A stretch of DNA of 64,000 bases from Spirochaetaceae bacterium (GCA_051531975.1 JAOPTT010000020.1:1-64000), one strand, 5' to 3'; shown: positions 1-64,000, counted from the first letter of the stretch. Notes: generated by a model from the letters alone, not told the origin. Translations and numbers: made by a program.

Positions 1-3000
1 GTTTGAAGGGTTAGGTAAGGTTTATCAGCTTTATTAAATATCTCAGTCTCATGGTAACTTAACATAGCATCTGGGCCACAGTTAAAGTTCGTCTCTCTAA
101 CACCGTATAACTGTGGGTCCAGTGCAACCATAATATTATATCTTGTCATCTCTCGACCTTGAATCCAATACATATGGTGTACTATCTCTTCAAAGTTATA
201 GTTTGGTTGTTCTAAAAAGAAAGCTGGAACAAAGTGTAGGCCATTAGATACAAATAGTTCATGAACCTTTGAGTTCGCTTTGTCATCAAATAGGGTATAA
301 CCACGACCAATTCCAATAAATATCTTTTCACCTTTTTCTTTTAGTTTAGATACTATTGTCGCTCCCTTTGTATAAATTGACCTGTTAAAACTATCCTGTT
401 TTTCTAAAGCGTACTCTACCGCCTCTGTCATAACTTTTTTATTAATTTTTATTGGAGTTTCTGAATCTTTGAATGCCCTTTTAAAATCATTCCATAGATC
501 CTCTTCTAATTTATATACATCGTCATTAAATAGAATAAGTGGAAGAAGTGAATCCTCAGTTTTTAACTTAACAGCTTCTTTTGCTGAATAACCAGCTCCG
601 GAAACAAATGGGCAAGTCTTTGATTGATCCTGGGGAGCATTTTCCTCGCCCTGACCTAAAAAGTTCACAAGGAACATCTTATCTACACCAGATCGTAAAT
701 ACTTACTAAGATAAGATACATGACCATGTTGTAGTTTAGATGGGAAACAAGCCTCGGAGTGGGAACAAGCTAAACCTAGGTTTGCTATCTCATCATTTGA
801 CTCTGGAGATACCACAACATTAAAACCTAACTTGTGGAACAGAGAAGTAAAAAATATACCTCTCTGGTTCAAAAAGTGTAGAGTTCGAGGAATTAAAATC
901 CTTGGTCTTTCATCACTACTAATCTTATCTGGAGTAATACAGTAATTATCTAACTCTTTATTCATTAGATTTTTATACATGGTTACATAGTCGGGGGAAC
1001 GTTTCGTAGCGGACTCTGTATTTCCTTTTGGACACATACCTCCGGAGTAGATCTCATGTTGACCCATTTTATATACCTGTAACTTACAATCTCTTGTACC
1101 ACAGCAGTCAGAAATTAGACTAGAGCAGTTCTCTACTCTTTTTTCAAACTTAACATCAGAGATATCTAGACCTCTGAATCGTAAAACAGGTTTAAGCCCA
1201 GCTTCTTTCATTTTTTTAAGTTCGTTAAATGCTACAATTGCAGCTCCCATAGCTCCAAATAGTTGTCTATGTGGAAAGGCATGAATCTCCATATCTGTAT
1301 GTAAAGCAAGTGCTGCAAGACAGCCTAAACCTTTAAAAGGTCCACCCTGTGCAGATGCAAATTTTCCAAACTTTTCACTACCAACAAATTTATTGGCATA
1401 TCCTCCCATAAATCCATGGGCAATTGCAGCAGCTATCTCCTCTTTAGGAAAGTTAAGTGCAAGAAGTTTTAAAATACCAGCCTCTGTAAATATTGCACAC
1501 ATTTCATCAGTTACTGGTGTCTTTGTTGCAGCTAATGCGTAATCCTTAAATGATTTAAAGTCATACCCAAGCATATCCAACATATTTTTCATGGACTGGC
1601 CAGTACCAGCCATACAAGATAGATTCATTTTAGATTTTTTTACTGTTCCATCTTCATTAAACACAGTAAATTTAGCATCCTGGCCACCACACTCAAAGAT
1701 TGTATCAACATCAGAGTTAAAGTGTTTTACACCGTTAGCATGACATGTTATTTCATCCTTAACAAAGTCTGCGCTTAAACCAAGTACAGCTTTTGTAAAG
1801 TCAGTAAAGAGTCTATGGTAGAATTGACCAGATGATCCTGTATAAGCGATACCTTTTATATCAATTTTATCCCCTAGGACATCTCTAATATCTGCAAATA
1901 TTTTTTGTGCAGTCTCTAAAGGTTTTCCATCGGTATCTATACATATCTCAGCAATAATATCTAAGTTTGTAGAGTCTGCAATTAATGCTTTTGTGGTTGT
2001 TGAACCACCATCTATACCAATTACAACTGGTAATTTACCATCAATCTTTTTAAATACTACCAGGCCCATATCAGATTTATATAGAGCAGTTTCTTCCTCA
2101 TAAACTATAACTTTATCTAAAGCTGTGTTTAGGGCAGGTGCGTACTTTATCTCTTGTTTTTGAGCTTCTATAATCGCTGATAAGTTATCAACATCAAAAT
2201 GTGATTCTATTCCATCCTCAATAGCTTTTAATGCAGCTCCAGCAGCTCCTATTTTATCAATATTTTTTGGTCTATGTAGTTCGATGCCTAGTTCTTTACC
2301 AAATAGATCTGCAAGGTAGCTATTTAAGAAGATACCCCCAGTTACAATTGCGTATTTATTTTTATCTATAGTCCTTGTACTAAGAACATCACTTTTGTAA
2401 TTTTTAGCGATTCTAGTATACATACCCTTTAATATATTTTTTATTTGCTCTCCAGAGTTCTGCATATGGATCATATCTGACTGAATTATTACCCCACATC
2501 TACCACCAACATCTAAATCCTTACTTGAGTCTGAAATTGTTTCTGAAGCTTTTTTATGAATGAAGTTAACCTGATTCTGTAATTTTCGTCTATTATCTAT
2601 CCTAAGTTTGAATGATTCATCATCACTTTTAGCTGATTCCGGATCTGCTAATTTAACTGGATAAGCCTCAGAAAAGAATCTTCTTACCTGTTTATTAATT
2701 AATATACCACTTCCACCACCACATTTTGTTCCAGTACCATGGTCAGAAATAAATGATTTGTCTGTAAAACCTTTATCAGTCTCTCTTTCAAAGAAGTATG
2801 GATCTTTTGATCCTACATGTATAATATACTCGGACTGGGGAGCAATAACACCAGCTCCCTGGGAAATCGCAATTGTATCATAATAAAAAGGATTATTAGT
2901 AACTTCAGCAATTAGTTTACCAGCTGAGCCTGTAAAAGCAAAAGATACTAAATCTTTTATATCGTATTCTACTAGTAGTAGAGAATATGCTTCTTTGAGG

Positions 3001-3143
3001 GCATCTAATGGATTTCCAAAATGCATTAGTGATTCAGGAGAGTGAATTAATATTCCTGAGCTATCTAAAACAACAGTATGAACTGTGTCTGAACCTATAT
3101 CAAAACCAACAAAATATTTTTTACTATCAATTTTTGTTTTCAT
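1..3143 (-). CDS. Double CoA-activase (BadF/BcrAD ATPase) protein with DUF2229-type domain, PlsA/Ger-like; 3' end runs off the window
   Basis: Not in the ORF track because it is cut by the window edge; translated by hand in segments. ATG at 3143 with GGGGG RBS. N-terminus MKTKIDSKKYFVGFDIGSDTVH. Second activase repeat has GIDGGSTTTKA, IFEVGGQDAK and MNLSCMAGTG. Downstream IPRTLH and SEACFPSKLQHGH match the DUF2229-type region. Confidence 0.8.
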   Translation of the reverse strand, partial: MKTKIDSKKYFVGFDIGSDTVHTVVLDSSGILIHSPESLMHFGNPLDALKEAYSLLLVEYDIKDLVSFAFTGSAGKLIAEVTNNPFYYDTIAISQGAGVIAPQSEYIIHVGSKDPYFFERETDKGFTDKSFISDHGTGTKCGGGSGILINKQVRRFFSEAYPVKLADPESAKSDDESFKLRIDNRRKLQNQVNFIHKKASETISDSSKDLDVGGRCGVIIQSDMIHMQNSGEQIKNILKGMYTRIAKNYKSDVLSTRTIDKNKYAIVTGGIFLNSYLADLFGKELGIELHRPKNIDKIGAAGAALKAIEDGIESHFDVDNLSAIIEAQKQEIKYAPALNTALDKVIVYEEETALYKSDMGLVVFKKIDGKLPVVIGIDGGSTTTKALIADSTNLDIIAEICIDTDGKPLETAQKIFADIRDVLGDKIDIKGIAYTGSSGQFYHRLFTDFTKAVLGLSADFVKDEITCHANGVKHFNSDVDTIFECGGQDAKFTVFNEDGTVKKSKMNLSCMAGTGQSMKNMLDMLGYDFKSFKDYALAATKTPVTDEMCAIFTEAGILKLLALNFPKEEIAAAIAHGFMGGYANKFVGSEKFGKFASAQGGPFKGLGCLAALALHTDMEIHAFPHRQLFGAMGAAIVAFNELKKMKEAGLKPVLRFRGLDISDVKFEKRVENCSSLISDCCGTRDCKLQVYKMGQHEIYSGGMCPKGNTESATKRSPDYVTMYKNLMNKELDNYCITPDKISSDERPRILIPRTLHFLNQRGIFFTSLFHKLGFNVVVSPESNDEIANLGLACSHSEACFPSKLQHGHVSYLSKYLRSGVDKMFLVNFLGQGEENAPQDQSKTCPFVSGAGYSAKEAVKLKTEDSLLPLILFNDDVYKLEEDLWNDFKRAFKDSETPIKINKKVMTEAVEYALEKQDSFNRSIYTKGATIVSKLKEKGEKIFIGIGRGYTLFDDKANSKVHELFVSNGLHFVPAFFLEQPNYNFEEIVHHMYWIQGREMTRYNIMVALDPQLYGVRETNFNCGPDAMLSYHETEIFNKADKPYLTLQ

Positions 3144-3206
3144 TATGCCCCCAAGTGTATATATAATATAATAGATCCAAGAATGAGTTATTCCAAGGAA
3201 AAAAAA

Positions 3207-4316
3207 ATGAACCCAATAAAAATAATATTAATTCTGCTATTTTTTACATTATCACTAACCATTTCTGCAAATAGTGTTAATAGTGCTATAGAACTTGCAT
3301 ATAACTTTCAATTTGATGAATCTCAAAAAAGCCTAGACAGATATAGAAACTTTAACCCATCGGATATAGACGGAGATTTAGGTCAAATAATTTTCGATTT
3401 TTTAATGATAAAACAGAATCCAACTAAGGATAATTTTAAAAAAATATATAGTGTGCTTAAGGATACAGAGAAAAAAATAAAGAAGAAACTAAAAAAAGAA
3501 AACAATACAAAAGATGAGCTCAATCTATGCCTAGTTAATTATTATTATATGAAAAGTTATGCCCTAGAGAATAAGTGGCTAACAACACTTCGTTATGCTG
3601 TTGAAGCCAGGAAAATATCTTTAACCTTAGCTGATAAGGTAGAGGATATCCCAGATCTATATTTCATATTAGGAGAACAGAATTATACAACAGCACTTGC
3701 TCCAAAAGGTTTAAAACCGCTTTTAGAACATTTTGATTTTGTACCAGACAGACAAAAGGGTATAAAATTAATAGAAGTTGCTGCAAAAAAAGGACATCTA
3801 ACTAAATACGAGGCAACTGTAATGTACATATCATCCTCTATTTATATTGAAAAGGATTATGATGGTGCATATAGAGAGTCTGTTACCTTTTTAAAGGAGT
3901 TTCCTAATAACCTCTCTGTACAATTCTTCTATATCGATACTCTTTTAAGAAAAGGAATTACAGATGAACCCAAAAAGTTATTAGGTGAAATTAGTAAAAG
4001 AATAGATAGTGGGGAAGTTAAAGGGAAGTGGATTCCTAGATATATACAGATGTTAGGTAACCTATCAAATGTAGATGGTGATTACGAGAAAGCAATTACA
4101 TATTACCGGGATGCAATAAAATATAAAGATATAAGTGGATTTACTGCAACAGAAATAAATTTAGAAATGGGTAAACTTTTAGATATTATAGGGAATAGAA
4201 AAAGTGCTATATCAACCTATAAGTCATGTATTAAAGGGCAGGGTCTAGAATTACATAAAGATGAAGCTAGGGAGTTGAAATCTAGCCCTTACAAAGGGGC
4301 AAAGGCTAGTTATTAA
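3207..4316 (+). CDS. Exported tetratricopeptide-repeat protein
   Basis: ATG 3207 follows AAGGA (ORF track start 3183). Signal-peptide-like N-terminus; TPR-like helices (LGNLSNVDGDYEKAITYYRDAI). Confidence 0.7.
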   Translation: MNPIKIILILLFFTLSLTISANSVNSAIELAYNFQFDESQKSLDRYRNFNPSDIDGDLGQIIFDFLMIKQNPTKDNFKKIYSVLKDTEKKIKKKLKKENNTKDELNLCLVNYYYMKSYALENKWLTTLRYAVEARKISLTLADKVEDIPDLYFILGEQNYTTALAPKGLKPLLEHFDFVPDRQKGIKLIEVAAKKGHLTKYEATVMYISSSIYIEKDYDGAYRESVTFLKEFPNNLSVQFFYIDTLLRKGITDEPKKLLGEISKRIDSGEVKGKWIPRYIQMLGNLSNVDGDYEKAITYYRDAIKYKDISGFTATEINLEMGKLLDIIGNRKSAISTYKSCIKGQGLELHKDEARELKSSPYKGAKASY

Positions 4317-4348
4317 ACAAGACGAGTTTGTAGATTAAATGATATCAA
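4313..4348 (-). pseudogene. Possible N-terminal remnant of an iron-containing alcohol dehydrogenase (MISFNLQTRLV*)
   Basis: Strong RBS AAGAAAGGTG inside the moeB 3' end, then TTG and 11 codons resembling the F-x-x-x-T-R-(I/L)-V start of Fe-ADHs. The frame stops at the end of the convergent TPR gene. Confidence 0.3.
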
Positions 4349-5060
4349 TATTTTCACCTTTCTTATTATAGCAGTTACAGTTGGTACTGCTTTTCAATAA
4401 AATAGTATCAATGTCATAATTTATAAGATTAACGGAGATATAACTATAACTACGATCCCATAACCCTATAATATACTTTATACATTCAAGAGCCTGAATA
4501 TTTCCAACGATACCGGTTGATGCACCTAATACCTGCCTGTAAATATCCGTATTATTCAGTTCTAAACAATTAAAACATGCTGTATTAGAAGGTTCTATAA
4601 TCTGGATAAATCCGTCAAATCCTTCTATACCACCTTCAATAACTGTTTTATTAAGTTTTACAGCTTCTTTACTTACAAGTTTTCTCGTTTCATAATTGTC
4701 TACACAGTCAATTATTATATCAAAGTTTGGAAAGATGATCTTAGCTGATTCTTCAGTTAAGGTCTGTTTATATGTCATTATATCAATGGTTTGATTCATT
4801 TTATTAAGTCTTTTTTCTGCTGATATTGTTTTGTAATCACCAATAGAATCTTCATCATGGAGTATCTGTCGATTTAGGTTTGTTATATCTATAGTGTCAT
4901 AATCAACAATACCGATAGTGCCAATTCCACTAACAGCCAGTGATTGAAGGACAGGGGAGCCAAGACCTCCACTTCCTATTACTAAAACTTTGGATTCTTT
5001 AAGCTTTTCCTGATTTTGAACACCAATAAGTTCGATCTGTCTTATAAATCTACTCATCAA
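4335..5060 (-). CDS. moeB: ThiF/MoeB/HesA family adenylyltransferase
   Basis: VLVIGSGGLGS nucleotide loop, D..DITNLNRQILH, DCVDN, Zn motifs CFNC and CNC; coupled to the moaD-like gene. Confidence 0.85.
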   Translation of the reverse strand: MMSRFIRQIELIGVQNQEKLKESKVLVIGSGGLGSPVLQSLAVSGIGTIGIVDYDTIDITNLNRQILHDEDSIGDYKTISAEKRLNKMNQTIDIMTYKQTLTEESAKIIFPNFDIIIDCVDNYETRKLVSKEAVKLNKTVIEGGIEGFDGFIQIIEPSNTACFNCLELNNTDIYRQVLGASTGIVGNIQALECIKYIIGLWDRSYSYISVNLINYDIDTILLKSSTNCNCYNKKGENIDII

Positions 5061-5278
5061 CCTGCACCTACAACCATAATAAACTTAATATGATCACCAT
5101 TTTTCAGAATGTCTGTTCTCTTTCCTATTAATCCATTAACAACAAATGCTACTCCGTCATTTGTAATCTGTAATAATTCCATAATATCCTTTATAGAAGA
5201 GTTCTCACTTATTGATATATTTTTTTGCTCCGGAAGAAATTTCTTTATTCTTCCTGTTGCTGATACTTCAACTTTCAT
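5057..5278 (-). CDS. moaD: MoaD/ThiS family sulfur carrier
   Basis: 73 aa, VVNG...LKNGDHI pattern, C-terminal Gly (VGAG), GGAG RBS, overlaps the moeB start. Confidence 0.8.
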   Translation of the reverse strand: MKVEVSATGRIKKFLPEQKNISISENSSIKDIMELLQITNDGVAFVVNGLIGKRTDILKNGDHIKFIMVVGAG

Positions 5279-5326
5279 ATAAATAACTCCATTATTAAAA
5301 TTTCATCCACATTTATGCAGTTATAT

Positions 5327-5400
5327 CTTCGTTCCAAATATGCGAGGCATATTAATTGCATATATATCATATTTGAAACCAAGTAGCTAGATAATGTATA
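5327..5400 (-). ncRNA. Degenerate/compact Moco (molybdenum/tungsten cofactor) riboswitch-like element
   Basis: Minus strand reads TCTAGC..ACTTGG..TATGAT..GCCTCGCATATTTGGAACGAAG directly upstream of moaD. This parallels the recalled Moco RNA blocks UCUAGC..ACCUGG..UACGGU..GCCUCCCGUAUUUGGAAAGG. Confidence 0.4.
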
Positions 5401-5403
5401 TCA

Positions 5404-6426
5404 TTATCTTTGAACCCGACCTGAGCCGTCTCCAGCCATTAAAGTTTCAACTTCTTTTATTGTTACCTGATTAAAGTCTCCCTCTATCGTGTGTTTAAGG
5501 CAACTTGCAGCTACTGCAAACTCGACCTGATCCTGAGATTCAGATCTCTCGTTTAATGCATATAAAAGAGCACCAACAAAACTGTCTCCACCACCAACAC
5601 GGTCAACTAATTGAATGTCATACTTTTTAGAGAAGTAACTTTTTCCATCTTTATAGAGTAGGGCAGACCAACCATTTATGCTTGCAGAATAACTTTCTCT
5701 TAGAGTTATAGCTACAGTTTTACAACCATACTGTTTCACAATTTTTTCTGCAACTTGCGTATAACCGACTTTATTTATTTCCCCAGCTATTACATCAGTT
5801 TCAGATGCACAGATTCCTAAAACTTTTTCTGCATCCTCTTCGTTTCCAATACAAACATCTACATAGGGCATAATACCAGACATAACTTCTTTTGCTTTTT
5901 CTTTACTCCACAAGTTACCTCTGTAGTTTAAGTCACAACTTACCGTAATACCTTTCTCTCGACACTTTTTTAACGCTTGTTTTGTTACTTCAATACAGGA
6001 ATCTGATAGTGCTGGAGTAATTCCTGTTGTATGAAACCATGTTGCTCCATCTAAAATATCGTCCCAATTAAATTCTGATGGATCAGCCATGGAAATTGAA
6101 CTATATTTTCTATCATAAATTACTTTTGAAGGTCTTTGTGATGCACCTTTTTCAACATAGTACATTCCTAATCTATCTCCACCTTCTATTATTTTATTAA
6201 CCTCTACATCATATCCTTTTAATATTCTTTTAACTAAAAGACCTAGATCATTTTTAGGCACCATGGAAACAAAAGAAGATTTTACACCGTAGTTTGCAAG
6301 AGAAACAGCTACATTTGCTTCTCCTCCAGCAAAAGTAACATCAAAGCTTGTCGCCTGTAAAACTTTTTTATATCCAGTGGGACAAAGTCTCCCCATAATT
6401 TCACCAAAACATACTATCTTTTTCAT
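5404..6426 (-). CDS. kdgK: 2-keto-3-deoxy-sugar acid kinase (PfkB family, KdgK-type)
   Basis: FGEIM, GGEANVA, GASQRPSKVIYDR, DLNYR, DRVGGGDSF, C-terminal SGRVQR. Confidence 0.9.
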   Translation of the reverse strand: MKKIVCFGEIMGRLCPTGYKKVLQATSFDVTFAGGEANVAVSLANYGVKSSFVSMVPKNDLGLLVKRILKGYDVEVNKIIEGGDRLGMYYVEKGASQRPSKVIYDRKYSSISMADPSEFNWDDILDGATWFHTTGITPALSDSCIEVTKQALKKCREKGITVSCDLNYRGNLWSKEKAKEVMSGIMPYVDVCIGNEEDAEKVLGICASETDVIAGEINKVGYTQVAEKIVKQYGCKTVAITLRESYSASINGWSALLYKDGKSYFSKKYDIQLVDRVGGGDSFVGALLYALNERSESQDQVEFAVAASCLKHTIEGDFNQVTIKEVETLMAGDGSGRVQR

Positions 6427-6435
6427 TTTAATTTC

Positions 6436-7080
6436 CTACCCTTTAACTTTTTTTACAAAGGCTTTAGCCAGATTTGTTAACTCATCAAATTTCCCACTAT
6501 TAATTAATTTTTTGTCTACAAGAGATGAACCTAGACCAACTGCTGATGCACCTGCATTCATAAAATCTTTTATGTTATTGAGATCTACTCCACCAACAGC
6601 TAAAAGAGGAATATGATTAACAGGTGATATAATTGCTTTTAGATAAGAGACACCTAAAACTCCAATTGGGAATATTTTTGCAGCTGTTGCTCCAGCTTTA
6701 TATGCATTTACAATTTCTGTTGGTGTCATAACACCTGGTAAAGAAACAAGTCCTAATTCCACTGTTTTCTTGACAACTTCTACATCAAAGTTTGGGGAGA
6801 TAATGTATTTAGCTCCAGCTTCTGCAGCTAACTCAACCTGTTGCACTGTCATTACTGTTCCGGCACCAACACATACTTCTGAACCCATGTTATCCGATAT
6901 AAGTTTAATAGAGTTATATGTATCTTCGTTCCCAGTAGGAGTGGATAGATTAAAAGTAACCTCTATTAAAGATATTCCTCCAGAGTAAAGTGCTTTACAG
7001 GTATCAAGTATTTTATCCTGATCTATGCCTCTTACTATGGCAATAATTTTATCCTTTTGGATTTTTTCAAATGTAGTCAT
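6436..7080 (-). CDS. eda: KDPG/KHG-family aldolase
   Basis: IAIVRG, IEVT, VGAGTV, ISP, PGVMTPTEI, KIFP, AVGGV motifs. Confidence 0.9.
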   Translation of the reverse strand: MTTFEKIQKDKIIAIVRGIDQDKILDTCKALYSGGISLIEVTFNLSTPTGNEDTYNSIKLISDNMGSEVCVGAGTVMTVQQVELAAEAGAKYIISPNFDVEVVKKTVELGLVSLPGVMTPTEIVNAYKAGATAAKIFPIGVLGVSYLKAIISPVNHIPLLAVGGVDLNNIKDFMNAGASAVGLGSSLVDKKLINSGKFDELTNLAKAFVKKVKG

Positions 7081-7089
7081 ATTTTATCG

Positions 7090-8238
7090 TTACCTTCTTT
7101 TATCAACCCTATATTTTTCTAATAGTTCTTCGTCAATCTCGATTCCAAGTCCAGGTTTAGTTGGGGGAAGTATATATCCGTCTACTAATTCCAATGGTTG
7201 TTTTGCTAATTTATCTCTGAATATATTTGTTGTTCTATCATATTCCAACAACATATCTTCCTGCACTAGTTTATGTGGATAATCAGGTAGGGAAAATGCA
7301 CAATGTATTGCTGTAAAAAGGCCTATAACACTTCCCCAAACGTGGGGGTAACACTGAATATTATTAACATGTGCAAGCATAGCTATTTTTCTAAACTCTG
7401 AGATTCCACCTGTCACAGCACAATCTGGTTGTACTATATCTACAGCTCTTCTATTTAGTAGATTGTTAAAACCATATCTTGTAAATTCTGCTTCCCCACC
7501 AGATAATGGGATTGTAGTTTTACTTTTTAATTCTATATATCCATCAATATCTTCTGGAGGAACAGGCTCTTCAAACCATGTAATATTACACTCTTCTATA
7601 CCCCTGCAGACTTTTAGAGCTGTATTTGCATTATATGCGTGGTTAGCATCTACCATTAACATCAGATCATTACCAACTGCAGCTCTAATCTTCTTAACAA
7701 GATTTATATCATCTTCTATTCCAAATCCGATTTTAATTTTTATAGCTTTAAAACCATCATTTTTATATCTAAGAGCTTCTTGTACTAAAACTTTGTGATT
7801 CGATGGAAGCTGGGTAGGGTAGAGACCTGTAGCATATGGTAAAAGATGTTTTCTTGGGGTTCCACCTAATAATTTATAGATTGGTAGGTTTAGAAATTTA
7901 CCTTTAATATCCCATAAAGCAATATCTATTGCACTCATCGCTTCTATTGCATTTCCCTTAGGACTATGGTCTCTAAACATGTTATATAGACCTTCCCAGA
8001 TAACCTCTATATCAAGAGGATCTCTACCCATAATATAGGGAGTAAAATAATTATCGATTAAAGCTTTATTTACATAAGCTGGACCAAAGGATTCACCCCA
8101 TCCAACTATTCCTGTATCAGTAGTAATTTTTAATATCATAATAGTTCTGGTATTGTACCAAGCTTGGGAATATGCAAAGCTAACACCTTCACCTAAGTTC
8201 TGTTTAACTATTATTGTTTCTACACTTTCTATTTTCAT
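7090..8238 (-). CDS. Enolase-superfamily (mandelate racemase subgroup) cycloisomerase, 3,6-anhydro-galactonate/galactarolactone cycloisomerase-like
   Basis: ATG 8238 after AGGAG (track start 8259). KxK (KIKIG), DANH, WFEEP, GGE, QPD, PHVWG and EYDRT motifs. N-terminal FAYSQAWYNTR resembles the recalled DauB-type cycloisomerase. Confidence 0.8.
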   Translation of the reverse strand: MKIESVETIIVKQNLGEGVSFAYSQAWYNTRTIMILKITTDTGIVGWGESFGPAYVNKALIDNYFTPYIMGRDPLDIEVIWEGLYNMFRDHSPKGNAIEAMSAIDIALWDIKGKFLNLPIYKLLGGTPRKHLLPYATGLYPTQLPSNHKVLVQEALRYKNDGFKAIKIKIGFGIEDDINLVKKIRAAVGNDLMLMVDANHAYNANTALKVCRGIEECNITWFEEPVPPEDIDGYIELKSKTTIPLSGGEAEFTRYGFNNLLNRRAVDIVQPDCAVTGGISEFRKIAMLAHVNNIQCYPHVWGSVIGLFTAIHCAFSLPDYPHKLVQEDMLLEYDRTTNIFRDKLAKQPLELVDGYILPPTKPGLGIEIDEELLEKYRVDKRR

Positions 8239-8343
8239 AAATATACTCCTTATTTCCAAATAAACTTACCGCTAATCCTTTTTATCATTGTTAATATATC
8301 TATATTTCAATTGGATTGATTTCAATAGGATGTAATAATTGTA

Positions 8344-8380
8344 ATCTGACATCAGATATATGATATCCTATATCTAATGT
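8344..8380. promoter_or_regulatory. Putative FadR/GntR operator sites upstream of the cycloisomerase-eda-kdgK operon
   Basis: ATCTGACATCAGAT near-palindrome; ACATCAGATAT (8349-8359) and ATATCTAATGT (8370-8380). The same motif recurs upstream of aor. Confidence 0.55.
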
Positions 8381-8521
8381 CAGGTTAAGGGATGTTAGTG
8401 ATTTATGCAAGTAACTTCTTAGATTAATGATAGTTTATCTGAAAGATTTCTGTATTAAAAGAAATAATGAATTGAGTTATTATAAGTTGTTTAAAAAATA
8501 AAAAGCTAAACGATATAATAC

Positions 8522-9190
8522 TTAATTAAGATTCTTTTTTGTAGCATTTAAGTGAATCATCATAGTTTCTTTAGCACCTTCTGAGTCTGAGTTAACTATG
8601 CATTCATAGATGTTTCTATGGTAATGTAGCTGAGATTCTTCAAGAAACTCTTTTTTATCAGCTTCTGCAATCTGTTTTAATAATATAGGGCTGTATGACT
8701 CAACTATAGTATGCAGAAGTCTATTTCCACTGGCTTTAGCAATCGTAGAATGGAATAGATAGTCACTCTCCTGAAATTTTCTGGATGTCACGGTCTCTTT
8801 TTCCATGGTTTCAATACACGATTTTAATACTTCTTTATCCTCATTACTCCCATTTAATGCTGCAAGAGAAGAGGCTTTTGGTTCCATTAAAATTCTAATT
8901 TCTAACAGTTCATTATATGTTATATTGTTTCTTTCTAACATTTCCGCTAAAAAATTGATGGCAACTTCAGTACTTTTGTTATTAACCTTAACCCCAACAC
9001 CATGCAGCCGTTGAACAAAGCCCCTAACTTCTAAGATTCTAATAGCATCCCTAACAGTTGCTCGGCTTACATCTAATTGTTTACTGATTTCGAGTTCGCT
9101 AGGTAAAAGATCCATATTGGAATACTTACCATCTCTGATCCAACCTTCTATTTCTGTTACTGTCTCTTTTACTAAATCCTGTTTTGCCAT
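8522..9190 (-). CDS. GntR/FadR family transcriptional regulator
   Basis: LPSELEISKQLDVSRATVRDAI winged HTH; FCD domain with FHSTIAKASGN. Confidence 0.92.
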   Translation of the reverse strand: MAKQDLVKETVTEIEGWIRDGKYSNMDLLPSELEISKQLDVSRATVRDAIRILEVRGFVQRLHGVGVKVNNKSTEVAINFLAEMLERNNITYNELLEIRILMEPKASSLAALNGSNEDKEVLKSCIETMEKETVTSRKFQESDYLFHSTIAKASGNRLLHTIVESYSPILLKQIAEADKKEFLEESQLHYHRNIYECIVNSDSEGAKETMMIHLNATKKNLN

Positions 9191-9313
9191 GTGAACCCTC
9201 TTAATTTTTGTTCTACTTATACTTATAACATATCTACAACGATTTGTAATATAATTATGTAAATTTAAATATAAGATCCCACCTCATTAAAGGCAGGATT
9301 TTTAGATTAAACT

Positions 9314-11224
9314 TTAAATATTACTAAACTCATGTAGGTCTAGATTTATTAATGTTCCTTCGGTAGGTTTACCATTAATATCCCACCCCATAATCTCATA
9401 ATAGAGTTTTAATGCATTATCAAAATCGTCTTTATTAATAGCTACACCTTTATATGGTCCATCTTCCAACGGTTCAAACATTCTATTTGGTAATGTATCG
9501 GATTTTGCTCCTAATCCGTTTATATCGTTGAATATTCTAGCCATATGTGTACCTTTTTCTGCAATTTTAATCATCTCTGAGAAATCCATGTCCCAACCAC
9601 ATGTCTGGTTGATAATGTCTAAAATATGTTCCAGTTTAAACATCTTTCTCTCAGGTACCCCAACAAAAATACATACATCAAGTACATTGTATAAACTCCA
9701 TAGGGATTGAAGATGTTTAAAGAGTTTTATTTTCTGATAATCTAAAGAAGTGGCCTTCATAGGTTCTGTAATACCAAAAACTTTAAGTGGAGACAGATCC
9801 ATACCACCAAGTTCATTATCTTCATCAGGTCGTGATTCAAATGCGTGGTCATGGGCTACAACTAAGTGGTCAGCTCCAGTAGCAGAAACTGCATAACCTA
9901 AACCAATATTCCATTTACCTCTAGGTTCATGTGCAGCAAATTCCTGTTTTCTGGATGTCATACTGTATTTTTTTGAACCTTTTCCTATAATCTCTCCAGC
10001 TCTGTAACTTCCTTCTGCAAGGATCTTACCAAAACCTTCTCTTTTGGCAATAAGTTTTATCATTTGTAGCATAGCCTTGCCATTTCCGAAATTTAATTCT
10101 ACTCCATCAGTATCCTCTAAAGTAATAAGACCCTTTTCAAAACACTCCATCGCCCAGGCAATAGTCATACCTGCGGAGACCGTATCTAATCCATATTGTC
10201 CACATAACTCATTAGCCTTACATACAATTTTAAGGTCACTAATACCACAAGCTGAACCTGTTGCACCAATTGTTTCAAATTCAGGGCCTCCATATTTTTT
10301 ATCTACAGTTAAATCTTTATCCTTAATTTCTACAACTCTTTTACACCTTACAGGACATGCATAACAGGCCTCTCTTTTTACTAGAAGTTCATCGTGCATT
10401 TTATCAGCATTCAACTCTGAGGCTTTATCAAATGTTCCTTTCATGAAGTTTTTTGTTGGTAGAAGACCCATTCCGTTTAATGCATCAACTCCTGAAGCTG
10501 TTCCATATTCACTAAAATATGACAGACCTTCATTTTTTTTCATATTTTGGGCAAACCACTTACTGTGTTTTAAAACACCATCTCGGTTTTTCATAGAGAT
10601 TTTACCAGAACCTCTAACAGCTATGGCTCTTAACTTTTTTGAACCCATAACAGCACCCATACCACATCGTCCATTCCAGTGTCTTAGCTCATTGGTAACA
10701 GCTGCATATTTAACTAGGTTTTCACCGGCTATACCTGTTTGAAGTACTCGAACTTTTACATCCCCTAATTCATCCCTAATTATTTCCTGGGCATCTCCTG
10801 TTGATTTACCCCATATACTAGATGCATCTTTAATCTCAACCTTATCATCAATAATAGAGATATATACAGGAGAATCAGATTCACCTTCGACTATTATTAC
10901 ATCCCAACCTGCAAATTTTAATTCTGGGCCAAAAAATCCACCAGCTTCTGAATCACCATAACCATCAGTTAAAGGTGATTTGGCTGCCAGAGTATGTCGT
11001 GCAGTTCCTGGTACGGGAGTTCCTGTTAATACACTGGTTGCAACAATTAGCTTGTTGTCAGCACCTAAAGGATCAGCACCCTTTGGTATCTCCTTTAACA
11101 TATAATATGCAGCTATATTTCTACCACCTAAGTACTTTCTATAAAATTCATCCTCTTGTATTTCTGTGGTTATTTTTTTTTGAGTCAGGTTAACTCTTAA
11201 AATTTTACCAGTAGCTCCGTACAT
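9314..11224 (-). CDS. aor: Aldehyde:ferredoxin oxidoreductase (tungsten/pterin AOR family)
   Basis: KILRVNLT, KSPLT, GRCGMGAVMGSKKLRAI, CYACPVRC 4Fe-4S motif, GPEFET, HEPR, GADH, DVCIF, YYEIMGWD; AAGGAG RBS. Confidence 0.92.
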   Translation of the reverse strand: MYGATGKILRVNLTQKKITTEIQEDEFYRKYLGGRNIAAYYMLKEIPKGADPLGADNKLIVATSVLTGTPVPGTARHTLAAKSPLTDGYGDSEAGGFFGPELKFAGWDVIIVEGESDSPVYISIIDDKVEIKDASSIWGKSTGDAQEIIRDELGDVKVRVLQTGIAGENLVKYAAVTNELRHWNGRCGMGAVMGSKKLRAIAVRGSGKISMKNRDGVLKHSKWFAQNMKKNEGLSYFSEYGTASGVDALNGMGLLPTKNFMKGTFDKASELNADKMHDELLVKREACYACPVRCKRVVEIKDKDLTVDKKYGGPEFETIGATGSACGISDLKIVCKANELCGQYGLDTVSAGMTIAWAMECFEKGLITLEDTDGVELNFGNGKAMLQMIKLIAKREGFGKILAEGSYRAGEIIGKGSKKYSMTSRKQEFAAHEPRGKWNIGLGYAVSATGADHLVVAHDHAFESRPDEDNELGGMDLSPLKVFGITEPMKATSLDYQKIKLFKHLQSLWSLYNVLDVCIFVGVPERKMFKLEHILDIINQTCGWDMDFSEMIKIAEKGTHMARIFNDINGLGAKSDTLPNRMFEPLEDGPYKGVAINKDDFDNALKLYYEIMGWDINGKPTEGTLINLDLHEFSNI

Positions 11225-11245
11225 TAAAATCTCCTTAAATTTAAC

Positions 11246-11290
11246 TTGTCTGATGTTAAAATTACTTGTATGATATCAGATATCTCTGAT
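11246..11290. promoter_or_regulatory. Putative FadR/GntR operator sites in the aor/sulfatase divergent promoter
   Basis: TTGTCTGATGT (11246-11256) and palindromic ATATCAGATAT (11273-11283), matching the sites at 8349-8380. Confidence 0.55.
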
Positions 11291-11418
11291 AATAATGTAT
11301 ATATTTTATTTTGGCAATTCAGAATTTACTAAAATACACATTGCCTGGGTTTTGACTAGGTATTGATTTTTAGTATATAAATTTAACAGAAATGAAGATA
11401 ACTAACTGAGGGGTGAAT

Positions 11419-12960
11419 ATGATAGAGTCAAAAAAACGGCCAAATATATTAATATTTATGACAGATCAGCAAAGGGGGGACTCTTTAACAAACCCTCTGA
11501 TTCCTACCCCTCATTTGGATAAATTCAGACAGGAAGGGATAACATTTACAGATGCTTATTGCCCTTCTCCACACTGCTGTCCTTCCCGTGCAAGTTTTTT
11601 TACAGGACTATATCCAACAAGACATGGTGTTTGGAATAATGTTGACGTGGCAAATGCTCTAAGCCGTACAACTAAAGACAGTGTGGGATTTTTTACAGAT
11701 ATCCTTTGTAAAGATGGCTACCGGATGGATTATAACGGTAAATGGCATGTAAGCAGCCAGTTTGGTCCAGAAGAAATTGGTTGGAATGTTGGAAGTGTTA
11801 AGGGTAATCAGGCAAAATTCAAATCTGATGGGAAACCATTTACCATGGAAGAAATGGAGATTGAAAAGCACCGGAACTGGCAGAAATATAGTAAATGTAA
11901 GATAGATAATAAAGATGATTCCCGTAAATCTGGAGATATAATACGTACCGGATATCCAAGATATACACATTATGGAGTAAATGGGAATCCTTTTCAGGAT
12001 GTTGATGTAACAACAGAGGCTGTTGATACTATATTAAACCGTAAAAAATCTGATAATGCACCATGGATTCAATATATCGGTCTGTTGGGACCCCACGATC
12101 CATATAAAGTTCCACAGGAATTTCTTGATAAAATAGACACAAATCTTATAGAATTACCGGAAAGTTTTAATGATGATATGAAAGATAAACCCGGGTTTTA
12201 TAGGCGTATACAGGATATCTATTCCCGTTTACCAAGGGAGGAACATATAAAATCTTTGCATCACTACTATGCATTTTGTTCATTTGTTGATGCACAGTTT
12301 GGTAGAATCCTTGATGCTATAAATATAACTGGGGAGGCAGATAATACTATTATTCTGTTTGTATCCGACCATGGTGACTATGCGGCAGAACATGGCTTAT
12401 GGACAAAGGGACTTGCTCCTTTTAAAGGCGCTTATCATATCCCTGCTGTTATCAGCTGGCCTAATGGTATAAAAAATCCGGGAAGGGAGATCGATGAAAT
12501 GATATCGCTTGTTGATTTTGCTCCAACCTTCCTTGAAGCTGTAAATAGTCATAAGAGTAATCCACACGGTAAAATACCCACTGAAGAAGGTTTATCCGAA
12601 CAAATCCCGTTTGCCGGAAAATCACTTGTTCCATTTCTTAAAGAAGAAAATGTTACATGGAGAGAGGAGTTGTATACACAGTCAAATGGAAATGAACTCT
12701 ACGGTATTCAAAGAGTTGTCTTTGATAAAAAGTATAAATTTGTATTTAACGGCTTTGACTATGATGAACTATATGATCTGCAAAAAGATCCCCATGAGAT
12801 GAAAAACCTGATATCTGGTGGTAAAAATGGAGATTATGAAGCTGTTGTAAAAGAATATTATATAAAGATGTGGCAATTTGCCAGGGAAAATGGTGATCAG
12901 TATAATAATCCATATATAAATACTGCTTATCCAACATTTGGGCCGGGCATTGTCTTCTAA
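11419..12960 (+). CDS. Cys-type (S1) sulfatase, no signal peptide
   Basis: PNILIFMTDQQR, CCPSRASFFTG, GKWH, PHDP, SDHGD, ELYDLQKDPHE. ATG 11419 after GAGGGG (alternative GTG 11413). Confidence 0.92.
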   Translation: MIESKKRPNILIFMTDQQRGDSLTNPLIPTPHLDKFRQEGITFTDAYCPSPHCCPSRASFFTGLYPTRHGVWNNVDVANALSRTTKDSVGFFTDILCKDGYRMDYNGKWHVSSQFGPEEIGWNVGSVKGNQAKFKSDGKPFTMEEMEIEKHRNWQKYSKCKIDNKDDSRKSGDIIRTGYPRYTHYGVNGNPFQDVDVTTEAVDTILNRKKSDNAPWIQYIGLLGPHDPYKVPQEFLDKIDTNLIELPESFNDDMKDKPGFYRRIQDIYSRLPREEHIKSLHHYYAFCSFVDAQFGRILDAINITGEADNTIILFVSDHGDYAAEHGLWTKGLAPFKGAYHIPAVISWPNGIKNPGREIDEMISLVDFAPTFLEAVNSHKSNPHGKIPTEEGLSEQIPFAGKSLVPFLKEENVTWREELYTQSNGNELYGIQRVVFDKKYKFVFNGFDYDELYDLQKDPHEMKNLISGGKNGDYEAVVKEYYIKMWQFARENGDQYNNPYINTAYPTFGPGIVF

Positions 12961-13006
12961 TAGATCATTTATTTCATCATTACGTTTTCTCATGTATAAT
13001 GTTTTT

Positions 13007-14752
13007 ATGAAGCGCCGGATAAGCCTTAATATTAGAATTTTTTTACTCTCATTATTAATCACAACCTTTATATGTGTAACTATAACTGTTTCGGCATTTC
13101 TTATTTTTAATGGAATGTTAAGCCGGAATATTAAGGAATCAAATTGGGCTCTTATTACATATCTGGCTAAGGATATTGAGAGGAATCTACAGAACTTCGA
13201 AAGTTTTAGCGATTATATCTATTTGCATAAAGGTGTTGAACTATTTCTGGAGAAAGAGTCCGCTGATGAAAACGAGGTATTTTTTTTAAAAAAAGATATT
13301 GATGATGATTTTTTTAGATACTTAAATACAGGTTCAGGATTCTCTATTATGTCATTGAGTATATTAGGTTTAAATAACTCCCAATATCTTTATGGTTACG
13401 ATGTGAAATTTACCAATAACAACCGGTTTATGTCAAATAAGTGGATAGATATGTTCCAACTTTTGGATAATGAATATATCTGGATGGGTCTATGCGACAG
13501 GGAAGATGTTTTAAACAGGAAGGGTGATTATGTTGTTACCCTTATCCGTTATATAAGAAGTCTGTCCAATAATAGGGACTTAGGTATTATGATACTAGAA
13601 ATGTCCCCTAAAGATATTTTTAAAGGCTGGGATTCAGACTATGACAGTAATTATTCAGTTTTTGTTCAGGATTCAAATGGTAAAATTATCTATCCAATAA
13701 CCAAAGGGATTTTAGGACAGAGTTATAAAGATTATGAAATAGAACAAAATATTACTTCAAAATCTCATGTTACCAGGTACAAGTTGGATACATTTGATTG
13801 GGAAATAGTTGTTCTTCATTCTAAAGAAGTTCAAAACAGAGAGAACAGAAAAATGTTATATATAGCATTTGGTGTTTTTGCATTGGCAATGTTACTCTAC
13901 ATAATTGTTTATATAATTATGATAACTAAAATTACCCGGCCATTACTCATGTTAACCCAGACTATCCATAAGATTCGATCTGGGGATAGAAGTGCCAGGT
14001 ATGAATATAAGTCTGAAGATGAGGTTGGTTATCTGGCAAAGAGTTTTAATATTATGCTCGATCAGATAGATGAATTAATAGAACAAAGTATAATTGATGA
14101 GAGAAGAAAACAGGATGCTGAATACAGAGCACTTCAGGCTCAAATGAATCCCCACTTTTTATATAATACATTAAACTCAATTCGCTGGATGGCAATGATA
14201 CAGGATGCAGATAATATTGTTGATTCAATAGAAGTCTTAAGCCGTCTATTGCGTAGAGGTATGAAGCTAAAAGGACCATTAGTCTCTTTGAAAGAAGAAC
14301 TCTCTATGCTTGAAGATTATGTCTTTTTACAGAAAATAAGATATAAGAGTAAATTTGAATACACCTGTCAAATTCCTGAAGAACTATACGGTTACTGCTC
14401 TCTTAAATTTCTTTTGCAACCTATAGTCGAAAATGCCATCTTTCATGGTATTGAACCCAAAGATGGCAAGGGGCTTATAACACTTATTGGGGAGTTAAAA
14501 GATGGTGTAATATATTTAAAGGTCCGGGATAACGGAATAGGGTTTAAAGATAAAAATTTTAACCCTCTATCAGATTTTTCAGATAAAAGGGATGGAAATA
14601 GAATAGGATTGGGAAATATACAAAAAAGAATAAAACGTCAGTTTGGTGAAAACTTTGGAATAGATTTCCGTTCAGAAACTGGTGAATATACTGAAATAAC
14701 GATCTCTATACCGGCTAAACCCATAGGATTACTGGAGGATCTTGTTGAATAA
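13007..14752 (+). CDS. YesM-type sensor histidine kinase (TM-sensor-TM-HAMP-His_kinase)
   Basis: Two TM segments, HAMP (DEVGYLAKSFN), LQAQMNPHFLYNTL, LQPIVENAIFHG, DNGIG. Start uncertain (12992 or 13007). Confidence 0.9.
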   Translation: MKRRISLNIRIFLLSLLITTFICVTITVSAFLIFNGMLSRNIKESNWALITYLAKDIERNLQNFESFSDYIYLHKGVELFLEKESADENEVFFLKKDIDDDFFRYLNTGSGFSIMSLSILGLNNSQYLYGYDVKFTNNNRFMSNKWIDMFQLLDNEYIWMGLCDREDVLNRKGDYVVTLIRYIRSLSNNRDLGIMILEMSPKDIFKGWDSDYDSNYSVFVQDSNGKIIYPITKGILGQSYKDYEIEQNITSKSHVTRYKLDTFDWEIVVLHSKEVQNRENRKMLYIAFGVFALAMLLYIIVYIIMITKITRPLLMLTQTIHKIRSGDRSARYEYKSEDEVGYLAKSFNIMLDQIDELIEQSIIDERRKQDAEYRALQAQMNPHFLYNTLNSIRWMAMIQDADNIVDSIEVLSRLLRRGMKLKGPLVSLKEELSMLEDYVFLQKIRYKSKFEYTCQIPEELYGYCSLKFLLQPIVENAIFHGIEPKDGKGLITLIGELKDGVIYLKVRDNGIGFKDKNFNPLSDFSDKRDGNRIGLGNIQKRIKRQFGENFGIDFRSETGEYTEITISIPAKPIGLLEDLVE

Positions 14753-16328
14753 AAATATATCAGTGTTAATAGTTGATGATGAAGTTCTGGCTAGAGTTGG
14801 TATTAAGTCGTTAATAAATTGGGAAGAGCTGGGATGCAGTGTAATAGGGGAGGCTGAAAATGGGGAGAAAGCTCTTGAACTGATTAGAAAATTTAGACCT
14901 GAACTTATCTTAACTGATATTAACATGCCTCTTATGGATGGACTTGAACTGATTAAAAGGGTCAAAGATGAAGGCATATTGTCTGAATTTATTATTTTAA
15001 GTTCCCATGATAACTTCTCATATGCAAGAGAGGCTATAAAATTAGGTGCCCGGGATTATATTTTAAAGCTGGAGATGAAGAGGGATTCTCTTAAGGAGAC
15101 AGTAAAGAGTGTAATGCCCTTTATCCTTCAGAATAGAAAAAAGCAGGTAGACACAGGGACTACTGCTGATGAAAGTTTAAATATAAACATTGAGACCATG
15201 TTAAGAAAAGTTATATTAAGTGAATATTCTGAAGATTTTGATAAATATATAGAACCCATAACATCGAATATTTACTGTATCTACTTAAGAACGGTTTCTA
15301 TTAAAGGTAAAGTTTATTCTCCAGATGAAAAAAGCGCCCTTAAAACTCCAATATTAAATCTTCTTGAAGATATATTAACAGATTATAAAAATGGATTAGT
15401 TTGCTCTATTAGACCAATGGAGTTTGTTATCCTCTACTCTCCGGATCTGGAAAACAACAATCTACGGGAATCTAATTTAAAAAACAAAGAACTTGTAAGC
15501 AGTATACTGGAAACATTAAAAAACTATCTCAACTTAACAGGTCTTCTGGGCGTTTCAGGTCCTGCAGAAAATGCCGAATCAGTAAATAAATTATACAGGG
15601 AAGCAAGAGAAAAAATTGAACAGTACTACATTTATCCTGGAGGTTCTGTTCTTTCAGATTTTAAATATTCTGCTGAACTTAAAACATTGACTATAGATTA
15701 TAAAAAAGATCTGGAAACATTTTCCCATAGAATACATCAGCTGGATTTTTTATCCGCATCAGAGATATTAAGCAAATTTATAAAGTTATTTCATAATAAA
15801 TGTAAAGTGGAGAAAGGTGTATTAAAAATTATATGTTACCAGATTATAGGCTCCTTAAAACTTTATGCGGCTAAGGAAATGAAAAAACAGAACAGTTCTA
15901 TTCAGCGTTCCCTCGATTCTTTGTCGACATTAGAAGAATTTATTAAATGGTTCCAGGATACTAAAGATATATTATCCCAGCTTACAACCGAGTCATCTAC
16001 TGTTTCCCCTATGATATTAAAAGCCTTAAAGCTTATAGAAAATCACTATATGGAGGAGTTGACCCTGACTGATTTAGCTGAGTATTTGGAACTTTCAACG
16101 GGATATTTTAGCCAGCAATTTAAAAAAGAGTTGGGGAAAAACTATACAGATTACCTTGCTGATTTTAGGACATCACACGCTTCAGAACTCCTTTTAAATA
16201 CAGATAAACCAGTTCATAAAATTGCAGAAGAAGTTGGGTATGATAATATCTATTATTTTAGCAGGGTCTTTAAATCCAGAACAGGACTCTCTCCCAGGGA
16301 GTTCAGGAAATCTTATATAAATAATTGA
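14742..16328 (+). CDS. YesN-type response regulator (REC + AraC HTH)
   Basis: VLIVDDE, TDINMPLMDGL; C-terminal AraC (YFSRVFKSRTGLSPREFR). Confidence 0.92.
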   Translation: MLNKNISVLIVDDEVLARVGIKSLINWEELGCSVIGEAENGEKALELIRKFRPELILTDINMPLMDGLELIKRVKDEGILSEFIILSSHDNFSYAREAIKLGARDYILKLEMKRDSLKETVKSVMPFILQNRKKQVDTGTTADESLNINIETMLRKVILSEYSEDFDKYIEPITSNIYCIYLRTVSIKGKVYSPDEKSALKTPILNLLEDILTDYKNGLVCSIRPMEFVILYSPDLENNNLRESNLKNKELVSSILETLKNYLNLTGLLGVSGPAENAESVNKLYREAREKIEQYYIYPGGSVLSDFKYSAELKTLTIDYKKDLETFSHRIHQLDFLSASEILSKFIKLFHNKCKVEKGVLKIICYQIIGSLKLYAAKEMKKQNSSIQRSLDSLSTLEEFIKWFQDTKDILSQLTTESSTVSPMILKALKLIENHYMEELTLTDLAEYLELSTGYFSQQFKKELGKNYTDYLADFRTSHASELLLNTDKPVHKIAEEVGYDNIYYFSRVFKSRTGLSPREFRKSYINN

Positions 16329-16468
16329 AATAGTATAAATAATATTAAAATAATCCAAATATTTTATTTCACTCATATGAAGATAATATAAATATAATAG
16401 ATATATTGAATTCTCAATTGTTAGAAGTGACCCGTATAATAAAACTACAAATTACGGAGGATTTTTTA

Positions 16469-17794
16469 ATGAAAAAGAATTTAGTTGTTTTTTTAATGAT
16501 TTTTCTAAGTACTGTTTTAGTATTTGCAGAAGGACAAAAAGAGGTAGCACAGGAAGGAACTGATGCGAGTTCAGAATTATTAGCGTTTTTTAACGGATTC
16601 ACTGATGATGTCGCATTTTCAACAGTTATCGATGAGTATTTGGATCTTAACCCAGATATAAAATTAGAGATCAGTGATGTTGTAGATGAAGATGAAGCTG
16701 CTAAAAAAATAGTTGTATTAATGGCATCCGGTGTACCTGTTGATATTATAAAAGTTAATAACCCTATTAAGTTAAATAACTTTGTTGAAGCTGGTGCTCT
16801 AATGAACCTGAATGATCTGGCAAAAAAATACGATGTTAATCCTGATGAATATTGGGGTTCCGGAAAAAACATGTTAATGAATAATGGTGACCTTTATGCT
16901 ATGGGAACTCAAAAGACTCAATGGGCAATGTATTATAATAAAGATCTATTTGATAGAGCAGGATTACCTTATCCAAGTGCTGATGTTCCAATGACATGGA
17001 AAGAGTATAGAGAGACGGCTAAAAAACTGACAATGGGTGAAGGTGTAGATAAAACTTATGGTGCTTTACACTTAAAATGGCCAATGTTCTGGTATATGTC
17101 CGCTATTCAAAAACTTGGTGGTGGTGAGCAATTCTACAATGCTGATGGAACTTCAAACATTGAGGATCCTGCATTTATCGAAGCTATTACAATGTTTAAC
17201 AATATGCAGGCTGTAGACAAATCTGTACCATCCTATGCTGATGTAACTGCACAAAAACTGAACTCACCATCTTTTCTGAGTGGTAAGTATGGAATGTATG
17301 TTCATGGAACATGGGTATTTGACTGGTTAAAAAATCCTGAAGATTATCCTAGAGACTGGAAGGTTGGAATTGCTCCAATGCCTGTATTTGAAGGTGCAAA
17401 AACTCCTTACTCATGGGGTGTAGTATCAGGTATCTCTATTGGAAGAAACTCAGAGAACTCTGATGAAGCTTTTAAGTTTATTAAGTATATGGTTGATAAT
17501 AAACATAAGTATTACGATGGAGGAGCAGTAACAGCAAATGTTAAAGCTGATACAAGTAATGTTGCAGCGCTTATGGCTGAAGGTCTTGAAGCTGATGGTA
17601 TTACAACTGAAATTCTACAAAAAGTCTTTTTTAATCCAAAAACAAATATTGTTACTGAAAAGATTACAGGTAAAAATAGTACCCAGTACGAAAAAATCTG
17701 TGTTGAAGAGCTTGAAAAATACTTTGTAGGTGCCCAGGAGTTTGATGTTACAATTGAAAATATTAAAACCCGTGCAGACAAAGCTATCAAGTAG
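16469..17794 (+). CDS. Carbohydrate ABC transporter substrate-binding protein
   Basis: ATG 16469 after GGAGG; signal peptide then AEGQKE; MYYNKDLFDRAGL and GIAPMP motifs of SBP family 1. Confidence 0.9.
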   Translation: MKKNLVVFLMIFLSTVLVFAEGQKEVAQEGTDASSELLAFFNGFTDDVAFSTVIDEYLDLNPDIKLEISDVVDEDEAAKKIVVLMASGVPVDIIKVNNPIKLNNFVEAGALMNLNDLAKKYDVNPDEYWGSGKNMLMNNGDLYAMGTQKTQWAMYYNKDLFDRAGLPYPSADVPMTWKEYRETAKKLTMGEGVDKTYGALHLKWPMFWYMSAIQKLGGGEQFYNADGTSNIEDPAFIEAITMFNNMQAVDKSVPSYADVTAQKLNSPSFLSGKYGMYVHGTWVFDWLKNPEDYPRDWKVGIAPMPVFEGAKTPYSWGVVSGISIGRNSENSDEAFKFIKYMVDNKHKYYDGGAVTANVKADTSNVAALMAEGLEADGITTEILQKVFFNPKTNIVTEKITGKNSTQYEKICVEELEKYFVGAQEFDVTIENIKTRADKAIK

Positions 17795-17815
17795 ATAATC
17801 TAATATAACTTACTT

Positions 17816-17844
17816 AATGCAGTAGAAACCCTTTCTACTGCATT
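17816..17844 (+). terminator. Stem-loop after the SBP gene (partial terminator or mRNA stabiliser)
   Basis: AATGCAGTAGAAA-CCC-TTTCTACTGCATT, a perfect 13-bp stem. Confidence 0.7.
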
Positions 17845-17872
17845 TATCTTATTTTTTACGGGAGCCATATTT

Positions 17873-18763
17873 ATGATCACTACAATCAATAAGAAGGAGA
17901 TAAGTATAGCTTACCTTTTTCTTCTTCCATCCTTAATCGGTTTTTTACTTTTCATGTTATATCCGATTGTTTTCTCAATATATTTAAGTTTAAGTGATTG
18001 GTCTTTTTTCTCAGGTTTCTCAGGGATCAAGTTTATTGGTCTGGAAAACTTTAAAAAGTTAGCCGATGATTACTACTTAAATGCAGCATTAACAAACAAT
18101 ATGTTATTATCATTATTGTCTGTGCCTATTTCAATATTTTCAGCACTGATTATCGCTACATTCTTAAATATGAATATTAGATTTAGAGGTGCTATAAGAA
18201 CACTTGTTTTTATGCCGTATATAGCTACTTTAGTTGCAGTTGCTATAGTTTTTGGTGCTCTGTATAACCCTGATTTTGGGCCTATAAACATGTTTTTAAG
18301 GTCCATAGGAATTGATAATCCTCCTAGATGGCTATCAGATATTAAGTGGGCTCTGCCATCTGTAGCTATTTTATGGAGTTGGAAACATATTGGTTATATG
18401 ACTGTTATATTTTTGGCAGGTCTGCAAAATATACCTAATATGTACTACGAGGCAGCTACTATAGATGGGGCTGGGTCATTTAGAAAATTTACTAATATTA
18501 CCTGGCCACTGGTCTCCCCTACAACTTTCTTTTTAACAATAACAGGTGTTATGAACTCCTTAAAGATATTTCCAGAGATAAAGGTATTAACAGATGGGGG
18601 ACCTGGTACAGCCACATACACTATGGTTTACCATATCTATACCGAAGCATTCGAGAATTACAACATGGGATATGCTGCGGCATTAGCGCTACTCTTTTTT
18701 GTGATAACTATGATTATTACGCTTATTCAATGGGCTCTGCAAAAAAGATGGGTTAACTATTAA
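17873..18763 (+). CDS. Carbohydrate ABC transporter permease
   Basis: Multiple TM segments; LAGLQNIP..YEAATIDGA EAA loop. Confidence 0.93.
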   Translation: MITTINKKEISIAYLFLLPSLIGFLLFMLYPIVFSIYLSLSDWSFFSGFSGIKFIGLENFKKLADDYYLNAALTNNMLLSLLSVPISIFSALIIATFLNMNIRFRGAIRTLVFMPYIATLVAVAIVFGALYNPDFGPINMFLRSIGIDNPPRWLSDIKWALPSVAILWSWKHIGYMTVIFLAGLQNIPNMYYEAATIDGAGSFRKFTNITWPLVSPTTFFLTITGVMNSLKIFPEIKVLTDGGPGTATYTMVYHIYTEAFENYNMGYAAALALLFFVITMIITLIQWALQKRWVNY

Positions 18764-19608
18764 TGGGGATTAAAATGAATATTACAACTAAACGAGAAAT
18801 ATATAGAACATTAGGTAGTCTGGTATTATTGGGGTTAACAATATTAATGGCCATGCCACTATTTTGGATGATCTCATCATCATTTAAGTTTGAAGCGGAT
18901 CTGTTCACTTTCCCAATTAAATGGATACCTGATAATGGAACTATTTCAAATTATGTTAAGGTATGGACAAAGTATCCATTTGAACTTTGGTATTGGAATA
19001 CTATAAAGGTTACTTTTGGGATAATAGTTTTCTCCCTAACCAGTAGTGCTTTAGCAGGATACGCTTTTGCCAGATTAAATTTTCCTGGAAAGAACTTCTT
19101 GTTATTGGCTTATATATGTACAATGATGATACCATTTGAGCTGAGAATTATTCCGCAGTTTACTCTTTATCAGCTACTGCATTTACAGGATACACACTGG
19201 ACTATAATTCTACCCTGGGTATTTAATCCTTTTAATGTATTTATGTTACGTCAGGCTTTTAAAGGTATACCTATGGAGATAACAGAATCTGCTAAACTGG
19301 ATGGCTGTCCTGAATTTACTATCTTTATTAAGCTGATGTTACCTAATATTACAGCCTCCTTAATGGCTTTAATGATAATACAATTTGTTCATGGATGGAA
19401 TTCATACCTGGCACCATTAATTTATCTTGCTTCATCATCAAAACAGCTGCTAAGTCCAGGAATTGCAACATTTGTTCAACAGTATAACAGTAACTATGCT
19501 ATGCAGATGGCGGGTGCAAGTTCTGCCCTTCTTCCAATATTGGCTGTATACCTTATTGGACAGAAATATTTTATTGAAGGTATAGCCATGAGTGGAATTA
19601 AAGGCTAA
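18763..19608 (+). CDS. Carbohydrate ABC transporter permease
   Basis: AGYAFARL, IPMEITESAKLDG, GQKYFIEGI..GIKG. Confidence 0.93.
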   Translation: MGIKMNITTKREIYRTLGSLVLLGLTILMAMPLFWMISSSFKFEADLFTFPIKWIPDNGTISNYVKVWTKYPFELWYWNTIKVTFGIIVFSLTSSALAGYAFARLNFPGKNFLLLAYICTMMIPFELRIIPQFTLYQLLHLQDTHWTIILPWVFNPFNVFMLRQAFKGIPMEITESAKLDGCPEFTIFIKLMLPNITASLMALMIIQFVHGWNSYLAPLIYLASSSKQLLSPGIATFVQQYNSNYAMQMAGASSALLPILAVYLIGQKYFIEGIAMSGIKG

Positions 19609-19613
19609 TAAAA

Positions 19614-22076
19614 ATGGATAATTTAATATTTGGCAATAGCCCCGGTTATTGGACTGCAAAGTGGATGGAACTGCCTAATTCCGATGGTAATAACTCTTTC
19701 TTCCGTATAAGACACAACTTTAAAATAGAAGAGAAGCCAAAAAAATCAACAGTGTATATCAGTGCAAGATTAAAATATAGACTGTTGATTAATGGGGAAT
19801 ATATTGGGGAGGGTCCGGCTAGAAGCAGCATGGAGGAGTACTCATATGACTCCTATGTTCTTACCGGAGGCCTGAATATTGGTGAAAATATAATATCCAT
19901 TGTAGTTAATCATTATGGTGAACTGCCCGGTGCATTTTTATTTCAAATGAATATGGTAGATCACCAGGGGATAAGTTCTATAATCTCAAGTGATGAAAAC
20001 TGGTTATATCAGGAAGCTCTGGAGTATAAAAATAGAACCCAGCTATATGGGTATGCTGATTATAGTGAAGTTTATGATTATAATACTAAATCTAATGATT
20101 GGAAAAAAGCTGAATATTTAGATCCTTTTAACTCCATGACTACCAAAAGAAAGAAACCTGTAGCCATGCCTTTTTTAGATATTATCCCCAGAGATATTCC
20201 AAAGCTTAACCAGGATATTATTCTTCCGGGTAAAGTCTTTAAATATGGAGAATCACCTCTTTGGCAGGAGACCGGGGAGAACTTTGGTGAGTATATGGCT
20301 GGGGAGATTCATCTTCCATTATCTGAATGTTCTATAAAGAATAAAGATGCACTACTAGATAGTAGTGACAAAACATGTGATATCTCCAGACCGGCTATTA
20401 ACTATACTGTATCTGAATTTAAAGGACTGTTTGATCCATTTATAATACTGGATTTTGGGAAATTGTTAAATGGTTATATCTGTATTGAAGCAGAAACAGA
20501 AGATGGTTGTAATACAATGATAGATATTGGTTATTCCGACCGGATCTACTACGATAGAGTTATCACCCAGCCATACAGGGGCCTGTGTTCCGCCGACCGG
20601 GTTATTATGGGCAGTGAACCTGTAGCCTGGAAATCATTTTATTGGCGGCAATTCCGTTATGTACAGATCTCTGTTAGAGACCTGACAGGTGTTTTAAAGA
20701 TTAAAAAAATCCATGTCATGGAACAGGCCTATCCTTTTAAGAGCCAGGGAGCATTTTATTCTAGTAATAAAGAGTTAAACAGGCTTTGGGATATGACTAA
20801 GAAAACCATAGAACTCTGTACCTCGGATAATTTTATGGATAATGGCCTACGTGAAAAACAACCATGGACTGGGGATATTGCAACCATAGTTTTAGGTACT
20901 TTAGCTATTTTTGGGGATGATCCTATTATTCGGCGTTATATTGCTACTAATATGAGCGGTCAAAAAAATAGTGGTCTAATTCCCGGACATTGGCCGGAGA
21001 CATCTGTTAAAGCTCATAGTGTCACAAAACAGGGTAATATCCTGTGGTTTGAGCACCCTATGGCATTAATGCTCAGAATGTCAGAATATTATATTCATGG
21101 CGGGCATAGCGGGTTTATAAAAAAATACTCCAGCCACTTTAGAAACTACGTAAACACACTCGAAAAGTATGAAAATCCGGATAGTGTTCTAGAAGAGATC
21201 CCCGGACAGCACTGGGTCGACTGGGCAGCCCTTAATATGACAGGGATATCGTTTATTACTAACCTGTGGTATAGCGAAATACTTAAACTGGCTTCTGAAT
21301 TGAATAAATCTGATAAGGATTTTTCAGAGAGATGCTTATTTAAAGCTGAGAGTATTAGAACATTTTTAATAGAAAATTTATGGGACAGGGAGTTAAACCT
21401 GTTTGTTGATAGTATTAATCAATCCGGTGAACAGACATATTCTGAGCATAGTAACTACTCTGCTCTGCTATACGGTCTGGTTCCTGTTAATGATTCAGAT
21501 AGATTTATTCAAACTGTATCAGATGCTGATATTATTAGGGTTGAACCATCATTTATGTATACCCCTATTATGGCATTAATGAGTAGTGGGCATATAGGTA
21601 AGGCGTTGGAAATGATATCCCAAAGGTATAAAATTTGGTTGGACGGAGATTATGACACCCTGCCGGAAGAGTGGCATCCTAATGCAACCTTTAGGGATGG
21701 TTACTGGAAAGGTAGAATTAGAGCATTGGCTCAAGCAGCATCTTGTGGTCTCCCTTTTACCTTCCATCGTGGAATTTTAGGTGTTAATCCAACATCTAAT
21801 GGATATAAAACATTTACAGTATCGCCAGCCATTGATTATTTAGAAATGTGTAGTGGAACTGTACCTACACCGTATGGGTCTATAAATGTTGACTGGAAAA
21901 GAGAAAACCAGCAGATAGTATTAACTATTGAATCTCCTGAAAGTGCTATAGGAGAACTGATTGTACCAAAGAACTACTCTATCCAGGGTATTTCTTCATC
22001 TGGGGAACTAGTGACTTTAACAGAAGGTATTACAAATATTGTATTACATAAGGTTGATTCAGGAGTTAAATACTAA
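19614..22076 (+). CDS. Divergent GH78 (alpha-L-rhamnosidase-like) glycoside hydrolase
   Basis: Rhamnosidase N-domain (YRLLINGEYIGEGP), LDFG, FRYVQ, D..REKQPWTGD, TLPEEW, and C-domain VPTPYGSINVDW. No signal peptide. Confidence 0.8.
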   Translation: MDNLIFGNSPGYWTAKWMELPNSDGNNSFFRIRHNFKIEEKPKKSTVYISARLKYRLLINGEYIGEGPARSSMEEYSYDSYVLTGGLNIGENIISIVVNHYGELPGAFLFQMNMVDHQGISSIISSDENWLYQEALEYKNRTQLYGYADYSEVYDYNTKSNDWKKAEYLDPFNSMTTKRKKPVAMPFLDIIPRDIPKLNQDIILPGKVFKYGESPLWQETGENFGEYMAGEIHLPLSECSIKNKDALLDSSDKTCDISRPAINYTVSEFKGLFDPFIILDFGKLLNGYICIEAETEDGCNTMIDIGYSDRIYYDRVITQPYRGLCSADRVIMGSEPVAWKSFYWRQFRYVQISVRDLTGVLKIKKIHVMEQAYPFKSQGAFYSSNKELNRLWDMTKKTIELCTSDNFMDNGLREKQPWTGDIATIVLGTLAIFGDDPIIRRYIATNMSGQKNSGLIPGHWPETSVKAHSVTKQGNILWFEHPMALMLRMSEYYIHGGHSGFIKKYSSHFRNYVNTLEKYENPDSVLEEIPGQHWVDWAALNMTGISFITNLWYSEILKLASELNKSDKDFSERCLFKAESIRTFLIENLWDRELNLFVDSINQSGEQTYSEHSNYSALLYGLVPVNDSDRFIQTVSDADIIRVEPSFMYTPIMALMSSGHIGKALEMISQRYKIWLDGDYDTLPEEWHPNATFRDGYWKGRIRALAQAASCGLPFTFHRGILGVNPTSNGYKTFTVSPAIDYLEMCSGTVPTPYGSINVDWKRENQQIVLTIESPESAIGELIVPKNYSIQGISSSGELVTLTEGITNIVLHKVDSGVKY

Positions 22077-23644
22077 TGAAAAAAAAGAATGTAATATTTA
22101 TCATTTGTGATGAATTAAGAGCTGATTCTCTAGGATTTATGGGTAATAAACAGGTTAAAACACCTAATCTTGATAAATTAGCTTCTGATAGTTTAATAAT
22201 AGAAAAAGCCTACTGTTCCAGCCCCATGTGTTGTCCATCTAGAGCCAGTTTGGCCACAGGTCGCCATCCTTTGACCCATGGGGTACTAGATAATGGTTTA
22301 CATATGATGGAAGACGAAGTTTCCCTCTATGGGATTCTTCGTGATTCTGGTTATAACACTGTAAATATTGGTAAATGGCATATAAATAGTAAACATGATA
22401 CCAACTTTGGTATGAATACCAATATCACTCAAATAAAGTGTGAAGACCAAAAAATTAACCCTTTTGGTATAACTGATTCTGAATTAAGAAAAAAAACTAC
22501 ATATAAAAAAATGCATGGGGATATATCTCTTGCAATACATGGGCAGCGACCAATAAAAGCTGAGGAATCTTTAGATTCACTGTATACAGATGAATTTATT
22601 AAAGAGATAGAGAAGGCTAAACAGTCAGTTGAACCATCTTTTTTACGGTTATCTCTGTTAGATCCCCACTCTCCATATATGCCATGTAAACCATATAGTG
22701 AAATGTATAATTACAAAGATATAGAACTACCAGTTAGTTTTAATAGTAATTTAGAAACAAAACCTCTTATGCATAAGCTTTTTCATAAAATACGAGGTTT
22801 TGACCATCTTGTAGAGGATGATTATAAGAAGTGTAAAGCTAGTTATTATGGGTTAATATCACATGTTGATTATAGAATTGGTAAAGTTATAGATAGTCTA
22901 AAAGAACTAGATATGTACGACAACTCACTTATAATATTTACATCTGACCATGGGTCTATGATGGGTGAACATGGGTATATTGAAAAATGGGGATACATGT
23001 ATGAAGAGGTATCAAAGATTCCATTTATCATTAAATTTCCTAAAGAAGAGGAGCTAGAAGGTCGGTCTGATACATTTATGGAAAATATCGATATTATGCC
23101 GACAATTCTTGACTATTTAGGAGTTGATATTCCTGAAAATATACATGGGAAAAGTCTAATACCTTACATAAAAAACAGGAATGAGGAACATAGGACAGAA
23201 GTTCATGGATTATCGTATATTGGTGGATTTCAAGATGAACCAGCACTTATGATAAGAGATGATATTTGGAAATTGACTATTTATCCAGGGCAGGAAAGCC
23301 TTGAAAATGGACTAAACAACGACCACTACTTAAGATATTCAGATTTTTTTGATGGAAAGATTATTGGTGGAGAGTTATATAATTTAAATAGTGATCCATT
23401 TGAGTTAAATAATCTATTTTGTGATGAAAATTATAAATCAATAAAGAATAAATATGTAAAAAAAATAGATGAGTGGAAAAAAAGCCTGGGCCCTATCGTT
23501 GATTATAAAGGAATGGAACCTTTAAAAAACAGTCTAGCATTTTTTAGTTTATCCCAGGGGGATATGTTAAGTGAAACAAATAATTTGATTTTGTCCAATA
23601 GATTAAATGGCAATATACATAAAAGAGGTAGAAATAGTGAATAA
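22076..23644 (+). CDS. Cys-type (S1) sulfatase, no signal peptide
   Basis: NVIFIICDELR, CCPSRASLATG, GKWH, PHSP, SDHGS, ELYNLNSDPFE. Confidence 0.92.
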   Translation: MKKKNVIFIICDELRADSLGFMGNKQVKTPNLDKLASDSLIIEKAYCSSPMCCPSRASLATGRHPLTHGVLDNGLHMMEDEVSLYGILRDSGYNTVNIGKWHINSKHDTNFGMNTNITQIKCEDQKINPFGITDSELRKKTTYKKMHGDISLAIHGQRPIKAEESLDSLYTDEFIKEIEKAKQSVEPSFLRLSLLDPHSPYMPCKPYSEMYNYKDIELPVSFNSNLETKPLMHKLFHKIRGFDHLVEDDYKKCKASYYGLISHVDYRIGKVIDSLKELDMYDNSLIIFTSDHGSMMGEHGYIEKWGYMYEEVSKIPFIIKFPKEEELEGRSDTFMENIDIMPTILDYLGVDIPENIHGKSLIPYIKNRNEEHRTEVHGLSYIGGFQDEPALMIRDDIWKLTIYPGQESLENGLNNDHYLRYSDFFDGKIIGGELYNLNSDPFELNNLFCDENYKSIKNKYVKKIDEWKKSLGPIVDYKGMEPLKNSLAFFSLSQGDMLSETNNLILSNRLNGNIHKRGRNSE

Positions 23645-26459
23645 TAATATAATATCCCTTAACGGTGATTGGAAAGTTGTTTTTGATGATGATAATAAGG
23701 GGCGATATTTAGAACTTCAAAACAGAGAGAACTTTTTAAAACAGGAAGATATACACACAGTAGAAGTTCCCTCCTGTCTTGAGGAGTATAAAGAGGATTA
23801 TCAAGGTGTTGCATGGTATTATAAAAACATTCATATATCAGAGGATTATTTAGGGAAAAATTTGAGGATATCCTTTGATGCTGTAAATTACCGGTGTGAA
23901 GTCTGGCTAAACGGCTATCCTGTAGGAATACATGAAGGTGGATATGTTGGGTTCGAATTTGATATTACTAGTTTTGTTAAACATGGTGAAGATAATGATC
24001 TTTCTGTAAGGGTTATTACTCCATTAATTACCCGGGATGTAGTGATTGATGGTTTAGCTAGGGATGAAGCTCCTCACTGGAGAGGTGCTATTGCCGGGGG
24101 TATTTGGCAAAACGTCTCTATAAAAAGTTCAGGATCAACTTATCTAGAAGAGATCTTTGTTCAGCCAGATATAAAAAATGGTAAAATAGACGTTTCTATG
24201 AATATTATTAACAATTCTATGGAGACGATAGGTCATAAACTTAACGTTTTTGTAGATTCATTTAATAGAGAAGGATTAAAAGAGAGTGTCTTCTTTAATA
24301 TAGAGGCCGAACCTGGAATTAATAAATTTTCATTTGAGTATGATATGGGAAGTTACGATTTATGGTCATTTGATAACCCCAACTTATATCTACTTAGCAT
24401 GAATTTAATGAACGATAATTCTAGTTCAGATAATCAAACAGTTAGATTTGGAATGAGAGAATTTACTATAGATGGTGCAGACTTTATTCTAAATGGAGAA
24501 AAAGTAATTTTAAAGGGCGCATTTTATGAGGGTGTATATCCACACTCTTTAGCCTATCCAAGGGATATAGAAGTTCTGCGTAAGACATTAACCCGGGCCA
24601 AAGAAGCTGGACTTAACCTTATAAGACCATGGAGAAAACCACAGCCACCAATTGTATACGATATGGCAGATGAGTTAGGAATATTTTTTATTGGTACTCT
24701 ACCAATAGAATGTATGGATTATTGGCCTAAAATGACTCCTGGAATATATAAACGTATAGATAATGAAATATCAGAGATGATAATACGTGACAGGAATCAT
24801 CCATCAATAATAATGTGGGAAATGTTTAATGAAATATGGCGTCTGCCTCTAAAGCAGTACAAACATAAAGCATCACTTATTGCCAGATATAACGATCCTG
24901 CCCGTATAATTTTAGATGAAGCAGGTGGTTTTGCAGGTGGAGCGAGTATTTATCTTCCTTATAGTAAATCCCCGGTAGTTATGAATGATGTTCATCACTA
25001 CCCTAGGGCTCCATTTGAAGACAAAGAGTTTGATAACTTTTTAGCACTTGCTAAAACTCCCCAGGAAATTAAATCTATGGGTATGGATTCCGAGGAATTC
25101 AAATTCAGACAGATGAAACCAGGTGTTTTAACAAATATATCTGAAATAGGTTATGGAAGTGTTACAAACTTAGAAGAAAATATGGAGAGATACCAGAGAG
25201 AAGGTAATAAGCTAACCCCAGATTATAAAATACATGAAAGACTTTATAGTTCATATAAACAAGTTTTAGATGAGACTGGTATAATTTTTATGTTTGGTTC
25301 TTTAAAGAACTTTTCCATAGCAAGTCAAAAAGTACATGCTAATGGAAATAAATTTATGATTGAGTCCTGCCGACTAAATGAAAATATCGGTGGAATTATG
25401 GTACACGCCCTTGCAGATGGTGACTGGGTTGTTGGTGCTGGAATGCTAGATCAGTTTGGAGATACTAAAGAGTCATATTATGGTGTTAAAAAAGGTTTTA
25501 GTAAAATCTATATATCAACAAGGGTAGATAAAGTAAATCTAATTATAGGTGAACCTATAAAAATAGATTTAAGAACAATAAATGATACAGCAGAAGTTTG
25601 TGGTAATTTAAAACTATATATTGTGGATGAAAATTGTAATGAATTTGTTATTTCTGATATTAGTAATATAACTATTAAAGAAGGAATTAATTTTCTAAAC
25701 ACAAGTACAACAACAACTTCTGATCTTTATGGGATGTGTAAATTAAAGGTTGAGTTTAAAGTAGATGATGAAGTATTCGCAGATAATGAAATGGACATAT
25801 ATATTCTTGAACCGTTTAATGTTACAAAAAAGACTCTATGTTTTGTTGAAAAAAATAGCTCATTAAAAAGTTATGCAGATAGTGAAGGTATACCCAACAG
25901 AGCCTTTGATGACAAAATGCCAATAGATGTTCCTCTTTTTTATTCAGGCTCAACAGATGAAAAAATACTGACTAAAATATCTGAATGGGTAGATCGTGGA
26001 GGATGTGCAAATATTATGACGTTCCCCCAAGGAGTTAGAATGCCTGAAACAATAATTTCAGAGCAGTTAATTCAAAACTATCTACCATTTGATGTAATAA
26101 CAATTCAGAATCAGGATCTTTGGTCTCCATCAAACCACATATTAAGGGATCATTCTCTATTTAGAGGTCTTCCTACTGAAATAATTATGGATAATCCTTT
26201 TAAAAATATTCTACCTAGGCAGTCTATAGTTAATTATAATGATAATTGGTTTGCTGGGACAATCTATTATACTTGGTTTGGTGGACAGGAACACAAACAA
26301 CATTATTATGGGGTTAACAAAGCAGAACATGCTTCTGATGTTGTTGAAATACCTTATGGTAAAGGAAAATTCATTTTAAATACAATAAGAATAGCTGATA
26401 ACATAAATTCTGATAGAATTGCACAGTTAATGTTTAATAACTTGGCAGAATGGAAATAG
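23637..26459 (+). CDS. GH2 glycoside hydrolase (beta-galactosidase-like)
   Basis: GTG 23637 after GAGG; SLNGDW, HEGGY, GGIWQ, FGMREF, RDRNHPSIIMWEMFNE (acid/base), ISEIGYG (nucleophile). Confidence 0.9.
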   Translation: MNNNIISLNGDWKVVFDDDNKGRYLELQNRENFLKQEDIHTVEVPSCLEEYKEDYQGVAWYYKNIHISEDYLGKNLRISFDAVNYRCEVWLNGYPVGIHEGGYVGFEFDITSFVKHGEDNDLSVRVITPLITRDVVIDGLARDEAPHWRGAIAGGIWQNVSIKSSGSTYLEEIFVQPDIKNGKIDVSMNIINNSMETIGHKLNVFVDSFNREGLKESVFFNIEAEPGINKFSFEYDMGSYDLWSFDNPNLYLLSMNLMNDNSSSDNQTVRFGMREFTIDGADFILNGEKVILKGAFYEGVYPHSLAYPRDIEVLRKTLTRAKEAGLNLIRPWRKPQPPIVYDMADELGIFFIGTLPIECMDYWPKMTPGIYKRIDNEISEMIIRDRNHPSIIMWEMFNEIWRLPLKQYKHKASLIARYNDPARIILDEAGGFAGGASIYLPYSKSPVVMNDVHHYPRAPFEDKEFDNFLALAKTPQEIKSMGMDSEEFKFRQMKPGVLTNISEIGYGSVTNLEENMERYQREGNKLTPDYKIHERLYSSYKQVLDETGIIFMFGSLKNFSIASQKVHANGNKFMIESCRLNENIGGIMVHALADGDWVVGAGMLDQFGDTKESYYGVKKGFSKIYISTRVDKVNLIIGEPIKIDLRTINDTAEVCGNLKLYIVDENCNEFVISDISNITIKEGINFLNTSTTTTSDLYGMCKLKVEFKVDDEVFADNEMDIYILEPFNVTKKTLCFVEKNSSLKSYADSEGIPNRAFDDKMPIDVPLFYSGSTDEKILTKISEWVDRGGCANIMTFPQGVRMPETIISEQLIQNYLPFDVITIQNQDLWSPSNHILRDHSLFRGLPTEIIMDNPFKNILPRQSIVNYNDNWFAGTIYYTWFGGQEHKQHYYGVNKAEHASDVVEIPYGKGKFILNTIRIADNINSDRIAQLMFNNLAEWK

Positions 26460-26495
26460 AATCAGTTTAGGAATTAAATAAAGAAACCAAATATA

Positions 26496-26526
26496 CCCTA
26501 GATAGAGGTTTTAATTATATCTAGGG
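26496..26526. terminator. Inverted repeat between convergent genes
   Basis: CCCTAGATA...TATCTAGGG between the GH2 and acyl-CoA synthetase stop codons. Confidence 0.5.
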
Positions 26527-26561
26527 ATATTAAAATATTTTTATTCAATATTCCATTACTA

Positions 26562-28199
26562 CTATTTATAGTTAAACCTTCTAATTTTCATAGTGGGAGT
26601 CTTAATAAACTCTTCGCCATGGGTTTCTAGGTTTACGATCTGAGAGTAGGAGGGAAGTACTTTGTTAATATTCCTTTTAACCTCTTCCAGACCAGTTTTG
26701 ATTCCTGAATCATCAAGATTATTTTCTTTGATGTAGTCCTGATCTAGATAAACCAAACCTACAACCTTACTTTCCCTATCAAGAACAAGAGATTCTGAGA
26801 TTATGGCATAATTATTTAGTTTTGCTTCTAATTCCTCAGGATAGATATTTTGTCCTGCAGGAGTAAGTAACATGTTTTTACATCTACCCTTAATATAAAT
26901 ATGCTGATCGGCATCCATAACACCCATATCACCGGTTCGAAGCCAACCGTCTTCACTTAGAACTTCCCGAGTTGCCTCTTCGTTTTTGTAGTATCCAAGC
27001 ATGACATTTTCGCCCTTTACCATGATCTCACCAATTTCATTTTGAGGATCTGATGAATCTATTTTACCTTCTAGATGGTAAATTAGCTTTCCTGCAGAAC
27101 CACCTCTGTATTTATCCCAGGGTGCAAAGGAGATCAAAGGACCACACTCTGTCATTCCATAGCCAACTGTGAATTTGAATTTAACCCTTTTAAGGAATGT
27201 CTCAACCTCCGGATTGAAAGCAGCACCACCAATAATAAGAGATATAAAGTTTCCACCAAAACTTTTTGTGAGTTTTTTACACATGACTTTTCCAAGGATC
27301 TGTTTGATTCCAGGAATATTTGCATACCATTTATTCAAAACAGGTTTAAGCTTCTTATAGTAGATCTTCTCGATAACCAGAGGAACAGAGAGGATATTAC
27401 GAGGATGAATAGTCTGAAATGCCTTCATAATTACCTGTGGGGCAACCCTCTTACTTAAGAATGTGATATGACATCCAGTCATAAATGGGTAGAGAAATTC
27501 GAATGTTCCTCCAAAACTGTGGGCAATAGGAAGGAAACTTACAATCGGATCCTTTGATTTAAGTCCAACTGACTCTTGGGCATAATCAACATTTGTAATT
27601 AGACTGTTATGATTTAACATAACACCCTTTGAAAATCCAGTTGTACCGGAAGTATATATTATAGCTGCAAGTTCGCTGTTATCGACCTTATCAAAAGTTA
27701 TATCCTCAGGCTTCAGTTCACCTTTAAGGTTAATTTCAAGATCTTTTTTTCCATCTTCGATTAGAGTTTGAACAATATTACCTCGTTTATGAAGCAGAGT
27801 ATAAGAATCCACATCAAGTCCTGCGCTAAGGGCTGGAAGTTTATCAAAATCTAGATCCTTCCACATTGTTTTAGGGGCGAAAAAAAACTTGCTGTCTGAG
27901 TGGTTTATTATGTTGGTAATATCATCAGCACTAAAGTCTGGCATTACAGGAACTACTACTGCTCCATAGGTTACAGTAGCAAGATAAACTTTTGCCCAGT
28001 TTATGGAGTTTTTACCACATACTGCAACTTTATCACCTTTCTTCAATCCACTTTTCTCAAAAACTTTATGAAAAGCCAATATACTTGCTGCTACCTCTTT
28101 GAAACTACTGGTATCTTCTTCAAAATTACTGAAACATGGGTAGTCCCAGTTTTTCCTAAGAGTTTTCTGAATCTCATCTACAAAATTTCTTTTAATCAT
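26562..28199 (-). CDS. fadD: Long-chain acyl-CoA synthetase (AMP-binding)
   Basis: IIYTSGTTGFSKGVML, GYGMTE, GWLRTGDMG, GQNIYPEELE, KTPTMKIRR. Confidence 0.88.
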   Translation of the reverse strand: MIKRNFVDEIQKTLRKNWDYPCFSNFEEDTSSFKEVAASILAFHKVFEKSGLKKGDKVAVCGKNSINWAKVYLATVTYGAVVVPVMPDFSADDITNIINHSDSKFFFAPKTMWKDLDFDKLPALSAGLDVDSYTLLHKRGNIVQTLIEDGKKDLEINLKGELKPEDITFDKVDNSELAAIIYTSGTTGFSKGVMLNHNSLITNVDYAQESVGLKSKDPIVSFLPIAHSFGGTFEFLYPFMTGCHITFLSKRVAPQVIMKAFQTIHPRNILSVPLVIEKIYYKKLKPVLNKWYANIPGIKQILGKVMCKKLTKSFGGNFISLIIGGAAFNPEVETFLKRVKFKFTVGYGMTECGPLISFAPWDKYRGGSAGKLIYHLEGKIDSSDPQNEIGEIMVKGENVMLGYYKNEEATREVLSEDGWLRTGDMGVMDADQHIYIKGRCKNMLLTPAGQNIYPEELEAKLNNYAIISESLVLDRESKVVGLVYLDQDYIKENNLDDSGIKTGLEEVKRNINKVLPSYSQIVNLETHGEEFIKTPTMKIRRFNYK

Positions 28200-28439
28200 A
28201 TTTTCTCCCCAAAAAAAGAAAGAATTGCCTCATTAGTCAATAAAACCATAGTACTACATGTACAGATTAGAACATGTTTTTGTTATATAGGGATCTTTTA
28301 AAGACTTTTATGAATAAACCTCATCTATCTTTTAATAATATTTTTACTTGATAACCTTAAGTTATTAAATAATATTAAGTTATTAGTATCTACTGGTCAA
28401 TTACTATATTATAAAAGTTTGTTTTAATTTGGAATATCG

Positions 28440-28490
28440 ATTTAATATGCAATCAATTCATACCAAATACGTATGGAATGCATATTAAAT
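28440..28490. repeat. Long imperfect inverted repeat
   Basis: ATTTAATATGCA (28440-28451) / TGCATATTAAAT (28479-28490), with inner CATAC/GTATG pairing. Confidence 0.6.
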
Positions 28491-28657
28491 TTGTTAAATG
28501 CGTAAGTAATATATTTGTTCTATTTGTAATAATATTATATATATTTACTTAATAAACGGCTAAAGGAAGTCCAGTATAGTATCGGGATTTATAGAAATAT
28601 ATTATAATAAAAAATGGAATTATTACTCGGAGTTCATTATAATTTTAATAGAGAATT

Positions 28658-29578
28658 ATGGAAAATCTAAAGATTATTGAAACAGATAGGTTATTCATTC
28701 GTGAAATGACTGTCGATGATACAACTCATTTATACAACCTCTCTTCAAATAAGAAAGTAATGAAGTATTTAAAGGTTCTAGAGCCTTCTCCGCCCAGTGA
28801 AGAAAAAATCCGTAATATAATCAAAATGGCTCAGCTCCAGCTCTGGTTCAGATTTGTACATGGTTAGACGAAATACCCTTGTCTCTAGAACTTGCTGCTG
28901 AAAAAACGAGAGTATTTGGTTTGGTACAAATTGCTGAAAGATTAAAGAATCGTTTCAAACTACTAAAATCAGACAAACAAAATCTATGCCCAGGCAGAAA
29001 ACACTACGAGCTCTTATTGATTGGAGTTATAACCTTCTTTAACCAGATGAGCAGATCCTACTTGCAAAACTTGTAATTTTCCCTAGTAGTTGGGATTGTC
29101 ACATAGTTGAGGTTATCTGCGATTACAATATCCCCCTTATTCCACCTGAGACGCCTCTGTTATATGACTTTATCACTAATAAATCATCGACATCTACTGA
29201 AAACAGTTATCAGAATAGTGGGATAGATAATCTGCTGGATATTACAAACTCTGAAGATTATATCTTTAAACAATTTGAAATTTGTAACGTGCTGGATTCT
29301 GAAATTATATACCCACTTAGCTTAAGGCTCAGAGATATTATATCTACTATGATATAAAAAACTTTGCATGAAATATATTAATGTCATTACACCAATAATT
29401 GAAAAGTGGGAGTTCGATTTCTCCCCAATTGATGTTGATAATTACAAAATAATGAAAAATTAAATTAAATGTACTCTTTCTGACCAAGACATTAAAACAG
29501 CAAATGAGGAGGGATCAAATATGTCTTTTGAACAATTATTTGATTCCACTCTGGAAATATTTATGACAAAGCATTAAT
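28658..29578 (+). pseudogene. Decayed chimeric region: GNAT (RimJ/L-like) N-terminus plus fragments of a STAND/NB-ARC (COG3903-type) ATPase-TPR gene
   Basis: MENLKIIETDRLFIRE (GNAT). Then in shifted frames ICTWLDEIPLSLELAA..IAERLKNRFKLL and PRQKTLRALIDWSYNLL*PDEQILLAKLVIF, and a C-terminal-like EEGSNMSFEQLFD. Frameshifts and an in-frame stop are present. Confidence 0.75.
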
Positions 29579-29683
29579 GATGTGAAATTATTATAGTAGA
29601 CATTAAATTTATCTTTTGGAATATAATCCATTTTTTGAATGGGTATACACTTACATATTTCCTTATAGATGCTAAAATTGATT

Positions 29684-31060
29684 ATGAAAAAATATCTATC
29701 ATTTATCTCTCTGTTTATAATGGCCTCAGGTTTCAATCTTATGGCATTTGATTTCACTTCCAATGATCTTATGTATGTAATTGCTTTTAGTGATGACTAT
29801 ATAGCAATTGAATCCATCATGGACTCTGGTACTGTTGGGGGCCCAAATCGCTCTTCTATTTTACTTGTAAATATTTCAACTGGTGAAACTGAAGAAGACT
29901 TTACTGTATCTGTTAACCCAGACTTAGACAGGGAGTACGAAGAATATAATGAGGCAGAGATTTCTGAATTAAATAAAAGTTTACGTAAAGATGCTTATGA
30001 TTTATTAGAGGAACTGGATTTCAATTTTAAAATAATTGAAACTGAACTCCCCGGGGGACTCAATGTTAGCTATGAAGACCGTTATTTTAATCCAGAACAA
30101 GATTCTAATGCTTGTTTGTTAAAGTTCTCTATTACCCATGAGGCCTCGGGTAAATCCTGGGCTATATCTGAACGTGTGGAGATGCAACGTGGTCTGAAAA
30201 GTGATAACTTTTCTGATAGTTTGTTTGGCCCTGCCTATACACAGATTTTAAGCACTTTTACCTCTTCTGATCAGGAGAACTTTGTTATTTTATATAAAAC
30301 ACCATTTCTAGATATCTATGATTCTGGAAATATAGGTGGTCTGGTAATAGACGATAAGAATATCTCTTATTATTTAAATGATGTTGGTCTAGGGTATTAT
30401 TATAAGGGCAAATATGTTGAAGCCCTAAAGTATTTTAAAATGGCTTTTGGGCATAATATTGAGAGTGTTGTGGCTAATTATAATGCAGCATGTATGAGCG
30501 CACTGTTAGAAGATGTTGATGGATCAATAAAGTATCTTGAGAAACTTCGTATTATGGGGAATCCTGCATCGATTAAGAAATTAAATAAAGCTAAATCTGA
30601 CAGTGATTTTGACCTAATTAGAGGGGATGATCATTTTTTGACTTATCTTGATCTTGCCGTAAGTGGGGATCAGAATGGTATAGCAAAACTGTTATCGAGT
30701 AATACAGAGAAAGCTGAACTTCTTACATTTAAGTATAGTGATCCTAAAGAATTATTGACCGATTGGTTAAATACTGCAAACATGGGCAACCATAGTGAAT
30801 CGATTCAGTATTTTAAACAGAACCCTATTGAGAAGGATGGAATTTCTTTTAAAGAATATTCTTCTTGGATAAATAGCAAAATTACCCGAAATAAAACAAT
30901 TAGGAAATTCGACTTTATTGCAGTGGAATATTTTGATGAGGAATCTGTTCGGATCGATTTAACTATAGAATTTGATGATAAAACAGAGATAACAAAATGG
31001 GTTACTTTAGTTAAAGATTCTACAAGTTGGATGTTAACGACAAAAGGATCCCTTTTTTAA
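29684..31060 (+). CDS. Exported protein with TPR region and small C-terminal domain
   Basis: Signal peptide MKKYLSFISLFIMASGFNLMA; TPR (LNDVGLGYYYKGKYVEALKYF, YNAACMSALL..DSDFDLIR). Track start 29669. Confidence 0.7.
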   Translation: MKKYLSFISLFIMASGFNLMAFDFTSNDLMYVIAFSDDYIAIESIMDSGTVGGPNRSSILLVNISTGETEEDFTVSVNPDLDREYEEYNEAEISELNKSLRKDAYDLLEELDFNFKIIETELPGGLNVSYEDRYFNPEQDSNACLLKFSITHEASGKSWAISERVEMQRGLKSDNFSDSLFGPAYTQILSTFTSSDQENFVILYKTPFLDIYDSGNIGGLVIDDKNISYYLNDVGLGYYYKGKYVEALKYFKMAFGHNIESVVANYNAACMSALLEDVDGSIKYLEKLRIMGNPASIKKLNKAKSDSDFDLIRGDDHFLTYLDLAVSGDQNGIAKLLSSNTEKAELLTFKYSDPKELLTDWLNTANMGNHSESIQYFKQNPIEKDGISFKEYSSWINSKITRNKTIRKFDFIAVEYFDEESVRIDLTIEFDDKTEITKWVTLVKDSTSWMLTTKGSLF

Positions 31061-31678
31061 GACTGGAAATAACAGATACAACATAATAGTTGGTAGAATG
31101 ATATCTGCGATTAGGGGAGCCCCAACATTAAGTGGTGAGAAGTTCTGATTTATAAATATATCCCTTATATGAACATAAGCTGCACCATACCAAAAAACAG
31201 ACTTTGAAATAACTAAAGCCGTTATCATGTGGTCTTTTAACCAAATAGTTAATAAACCGGCGATTGCAAATCCTAGATGATAAAAGGCAAGCTCAGTTTG
31301 GAAAGGACTACCTGGTAACCAACCGATATTCAAAGCGACAGTATCAGCTAAAAATGTATGACCAATAAATCCCCAAAGTCCACCAAAGCCAATAATTATA
31401 ACCACAAAATATATAAGGAATATAGATTTCTTTTCAGTTATATCTGTAATTCCTTTTGTTTTTATATGAAGATAAGCACTTAGTGGTACTAATAAAATAG
31501 AATATAGGTTTGTACCAATTACTGGTATAAATGAGAATAACCAATATATAAAAAAAGTATGGGGAATTGATCTCCAAAACAGTTCATGCCAAGAATAAAA
31601 GTACTTTTCCCCTTCAACTTTTCTTAATAATGATCCAAAAGGTACTAGGGCATCTATAACTATTTTGTAGACTTTCAT
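31034..31678 (-). CDS. Membrane protein (DUF6790-like)
   Basis: GLWGFIGH..A..IGW..GSPFQTELA and N.G..L..D motifs; several TM segments. Confidence 0.65.
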   Translation of the reverse strand: MKVYKIVIDALVPFGSLLRKVEGEKYFYSWHELFWRSIPHTFFIYWLFSFIPVIGTNLYSILLVPLSAYLHIKTKGITDITEKKSIFLIYFVVIIIGFGGLWGFIGHTFLADTVALNIGWLPGSPFQTELAFYHLGFAIAGLLTIWLKDHMITALVISKSVFWYGAAYVHIRDIFINQNFSPLNVGAPLIADIILPTIMLYLLFPVLKKGSFCR

Positions 31679-31731
31679 AATGTTTTCCTTAAATCCAGTC
31701 GCTTCAAATGTTATACATTTATTATTGTAAG

Positions 31732-31766
31732 CTTCTGCAACTTTTATACTAATTGTGTTGCAGAAG
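31732..31766 (-). terminator. Hairpin downstream of the sialidase-like gene
   Basis: CTTCTGCAAC...GTTGCAGAAG 10-bp inverted repeat. Confidence 0.55.
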
Positions 31767-31782
31767 TCTGTTAATGTCTAGT

Positions 31783-33288
31783 TTATTTAAATGCTTGAAC
31801 TTTTACTAGTGTGATACGCTCATCATATTCGATGGCTCCATTTTCAAAAGCTAATAATAAGTTCCCATCACTTAATACACCAAGTACTGAGTACCCAGAA
31901 GCACCCTGGTATATCAGTTTTCTATCACTAAAACTGTTTCCTTGGTCATAAGAAGCAGCTATAGTCATCTGCCCTCGACTGTAATAGTCGTCAGGGTGGG
32001 AATAATAAAGAACACCATTGGATTCTACGATTGATGACATACAAATTGGTTCTTTAATATCATCCAAGGTTTTAAAATCTGACCATGATTCTCCACCGTT
32101 ATCTGAAGTTACATAGATTTTTTTTAGGGGGGCATGGGGTAGAGATACTGGACTGTTTGTTCTTACTACCATCATTAGATCCCCGATCTCATTTACTTGA
32201 GCTATCTCACTTTCATTACCATCATCTAGTCTATCACTGGTCTGCCATGTTAAACCATGATCATCACTGTAAAGAGATAATGAGCCTCCATCGATATATC
32301 CTGGAGCAACTAATCGTCCTTTATATATTCCACTATCAATCATAATTCCGTGTCCTGGACCAACAAACCCATCGTAAACTAATTCAGGATCGGACCAGGT
32401 AAAACCTCCATCAGAACTGATTTTTTTGTATGTTTTGAAGTTATTAGCTTTGTTTCCTGATATATGTAGTAGAATTATTTCTCCAGTAATGGAATCAAAT
32501 ATTGGTGTTGAGTTTCCGATTTTCCCGATTCCAGGTTCATATGTACTTGTTATTATTAAATCTGACCACGTAATCCCACCATCAGAACTGACTTTCTGAA
32601 CCAGGTCGATATCTCCATGATCTAGAGATCCATTTCGTCTAGCTTCAGCCATAACTATTACCTGGTCATTTTGAAGTATTGTACCGTTTTTAAGTTTGGA
32701 ACCTTTTGGAAGAACTAAAAGAGAAGGGATTCTGAATATATTATAATCACTCTCTCCTGATTCAAATATAGCGGTAGCATCACCATCAATATTTGAATAT
32801 TCAAAATCCTGCTGAGTTCCTAATATATAAAATTGTAAAATGAAGGTAAGTAAAAGAATACCTGATAATATTGATCTGATATAAATCTTTTTTGTAAAAA
32901 GTGCAGTTATACTCTGACCAAGCATTAGAAACATTAAAGGGACTAAGCCACCTAAAGCTAGATAGATTACCAAATCGTATAAAGATAATGGCTGGAAAAA
33001 ATCTACAATAACCGAAGTTATTAGACTATATATTAAAAACCCACTGATCAACAGAGAACCTAATAAATTAAGCCAGATCAGTTTTGAATTAGTAGATTTC
33101 CTATTTATGAACATCACCGCAATAAATCCAATAAGATTAAGGGCTAAGGTTACATATAATATAACTTTTTTATCTATTATAGGAGCATTAAACTTCATAA
33201 ACAGATAACTTCCAGTTATTAGAGAAATTACAGCAGTAATAGTAATTATATTTTTTAGAACTTTTAATACTTTAGACATTAGACTCAC
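31783..33288 (-). CDS. GH33 sialidase-like protein with N-terminal multi-TM domain
   Basis: FRIP motif, AEARR, Asp-boxes (SSDGGITW, SSDGGFTW, SDDHGLTW, SDNGGESW, SYDQGNSF), GPGHG, SGYS; about 5 N-terminal TM helices. Confidence 0.85.
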   Translation of the reverse strand: MSLMSKVLKVLKNIITITAVISLITGSYLFMKFNAPIIDKKVILYVTLALNLIGFIAVMFINRKSTNSKLIWLNLLGSLLISGFLIYSLITSVIVDFFQPLSLYDLVIYLALGGLVPLMFLMLGQSITALFTKKIYIRSILSGILLLTFILQFYILGTQQDFEYSNIDGDATAIFESGESDYNIFRIPSLLVLPKGSKLKNGTILQNDQVIVMAEARRNGSLDHGDIDLVQKVSSDGGITWSDLIITSTYEPGIGKIGNSTPIFDSITGEIILLHISGNKANNFKTYKKISSDGGFTWSDPELVYDGFVGPGHGIMIDSGIYKGRLVAPGYIDGGSLSLYSDDHGLTWQTSDRLDDGNESEIAQVNEIGDLMMVVRTNSPVSLPHAPLKKIYVTSDNGGESWSDFKTLDDIKEPICMSSIVESNGVLYYSHPDDYYSRGQMTIAASYDQGNSFSDRKLIYQGASGYSVLGVLSDGNLLLAFENGAIEYDERITLVKVQAFK

Positions 33289-34624
33289 CTTTTTTTCTTG
33301 TTTTTAATTCACTTAGAATCTTGCTGAACATACCGTTGTTAATTTTGTAGAACCTGATAACTATAACCGAGATTATTATTAACACTATTGGAATGATTGT
33401 AAGAGTACTTAGTATTCCGGTTAATGTAGACTCAGATTGATTTATAGAATTTGGTACGTAGTTTGTCCACTCTAGTACTGCTGCAACAAGTATCCCAGCT
33501 ACTGCAGTGGCTAATTTTTGACTGAAACTATATACAGCATAGGATATTCCCTCGGCTCGTTTACCGGTTTTCCACTCTCCGTATTCTATAGTATCAGGAA
33601 TCATAGCCCAACCAACTGTAGATATTGCCGCAATTCCGAAACTGCTTAGACCACCAAAAAGTAGGATCAGTCCTATCTGATCATAAGGGATAAAATGGAA
33701 TATTATTGATCCAATAATACCTATAACAGAACCTATTATATAAGTCCCTTTTTTATCCCATAATCGGGTTGCCAGAGGAATTAAAAGATTTGCAATAAGC
33801 ATTGATAATACTACAACACCTAGAAATACAGGCAATAAGTCTCCATTTCCAATATTGTAATTAACATAATAAATTGCTGCAGTTTCTCTAATGAAGACAG
33901 CCATATTTCCTACCAGGGAAGCTAAAGTCACTATTAATAATTGTTTATTCTTAAATAACAGTGGCCAGATATCTCTGATATGATAGGAGTCATCACTTAT
34001 ACTTTTGTTTTTTGTAGCTACTTTTGTAAGCTTGAAACAGAACAAGAAGAATATAAAAGATAAAAGACCAAATATTATGGAAACAAAGAAATACCCCTCT
34101 GATAAGGTAGAAAAAGCAGAAACAAGAGGTTCGGTAACTACTGAGACTGTAATAACTCCAATAAGCATAAATATCATTCGAATTGAAGATAAGGATGTTC
34201 TCTCCTGGGGGTCATCTGTTAAGGACGCAGTTAGTGATGAATAGGGAATATTAACCAGGGTGAATAACATTCCCCAGATAATATATGTAACACCGGCATA
34301 GACTATTTTACCTGTAATCCCTAATTCAGGTGTGGAAAACATAGCTATAGTTGCTAAAGCTAGAGGAAGTGATCCATACAATAAATAAACTCTGGCTTTA
34401 CCATGTCTAGATTTTGTTTTATCCATAAGCATACCCATAACCGGATCGTTAACTGCATCCCATAATCTAGCAACAAGGAAAATGATTCCTGCAGCCATTG
34501 CAGATATACCAAGTACGTCTGTATAGAAAAATAGTAAATAAATTACTGTTAATTGGAAAACCAGATTACTAGCCAAATCACCTAGTCCATATCCGATTTT
34601 AGTTTTTAATTTTAAATTACCCAT
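33272..34624 (-). CDS. GPH-family (glycoside-pentoside-hexuronide) MFS symporter
   Basis: GYGLGD, RLWDAVNDPVMG, NIPYSSL, DTIEYGEWKTGKRAEG. Confidence 0.92.
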   Translation of the reverse strand: MGNLKLKTKIGYGLGDLASNLVFQLTVIYLLFFYTDVLGISAMAAGIIFLVARLWDAVNDPVMGMLMDKTKSRHGKARVYLLYGSLPLALATIAMFSTPELGITGKIVYAGVTYIIWGMLFTLVNIPYSSLTASLTDDPQERTSLSSIRMIFMLIGVITVSVVTEPLVSAFSTLSEGYFFVSIIFGLLSFIFFLFCFKLTKVATKNKSISDDSYHIRDIWPLLFKNKQLLIVTLASLVGNMAVFIRETAAIYYVNYNIGNGDLLPVFLGVVVLSMLIANLLIPLATRLWDKKGTYIIGSVIGIIGSIIFHFIPYDQIGLILLFGGLSSFGIAAISTVGWAMIPDTIEYGEWKTGKRAEGISYAVYSFSQKLATAVAGILVAAVLEWTNYVPNSINQSESTLTGILSTLTIIPIVLIIISVIVIRFYKINNGMFSKILSELKTRKKGESNV

Positions 34625-35945
34625 TATTATCCTCCTTAGTTAAATATGTCTTTATCATCTCTTCAGAAACTTCCTTATTTTTACAAATTTCTCCATAAAA
34701 CCTTCCACTATCCCTTATTTTTCGTTCCAAAGTTTCATAGTTTACTTCGATTAGACCAAACCTGGGACCATACCCATCATTCCATTCCAGATTATCAAGA
34801 AGAGACCAGTGGTAATATCTTCTGACATCAATACCATCTTCAATAAGGCGTTTTACCTGGGCTAAATGATCGTATATAAATTTTGCTCTTTTTGAGTCAT
34901 TAACATCTGGGATACCGTTTTCAGTAATATAAATTGGTAACTTATATTTGTCATATGTAGCCTTAATTACTTTATATAAACCCTCAGGATATATTTCCCA
35001 GCCAAGATCATTTACCCTATGATCAGGTAAATTTTCCTCAACTTTGACTTCACCAAACAGTGAAGCTGGATTATTACTTGAGTGAATAATATGTCTTGAA
35101 TAATAATTCACTCCAATAAAATCGCAGAAAGAACCTTTTCCTAGGGGATAACCAAAACCGACTGGAAATGTCAGGTGACCTTCTACCATTCCATTAAGGA
35201 ATAGTTTGTGAAAGGAATAATCCATTAGTTTTTTGCTTAGTTTTGTCAGGGGTTTCTGTTCTTTACATTCAAAATAAGCCAAGTGATGGGCTAAACCTAC
35301 CATTGTATCTGCATAACCCATTTCGCTTCTGAGTTCATGTATCATTTTGTATGAATGTAAATGGGCTAATATAAGGTTTCTAGAAGCTTTAAAGTAAGAA
35401 ACTATATCATCCGTATGTCCTGGAGGATATTTTCCATCCATATAAGTATCATTTAAAAAAACATTTGGTTCATTGATAGTGCAATATTCATTTACTTCAT
35501 GTCCTATAGATTGAATGACTTTTTTTACAAAACGGGTAAAATAGAAAACGCTCTTCTTATTGGTCCATGCACCTTTTTCTTCAAACCACTGAGGTTGAGA
35601 GAAGTGATGAAGAGTTACTAAAGGTTTAATCCCAGCATCAATTAGTGCTTTTATCTCATCCTGATAGTGCTTAATACCATCTTGGGACCAGACACCTTCT
35701 TTAGGTTCAAAACGGCTCCACTCAATACTCATTCTGTAGATCTCTTGGTTCATCTCTTTCATCAGTTCAATATCTTCTTTATAACGGTTGTAGTGATCCG
35801 CTGCTACAATAGAACTATCATTATTTGCAATTTTGCCTTTTAGAGACCAATGATACCAGTTACTATTTTTGTCTCCACCTTCGATCTGGGTAGCTGCGGT
35901 TGCACTACCAAATAATAGCTGTTTTGGGAATTTAATTTTTTTCAT
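34617..35945 (-). CDS. GH1 beta-glycosidase
   Basis: FGSATAATQIEG, TINEP (acid/base), YITENG (nucleophile), WSLLDNLEW. Confidence 0.93.
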   Translation of the reverse strand: MKKIKFPKQLLFGSATAATQIEGGDKNSNWYHWSLKGKIANNDSSIVAADHYNRYKEDIELMKEMNQEIYRMSIEWSRFEPKEGVWSQDGIKHYQDEIKALIDAGIKPLVTLHHFSQPQWFEEKGAWTNKKSVFYFTRFVKKVIQSIGHEVNEYCTINEPNVFLNDTYMDGKYPPGHTDDIVSYFKASRNLILAHLHSYKMIHELRSEMGYADTMVGLAHHLAYFECKEQKPLTKLSKKLMDYSFHKLFLNGMVEGHLTFPVGFGYPLGKGSFCDFIGVNYYSRHIIHSSNNPASLFGEVKVEENLPDHRVNDLGWEIYPEGLYKVIKATYDKYKLPIYITENGIPDVNDSKRAKFIYDHLAQVKRLIEDGIDVRRYYHWSLLDNLEWNDGYGPRFGLIEVNYETLERKIRDSGRFYGEICKNKEVSEEMIKTYLTKEDNNG

Positions 35946-36575
35946 TTAATCTGCCTTTAATGCCAGGATGTATATTGATACCTGGTTCTTTATTAGTTCA
36001 ATTCCACTTATACCTGTTTCACTTAATATCATCTCATTTCGGATTGCAATTCGCTGTCCAAAACTCCATAACACATTTGAAATTGTGGAAACCATTAATT
36101 TGATATCGATATCTTCTTTTATGGTTTTATCTTTTATACCTTTGACTAATAATTGGGTTAATAATTCATCGGATTCGAGGATAATGTTATTAAATCTTTC
36201 CATACTATCCGTAGATGGTTTATTTATTTTTTCATCTTTAAAATAAAAATCAAATTCCCCTAAGTACTTCATCACATTTGTTTTATTCGACATATAATCG
36301 ATTAGTTGAAACAAAAAAGATTCAAATTGAATCAATCCACTTCCGGTTAATTTATCAAATACTTCTTTATGGTATACATTCCAATCATTTAATAAAAATA
36401 TAGTCGTCTCATATGCCAGGCTCTCTTTTGTATCAAAATAGCGATAAAGTGTTCTTCTTGTTAAACCAACCTGATTGGCTATGTCATCCATAACCACATT
36501 AAAAAGACCTTTATCAAGAAATAATTCTCTAGCTTTTTCCATAATCAGGATTTCTTTTTCTTTTCTCTTATCCAC
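35946..36575 (-). CDS. TetR/AcrR family regulator
   Basis: MDDIANQVGLTRRTLYRYFDTKE HTH; GTG start after AAGGA. Confidence 0.92.
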   Translation of the reverse strand: MDKRKEKEILIMEKARELFLDKGLFNVVMDDIANQVGLTRRTLYRYFDTKESLAYETTIFLLNDWNVYHKEVFDKLTGSGLIQFESFLFQLIDYMSNKTNVMKYLGEFDFYFKDEKINKPSTDSMERFNNIILESDELLTQLLVKGIKDKTIKEDIDIKLMVSTISNVLWSFGQRIAIRNEMILSETGISGIELIKNQVSIYILALKAD

Positions 36576-36588
36576 AATATTTCCTTAC

Positions 36589-36640
36589 GACACAGTGTGT
36601 GTCATGAAAGCATACTAAACCCTGTCACACACTGTGTCAA
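36589..36640 (-). promoter_or_regulatory. sigma70 promoter with two TetR-type operator palindromes
   Basis: Minus strand TTGACA (36640-36635)-17 nt-TAGTAT (36617-36612). GACACAGTGTGTGTC (36589-36603) and its inverted near-copy (36624-36638). Confidence 0.75.
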
Positions 36641-36698
36641 CTTTTAATTTGATTAATTTTGGGGAGGGGTTATTTTTTATTTTAAATATGAGATCTTT

Positions 36699-36824
36699 TT
36701 ATACTTTTGATTTAATGGAACGAGGGCCGTTCATCAACAAAAGAGAAATCCAAACACAGACTGTAAAATAAGACGAGTGCCAGAAAAGAAAACCAATTCC
36801 CCAGTCAGTGAGTTTTTTACTATT
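36699..36824 (-). pseudogene. Possible startless C-terminal remnant of a membrane protein gene
   Basis: GC-richer intergenic stretch reading LTDWGIGFLFWHSSYFTVCVWISLLLMNGPRSIKSKV* with no start codon. Confidence 0.3.
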
Positions 36825-36842
36825 TTAGTAATATTCCTTCGT

Positions 36843-39038
36843 TTATTTCAATAAAAGTTGGTATATAAAATATAAATTTGCCAATGCATCATCATAGTTA
36901 TTACTTCTAATACTTAACTCTGAGATTATAGATTTTTTAAGATATATAAGTCTTATATCCAAATCCTTATTATCTTTAATATTTGTTTTTAAAATAGTAA
37001 AACATAGATCCCATATCTTGTCCCAATTACTATTTACAAACCATGATATTAATTTTTTATGGTTTGTATTAAATACATCTATATCCCTGGTTTGTTCTAA
37101 AAACTCTTTTATACCTTCACCTTTTTTTTGATTTTTAGCAGCGTATATATCTGATAATCTAGGTGTAAAGTCTAATAAATCAGAAACCAAAGAGTAATAT
37201 GTCTGTTTAAATATACTATCATCTTTAATTTTACAACTTTGATATACTTTACTGAAAATAAAACCTGTATCATCCATATTTTTAAGAGCAATTAAATAAT
37301 TTAGTTTATCCCATGGACTTTCTACTCTGCTCTCATAATCATAAATTTCTTCTAATAAATCCTTATTACCTATACGACCTAAGGATTTTGCTGCATTTGA
37401 TTTAATAACATCATCATCTGATTTAAATAGTTGTAATAAAACCTCTTCAACTTCTTTATAAGGATAAGCCCCAAGAGCAAATACCGCTTTTTTCTGATGG
37501 TAAGAACCAGAATCCTTAGCTTCGTTAATTAATTCTTCCATTAACTCTTTTCTTGGATGGTTAAAAAGCGATTTTATAACATCACCCTTAACAGGAGACA
37601 GTGGAGAGGATAAAATTGATTTTAACTCTTTTGTTGCAATATCAGTATCATTTTGAGAAATTGATAAAATGACAGTTCTCTTTTTTACTGGATCATATAT
37701 ATTATTAAGTTTTCCAATATAGTTATATGCTCTTAAACCTTCTAAGGAAAATAAAATTGAAGCTGTTTCTTTAGCACTTAGACTTCCTTTATCGATTATT
37801 TTAAAACTTATTAGAATCATGCTAATACTTAAAATAAGTCCAAAAAGAAAAAGCAAAGTAAAATTGTTTGGTAAATAGTTGGTTAAACTAACTCCCTTAT
37901 CAATTAAAAGACCACCTGTTAATCCTGTTATTAATGAGAAACTAGCAGTAACAAAGTTAATCATAGAATTATATCCAAATGAATCATTTTCAGGCATTGT
38001 ATTCACTATCACTCTGTCAATTAAAACATTATTAGATAATAAAAAGAAATTTGAAAAGAATCCTAAAATAAAATAAAAATAATATGGAATAAAGGTACTA
38101 TTGCTAACAGGTAATAAGACCCAAATAAATAAAAAAATTGAAAGTAGAATATTAGAACCAATTAATAGTGGCCTACTACCAATTCTATCTGCAAATGTTT
38201 TAGCAAAAAGACCAGATAAAATGTTCGCAAATGCAATTACCATAGTATATAAAAAAACTAGATTTGCAGAAAACCCAACCTCTTTTCTTAAAAAAACAAT
38301 AGTTAATCCGTTAACTACCATTACACTAATAGATATCCATCTTACTAAAAGAGGGTATGATCTTTTTTTATTTGTAATAGACTCTTTAAATATAACAAAG
38401 AGATTCCTACTTTTTTCATAGGCTACAACTTCTCGGCAAGGTATTTTTTTTAATTGAAATGCTGCCGTCGTGTTTAATATAACTCCAAGTAGTTGTAATA
38501 ATAACAGACCAGATATTCCTGATAATAATTTGAATGAGGTTACAATAAAACTAATTAGTTTTGATATTACAGATGCACTTTGGTTTGCAATAAATCCAAG
38601 AGCTAAAACATTTCCTCTATTAGTAGATGTTGTAACCATTTTTATTAAAGGATTCCAAATAACAACACCAACTATCCTTGCAGAACAAAAAAGTGTATAT
38701 ACCACTAATATTAGTAATACTGCTGGTCTTCCTTCTAAAAAAAACAGAAACATATATAATAATACAAACAGACCTCTTAATACCCATGCCGTATATTGAA
38801 GTTTAATAAGATTTTTTCCAGCAAGAAGTCTTGGTAAAAATACTAAAATAAATCCTGTTAAAAAAATTACAGAGGATATAAAACCTAATTCAATATTTGT
38901 AGCACCAAATTGTATAGCCATTAAATATACAGGTGTCTCTCCCATAAAATTGAATCCCATTCCATTTAAACCTTGAAATGTATAAACTTTTTTTTGGGCA
39001 TACTTTTTTTCTTTTTCACTTAAAAATATTGTTGGCAT
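36843..39038 (-). CDS. MFS transporter fused to a HEAT-repeat domain
   Basis: About 12 TM segments with ADRIGSRP MFS motif; C-terminal AVFALG and AAKSLGRIG HEAT repeats. Confidence 0.8.
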   Translation of the reverse strand: MPTIFLSEKEKKYAQKKVYTFQGLNGMGFNFMGETPVYLMAIQFGATNIELGFISSVIFLTGFILVFLPRLLAGKNLIKLQYTAWVLRGLFVLLYMFLFFLEGRPAVLLILVVYTLFCSARIVGVVIWNPLIKMVTTSTNRGNVLALGFIANQSASVISKLISFIVTSFKLLSGISGLLLLQLLGVILNTTAAFQLKKIPCREVVAYEKSRNLFVIFKESITNKKRSYPLLVRWISISVMVVNGLTIVFLRKEVGFSANLVFLYTMVIAFANILSGLFAKTFADRIGSRPLLIGSNILLSIFLFIWVLLPVSNSTFIPYYFYFILGFFSNFFLLSNNVLIDRVIVNTMPENDSFGYNSMINFVTASFSLITGLTGGLLIDKGVSLTNYLPNNFTLLFLFGLILSISMILISFKIIDKGSLSAKETASILFSLEGLRAYNYIGKLNNIYDPVKKRTVILSISQNDTDIATKELKSILSSPLSPVKGDVIKSLFNHPRKELMEELINEAKDSGSYHQKKAVFALGAYPYKEVEEVLLQLFKSDDDVIKSNAAKSLGRIGNKDLLEEIYDYESRVESPWDKLNYLIALKNMDDTGFIFSKVYQSCKIKDDSIFKQTYYSLVSDLLDFTPRLSDIYAAKNQKKGEGIKEFLEQTRDIDVFNTNHKKLISWFVNSNWDKIWDLCFTILKTNIKDNKDLDIRLIYLKKSIISELSIRSNNYDDALANLYFIYQLLLK

Positions 39039-39097
39039 TAAATATCTCCATACTAATATTTCTGATTATATAACATTTTAAAAATAATGAGGACAAG

Positions 39098-40504
39098 CTA
39101 AATAAAAAGCAGATGCATTACCATTTCACCTAATCTTTTAACTGCTGGTACAATATCATCTGTATAACATCCAGCATCGATACGTATGAAGTTCTCAAAA
39201 TATTTCTTTTGGGAAAAAAGACCTCCAGGTACTATGGCTATTCCCTCTTTTATTGCAATCGTATAGAGGTCTAATCCAGATACATTACCTGGTAATTCAA
39301 CCCATAATGTATATCCACCCTTAGGGTCTGTCATATTTGTGCCATCAGGGAAATATTTTTTTACATCTGCTCTTAACTTTGACATTCTTGATGATACTTC
39401 ATTTCGTAGTTTTCTAAGTTGTCTATGAAAACCACCTGACTCTAAATAATTTGTTAATAATAGCTGGGATATGGTTGAAGTGCATATATTAGTACTCATT
39501 TTCCTTTGAATCACTCTGTTTTTAAATTTACCTGGAATAATATAACCCACTCTAAGACCAGGAGAGATAGTTTTTGAGAAGGAGGAACATAGTATAGTAT
39601 TACCAGTTGAATCGTAACTTCTACATGTTGTTGGTCTATTACCCTCAAAATATAGGTCTCCATATACATCATCTTCAATTAGAGGAATTTTTTTATCACT
39701 TAAAATTTCAGCTAATAACTTTTTATTTATATCGGGGATGATACTTCCACTAGGATTGTTAAAATTACTAATAACAAGACAAGCTTTTATAGTGTTAAAC
39801 TCCATTGCATATTTAAGAGCATCTATTGATATACCATCTTCAGCATTTGATGGAATTTCAATAATATTTAGTCCTAGGTTTTTAAACATTAATACTAAAT
39901 TACAATAAACTGGGGACTGTATAGCAACACTGTCTCCTGGTTTGGTAATAGCGCTAAGGGCTAAAAATAGAGCCTCTTCACAACCAGAGGTTATTACAAT
40001 TTCATCTTCCCTTATGGATAAACCACTATCAACTAGTTTTCCTATTATCGATCTCCTAAGGGATATTAACCCTTCGGTAGGTGCATAAGATAAGCATTGT
40101 TTTTTTTGTGTTTCAGAAAGTGAAGAAATTAAAATACTAAAATCCTGTACAGGCATTAGTGATGGGGAAGCTACTGCCGCACCTAATGGAATATGTTCAG
40201 GGTCCATTACTTCATTTAAAATGTGCTGATAGTCTAGGTTCTCAGTTGCAATTTGTATGACAGGGTTGTGTAAAATAGGCAGTGTATTAGAACAGTTCTT
40301 TTTTACAAAATAGCCAACCTTAGAACGACCTTCTATAACATCATCTATCTCTAAAATTGAGTATGCTTCCTTAATTGTATTTATACTAACTTTTAGGTTA
40401 TTACTCATCACTCTAATAGATGGAAGTTTATCACCTTCTGCATAAATATTTTTTTCTATCATTGTTTTTATCTGAAGTACAACTTGTTCATATAGGTATC
40501 CCAT
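39098..40504 (-). CDS. MocR-family regulator (GntR HTH + PLP aminotransferase domain)
   Basis: KLPSIR..VSINTIKEAY, ITSGCEEAL, NNPSG, IEDDVY, SFSKTISPGLRVG. Confidence 0.93.
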   Translation of the reverse strand: MGYLYEQVVLQIKTMIEKNIYAEGDKLPSIRVMSNNLKVSINTIKEAYSILEIDDVIEGRSKVGYFVKKNCSNTLPILHNPVIQIATENLDYQHILNEVMDPEHIPLGAAVASPSLMPVQDFSILISSLSETQKKQCLSYAPTEGLISLRRSIIGKLVDSGLSIREDEIVITSGCEEALFLALSAITKPGDSVAIQSPVYCNLVLMFKNLGLNIIEIPSNAEDGISIDALKYAMEFNTIKACLVISNFNNPSGSIIPDINKKLLAEILSDKKIPLIEDDVYGDLYFEGNRPTTCRSYDSTGNTILCSSFSKTISPGLRVGYIIPGKFKNRVIQRKMSTNICTSTISQLLLTNYLESGGFHRQLRKLRNEVSSRMSKLRADVKKYFPDGTNMTDPKGGYTLWVELPGNVSGLDLYTIAIKEGIAIVPGGLFSQKKYFENFIRIDAGCYTDDIVPAVKRLGEMVMHLLFI

Positions 40505-40522
40505 CTATTCAGTATACATCAA

Positions 40523-40599
40523 CTGTGTCCTAAAAGACACAGATAATTGCAAATATATAGGGTACAGATTATCGATAAGACTCTGTACCCTATATATTT
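40523..40599. promoter_or_regulatory. Putative MocR operator region (inverted repeats)
   Basis: CTGTGTC-N6-GACACAG (40523-40542) and a perfect 18-bp inverted repeat AAATATATAGGGTACAGA-N13-TCTGTACCCTATATATTT (40551-40599). Confidence 0.7.
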
Positions 40600-40661
40600 C
40601 TGCTGTTTTGATTCTGTCTTTCCAAACTAGGTGGGTATAACATACTGTAGGGGTATGAAAA

Positions 40662-41732
40662 ATGTTAACTATGGAACAAACAGAATTAAAAATACAAAAA
40701 GCAATTTATGGAATATCAAATCTAATTGGTAATACGCCACTATTAGAGATTACATTTAAATATAAAGGTGAATTACGAAAGATATTTGCAAAAGCTGAAA
40801 ACTATAATTTAACTGGTAGTATTAAAGATAGAATGGCAATGCATATTTTAAAAAAAGCCTATTATTCTGGTGCTATAAAACCAGGGGATAGAATAATAGA
40901 AGCGACTAGTGGAAATACTGGAATTGCGTTCTCTGCGATTGGACGATTTTTAGGTCACCCAGTAACAATATTTATGCCTGATTGGATGAGTAAAGAGAGA
41001 ATTAATTTAATAAAGAGTTATGGTGCTGATATTGTATTAGTCTCTAAAGAGCAGGGTGGTTTCCGTGGAAGTATAGAGATGGCTAATAAGATGGCAGAAG
41101 AGCTTGGCGATGCATTTAGGCCACAACAATTTGATAACCTTGATAATTCTGATGCACACTACTCAACTACTGGTCCTGAAATATCCAAACAACTAGAAGC
41201 TCAATCTATGGTTCCTGATGCATTTGTTGCCGGAGTTGGAACTGGTGGTACTGTTATGGGTGTTGGGAAATACCTAAAAGAGCAAAATAACAATATTAAA
41301 ATATACCCGTTAGAGCCATCAAACTCTCCAACTTTAACTACTGGACATAAGGTTGGTTCACATAGAATACAAGGTATCTCAGATGAGTTCATTCCATCTA
41401 TAGTAGAATTAGATAAACTTGATGATATAATATGTGTCGACGATGGAGATGCAGTTATAATGGCTCAGAAACTAGCTTTTAATCTAGGTCTAGGAGTAGG
41501 TATATCTTCTGGGGCAAACTTTATTGGAGCATTAATAGCTGGGGAAAAACTTGGATCTAATAAAATTGTAACCACAGTATTTTCTGATGATAATAAAAAA
41601 TACCTAAGTACTGATTTAGCAGGTACAGAACCAGTAAAAGAGGGGTTTTATTCTACTGATATTGAACTTCTTAGTGTTAATAGTTTACATAGGGTTTGTG
41701 AGATTTGTAATAAGGGAAATAAAGCATCTTAG
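40662..41732 (+). CDS. PLP-dependent cysteine synthase-family enzyme, Fn1055-like (L-cysteine to L-serine + H2S)
   Basis: [10 protein letters not shown] (PLP Lys), [46 protein letters not shown]. Confidence 0.85.
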
Positions 41733-41809
41733 TTTATTGAGTTTTAATTTTCTTTTACTAAGTATTTAAACCTATATAATATATAATTATAGGATGAGGT
41801 CTCTTAGTA

Positions 41810-42655
41810 ATGAAAATTGAATATCAGATGCAAAAAAACTTAACATACAAAAATAGAACAGTATTCAGTAAAGTATCATTAGATAGTTTTGATAGAGTCC
41901 CCAAATTATATACAGATAACGAAGCTTGTTTTTTATTTGTTAATAGTGGGGAAATATCAGTAAGATCTCAAGATGATTATATGAATTTAGATAAAAACAC
42001 AGCTCTACTAGGTAAATGTTTAAACTATTTTTTTGAAATGAATAGACAGTTGAAACAGAAACAAAAAGGCATAGAAGTTCTTGGAATTATTCTCTATCCT
42101 GATATTGTTGAGGAGTTATTTGAATTCGATTTGGAAAATTATACCTATACAGTCAATTTTAACTTAAAGCAGATAGAAGTAGATAAATTGATGATTAATT
42201 TTAGAGAGAGCATCAATTTATTACTTGATAATCCAGAGTTGGCTGATGAGTTAATGATAAAAAATAAACTAAAAGAGTTTATATTATTACTTACAAAGTC
42301 CCAGAGAGCTCCATCTCAATATGATTTTCTATCTGCTATGTTTAAACCTAATAATGTTCATTTTAAAACAACTATCAGCCATAATATTTATAGTAATTTA
42401 ACAATAGATGAGATGTCACATTTATGTCACTTAAGTACATCTTCATATAAAAGGAAGTTTAAAGAGGTTTTTAATGAGACTCCTCAGAAATATATAGTTA
42501 ATAAGAAAATTGAAAAAGCTGCAGTGCTTCTTAAAAACTCAAATTTAAGAGTTTCAGAGATAGCTTATGAAATCGGTTTTGATTCTTTGTCTACTTTTAA
42601 TAGGAATTTCGTTAAAACATTTAATATATCTCCATCTAACTATCGATTGAACTAA
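41810..42655 (+). CDS. AraC family regulator (ExsA-like N-terminus)
   Basis: LSTSSYKRKFK and IAYEIGFDSLSTFNRNF HTHs. Confidence 0.9.
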   Translation: MKIEYQMQKNLTYKNRTVFSKVSLDSFDRVPKLYTDNEACFLFVNSGEISVRSQDDYMNLDKNTALLGKCLNYFFEMNRQLKQKQKGIEVLGIILYPDIVEELFEFDLENYTYTVNFNLKQIEVDKLMINFRESINLLLDNPELADELMIKNKLKEFILLLTKSQRAPSQYDFLSAMFKPNNVHFKTTISHNIYSNLTIDEMSHLCHLSTSSYKRKFKEVFNETPQKYIVNKKIEKAAVLLKNSNLRVSEIAYEIGFDSLSTFNRNFVKTFNISPSNYRLN

Positions 42656-42684
42656 TTTGATAACTTATTGATCTAATCTGATAA
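42646..42684 (+). promoter_or_regulatory. Putative AraC binding direct repeat upstream of the SDR gene
   Basis: ATTGAACTAATTTGATAA / ATTGATCTAATCTGATAA, 16/18 identical, 21-bp period. Confidence 0.65.
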
Positions 42685-42744
42685 GTTTATATTCAAATTT
42701 CTCCTTATATTATAATTAAGTGATTTGAATAGGAGATTTTAAAA

Positions 42745-43653
42745 ATGAATAAAAGAATAATGATTACAGGAGCAAACGCAGGACTTGGTAAAGAGAGTGC
42801 AAGACAGCTTGCATATGTAAATGGTACAGAAAAAGTAATTCTAGCCTGTAGAAACAGGGATAAAGCTTTAGCTGCACAAAATGAACTTGAAAATATAACA
42901 GGTAAAAAGATATATGAAATACTTATAATGGATGTTTCTAATCTGGAATCTGTTAAAAAAGCTGTTAACGAACTAGAAGTTCCAATCGACGCACTTATTA
43001 TGAATGCTGGTGGAATGGGTGGACCAACACCAAATAAAAAAACAGAAGATGGAGTAACACATATTGCAGCTTCAAATGTATTAGGACATGTTTTATTATT
43101 GGATGAACTTCTAAAAAAGAAGAGACTTAATAATGTCGCACTGTTTGCAGGTACTGAAGCTGCTAGAGGCGTACCTAAAATGGGAATGAAAAGACCAAGT
43201 TTAAAGACATCCTCGGTTGAGGAGTTTAAATCAATTTTTGACGGGTCTTTTTTTCCAGAAAATGTTAAACCAATGGTTTCATACGGACCTGTAAAATACG
43301 CTGCAATTATGAGTTTAATGTCTACATCTCGTAAATATCCAGATATAAAAATATTATCTATGAGCCCAGGTGGTACCAGTGGAACTGAGGCCGCAAAAAA
43401 CTTACCTGGAATAATGAAATTTATGATGGTTAAATTAATGCCTTTAATGGGAATGATGCATAGTTTAGAAACTGGGGCCAAAAGGTTTGTAGATGGAATA
43501 GCAGATAATAAATTCGAAAGTGGTAATTTTTATGCTAGTAAAGCAAAAGCAGTTACAGGGGCAATAATAGATCAAAGTGATATTTTCCCTGACTTAAAAA
43601 ATGAAACTTTTCAGGACAATGCTAATTTAGCAATTCATAACTTTATTAAATAA
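42745..43653 (+). CDS. Short-chain dehydrogenase/reductase
   Basis: ITGANAGLG, VILACRN, MNAGG, YxxxK (YGPVK), SPG. Confidence 0.9.
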   Translation: MNKRIMITGANAGLGKESARQLAYVNGTEKVILACRNRDKALAAQNELENITGKKIYEILIMDVSNLESVKKAVNELEVPIDALIMNAGGMGGPTPNKKTEDGVTHIAASNVLGHVLLLDELLKKKRLNNVALFAGTEAARGVPKMGMKRPSLKTSSVEEFKSIFDGSFFPENVKPMVSYGPVKYAAIMSLMSTSRKYPDIKILSMSPGGTSGTEAAKNLPGIMKFMMVKLMPLMGMMHSLETGAKRFVDGIADNKFESGNFYASKAKAVTGAIIDQSDIFPDLKNETFQDNANLAIHNFIK

Positions 43654-43679
43654 ATATCACATTATTATAATAACTGTGT

Positions 43680-43710
43680 TATATCTTCTATTAATTATAT
43701 AGAAGATATA
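43680..43710. terminator. Hairpin between convergent genes
   Basis: TATATCTTCTAT-N7-ATAGAAGATATA, a perfect 12-bp stem. Confidence 0.6.
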
Positions 43711-43765
43711 TACATGCCTATAATTAAAAATATAAAAGGTAGGAATATACTTGATTCTTCGGTAA

Positions 43766-44569
43766 TTATATATCTTCATGGTTCACATTTTGAAAAGTAT
43801 TTAATTCCAATAATACTTTTTTTCTAAAAGTTCCAGGAGGAATATTACATTTACTTTTAAACAATTTATTAAAATATTGTGTATCAGGTATTCCTACTGA
43901 AGAACAAATCTCTTTTATAGATAATGTCGTTGTTGCTAAAAGTTCCTGGGAACGTTTTATTCGTAAATTATTTAGATATTTAAGTGGTGGATCATCAAAA
44001 TAATCTTTAAATATAACAGAAAAATAACCGGGAGCATAACATGCTATTTCAGATAATTCATTTATACTTAAAACCTTGTTCAAATTCGCTTCCATATATT
44101 TTTTAACATTCAATAAAGGGATAGGGCATTGTTCATTAGAATCCTCTATAAAATTTGATAACAAAATATCTATAGAACCTCTAACAAGCATTTCTGATTT
44201 AAGATCAGAATTAGTATAATTTGCAGAGATATTATTAAACATATTTGTTAAGTTATATGTAGATTCTGGACTATTTATTAGTATTGGACTGTAATCAATA
44301 AAACTGTATAGATCTTTATCATAATTAATTGTGAAATTTATATAACTATGGTCAAGATAGGATTTACATTTAGATTGTATCAGAGAAAATGAAGGTAGTA
44401 GGTATAGGTTATCTTTTTTAAGTTCTATTATACGATCATTAGTTATTATCTGAGCCTCTCCGCTATGTATAAAGTATAATCTGTTTACAGGTAGTGCTGT
44501 TAAATCCTTAGACCATTTGGATCCAACTCTACTACGACCTGCAGTATGAATATTATAATAATTTAACAT
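43766..44569 (-). CDS. AraC family regulator
   Basis: Cupin-like N-terminus; YFSVIFK and YFNKLFK..PGTFRK HTHs; divergent from the sulfatase. Confidence 0.9.
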   Translation of the reverse strand: MLNYYNIHTAGRSRVGSKWSKDLTALPVNRLYFIHSGEAQIITNDRIIELKKDNLYLLPSFSLIQSKCKSYLDHSYINFTINYDKDLYSFIDYSPILINSPESTYNLTNMFNNISANYTNSDLKSEMLVRGSIDILLSNFIEDSNEQCPIPLLNVKKYMEANLNKVLSINELSEIACYAPGYFSVIFKDYFDDPPLKYLNNLRIKRSQELLATTTLSIKEICSSVGIPDTQYFNKLFKSKCNIPPGTFRKKVLLELNTFQNVNHEDI

Positions 44570-44666
44570 TAAATCTCCATATCTGAGAAATATACAATGA
44601 TGACTAGGTTTTCTCTATTTAATTATGATGTTTTATACAAGATAATGTAAGTACTGGGAGATAATA

Positions 44667-46421
44667 ATGAGTAAAAAACCTAATGTAGTATTTGTATTAA
44701 CTGATGACCAAGGATATGGCGATCTTAGTTGCACTGGAAATCCATGGCTAAAAACTGACAATATTGACTCATTTTATAATGATTCTATGATAATGAATAA
44801 TTTTCATGTTGGACCTACATGTGCACCTACTAGGGCAACACTAATGACAGGACATTATGCTAATTCAACAGGTGTATGGCATACAGTTGGTGGCCGGTCT
44901 CTGCTTAGAGAAGATGAAGTCTCTATTGCTACAGCGTTTAAAAATGGTGGTTATAAAACAGGAATCTTTGGTAAATGGCATCTTGGTGATAATGCTCCAT
45001 ATAGACCCCAGGATAGAGGTTTTGATAAAGCCATTGTTCATGGTGGAGGTGGTATAAGCCAGGCTCCAGATTATTGGGGTAACGATTATTTTGATGATAC
45101 ATATATGGTAAATGGTGAGTTTAAAAAATTTGAAGGTTATTGCACCGATGTTTGGTTTAGAGAAGGTATTAACTTTATTAAAGAGAACAAAGAGAATCCA
45201 TTTTTCTGTTATATACCAACAAATGCACCCCATGGACCATTTAATATAATGAAAAAGTATAGGGATCTATATAAAGAAAAACTGGATATAACAGATGCAA
45301 AACAGAGAGAGCGTTTTTATGGAATGATTACTAATCTGGATGAAAACTTTGGAATATTAAGAGATACATTAAAAGAACTGGAGTTGGAAGATAATACTAT
45401 TTTAATCTTTATGACTGATAACGGAACATCCTGTGGTGCTACTTTTGATGATTCTGGAAAGCTTATAGATGGCTGGAATAACGGACTTAGAGGCTGTAAA
45501 AACTCAGAGTATGATGGAGGTCACAGAGTTCCATTTTTCTTAAGATGGCCAAATGGTGGTTATGATGGTGGTAAAAATATAGATCAGCTAACAGCAAGTA
45601 TTGATTTAATGCCCACACTACTTGAGATGTGTGGAGTAGAACACGGTTTAACATTTCATGGTAAATCTATTGTTCCACTACTGGATGGAAATTCAGATAA
45701 ATGGACAGATAGAGCTGTTGTAACAGACTCCCAAAGGGTTACAGATCCAATTAAATGGCGTAAAAGTGCAGTAATGACAAATAGATGGCGTTTAATAAAT
45801 GGCTTAGAGTTATACGATATGAATAATGACCGTTTACAACAGAATAATTTAGCTTTAGATCAACCGGAAGTTGTTATTAGTTTAAGAGAAGAGTATGACA
45901 AATGGTGGGATCTCGTTAAGCAAAAATATGATGAAGAGATACCTATATCCATTGGTTTCAATTCAGAAAGAGTCCGCCTATCATCCCATGATTGGAGAGG
46001 TGATGGAGATCATGCTGTATGGAATCAGTCTCAGATAAGAGATGGAAGAATTACAAATAGCTATTGGGAAATTAATGTCAAAGAGTCCGGAACATATGAA
46101 ATAGAAATGTGCCGATGGCCAATAGAGGGAAATGGTAGATCTATTAGAGAGGGAATAGATGGAGATGACATCGTCTGGAATAAAAATGATGTAGACGAAA
46201 CTAAATATGATTTTTATACAGGTGGTAAAGCCCTAAACATAATTAAAGCATCGATACTGATTGATGATATTAATAAGCAATCGGATGTAAATGATAGTGA
46301 TAATAGTATTAAATTCAGAGTAGAAATAAAAAAAGGTAAAACACATCTACAAACATATTTTACAACTGAAAGTGGGGATAGTCTTGGTGCTTATTATACC
46401 TATGTGACCAAAGTGTTATAG
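44667..46421 (+). CDS. Arylsulfatase (S1, S1_17-like), no signal peptide
   Basis: TDDQGYGD, GPTCAPTRATLMTG, GVWHTVGGRSLL, GKWHLG, TDNG. Subfamily call is from recall. Confidence 0.9.
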   Translation: MSKKPNVVFVLTDDQGYGDLSCTGNPWLKTDNIDSFYNDSMIMNNFHVGPTCAPTRATLMTGHYANSTGVWHTVGGRSLLREDEVSIATAFKNGGYKTGIFGKWHLGDNAPYRPQDRGFDKAIVHGGGGISQAPDYWGNDYFDDTYMVNGEFKKFEGYCTDVWFREGINFIKENKENPFFCYIPTNAPHGPFNIMKKYRDLYKEKLDITDAKQRERFYGMITNLDENFGILRDTLKELELEDNTILIFMTDNGTSCGATFDDSGKLIDGWNNGLRGCKNSEYDGGHRVPFFLRWPNGGYDGGKNIDQLTASIDLMPTLLEMCGVEHGLTFHGKSIVPLLDGNSDKWTDRAVVTDSQRVTDPIKWRKSAVMTNRWRLINGLELYDMNNDRLQQNNLALDQPEVVISLREEYDKWWDLVKQKYDEEIPISIGFNSERVRLSSHDWRGDGDHAVWNQSQIRDGRITNSYWEINVKESGTYEIEMCRWPIEGNGRSIREGIDGDDIVWNKNDVDETKYDFYTGGKALNIIKASILIDDINKQSDVNDSDNSIKFRVEIKKGKTHLQTYFTTESGDSLGAYYTYVTKVL

Positions 46422-46428
46422 TACACTG

Positions 46429-46456
46429 TTGACAATCTCATTTTATAGGGTAGAAT
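46429..46456 (+). promoter_or_regulatory. sigma70-type promoter
   Basis: TTGACA-16 nt-TAGAAT upstream of the GGGGG RBS and GTG 46483. Confidence 0.6.
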
Positions 46457-46482
46457 AATCTACTACAGCAGGGGGATAAATA

Positions 46483-48771
46483 GTGTTTTTCAAAAAAAAA
46501 CAGGTGAAAACTAAAAAGAGTATATTTAGAAGGTTTTTTATTCCGTATATGGTTTTACTTTTAATATTTTTTATCCCTCAGTTAATTATTAATCAGAACT
46601 TTTATAATAACCTTAAGTCTAATCACTCTGAAAAAATTAAGGAATTAACAAATAGGAGTCAAAAACAGGTAGATTCAAGATTTACTGAAATAGATAATAT
46701 CATGTCACAGATAATACTTGATCCTGAATTCAGATATTCTGCCCTCTCTTACTCTACAGATTCAAAAAAACTTTATAACTATGCTCTCTCTCTCCCTCGG
46801 TATCAATATATTAATAGTGTTCTTGAGGATATAATTATCTATTTTTATCAAAATGAGCTTTTTATTAAACCTGGAGTATTTTCATTAAGACCAGAAACAT
46901 TTTTTAAAGCAAATATTAATGATAATTATGTGAATTATAAACCCTGGGTAGAAGATATTAAATCAAATATAGGAGTTGATAGGTTTTTTAGATCATCCTT
47001 TAAGAACCTGGGTTTTGATACAACAACAGCAGATTTAATAACTTATATAAAAGATTTTCCAATAGGTAATAAAAATTCTACAAAAGGTATAATAATGTCT
47101 TCAATCTCCTTAAAAAGTCTTTTTTCAACTTTTGATAAAACTCAATTTGGTGAAAAAGGGGATTTTATTATTTTATATAATGATGAGTTTCTAGCATCTC
47201 TAAATTTTGTAGATAATTATAATCATCTTAATTTAAAAGAACTGCAACATAGTTCTACAGTTGAAATTGGTATAGAAACATTTCAGGTAATAACAATAAA
47301 ATCTAGATTTAAAGGGATCACTTATGTATCTTTAATACCTGATACTCTATTACTTCATCAGATTAATAATTTTTTAAACATCTCAATTACTGTGTTTATA
47401 ATCTTTTTGCTTATTGGAATATCAATCTCAATATTTTTTGCACTACAATCAACTAAACCAATTAATAAATTGTTTAATCTTATAGATTCCAAGGAAAAAA
47501 ATAACAAACAGGACAGTAGATTTAACTCCTTTGAGGATATTTTTACTTCTGTGGAGAAGATTGTGGATAAAAATGATCTTTTACAGGTAAATATAAAGAA
47601 AAACAGAGATAATCTTAAGTCAGGTTTTCTATCACAACTTATTTTTGGTAACTTTAAAGATCAAGAAACTTTAAATAGCTATCTAAACTATATTGAACTT
47701 CCATTATTAAGTAAAAATTACATATTGACCATTGGAAAACTAACCGGTTTTAATATTGATAATAAAGATAGAGAGGTAATAGAGGAGCTGGAACAAAAAA
47801 AGCTACTGATTAAAACAGTTATAGAAGAAGAGTTCAATGATTCTGTATTAATACAGAATTTACAAAGTGATAAAGTTATAATTCTATTTCATAGCAATAA
47901 AGGTTTTGATAAAAATATTATTAAATCATTTCTTAACCGAATAAGTCAAAAACTAGAAGATCACCTTAAGATAAAGAGTCAATTTGCTTTAGGTAATGTT
48001 TATAATAAAATAATCGATACAGCATTTTCATATAAAAGGGTTATAACTATATTTAATAATCCTGTACCTGCAGGGGATAGGGTAATATGTGTGGATAATA
48101 GTAATTTTACTGAAAAAATATGGACCTACTCCCTTGAAACAGAGTTACAGTTAATTTCTTTAGTAAGAATGGGGGAGTTTACAAAATCTATCGGTCTTTT
48201 TAATCAGCTAAAAGAGGATAATGAAAATTTAAGCCGAAGCAGAAAACTTGATTTTTTATATGAACTAAGTGGAACAGTATACAAGTTAGCTTACCAGTTA
48301 TTAGATGAAGATAATATCGCATCATTTGAAATACAGATGAACAAAAATAGGCATAGTGAACATATAATGGACTATTACACAGGTATAGAAGAACAGATAA
48401 AACAACTATGTTCAATTTCTGAAAAAAATAAAGAGAGCCACAATACCCAGCTAAGAGACTCTGTATTAAAATATGTTAATGATCACTATGCTGATTTTGA
48501 TATTAATCTTTACAAAGTTGCATCCCATTTTAATTTGGCTGAAAAATATCTTTCCCGCTTTTTTAAGGATCAGGGTGGACATAATTTTGCAAGTTATATT
48601 GAAGATCTTAGAATGAACCATGCTGTAATGTTAATGAGTGATACAAAATACTCCTTAACTGAAATATCTAAAAAGGTTGGATATTGTAGCCATAATACTT
48701 TTTATAAAGCATTTAAAAGAAAATTCAGCGTAAGTCCTGGTGTTTACAGGGAAAAAATGTCAGATAAGTAG
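46483..48771 (+). CDS. Membrane-anchored one-component AraC regulator (YesS-like)
   Basis: Two TM segments flanking an extracytoplasmic domain; C-terminal AraC (YLSRFFK, FYKAFKRKFSVSPGVYR). Confidence 0.85.
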   Translation: MFFKKKQVKTKKSIFRRFFIPYMVLLLIFFIPQLIINQNFYNNLKSNHSEKIKELTNRSQKQVDSRFTEIDNIMSQIILDPEFRYSALSYSTDSKKLYNYALSLPRYQYINSVLEDIIIYFYQNELFIKPGVFSLRPETFFKANINDNYVNYKPWVEDIKSNIGVDRFFRSSFKNLGFDTTTADLITYIKDFPIGNKNSTKGIIMSSISLKSLFSTFDKTQFGEKGDFIILYNDEFLASLNFVDNYNHLNLKELQHSSTVEIGIETFQVITIKSRFKGITYVSLIPDTLLLHQINNFLNISITVFIIFLLIGISISIFFALQSTKPINKLFNLIDSKEKNNKQDSRFNSFEDIFTSVEKIVDKNDLLQVNIKKNRDNLKSGFLSQLIFGNFKDQETLNSYLNYIELPLLSKNYILTIGKLTGFNIDNKDREVIEELEQKKLLIKTVIEEEFNDSVLIQNLQSDKVIILFHSNKGFDKNIIKSFLNRISQKLEDHLKIKSQFALGNVYNKIIDTAFSYKRVITIFNNPVPAGDRVICVDNSNFTEKIWTYSLETELQLISLVRMGEFTKSIGLFNQLKEDNENLSRSRKLDFLYELSGTVYKLAYQLLDEDNIASFEIQMNKNRHSEHIMDYYTGIEEQIKQLCSISEKNKESHNTQLRDSVLKYVNDHYADFDINLYKVASHFNLAEKYLSRFFKDQGGHNFASYIEDLRMNHAVMLMSDTKYSLTEISKKVGYCSHNTFYKAFKRKFSVSPGVYREKMSDK

Positions 48772-48823
48772 AAATAATCCATGTTCACTACACATCATCA
48801 GCCTTAAATGTAGAAATAATCCA
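48768..48823 (+). promoter_or_regulatory. Direct repeat GTAGAAATAATCCA x2 (putative AraC sites) upstream of the ABC operon
   Basis: Exact 14-mers at 48768-48781 and 48810-48823, 42-bp period. Confidence 0.65.
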
Positions 48824-48904
48824 CTACTAATTTACCATTTCAACTACTCCAATATCGATATTTGATACAATAATTATATTATCAAGTATCGGCGAGGAGG
48901 ATAT

Positions 48905-49834
48905 ATGAGAAGCAAATTGACATCAGGTTCAATTCTAAAAGATTTTCGTAAAAACTATCAGTTACATATAATTGTACTGATTCCAATTGTGTTTATTATT
49001 ATTTTTAACTATATACCTATGTATGGAGTGCAAATTGCATTTAAAAACTTTATTCCAATAAAAGGAATAATGGATAGTCCATGGGTTGGATTAAAATATT
49101 TTAAAAGGTTTTTTGATTCACCAATGTTTGGTAGGGTAATGTGGAATACCATTTCATTAAGTGTATATCAACTTGTTGCAGGATTCCCAATACCTATTCT
49201 TTTAGCACTGGCTATGAACAATACTAAAAAGAAATTGTTTAAAAAAAATGTTCAGATGTGGACTTATGCCCCCCATTTTATATCAACAGTTGTTCTTATT
49301 GGAATGATGTACCAGTTTTTCTCACCAAAATTGGGAATTGTAAATGATGTTATTAAACTTTTTGGTGGTGACCCAAAAATGTTCATGGGTAATCCTATGT
49401 ATTTCAGACATATGTTTGTATGGTCAGGAGTATGGCAGAGAGCGGGCTGGAGTTCAATAATTTATCTATCAGCTCTATCAGCTGTAGATACTTCCCTGCA
49501 TGAAGCTGCAATTGTAGATGGTGCAAATAGGTTACAGAGAGTGTGGCATATTGATATACCAGCAATTGTTCCAACAATGGTAACACTTTTTATTCTTAAT
49601 TTTGGTCGGGTGATGTCCATTGGTTTTGAAAAGGCACTTTTAATGCAAAATGCAACAAACCTAGAAGCCTCGGAAATAATTTCTACCTACGTATATAAAG
49701 TTGGTTTAGCATCTACAGTTCCAAACTTTTCATATGCGTCAGCTATAGGTCTATTTAATTCAGCAATAAACTTTGCCCTCTTAATCATAGTCAATAGAGC
49801 AGCTAAAAAAATGACAGAGACATCACTTTGGTAG
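48905..49834 (+). CDS. ABC permease (LplB/YteP-type)
   Basis: YIPMYGVQIAFK, SPWVGLKYF, APHFIS, LHEAAIVDGA. Confidence 0.93.
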   Translation: MRSKLTSGSILKDFRKNYQLHIIVLIPIVFIIIFNYIPMYGVQIAFKNFIPIKGIMDSPWVGLKYFKRFFDSPMFGRVMWNTISLSVYQLVAGFPIPILLALAMNNTKKKLFKKNVQMWTYAPHFISTVVLIGMMYQFFSPKLGIVNDVIKLFGGDPKMFMGNPMYFRHMFVWSGVWQRAGWSSIIYLSALSAVDTSLHEAAIVDGANRLQRVWHIDIPAIVPTMVTLFILNFGRVMSIGFEKALLMQNATNLEASEIISTYVYKVGLASTVPNFSYASAIGLFNSAINFALLIIVNRAAKKMTETSLW

Positions 49835-49843
49835 GAGAAGGAA

Positions 49844-50785
49844 ATGAGTAATACAGAGATGACAAAAAAAACAGAAGTACCAAAGTTAATTACTAAAAAC
49901 AGAAGGGTGCAAGATGAGAAGTTATTCTATTTTTTAAACGACTCAATACTTTTTATAATATTCCTATTGGTATTTTATCCACTGGTTTATATTGTAAGTG
50001 CTTCCTTTAGCTCACCTAATGCTGTTTCAGCAGGTAGAGTTTGGTTGTTTCCTGTGGATTTTTCTCTGGCAGGTTATGACGCAGTATTTGGACACAGAGG
50101 AATATTTACAGGCTATGTAAATTCAATTATTTATACAGTATTAGGGACAATCTTTAATATATTTCTTACTGTTTTAGCTGCATACCCACTATCTAGGAAA
50201 AAGTTTAAAGCAAAAAATATCTATATGTTTATTTTTGTTTTTACAATGTTTTTTAATGGTGGTCTTATTCCAACTTATATGCTTGTAGCCAAGCTTGGAC
50301 TAATAAATACAAGAGCCATTATGGTACTTATGGGGGGGATATCAGTATATAACATGATTATTACCAGATCTTTTTTCCAGAGTGCAATTCCTGATTCTTT
50401 AATAGAGGCGGCAGAGTTAGATGGTCTGAGTGATATTGGTATTCTGTTACATATATTTTTACCACTTTCTAAAGCTGTACTGGCTGTAATAACACTATTT
50501 TATGCAGTATTCCACTGGAATCAGTTTTTTGATGCTTTTATCTACCTAGGAGATAAAAAGTTATTCCCTCTTCAGTTATATCTAAGAGAGATACTTATAA
50601 TGAATCAAATCGACCAATCCATGCTTGAAACAATGGATATGGAAGAGATGATGGCACGGGAAGGACTTGCAGACTTGTTAAAATACTCACTAATTATTGT
50701 GGCAAGTGTACCTGTAATGCTTATCTACCCATTTATCCAGAAACACTTTGTTCAGGGTGTAATGATTGGATCTATAAAAGGTTAA
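49844..50785 (+). CDS. ABC permease (LplC/YtcP-type)
   Basis: AYPLSR, FNGGLIPTY, EAAELDG, YPFIQKHFVQGVMIGSIKG. Confidence 0.93.
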   Translation: MSNTEMTKKTEVPKLITKNRRVQDEKLFYFLNDSILFIIFLLVFYPLVYIVSASFSSPNAVSAGRVWLFPVDFSLAGYDAVFGHRGIFTGYVNSIIYTVLGTIFNIFLTVLAAYPLSRKKFKAKNIYMFIFVFTMFFNGGLIPTYMLVAKLGLINTRAIMVLMGGISVYNMIITRSFFQSAIPDSLIEAAELDGLSDIGILLHIFLPLSKAVLAVITLFYAVFHWNQFFDAFIYLGDKKLFPLQLYLREILIMNQIDQSMLETMDMEEMMAREGLADLLKYSLIIVASVPVMLIYPFIQKHFVQGVMIGSIKG

Positions 50786-50838
50786 TTTAACCGTAGGTTT
50801 ACGGTTTATTAAATATTAAAAAATAATAGGAGATTTTA

Positions 50839-52509
50839 ATGAAAAAATTATTAGTAGTTTTGCTGGTTTTTGCAATTTCAATCGCTTCGTTATCAGCTGG
50901 TGGTAACAATGAAGCAAAAGATGGAGCTGTATTGGAAGATACCGCGTCCAATGTTAACCCTCCAGGTGTCTTTCCAATAGTTAAAGAGCCTATACAGGTA
51001 AAAATGTATATAACTCCAAGCGCTAAAGTAATCGATATCGAGACTAATGAGGCTCTTAAATATATTGAAGAATTAACAGGAATAGATTTAGTATTAACTG
51101 TTGGTCCTGAACAAGCAAAGGAGAAGATTAACCTTATGTTAGCTTCTCAAACTGACCTTCCTGAAGTATTTTTAACATATGAAGGAATCTCTATGGAGCA
51201 GGTGTCTATAAATGGTGAATATGGTGTATTTGAACCTATTGATCATCTATTGGAAAAATGGGCACCAAATACTATGAGAGCATTTGAATATCAGCCAGAT
51301 ATCAGAAGACAGATTACTGCACCTGATGGCCATATCTACAGCTTTTCTAACTATTCAGAAGGTCAACATGTTATGCATAGTCAAAAGATGTGGGTAAATC
51401 AAAAATGGCTTGAAAGAGTTGGACTTGAAGAACCTACAAATCTTAAAGAATTCAAAAATATGTTAGTTGCTTTTAAAGAAAAGGATGCAAATGGAAACGG
51501 AGATCCTACCGATGAGATTCCACTTGGTTCTATTGCGGATAATACATGGAGAGCAGACATATTTGGTTTCTTAATGAACCCATTTGTTCCAACAATCGAT
51601 TTTAAAGAGGCATATCTATATAATGATAAAGGAACAATTAAAAACTCTGTACAACAGGCAGGTTGGAAAGATGGTTTATATTATATGAAAGATCTTTATG
51701 ACGAAGGTCTGCTTGATCAGGAAGCTTTTGTATTAACTAAACCTCAAATGAAAGCTTTAGTTATGAATCCTGAAGGTGTAATGGTTGGAGCAATTCCTGC
51801 TGGAGCTCCAGGACCTTTTATTAATTCTGCTCTACCTGGACCTAGGGATGAATACAATGCTATTGCTCCACTAACTCAGGTTAACGGTGACAGACCAAGA
51901 ACACCATACTTTAAACCAAAAGCACTTCCTAGATTTGTTATAACTTCTGAAGCTAAAAACTTAGAGGCGATTGTTAGACTTGGGGATCTATTAATGATCG
52001 ACCCATTTAGTGGTAAGCCAGGTGATTTAGAGATGGGACTTAATGTTTGGTACGGACCTAATGGTTGGACAAAGCCTGCTGATGGTGTTAAAGGTAATAA
52101 TGGAAGTCAAGCTCTATACGAGTGGGCATTTAGTTTTAATGATCCAACTAACCTGAACTTTGCTAACCTTCCTGGACTTTTTTCTCAAAAACTTAAAAAA
52201 GGTTCAATGGTTGCTAAAAAAGGATTTGATTTAGAGACTCTATTATGGAATGTAACTGAAGAGAAGTACGAACCATATAGTGACCCTGTATTTGTACCAC
52301 CAGTAATTATTAACAATGATGATGTTTCTGAAGCTGGAGAGATCAAACAGATCTTAATGGACTACATGAAAGAGAATAATGCTAAATTTGTTATGGGTAT
52401 TAGAGATCTTGATACTGAGTGGGATACTTACCAGGAAGAGTTAATAACTTTAGGACTAAACCGTTATGTTGGTATGGTTCAAACTGCATATAACAGACAG
52501 TACAAATAA
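50839..52509 (+). CDS. ABC substrate-binding protein (LplA-type)
   Basis: Signal peptide then AGGNNE; WVNQKWLERVGL, AFKEKDANGNGDPTDEIPL, Q.AYNR. Confidence 0.9.
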   Translation: MKKLLVVLLVFAISIASLSAGGNNEAKDGAVLEDTASNVNPPGVFPIVKEPIQVKMYITPSAKVIDIETNEALKYIEELTGIDLVLTVGPEQAKEKINLMLASQTDLPEVFLTYEGISMEQVSINGEYGVFEPIDHLLEKWAPNTMRAFEYQPDIRRQITAPDGHIYSFSNYSEGQHVMHSQKMWVNQKWLERVGLEEPTNLKEFKNMLVAFKEKDANGNGDPTDEIPLGSIADNTWRADIFGFLMNPFVPTIDFKEAYLYNDKGTIKNSVQQAGWKDGLYYMKDLYDEGLLDQEAFVLTKPQMKALVMNPEGVMVGAIPAGAPGPFINSALPGPRDEYNAIAPLTQVNGDRPRTPYFKPKALPRFVITSEAKNLEAIVRLGDLLMIDPFSGKPGDLEMGLNVWYGPNGWTKPADGVKGNNGSQALYEWAFSFNDPTNLNFANLPGLFSQKLKKGSMVAKKGFDLETLLWNVTEEKYEPYSDPVFVPPVIINNDDVSEAGEIKQILMDYMKENNAKFVMGIRDLDTEWDTYQEELITLGLNRYVGMVQTAYNRQYK

Positions 52510-52534
52510 TACTTAAAAATAATTAAGTAACAGT

Positions 52535-52565
52535 AAGGAGTTGCTTTTTTGCAGCTCCTTTTTTT
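52535..52565 (+). terminator. Intrinsic terminator after the SBP gene
   Basis: AAGGAGTTGC-N6-GCAGCTCCTT followed by a T-run. Confidence 0.75.
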
Positions 52566-52576
52566 ATGGAGAAAAA

Positions 52577-54613
52577 ATGCAAGAATTACGATTTAGACAA
52601 ATTCACCTGGACTTTCATACAAGTCCTCTGATTAAAAATATAGGAGAAAAGTTTGATGCAGACGAGTTTGCTTCTACATTAAAAGAAGCAGCAGTTGATT
52701 CTATTACCTGTTTTGCTAGGTGCCATCATGGTTGGTTATATTATGAATCAAAAAACTTTCCAGAACTTATCCATCCTGAATTAAAAAAGAAGGGATTACT
52801 TGAAGCTCAAATAGAAGCTTGCCACAAAGAGGATATTCGTGTGCCTGTTTATACTACTGTTCAGTGGGATGAGTTACAGACAAAAGAACACCCTGAGTGG
52901 TTAATGCGTAATCCGGATGGCAGTCCAAAACAACATGGTTTTTATGATGCAGGATTTTATAACTTTCTCTGTGTAAATACACCATATGCAGATTTTTTGG
53001 AGGCACATTTAAGGGATATGTTTGATAGTATTCCTAATATAGATGGAATCTTCTTAGATATTGTACAGGAGACCCAGTGTTCCTGTGAGTACTGTAAAGC
53101 TGGGATGATAAAAGATGGTCTTAAACCACACTTAGAGAGTGACCGTAAAATATATGGAAAGAAGGTTATAACAGATTTTAAATATTGGATGACAGATATT
53201 ATCAGATCGATGAACAAAGATTGTTCTATTTTTTATAACTGCCAGGCAGTACAGCAGCACTCAAAAGATGCATATTCCCATATCGAAGTTGAGTCTCTTC
53301 CATCAGGAGAGTGGGGTTATGATCACTTTGCATTTGAATCCAGATATGTTCGAAATTTAGGCCTTGATGTTTTAGGTCAGACAGGAAAATTCCATACAGC
53401 ATGGGGTGATTTCCACTCTTTTAAAAGTAAAGAAGCTTTAGAGTATGAATGTTTTAGAATGTTAACACTTAATACTAAATGTATGATAGGAGATCAACTA
53501 GAACCTAATGGTAGACTTTCTACAGATGCATACAAACTTATAGGCAGTGTATATAACAGAATTAAAGGGAAAGAAGAGTGGTGTTCATCTGCTTCTGCTC
53601 TATGTGATACTGCAGTTTTTGATCCAAGGGAATTTTATAAACCCTGTGACTTTAAACACCCTGAATCTCTTTTAGGTGTTATGAAAATGCTTGAGCAGAT
53701 GGGTAATCAATTTGACATTATAGATTCTTCTATGGATTTTTCTAAATATAAACTACTAATCTTACCAGACGTTATCCCAGTGGAGGGTGACTTTTCAGAA
53801 AAAATTGAAAATTACCTAAACAGTGGTGGCAGCTTAATTTTATCATATATGTCTGGATTCAAACCGGATAAATCTACAATCGGCTTTGATAAAATGCCTG
53901 TTACAAAACAGATAAAACAGGTTGTGGATTTAAATGGGGATGAGATACATGGAAAATTTGAACTAAGACGAAACTCTATGGCTAACTATATTATTCCTGA
54001 AGGGGATATAGGTGTAGATTTGCCTAATACTGAACATACAATGTATAGTAAAAACCTTGATGTAACTCCAGTTAAAGGTAGCTCTGTATTGGTAAATGCT
54101 ATTGCTCCTGAGTTTTATAGAGACTATATGCATTTTTGTTCCCACAGACAGGCTCCTTCCTCAGGTATTATAGAAGGCCCAGCCATTGTTGGAAATAAAA
54201 ATGTAATCTATTATGCCCATAATATATTTAAGATGTATCAGTTAATAGCCCCGGGTTGGGTAAAAACTCTATTTAGAAATAGTGTAAATATGTTATTAAA
54301 TCCAATGCTTAAACATGATGGTCCATCTACACTATTAACAGCAATAAATAGACAGGAAGATAAAAAAAGGGATGTATTACATCTATTGCACTATATTCCT
54401 AAAAGAGTTTGTAAAACAATGGATATTATTGAAGATGTTATTCCTTATCATAATTTAAACCTATCAATTAAAACTGATAAAAGCATAGAAAAAGTAACAC
54501 TGGTTCCTGAAGGTATAGAGTTGAACTTTATTACATTTGAAGGTCGTACAAATTTTGAAGTCGAGAAACTAGAAGGCCACCAGATGGTTGAGTTAACATG
54601 GAAGGGTATATAA
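52577..54613 (+). CDS. GH151-like alpha-L-fucosidase (GHL6 domain + trimerisation domain)
   Basis: ATG 52577 after GGAG; RFRQIHLDFHTS, FARCHHG, DGIFLDI, EVESLPSGEWGY, GKFHTAWGDF, IGDQL. Confidence 0.8.
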   Translation: MQELRFRQIHLDFHTSPLIKNIGEKFDADEFASTLKEAAVDSITCFARCHHGWLYYESKNFPELIHPELKKKGLLEAQIEACHKEDIRVPVYTTVQWDELQTKEHPEWLMRNPDGSPKQHGFYDAGFYNFLCVNTPYADFLEAHLRDMFDSIPNIDGIFLDIVQETQCSCEYCKAGMIKDGLKPHLESDRKIYGKKVITDFKYWMTDIIRSMNKDCSIFYNCQAVQQHSKDAYSHIEVESLPSGEWGYDHFAFESRYVRNLGLDVLGQTGKFHTAWGDFHSFKSKEALEYECFRMLTLNTKCMIGDQLEPNGRLSTDAYKLIGSVYNRIKGKEEWCSSASALCDTAVFDPREFYKPCDFKHPESLLGVMKMLEQMGNQFDIIDSSMDFSKYKLLILPDVIPVEGDFSEKIENYLNSGGSLILSYMSGFKPDKSTIGFDKMPVTKQIKQVVDLNGDEIHGKFELRRNSMANYIIPEGDIGVDLPNTEHTMYSKNLDVTPVKGSSVLVNAIAPEFYRDYMHFCSHRQAPSSGIIEGPAIVGNKNVIYYAHNIFKMYQLIAPGWVKTLFRNSVNMLLNPMLKHDGPSTLLTAINRQEDKKRDVLHLLHYIPKRVCKTMDIIEDVIPYHNLNLSIKTDKSIEKVTLVPEGIELNFITFEGRTNFEVEKLEGHQMVELTWKGI

Positions 54614-56184
54614 TGAAAAGACCAAATATTTTATATATTATGTCCGATGATCATGCAGCTAATGCTATTAGTGCTTATGGGTCAAGATTAGCTAACCAGG
54701 CACCAACACCAAATATTGATAGAATTGCAGACAGTGGAATACGTATGGATAACTGTTTTTGCACAAATGCTATATGTACCCCAAGTAGAGCTGTTGTTTT
54801 AACAGGTCAACATAGCCATGTTAATGGAGTTAAAACACTATCAGATCCATTAGATGAAAAATCAACACTACTATCAGAACTTCTGAAAAACAGTGGATAT
54901 AAAACAGCACTTTTTGGAAAATGGCATCTACATGCTGAACCTAGAGGATTTGATGATTGGGCTGTACTTCCTGGGCAGGGTGAATATAATGATCCATCGT
55001 TTATTATTCGGGAAAACAGCGAAGCTCCAGCAATTCTTGATGTTATAACTAATAAGGATTCTACTTATACAGATGAGTGGACTAAAGATTATGACTGGGG
55101 GAAACATATTAAGGCAAAAGGCTATGTAACAGACGTTATTACAGACCTTACCTTGGATTGGCTTGAAGAGCAAAACAGTGAGAAACCTTTTTTCCTATGT
55201 TGTCATCACAAGGCTCCCCACGACTTCTTTGAGTATAAGAGAGTACACGAAGATATATACAAAGATACAAGCTTTAATGAACCTTCTACGCTTTTTGAAG
55301 ATGAGAAGACCAGGGAAGAGATATCCAGAAAATATGGAACAACTGTTTCAGAGCGTTGGGAACCGAGGAATATGGTTAAACACCTCTCTGATCCTAACTA
55401 TCCAAATGGTGGTGCTATAGATTTTAGTGGTAAAACTGCAGAAGAGAAAACTAAAATTGCATACCAGAAATATATTCAGGATTATCTTAGAACTGTTCAC
55501 GCTATAGACCAGAATGTAGGGCGTATTCTTGACTATCTAGAAAATAGTGGTCAGATGGAAAATACCATAGTTATATATACCAGTGACCAGGGGATGATGT
55601 TAGGTGAACATGACCACATAGATAAAAGATGGATATTTGATGAATCACAACAGATGCCACTTTTAATCAGCTACCCTAATGGTATTAAAAAGGGAATAAC
55701 TTCTGATGACGTAGTAGATAATGTGGATTTTGCACCCACTCTGTTAGATTATGCAGGTATAAACAGACCAAACTACATGCAGGGTAGAAGTTTTAAATCT
55801 GTTCTGGAACAAGAGACTCCAAAAGGGTGGAGACAGAGTGTCTATTACAGGTATTGGATGCATATGGCCCACCATTGGGTACCAGCTCATTTTGGTATAA
55901 GAACTCAGGAATGGAAACTGATATTTTTCTATGGGAAACGGCTAGATGCCTCAGGTTGTGAACAACCTGACTGCCTAGTTGATACCCCACCGGGCTTTGA
56001 GTTATACGATGTGAAAAATGATCCTGAAGAGAAGGTTAATCTTGTTAGTGATACTAATTATTCAGATGTTTTAAGTAAAATGAAGTCCGAGTTAATGTCA
56101 CTAAAAAAAGAGGTCGGAGATAGCGATTCTGCATATCCTGAAATGATGGAAATGCAAAATAAATATTTTAATGATTCTTACTAA
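54613..56184 (+). CDS. Cys-type sulfatase (S1_11-like, hexosamine/hexose-6-sulfatase-type)
   Basis: IMSDDHA, NAICTPSRAVVLTG, LPGQGEY, HKAPH, SDQG, DKRW, YYRYW. Subfamily call is from recall. Confidence 0.9.
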   Translation: MKRPNILYIMSDDHAANAISAYGSRLANQAPTPNIDRIADSGIRMDNCFCTNAICTPSRAVVLTGQHSHVNGVKTLSDPLDEKSTLLSELLKNSGYKTALFGKWHLHAEPRGFDDWAVLPGQGEYNDPSFIIRENSEAPAILDVITNKDSTYTDEWTKDYDWGKHIKAKGYVTDVITDLTLDWLEEQNSEKPFFLCCHHKAPHDFFEYKRVHEDIYKDTSFNEPSTLFEDEKTREEISRKYGTTVSERWEPRNMVKHLSDPNYPNGGAIDFSGKTAEEKTKIAYQKYIQDYLRTVHAIDQNVGRILDYLENSGQMENTIVIYTSDQGMMLGEHDHIDKRWIFDESQQMPLLISYPNGIKKGITSDDVVDNVDFAPTLLDYAGINRPNYMQGRSFKSVLEQETPKGWRQSVYYRYWMHMAHHWVPAHFGIRTQEWKLIFFYGKRLDASGCEQPDCLVDTPPGFELYDVKNDPEEKVNLVSDTNYSDVLSKMKSELMSLKKEVGDSDSAYPEMMEMQNKYFNDSY

Positions 56185-56200
56185 TTGAAAGGAGTTCAAT

Positions 56201-57244
56201 GTGAGTGTAATACCAGAATATCTTAAAGAATTTAAAGATCTCTATAATAACGTAGGTCCCAGAGATGCTAATAAAGAGTGGTTTAAAAGTGCAGATTATG
56301 GTCTGTTTATTCATTATGGTCTCTATTCAATGTTAGGACGACACGAATGGGTTCAGCTATTTGAAACTATTCCAGTGGACCAATATGAAAAACTAATAAA
56401 TGATTTTACTGCTGAAAAATTTGATGTTCAGGAAATAGTTAAATTTGCAAAATCATGTGGAATGAAATATATAAACATCACTACAAGACACCATGACAGT
56501 TTTTGTCTATGGGATACAAAGTATACAGAGTTTAAATCTACAAATTCTCCAGCAAAAAGAGATCTTGTAAAAGAGCTCTACGACGAGTGTGAAAAAGAGG
56601 GAATTGCACTGTTTTTATATTACTCCCATGGAAGGGACTGGAAACACCCCCATGCTCCAAACAACGATGATTGGGGTGGTAAAGCACGTCCTCTCTATGA
56701 ACCATTAGAGTCTACATATAAATATGGTGATGAACATGATCTAAACATCTACCTAAATTTTATGAAGAATCAGGTTACTGAATTATTAACAATGTTTCCC
56801 AATGTTTCCGGAATATGGCTTGATGGTATTGCAGTTCCTGCAAGTGGAGATTTTGCTAAGTTTAAGTGCCAGGAGTTATATGATCTTATACATAAAGTAA
56901 GTCCCCACGCCCTTGTATCCTATAAACAAGGGTTGTTAGGTACAGAGGACTATTTCACCCCAGAGCATTATGTCCCAGATAATAGTGATGATAGACAGGG
57001 TAAAATAAATTCAATGAGTAAAAAAATTGAAGTTTGTTCCACAATGATTCAAAATCCTGTCTCTTGGGGTTGGCAACCAGAATCAGAACATAGATCTGTG
57101 GAAAATGTTTTGTCTCTACTATCAAGTACTAAATCTATAGGAGCCAATCTTTTATTAAACTCAGGGCCGTGTCCTGATGGTTCTCTTGATCCGGTAGATG
57201 TGGAAATACTTTTAGAGGTGGGGCAAAAACTCTCTTCTAATTAG
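56201..57244 (+). CDS. GH29 alpha-L-fucosidase (catalytic domain only)
   Basis: YGLFIHYG, TRHHDSF, WLDG nucleophile, NLLLNSGP. Confidence 0.9.
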   Translation: MSVIPEYLKEFKDLYNNVGPRDANKEWFKSADYGLFIHYGLYSMLGRHEWVQLFETIPVDQYEKLINDFTAEKFDVQEIVKFAKSCGMKYINITTRHHDSFCLWDTKYTEFKSTNSPAKRDLVKELYDECEKEGIALFLYYSHGRDWKHPHAPNNDDWGGKARPLYEPLESTYKYGDEHDLNIYLNFMKNQVTELLTMFPNVSGIWLDGIAVPASGDFAKFKCQELYDLIHKVSPHALVSYKQGLLGTEDYFTPEHYVPDNSDDRQGKINSMSKKIEVCSTMIQNPVSWGWQPESEHRSVENVLSLLSSTKSIGANLLLNSGPCPDGSLDPVDVEILLEVGQKLSSN

Positions 57245-57262
57245 TCTTTTAACATATAATAC

Positions 57263-57290
57263 AGCAGCCTAGATGCAACATATGGCTGCT
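57263..57290 (+). terminator. Hairpin after the GH29 gene
   Basis: AGCAGCC...GGCTGCT followed by a T-rich stretch. Confidence 0.45.
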
Positions 57291-57351
57291 CATATTTTTC
57301 TTGCAATTTTATAACAAATAATTGATATTTGATATATAAGGAAAAAATAAT

Positions 57352-58104
57352 ATGCAAAAGCCAAAAATTCTAATATTACCTCTGTTATATATATTTTTTA
57401 TAACTCCTTCATATTCTGAGGAGCAACAACTTTTTAAATTCACAGGAGGCGCTCCTCTTGATTCATATCAATCAATTACTATAATACCTATTTTGAAAGA
57501 GGTGTTTAAAAAAATGAATAAAAAAGTAACTTTTAAATACAATCCAAGCCTCAGGTCTTTAAAATTATCAAATTCAGGAGAGTATGATGGGGAGTTACAT
57601 AGAGTTTATGATTTTCACGAAATTACGAACAAGAAATATTCAAATTTGATACGTATTGATACATATATGATGTCCATTCATCTTTCGTATTTCACTACAA
57701 TTAAGGGACTGAATATTAAAAATAGAGAGGATTTGGCACAGTATAAAGTTGCTTATTACCGTGGTAGAAAAAATGTGGATAACTTGCTAAAAGGTTTTCT
57801 CCCGCCGAGTCAGATTTTTTTAACTAATAATGATGATATTGCATTTAAGATGTTATCCACTGGAAGAGTGGATATTGTTATTGCAGAGGATGTTGAAGGA
57901 TTATTCTTAATTAAAAAAGAATTAAGTTATTCAAATATATATAAACTTAAAAATATTAAAGAGACCAAGATTTATACTTATTTAAATAAAAAGCATAGTT
58001 CTCTGCTTCCTCTAATAAATAAAACTCTTACTGATATGAAAGAAGATGGATCATATCAGAGTATCTTAGAAGAATCCCAGTTGGAATATTTTAACCGTTT
58101 ATAA
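57352..58104 (+). CDS. Orphan substrate-binding protein (family 3-like)
   Basis: Signal peptide; RSLKLSNSGEYDG, MLSTGRVD, LTDMKEDGSYQSI. Confidence 0.8.
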   Translation: MQKPKILILPLLYIFFITPSYSEEQQLFKFTGGAPLDSYQSITIIPILKEVFKKMNKKVTFKYNPSLRSLKLSNSGEYDGELHRVYDFHEITNKKYSNLIRIDTYMMSIHLSYFTTIKGLNIKNREDLAQYKVAYYRGRKNVDNLLKGFLPPSQIFLTNNDDIAFKMLSTGRVDIVIAEDVEGLFLIKKELSYSNIYKLKNIKETKIYTYLNKKHSSLLPLINKTLTDMKEDGSYQSILEESQLEYFNRL

Positions 58105-58111
58105 ATTTAAA

Positions 58112-59431
58112 TTATAACTTAATATGTCTTTCTAGTTTTTCGACTATCTCAGGAAATGTATCCTTAATATTTGTAGTTTCATCTGGGTTAGATTTAATAT
58201 CAAATAGATATAACTCCTTATTCTTGTCGTGTATAAGTTTATACCTCCCATCAAAAGCGAGCTTCCAATTAAATGATTTACCTTTTTTACTGAAATTAAG
58301 AGCTGATGTTACAACATTCCTAGGAATATAAAATCCACCCTCAAATTGTTGTTTTAAAGAGCAACTATCCATTTGCGTTGGAACCTCAAGGCAGGCATAG
58401 TCAAGAAAAGTTGCGGCTAAATCCATTGTAGTTACAACTCCATCATAGGCTTCAGATTTTAATACACCAGGACCAGAGACTATTAAGGGTACAGCTACAG
58501 AACCGTGAAAAGGTTGACATTTTCCCCATAAATCGTGATCTCCAAGCATATCGCCATGGTCTGATGAAAATACTATAAGCGTGTTTTCCAATAACCCACT
58601 CTCTTTAAGATAATCTAAATATTTACCTATTTGATTGTCTATGTTTTCTATCATAGCGGCATAATTTCTTCTAATATTAAGATGTATTGATTCATCATAT
58701 TCAGTAGAGTTTATAGGCATTGGAAATTTTTGGTCTTTATATAGTTTTGACATGGACTTGGTAATATCCCATGGGGTATGGGGCCCAGTAAAGTTTACCT
58801 GTAAAAACCACGGTTTATTAGCTGGTGTTTCTTTTATTAGATTCAGCCCATTCTCCGCTAACCAGTTATCACAATAAAAATCGTCCTTTAGAGGTGTTGG
58901 AAAAGTTGACAGGTTGACTCCATCAGTTATTCTCTTTGACATATCATCTATATGGTTAGACATTACTTTGTTATCTTTTAGATGTGAAATATAAGGGCCA
59001 AAATATCCATTTCTTGAACTTGTTATACTATCAATCTTACCTTCATTATCCACACCATCACTGAATCCCCACTCGTTTAGGAGATGTTTTCCATCGACTC
59101 CCCAGTTAAAATCAGGCTTATGTAGGTCAAATTTCCCACACCCTAAAACCTGGTAATCTGCTTTATCTCTTAGTAGTTTATAAAATGTTTCCTGCTGCAA
59201 AGGGTAGTTTTCTGCATTGGATCTGACACCACAATTTTTATACTCTCTGCCAGATGCTAATGAAGCCCTACTTGGCGCACAAAGTGGCGAAGGGCAGATA
59301 GCTGAGTTAAATACAATACCATTTTGAGAAAGATAGTCCAGGTTAGGTGTTTTTAATGGTAGCTTTTTATTGCTGCCAAGCCAGTCCCACCTCCACTGAT
59401 CTGGGAAAAAAAATAGAATATTAGGTTTCAT
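58112..59431 (-). CDS. Cys-type (S1) sulfatase
   Basis: PNILFFFPDQWR, SPLCAPSRASLASG, PHTP, SDHGD. Confidence 0.92.
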   Translation of the reverse strand: MKPNILFFFPDQWRWDWLGSNKKLPLKTPNLDYLSQNGIVFNSAICPSPLCAPSRASLASGREYKNCGVRSNAENYPLQQETFYKLLRDKADYQVLGCGKFDLHKPDFNWGVDGKHLLNEWGFSDGVDNEGKIDSITSSRNGYFGPYISHLKDNKVMSNHIDDMSKRITDGVNLSTFPTPLKDDFYCDNWLAENGLNLIKETPANKPWFLQVNFTGPHTPWDITKSMSKLYKDQKFPMPINSTEYDESIHLNIRRNYAAMIENIDNQIGKYLDYLKESGLLENTLIVFSSDHGDMLGDHDLWGKCQPFHGSVAVPLIVSGPGVLKSEAYDGVVTTMDLAATFLDYACLEVPTQMDSCSLKQQFEGGFYIPRNVVTSALNFSKKGKSFNWKLAFDGRYKLIHDKNKELYLFDIKSNPDETTNIKDTFPEIVEKLERHIKL

Positions 59432-61226
59432 GTTGTCTCCTTAAAATTATAGATTGAATTGTTAGTCCATTCATCGACTCTTTAGCATAGGATTTCCTGT
59501 GGTTTGTCCAATCCTTATTAAGACACCAGGGCCCAGCATGGGGGCTCTTAATATCTTTTTCTGTCCAGATACCACTCTGTTTTATCGATTGTGAATCTTT
59601 TTTTATTAATATCTCTTTAATACCTGGCTCTTTAAAAATTAATAATCCTAGAGATATTGATTTAATTTTCAACTGCTTTTTTTTATGGTTTATCTCATTA
59701 CCATCACTAAATCCTTCTAGGAAACCAGAACTTTGACCAGTTAATAATAGTTTTAATGATTTGTCTCCAACCTGTATAACAATAGGCATCTCTAGCATAT
59801 CCAAAGAGTATTTTATTTCAATTTTAAAATTTTCACTATTTTTGATGTAAAAAGACCATTTCTTCTCTATATCTGGGATGTTAGTATTATACTGAAGGTT
59901 GTTATAATTACCCTGGGATATCTCATTTTCTCTAGTTAATTCGATTTTGTTATCTATCTCTATAGCAATATTTTTTTTAACAACAAGTTTAGAATCTAAC
60001 TGACACTTTATTACGGTTACATAGGGTTCCGGGGAGAAGTCAAAAAGATCAATTAAAATTCTATTGTTATGTGTTTTCCATTTTATCTCATTACCACCTG
60101 TCATGAAACTTATTTTCTTTGGTAGATTATTTATTTCAGGCAGGAGAATTTTATTATCTTTTGGCCATTTAGATACCATTAAATATAAGGTTTCATTAAT
60201 CCATGTTGCATAACCCCAGGTAAGGTAGTTAAAAGGGTTATTATTAACATTAAAAATCGAATCCCTGTTTATTTTTACCCATTCTCCTATTTTTGAAAGA
60301 ACCTGTTTTTCATAGTTCAAAATAGATCCATCAGCCTTGGGTCCTATATTAAGTAGATAATTCCCACCAGAGGATGTAACTCTACAAAGTAGATCAATCT
60401 GTTTTCTTAGCTGTGTCTCGATATTTGGTCTATCTATCCAGGACTTATAACCCCATGAGTGATAAAAAGTACAAGGTGTCTCACAACCCTGATTTATAGG
60501 ATTTTCTGGAAGGTGGTTATCTGGCAGGGTTAAAAAGTCCCCTTGGTTGTTCATTACCCTTCCACTAACAAGACAGTCTGGCTGCTGTTTATGGACTGTT
60601 TCTGACAGTTTAATACTATCCTCAACTGTAGGTAGTCCCATATCAAAAAATACTTCGTTTATTGCACCATAGTTATTTAACAATTCCCTTAGCTGTTTTA
60701 TAGATAGGTCTAGGTGATCTTTTGTGAATTCCTCAAAAACTGCATATTTGGTTTCTGGTTCTCTGGTAACCGCGGTATTTGAGTTCCAGTCCGGATTTGA
60801 AAAGTATATTCCAAGTTTAATATTGGATTCTAAACAGGCTTCTGATAGCTCTTTTAATATATCTTTTTTATACGGAGCCAGATCCACAACGTTAAAATCT
60901 GTTGTATCGGTTTTAAACAGACAAAATCCGTCGTGATGTTTAACTGTTAGGACAATATATTTCATTCCAGCATCTATAGCAGTTTTTACTATATTGGGGG
61001 CATTAAACTTTACTGGATTAAAATCTTTAGTCAGGTTTTGGTATACTTCTCTTTTTATGCTGGCATGTCGCTGTATCTGCTCACCTAATCGCGGGATCTT
61101 TTTTCCATTCCATATTCCTGCTGGTATTGAATAAAGTCCCCAGTGAATAAAAAGTCCAAACTTCAGAGATGACCATTTATTAAGTGCTTTAATATTTATT
61201 GTATGTTTTCTCTTTGGTATATCCAT
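59421..61226 (-). CDS. GH29 alpha-L-fucosidase with C-terminal extension
   Basis: FGLFIHWG, KHHDGF, FFDMG nucleophile, SWGY, NYLLNIGP. Confidence 0.9.
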   Translation of the reverse strand: MDIPKRKHTINIKALNKWSSLKFGLFIHWGLYSIPAGIWNGKKIPRLGEQIQRHASIKREVYQNLTKDFNPVKFNAPNIVKTAIDAGMKYIVLTVKHHDGFCLFKTDTTDFNVVDLAPYKKDILKELSEACLESNIKLGIYFSNPDWNSNTAVTREPETKYAVFEEFTKDHLDLSIKQLRELLNNYGAINEVFFDMGLPTVEDSIKLSETVHKQQPDCLVSGRVMNNQGDFLTLPDNHLPENPINQGCETPCTFYHSWGYKSWIDRPNIETQLRKQIDLLCRVTSSGGNYLLNIGPKADGSILNYEKQVLSKIGEWVKINRDSIFNVNNNPFNYLTWGYATWINETLYLMVSKWPKDNKILLPEINNLPKKISFMTGGNEIKWKTHNNRILIDLFDFSPEPYVTVIKCQLDSKLVVKKNIAIEIDNKIELTRENEISQGNYNNLQYNTNIPDIEKKWSFYIKNSENFKIEIKYSLDMLEMPIVIQVGDKSLKLLLTGQSSGFLEGFSDGNEINHKKKQLKIKSISLGLLIFKEPGIKEILIKKDSQSIKQSGIWTEKDIKSPHAGPWCLNKDWTNHRKSYAKESMNGLTIQSIILRRQHET

Positions 61227-61288
61227 ATTTTAAATAATCATATCTTGAATTAAATAATCAATGCTTTCTATAAAATTTCATTGTCAGG

Positions 61289-61322
61289 TGGATTATTTCA
61301 CTATGGAATATAGAAATATTCA
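61289..61322. promoter_or_regulatory. GAAATAATCCA-type sites in the divergent GH29/sulfatase promoter
   Basis: TGGATTATTTCAC (reverse complement GTGAAATAATCCA) at 61289-61301 and TAGAAATATTCA at 61311-61322. Confidence 0.5.
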
Positions 61323-61406
61323 TGGTGTATATAAATTGTAAACTTGAACAGAAAGTTCACATTGTTAATAATAAAAAGAGTAGATATTTATAATAGGAGA
61401 AGTTAA

Positions 61407-62792
61407 ATGAAAAAAAATATTGTATTCTTTTTTACCGATGATCAGCGATTTGATACTATAGCTGCTTTAGGAAACAAAGATATCATAACACCTAATATGG
61501 ACAGGCTTGTTAATAGTGGAACAACATTTACCCACGCCCATATTCCCTGTGGAACATCCGGCGCAGTTTGCATGCCTAGTAGAGCTATGTTACATACAGG
61601 TAGAACTCTTTTCCATCTACAAAACGAAGGGCAGGAAATCCCAAAAGAACATATTACATTAGGCGAAACATTACAAAAAGCAGGCTATGAGACTTTTGGT
61701 ACAGGGAAATGGCATAATGGAACATCATCTTATGCTAGAAGTTTTACAGCAGGCGGAGAAATATTTTTTGGTGGAATGTTTGATCATTGGAATGTCCCTG
61801 CATATAATTTTGATCCGACAGGGAAGTATGATAAAACTGTGCCATATACTACCGCTGCATTTAGTTCCAGAAAATTAAATATTATGAACACTGATCATAT
61901 CACCCCTGGTAAACACTCTTCGGAACTGTTTGGAGATGTATCAGCAGAGTGGATCAAAAATTATAATTCCGATAAACCATTTTTCAGTTATATTTCATTT
62001 ATGGCTCCCCACGATCCAAGAACTATGCCTGAAAAATTTAAAAATATGTACAGTGCAAAAGATATTCCACTACCGGAAAATTATCTGCCTGAACACCCTT
62101 TTGATTTTGGTATAAGGAACTTAAGGGATGAAGTATTAGCCCCATATCCAAGACAACCCCAGGAAGTTAAAGAACATATTGCAGAATATTATGGAATGAT
62201 AACCCATCTGGATAACGAGATGGGTAAAGTCATAAAAGCTGTTGAAGATAGAGGAGAGCTTGAAAATACACTATTCATTTTTGCAGGTGATAACGGTTTA
62301 GCTTTAGGTCAACATGGACTGTTTGGTAAACAAAACCACTATGAACACAGTATCCGTGTACCACTAATTTTTTCAGGACCTGGTATTCCAAAAAATGAAT
62401 TAAGGGATTCATATGCATATCTACTAGATATTTTCCCAACTATTTGTGAATACCTGCAGGTAGACAAACCGGAAACTGTAGAGGGAATAAGTTTATTGCC
62501 TCTAATAGAAGATGTAAAAAAAATAAATAGGCATACACTCTATTTTGCTTTCACAGATATTATGCGAGGGGTAAAAGATAGGCAATATAAACTTATTGAA
62601 TATGCAACACCATGTTGTAGAAAAACTCAACTTTTTGATCTTATAAATGATCCACACGAAATGAATGATCTATCTGATGATGAAGATTACCTTAGTATTA
62701 AAAACTGTCTAAGAAGTCAAATGTTTATATTAAGAGATGAATGGGATGATCGAAAACATCCACTTGGAAAAAAATACTGGGATAGGTATTAG
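61407..62792 (+). CDS. Cys-type sulfatase (S1_25-like)
   Basis: FTDDQR, GAVCMPSRAMLHTG, GKWHN, APHDPR, DNGLALGQHGLFGKQN. Subfamily call is from recall. Confidence 0.9.
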   Translation: MKKNIVFFFTDDQRFDTIAALGNKDIITPNMDRLVNSGTTFTHAHIPCGTSGAVCMPSRAMLHTGRTLFHLQNEGQEIPKEHITLGETLQKAGYETFGTGKWHNGTSSYARSFTAGGEIFFGGMFDHWNVPAYNFDPTGKYDKTVPYTTAAFSSRKLNIMNTDHITPGKHSSELFGDVSAEWIKNYNSDKPFFSYISFMAPHDPRTMPEKFKNMYSAKDIPLPENYLPEHPFDFGIRNLRDEVLAPYPRQPQEVKEHIAEYYGMITHLDNEMGKVIKAVEDRGELENTLFIFAGDNGLALGQHGLFGKQNHYEHSIRVPLIFSGPGIPKNELRDSYAYLLDIFPTICEYLQVDKPETVEGISLLPLIEDVKKINRHTLYFAFTDIMRGVKDRQYKLIEYATPCCRKTQLFDLINDPHEMNDLSDDEDYLSIKNCLRSQMFILRDEWDDRKHPLGKKYWDRY

Positions 62793-62801
62793 GAGAGAAT
62801 A

Positions 62802-64000
62802 TTGAATAAACATCATAATATAATAGCAGATAAAACATTACAGGTCGCACTAGATACAGTCAAATCTATCTATGCCACAGATAAAAATGCACATATAGAT
62901 ATACTTTTAGAAGATAGATACTATTTTGTGGATCATACGCTAATAATTGCTGGAGACTATTCTCCTGGATCAGATGGACGTTTAACTTTTAAAGCCTTAA
63001 ACAGTAGCAAACCTATTATTGGTTCTGGTACTAAGGTATTTGACTGGAAACCAGTAGATACCTGTAATATTCCGGATTATATTAAATTATCAGATGAACA
63101 GAGATCAAAATTATTTGTATCAAATGTTCCTGGGGATATAGATGATGTAAAATGCCTATTCAAAAATGATAAAATTTTACAGAGAGGAAAAAGTCGACCT
63201 TTAGAAGCCAGGGTTACAAAATATGAGATGCTAAAAAGTTTTAATGTTGCCAATGAGTCTGACCGAAAACTTCTAAAACAAGTTCCTGTTCCTGGAAAAG
63301 AGTTAGAAAAAATAAGGTTTTCAGAGGATCTTGATATACTTTTTACAGCTGTACCATGGCAGTTATCGATACTTCCTGTAGAAAGATTTGATATAGAAAA
63401 TGGATTTGTTTATACAAAGGAAGAGGGTACAGTTCCTGCATGTATGAAACTACATGAACCTTCATGGCTTGAAAATCAACCAGAATTCATCTCTAATCCT
63501 GGAGAATGGGCTTATGATTCAAAGTTGAAAATGATCTTTTATTGGCCAGTACAGCCCTCCGATCTTTCCGACATTGTAATTCCAACATTAAAGAACTTAA
63601 TTACTGTAGAAGGTTCAATCGACTATGATGGTCCAGTAGATAGTCCAGTTAATAATATTCATTTTAGTGGAATAACATTTAAACATGGGATAAGGGATAC
63701 AAAAGACTCTCTATCAAAAGCTAGAGGACTTCAACATGACTGGGAATTTTTTGATAGATCTAATGCATTATTACAATTTAGAGGAACACAAAACTGTAGT
63801 GTATCAAACTGCCGATTTACAACAACAGGTGGAGTGGCTATTAGAGGTGATCTGCATGTTCAGAACTTGTTAATTGAAAATAGTATGATTGATAATATTG
63901 GTTCAATGGGAATCCTTTTATGTGGCTATGGTCCTGGTTCCAAGGATGTTAATAAAAATAATACTATCAGAAATAATATAATCCACCACACAGGGGAGAT
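62802..64000 (+). CDS. GH141-like right-handed beta-helix glycoside hydrolase (alpha-L-fucosidase-like); 3' end runs off the window
   Basis: TTG 62802 after AGGAG; translated by hand in segments. Contains PGEWAYD, GLQHDWEFFD..NALLQFRG and GILLCGYGPGSKDVNKNN..NNIIHHTG. Confidence 0.8.
   Translation, partial: MNKHHNIIADKTLQVALDTVKSIYATDKNAHIDILLEDRYYFVDHTLIIAGDYSPGSDGRLTFKALNSSKPIIGSGTKVFDWKPVDTCNIPDYIKLSDEQRSKLFVSNVPGDIDDVKCLFKNDKILQRGKSRPLEARVTKYEMLKSFNVANESDRKLLKQVPVPGKELEKIRFSEDLDILFTAVPWQLSILPVERFDIENGFVYTKEEGTVPACMKLHEPSWLENQPEFISNPGEWAYDSKLKMIFYWPVQPSDLSDIVIPTLKNLITVEGSIDYDGPVDSPVNNIHFSGITFKHGIRDTKDSLSKARGLQHDWEFFDRSNALLQFRGTQNCSVSNCRFTTTGGVAIRGDLHVQNLLIENSMIDNIGSMGILLCGYGPGSKDVNKNNTIRNNIIHHTGE

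Follow-up and report, generated by a model that had tools for sequence, protein, structure and literature searches.

An aldehyde:ferredoxin oxidoreductase as the candidate first enzyme of 3,6-anhydrogalactose breakdown in an anaerobic member of the Spirochaetia

Which enzyme would take the first step in the breakdown of 3,6-anhydro-D-galactose (D-AHG) in a gene cluster that has a cycloisomerase, a kinase and an aldolase but no aldehyde dehydrogenase? The question is raised by a 64,000-nucleotide stretch of DNA from a Spirochaetaceae bacterium (the window), among whose 44 scanned ORFs there is no match to Aldedh (PF00171), as an earlier note made from the sequence alone had remarked. In the Dau pathway (DauA-DauB-DauC-DauD), known from Zobellia galactanivorans and Pseudoalteromonas carrageenovora, the first step belongs to DauA, an NAD(P)-dependent D-AHG dehydrogenase of the Aldedh family. 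Zobellia cannot grow on D-AHG without DauA (PMC5698469, excerpt). The earlier note had proposed that an aldehyde:ferredoxin oxidoreductase (AOR) fills the missing first step; this proposal is supported at the genome level, and wherever a genomic prediction could be put to the test, the outcome favoured it. We consider it probable, though well short of certain, that the minus-strand genes constitute an anaerobic Dau pathway for D-AHG, with the AOR replacing DauA and, in a second locus of the same genome, the AHG dehydrogenase (AHGD). The substitution of an AOR for the dehydrogenase in itself appears well supported genomically.

The cluster lies entirely on the minus strand, in the common orientation described earlier (ORFs with Pfam and NCBIfam matches). 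It comprises genes for a MoeB/ThiF-like adenylyltransferase (4335-5060; ThiF, 219 bits, with MoeB/ThiF models matching below their cut-offs), a MoaD/ThiS-like small sulfur-carrier protein of 73 aa ending in VGAG (5057-5278; ThiS family, 29.9 bits), a PfkB-family 2-keto-3-deoxy-gluconate/galactonate kinase analogous to DauC (5404-6426), an Eda-type, DauD-like KDPG/KDPGal aldolase (6436-7080; PF01081, and TIGR01182 at 179 bits, above its cut-off), a putative DauB-like cycloisomerase of the enolase superfamily (7090-8238), which starts with an ATG at 8238 preceded by AGGAG, a FadR-type transcription regulator with GntR and FCD domains (8522-9190) and an AOR of the sensu stricto type (9314-11224; AFOR_N 249 bits, AFOR_C 419 bits). 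Beyond a divergent intergenic region (11225-11412), the plus strand carries an operon facing the opposite way, again as the note had it. This encodes an S1-type sulfatase (11413-12960; PF00884), a two-component system (12938-16328) made up of a histidine kinase with His_kinase/HAMP domains (12938-14752) and an AraC-type response regulator (14742-16328), an ABC sugar importer (16406-19608) with an SBP_bac_1 protein (16406-17794) and two permeases (17873-19608), a distant GH78-family (alpha-L-rhamnosidase-like) glycosidase (19614-22076; Bac_rhamnosid6H and C-terminal domains), a further S1-type sulfatase (22076-23644; PF00884) and a beta-galactosidase-like glycosidase with GH2 domains (23607-26459).

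Co-transcription of aor and the enolase gene is unlikely, because the regulator gene and a terminator-like hairpin 3′ of aor (9299-9276) intervene between aor and the enolase operon. A promoter-like site on the minus strand of the divergent region (11317-11289) has 10 of 12 matches, in a scan that as a whole was not above chance, and a shared promoter motif was not significant, its score being reached by 129 of 300 shuffles. RNA evidence amounts to a single 165-nt contig over gntR. The G+C content of the window is about 33%; the host genome belongs to the same family as the genome carrying a related locus, L021, and to the same class as that carrying another, L024, and it groups with the Spirochaetia, against a Firmicute reading of the low G+C.

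The placement of the enolase with DauB-type enzymes is borne out by the PDB comparisons: its best match is DauB (5olc, 372 bits), closer than Gci (4ggb, 291 bits) or ACI (5xd7, 154 bits). It carries both the N- and C-terminal MR_MLE domains (Pfam), and in HMMER alignments it keeps the residues aligned to AtGCI K166, D194, E220, E246 and H296, as well as to D87 and W298, all of the metal ligands and acid/base residues named for DauB/AtGCI being conserved. Two motifs had been likened to DauB in the earlier note; PYATGLY is indeed identical in the solved DauB, where Gci reads aYATGsf, whilst the N-terminal motif is similar (FAYSQAWYNTR against FYFSQWQYDTR) and not identical. None of the NCBIfam acid-sugar dehydratase models reached its cut-off, and assignment as the D-galactonate dehydratase DgoD was rejected, the equivalog model giving 209.1 bits where its cut-off is 311. 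A 77-row tree, built without Zobellia DauB and AtGCI, puts the enolase within an anaerobe clade of 16 rows (SH-aLRT 98), as sister to that of locus L010, where the enolase gene is followed by a DauA-like gene. A DauA-like gene is near eight of the 16 clade rows, a ninth DauA-bearing locus, L057, having been omitted from the tree. The DauB proteins of P. carrageenovora and Flammeovirga fall outside this clade, on branches as long as 1.2-1.3, and form no clean clade with the enolase. Across 17 loci with enolases at least 52% identical, a DauA-like gene is present in nine (40-51% identical to P. carrageenovora DauA), an AOR only in one, a TctCBA acid importer in three and neither in four. The 16-row clade draws many of its members from guts and digesters, settings in which D-AHG is no obvious substrate, and this counts against the D-AHG reading.

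The neighbouring genes also resemble known dau loci. With P. carrageenovora DauD the aldolase shares 41% identity. Each of the two FadR/GntR regulators from the P. carrageenovora plasmid dau locus has the GntR/FCD protein as its best match in the genome (27-29% identity), and this protein is likely to be the local regulator. Among NCBIfam models the kinase matches those for KDG/KDGal kinases best, none of which reaches its cut-off; it is not orthologous to the DgoK-type DauC, and its homologues (45-59%) adjoin DauB-like genes in L010, L013-L015, L020, L023 and L025. The aor cluster had been said to bring its own sulfur-carrier genes, and ThiS and ThiF Pfam matches are found at the cluster end. 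The MoaD-like protein is 40-45% identical to small ORFs preceding moeB in the host's own C9 locus and in a metagenome contig, L102, and at the C9 contig end, which reads ADH-SDR-moaD-like-moeB-like, a 53% identical MoeB-like paralogue follows the ADH and SDR genes. All three small proteins end in Ala-Gly, the MoaD/ThiS criterion being a C-terminal Gly-Gly; MoaC was found in the genome and MoaE was not. An aor operon that includes MoaD-like maturation genes has been described (PMC6365974, excerpt), and we read the pair as putative pterin-cofactor maturation genes for the AOR.

In the divergent operon, the GH78-like protein scores 152 bits against rhamnosidase B (2okx); a link between it and the AOR cluster is unsupported, because no homologue lies near any of 80 related enolase loci. 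The GH2 enzyme, one sulfatase and parts of the ABC importer do have counterparts next to DauB-like genes elsewhere: the Faecalicatena DauA/DauB locus L057 has homologues of permease and SBP (51% and 35%), in L025 a 51% homologue of the sulfatase at 22076-23644 immediately precedes the DauB-like gene, and GH2 homologues (39%) are directly upstream of DauB-DauA in L016 and L020. No anhydrogalactosidase of GH127/GH129 type is present in the locus, and a query with the C-terminal 303 residues of the Flammeovirga GH127 found no homologue in the genome.

The earlier note had allowed that a DauA homologue elsewhere in the genome might perform the oxidation. No DauA or AHGD orthologue was found in the 98.5%-complete genome, where the best identities are 27-33%: 30% for P. 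carrageenovora DauA, 28% for Flammeovirga DauA and 33% for Microscilla AHGD, with 28-32% over all searches using the two DauA proteins. For comparison, two genuine DauA proteins are 42.6% identical, and the own-genome matches to DauB, DauD and ACI queries reach 42%, 41% and 64%. PF00171 has no match on the window's contig and six genome-wide, all on other contigs; the presence of two further Aldedh-family genes, one of which (C9:233557-235002) belongs to a sugar ABC/IclR cluster, counts against the AOR reading. Of four genomes in which aor adjoins a DauB-like gene, three lack a DauA orthologue. In a DauA search of five genomes the best match was at most 34% in G000, G437 (100% complete) and G618, and 51% in G434. 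No more than 9 kb from its DauB-like gene, locus L021 of G434 has both an AOR and this 51% DauA-like gene, and the two are therefore not strictly alternatives.

The window AOR scores 411 bits against the Pyrococcus furiosus AOR (1aor). It has the features of AOR sensu stricto: the AFOR_N and AFOR_C domains, the CxxCxxxC motif with an additional fourth Cys, and conserved counterparts of 1aor E313 (Glu) and H448 (His). In such enzymes the four Cys are the [4Fe-4S] ligands and the Glu and His stand at the metal site. It was rejected as a GAPOR, the equivalog model giving 25.8 bits against a cut-off of 1300, and no AorA/AorC-like subunit genes adjoin it. The metal may be tungsten or molybdenum, and ferredoxin is the proposed acceptor. 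In an 83-row tree it belongs to a clade of eight (SH-aLRT 96), with the AORs of C7, L102, L105, L103, L128, L021 and L024, which differ from known AORs in bearing W438 and D516 (8/8 members against 0 and 3% of 74 other AORs). All eight lie among sugar genes, five beside DauB/ACI-type genes and the remaining three beside sugar ABC transporter or fucose-isomerase-like genes. The AOR gene of L024 starts 4 bp past the DauB-like gene, L207 reads enolase-gntR-AOR in one orientation, and in a Vallitaleaceae MAG the enolase (77%) and AOR (71%) are each assigned to a contig of equal length and have protein accessions 5 apart. The clusters of L021, L024 and L010 also hold a glycyl-radical enzyme and its activase; the aldehyde for the AOR could there be the product of that enzyme, counting against the AHG reading.

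The strongest support comes from a second locus of the same genome, C7, not foreseen by the earlier note, in which a paralogous AOR (54% identical to that of the window) stands beside an ACI orthologue and two GH117 genes. The genes of this locus, every one on the plus strand and 5-112 bp from the next, encode an SBP, two permeases, a GH117 (337 bits to 4ak5), an ACI (509 bits to 5xd7), a GH117-like protein (365 bits to 4u6d) and the AOR. In L102, whose proteins are 85-93% identical to the host's, a co-oriented run of 11 genes reads SBP, two permeases, GH117, ACI, Zn-ADH, SDR, GH117, AOR, moaD-like and moeB-like. We propose that the genome would run a mirror-image L-AHG (agar) route with the paralogous AOR. 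In one genome, then, AORs adjoin both a DauB-like enzyme and an ACI, which points to non-orthologous replacement of both DauA and AHGD.

Other readings of the window have to be weighed. An AOR-initiated pathway might have a substrate other than D-AHG, some aldehyde-form sugar from the GH78-like/GH2/sulfatase operon, with the DauB-like enzyme using the matching sugar acid, perhaps in the manner of a galactonate-type dehydratase. In favour of this, the closest glycosidase gene encodes a GH78-like and not a GH127 or GH129 enzyme, the search with the C-terminal part of the Flammeovirga GH127 was negative, the clade includes sequences from chicken-gut, termite-gut and digester genomes, and dehydratases and cycloisomerases of the enolase superfamily share the same chemistry. 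We nevertheless regard this reading as unlikely: DauB is the best characterised relative and the galactonate dehydratase model stays below its cut-off, the clade pairs with DauA-like proteins, GH2 and sulfatases in the way seen at the Flammeovirga carrageenan locus, and the kinase would need a C6 hydroxyl, which would rule out 6-deoxy sugars such as rhamnose or fucose. A little less likely still, to our mind, is an AOR that acts later, on D-glyceraldehyde from cleavage of unphosphorylated KDG/KDGal or on glyceraldehyde-3-phosphate, a step known from modified Entner-Doudoroff or glycolytic routes of archaea, with another, unrecognised enzyme oxidising AHG. AORs are of broad specificity and oxidise glyceraldehyde well (PMC6365974, excerpt), Ficko-Blean et al. 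(in excerpt) suggest a non-phosphorylative variant for dau clusters without dauC, and at L021 and L024 neither a PfkB kinase nor an Eda aldolase shows up within 10 kb. The window, however, has its own kinase and aldolase, so that free glyceraldehyde is not expected, and the GAPOR model fails. A later-acting AOR would also leave the first step without a candidate in a genome lacking DauA and AHGD orthologues, and in L102 and C7 the AOR lies among upstream genes (GH117, ACI), with the KDG kinase and aldolase elsewhere.

We think it very improbable that the AOR is an enzyme for general aldehyde detoxification or acid reduction and that its adjacency to sugar-acid genes has no pathway meaning. A tblastn screen found no enolase-superfamily gene in the flank at 72 of 79 metagenomic AOR loci, and the intervening hairpin and regulator gene and the non-significant promoter motif are in keeping with such an enzyme. 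Against this, AOR genes adjoin two kinds of cycloisomerase gene within a single genome and such pairing is seen again in at least three others, the AORs in question share a clade, the L102 AOR sits between GH117 and moaD-moeB in a single run, and DauA is absent where the AOR is present in three of four genomes.

For the D-AHG route, comparison with known systems shows both likeness and difference. The window shares with the Dau pathway (PMC5698469, excerpt) the DauB-like cycloisomerase, the DauD-like aldolase and a 2-keto-3-deoxy-sugar-acid kinase step, and with the Flammeovirga plasmid locus the nearby GH2 and sulfatases. It differs in having an AOR-family enzyme instead of DauA, moaD/moeB-like genes attached to the cluster, no GH127/GH129-type enzyme, an anaerobic fermenter as host, and a PfkB-type kinase where those of P. 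carrageenovora and Flammeovirga are annotated as DgoK-type; neither the P. carrageenovora DauC (at E 1e-5) nor the Flammeovirga DauC has an own-genome match. C7 resembles the L-AHG pathway of agar degraders (AHG dehydrogenase and ACI) in its ACI, 64% identical to that of Microscilla pSD15, and its two GH117 genes, and host ADH and SDR are 43-46% identical to genes flanking the pSD15 aldA-ACI; an AOR occupies the aldA/AHGD position, the best own match to the aldA product being 33%. With the tungsten AORs of P. furiosus (1aor) and Aromatoleum aromaticum (PMC6365974, excerpt) the window enzyme shares the two-domain AFOR architecture, the conserved cluster and active-site residues and linked MoaD-like genes. 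The roles given to known AORs are amino-acid or aromatic aldehyde metabolism or the reduction of acids; in the searchable literature we found none assigned to a comparable sugar pathway, and no published description of an AOR substitution in anhydrogalactose breakdown. Archaeal modified Entner-Doudoroff routes include the ferredoxin-linked oxidation of a C3 aldehyde (glyceraldehyde or GAP). They share with the window ferredoxin-dependent aldehyde oxidation and 2-keto-3-deoxy-sugar-acid kinase/aldolase chemistry, whereas the substrate proposed here is an intact C6 anhydro-sugar at pathway entry.

Free AHG is largely an open aldehyde or hydrate. In the proposed scheme, the sulfatases, ABC importer and GH2 of the divergent operon probably take up and trim oligosaccharides of sulfated galactans, from which the sugar is released, and the single-subunit AOR would oxidise the free aldehyde of D-AHG to 3,6-anhydro-D-galactonate, passing electrons to ferredoxin. 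By homology, the DauB-like enolase would open the anhydro ring to give 2-keto-3-deoxy-D-galactonate, which the PfkB kinase would phosphorylate for cleavage by the Eda-type aldolase into pyruvate and glyceraldehyde-3-phosphate. Reduced ferredoxin could go to [FeFe]-hydrogenases or Rnf; the genome has five Fe-hydrogenase and three RnfD-like matches and none to COX1. If this scheme is correct, an anaerobic marine bacterium would start the breakdown of 3,6-anhydrogalactose, a red-seaweed sugar, with a ferredoxin-linked, tungsten-type AOR, which would stand in for the NAD(P) aldehyde dehydrogenase in carrageenan-type and agar-type clusters alike.

The gene content that the earlier note described for positions 4335..26459 was borne out by ORF listing together with Pfam and NCBIfam. 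On the minus strand lie genes for an aldehyde:ferredoxin oxidoreductase (AOR; 9314-11224, with AFOR_N and AFOR_C domains), a GntR/FCD regulator recognised by Pfam (8522-9190), an enolase-superfamily protein (7090-8238), an Eda-type aldolase (6436-7080), a PfkB kinase (5404-6426), a 73-aa ThiS/MoaD-like protein recognised by Pfam (5057-5278) and a ThiF/MoeB-like protein (4335-5060). A divergent operon on the plus strand encodes a sulfatase, a histidine kinase, an AraC-type response regulator, an ABC importer (binding protein and two permeases), a distant GH78-family protein (152 bits to rhamnosidase B, 2okx), a second sulfatase and a GH2 enzyme. The absence of an aldehyde dehydrogenase gene from the window also held: an Aldedh domain was found in none of the 44 ORFs scanned, and none of the six PF00171 matches in the genome falls on contig C20, to which the window belongs. 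The G+C content is about 33% across the 64-kb window. Next to the moeB-like gene, a 377-aa ORF (3183-4316) has no Pfam or NCBIfam match, and a large CoA-enzyme-activase-type protein (BcrAD_BadFG plus DUF2229; 3-3143) runs past the window start. Further along are a minus-strand group at 31783-36575 (BNR-repeat, sialidase-like protein, MFS_2 sugar transporter, GH1 glycosidase and TetR regulator) and a second sulfated-glycan locus at 44667-63998, fucoidan-type by appearance, with five sulfatases, three GH29-like alpha-L-fucosidase genes (one with a GHL6 domain), an AraC regulator, an ABC importer and a beta-helix protein that runs past the window end.

3,6-Anhydrogalactose (AHG) is one of the main units of which agars and carrageenans are built, and the known routes for its use, elucidated in aerobes, begin with an NAD(P)-dependent dehydrogenase (DauA for the D form, AHGD for the L form). 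For the window we propose that imported, desulfated oligosaccharides would be cleaved to release D-AHG, which when free is mostly in the open aldehyde or hydrate form. The AOR would oxidise it to the acid, passing electrons to ferredoxin, and the DauB-like enzyme, kinase and aldolase would then yield pyruvate and GAP. With ferredoxin in place of NAD+ for a very exergonic oxidation, electrons could leave as H2 or enter Rnf. The genome (5.46 Mb, 98.5% complete) holds five Fe-hydrogenase and three RnfD-like matches and no match for a haem-copper oxidase, consistent with an anaerobic fermenter that has outlets for reduced ferredoxin. A search of the genome for a GH127-type gene with a 303-residue C-terminal fragment of the Flammeovirga enzyme gave no match; the one Pfam GH127 match lies at C9:336853-339105, on another contig.

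The enolase-superfamily protein had been likened to DauB, and this stands as far as scores and residues are concerned. Its best solved relative is Zobellia DauB (5olc, 372 bits), ahead of Gci (4ggb, 291) and the L-specific cycloisomerase ACI (5xd7, 154); in alignments, the DauB/AtGCI catalytic and pocket residues K166, D194, E220, E246, H296, D87 and W298 are all kept. None of the NCBIfam dehydratase models reached its cut-off, galactonate dehydratase scoring 209 vs 311. In a tree of 77 rows (11 of 80 related loci were omitted, the matched stretch being short or containing a stop) the protein belongs to a clade of 16 rows from Bacillota and Spirochaetota (SH-aLRT 98), as sister to locus L010. 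The two reference DauBs that could be used, those of the P. carrageenovora and Flammeovirga plasmids, have long branches and fall outside this clade, so that placement in the tree is not enough by itself to decide family membership.

The neighbours of related enolases were screened by tblastn in the 80 loci, using window proteins and annotated dau and agar-locus proteins as queries. In the closest set, 17 loci with an enolase at least 52% identical to that of the window, nine have in the flank a DauA-like dehydrogenase that shares 40-51% identity with P. carrageenovora DauA; it is immediately beside the enolase in L010, L016, L020, L022 and L057. One locus (L024) has an AOR without a DauA-like gene, and L021 has both. 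Three more (L014, L015, L023) carry a TctCBA carboxylate importer between kinase and enolase and neither oxidising enzyme, the importer being Pfam-based in L015 and represented by ORFs of equal sizes in the other two; this variant suggests direct uptake of the sugar acid. The remaining four have neither an oxidising enzyme nor TctCBA, two of them on contigs of <5 kb. Parts of the divergent operon recur beside DauB-like enolases as well: a GH2 homologue (39%) in L016 and L020, a homologue of the second sulfatase (51%) in L025 and homologues of ABC-importer parts in L057. The GH78-like gene has a homologue in none of the 80 loci. This screen identifies the 16-row clade as the anaerobe counterpart of the dau system, from which the window differs in having an AOR where DauA would be expected.

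At three of these loci, in two spirochaete genomes (L021:1992-20601 and L024:1059-13060) and a Christensenellales MAG (L010:10001-21140), the DauB-like gene is accompanied by a Peripla_BP_4 monosaccharide ABC importer (binding proteins 62-84% identical) and, in the same cluster, by a glycyl-radical enzyme with its radical-SAM activase. An SMP-30 lactonase is found in L021 and L024, an FGGY kinase in L021 and L010, and a DeoC-type aldolase in L021. The glycyl-radical module may handle the same or a related sugar differently, and its enzyme could be the source of another aldehyde.

The genome was also searched for orthologues of the known dehydrogenases. The best identities found were 30% for P. 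carrageenovora DauA, 28% for Flammeovirga DauA and 33% for the product of aldA, which adjoins ACI on Microscilla pSD15; DauB, DauD and ACI gave 42%, 41% and 64%, and the two reference DauAs are 42.6% identical to each other. At 28-33%, the genome appears to hold no DauA/AHGD orthologue that would perform the step, the alternative that the earlier note had itself raised. Two non-acylating Aldedh genes are left, both generic by NCBIfam and PDB comparison, and either may be a substitute for DauA/AHGD. One, at C9:233557-235002, lies in an IclR/sugar-ABC cluster, and no chain labelled as an anhydrogalactose dehydrogenase was present among its best 60 of 163 PDB matches; the other, at C5:292060-293400, adjoins an old-yellow-enzyme-type reductase and a radical-SAM gene. 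The distribution across genomes bears on the same question. P. carrageenovora DauA was searched in five genomes, four of which have an AOR beside a DauB-like gene. Its best matches were 28-32% in the genome studied here, 34% in G437 (100% complete) and 31% in G618 (90% complete), so that a DauA orthologue is lacking in three of the four; G434, with a match of 51%, is the exception.

A Vallitaleaceae MAG (Clostridia) encodes an enolase and an AOR 77% and 71% identical to those of the window. Its two proteins have accessions five apart and longest contigs of 108,134 nt each, and two JGI enolase/AOR pairs share contig sizes of 10,799 and 6,815 nt; for all three pairs we infer adjacency from such record data rather than from readable sequence. 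In host-family relatives the enolase is only 54-55% and the AOR only 43% identical. The host family also includes the genomes with L021 (Oceanispirochaeta sp.) and L023 (Spirochaetaceae bacterium), and its class, Spirochaetia, the genome with L024 (Thalassospirochaeta sargassi), which makes the host a spirochaete and not a Firmicute. That the enolase and AOR of the window have much closer matches among Bacillota-type proteins than within their own family points to horizontal acquisition of the cluster.

A second case is found in the genome of the window, which has three AOR genes. The copy on contig C7 shares 54% identity with the window AOR and belongs to a complete agar-oligosaccharide locus (G000:C7:4985-15016, L090) in which a GntR/FCD gene is divergent from a run of other genes. 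On the plus strand this run comprises a binding protein, two permeases, a GH117 enzyme (337 bits to the anhydro-alpha-L-galactosidase 4ak5), an ACI orthologue (509 bits to 5xd7), a second GH117-like protein (365 bits to 4u6d) and, starting 5 bp downstream of it, the AOR. On pSD15 the aldA-ACI pair is flanked by Zn-ADH and SDR genes, whose products convert L-KDGal (KDGal, 2-keto-3-deoxy-galactonate) to KDG. Their best homologues in the genome (44% and 43%) are found close to where contig C9 stops (C9:525846-528650, L098:13847-16651); there the minus strand encodes Zn-ADH, SDR, a 75-aa MoaD-like ORF and a MoeB-like protein 53% identical to that of the window; the upstream part of this operon is lost at the contig end. 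The intact arrangement is seen in metagenome contig L102, a close relative rather than an independent case (proteins 85-93% identical to those of C7), with a co-oriented run of binding protein, two permeases, GH117, ACI, ADH, SDR, GH117, AOR, moaD-like and moeB-like genes. Thus in one organism the D-specific enzyme is paired with an AOR and the L-specific enzyme with a paralogue of that AOR, and moaD/moeB-like genes stand at the end of both AHG gene sets. When 401 genomes from the phylum were sampled at random, ACI was found in the genome of the window and in G053 only; in G053 it is accompanied by genes for a TRAP transporter and a GntR regulator, with no AOR or Aldedh gene within 14.7 kb.

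The window AOR scores 411 bits to P. furiosus AOR. Its CxxCxxxC motif and fourth cysteine are intact, as are the Glu and His that align with 1aor E313 and H448, residues which we take to have the roles of their 1aor counterparts. GAPOR, considered as another identity, is ruled out by a score of 25.8 bits vs a cut-off of 1300. No AorA- or AorC-like subunit gene is adjacent to aor, which places the enzyme with the single-subunit ferredoxin-type branch of PMC6365974; an aor operon with MoaD-like maturation genes, and good AOR activity on glyceraldehyde, are described there. The MoaD-like proteins of the window (5057-5278), L098 (14551-14778) and L102 (11916-12143) end in VGAG, Ala-Gly and not Gly-Gly, and the Pfam MoaE model has no match in the 98.5%-complete genome, in which MoaC is present.

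In a tree of 83 AORs drawn from the window, its genome, a metagenome scan and the enolase loci, eight form a clade (SH-aLRT 96): those of the window, C7, L102, L105, L103, L128, L021 and L024. Five are beside DauB- or ACI-type genes, and the other three directly follow monosaccharide ABC transporter or fucose-isomerase-like genes. W438 is found in all eight members vs none of 74 others, and D516 in all eight vs 3% of the others. Most loci from the metagenome AOR-alignment scan (77/79) are generic AORs, with identities of 40-50%. Twenty further AOR loci came from the taxonomic class of the host; one of them, L207, combines a partial DauB-like gene with a GntR gene and an AOR, all in one orientation. 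Outside the clade, an enolase-superfamily gene (25-34% to the queries) lies near the AOR in L110, L164, L174, L175 and L048, the last from the enolase scan. In the metagenome contigs L174:158-6805 and L110:43-2926 the two genes adjoin, and L174 also has a xanthine-oxidase-type MoCo protein, a Gfo/Idh/MocA oxidoreductase and a ThiS-like gene; oxidative routes to sugar acids that involve an AOR may thus have a wider distribution.

Transcription signals add little. A promoter-like site upstream of aor (11317-11289) and a hairpin downstream of it (9299-9276) make it probable that aor has its own transcript, these being weak hints from a scan that found 34 promoter-like sites vs 35 expected. ATATCTGATRTCA, with three copies in the window, all upstream of aor and the enolase gene, was considered as a shared operator and rejected: the motif was chosen post hoc and 129/300 dinucleotide shuffles of the two regions share a 13-mer just as good, so that its sharing is no better than chance. 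A small metatranscriptome from the same sample yielded one 165-nt contig (9024-9188, within gntR), which is uninformative on aor and enolase expression.

Taken at the level of genomic evidence, the interpretation that an AOR stands in for the dehydrogenase has independent support, with a dedicated AOR clade as the likely non-orthologous replacement of both DauA and AHGD. We hold about as likely as not the broader proposal that the clade comprises single-subunit W/Mo sugar-aldehyde:ferredoxin oxidoreductases serving D- and L-AHG entry in marine anaerobes, with other members acting on other sugars; it would extend to Spirochaetia, clostridial Vallitaleaceae and possibly other taxa. The full-text literature searched, which excludes subscription journals, contained no pairing of aldehyde ferredoxin oxidoreductase with carrageenan, or of ferredoxin oxidoreductase with GH117 or anhydro-D-galactose. 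Co-mentions with anhydro-L-galactose concerned pyruvate/2-oxoacid oxidoreductases only, and the AOR term was absent from the AHG literature among the matches listed. If an AOR does take this step in anaerobes, a bacterial AOR would, as far as the literature found goes, be assigned a physiological sugar substrate and a part in polysaccharide degradation for the first time. Seaweed sugars could then be turned into anhydrogalactonate or KDGal by an oxygen-free, NAD-independent catalyst, and it would be clear why anaerobic AHG users are missed by DauA/AHGD homology searches. Fermentation of carrageenan and agar would then depend on tungstate or molybdate, and the turnover of red-algal carbon in anoxic sediments and guts would be tied to the supply of W/Mo and to ferredoxin-based energy conservation via H2 or Rnf.
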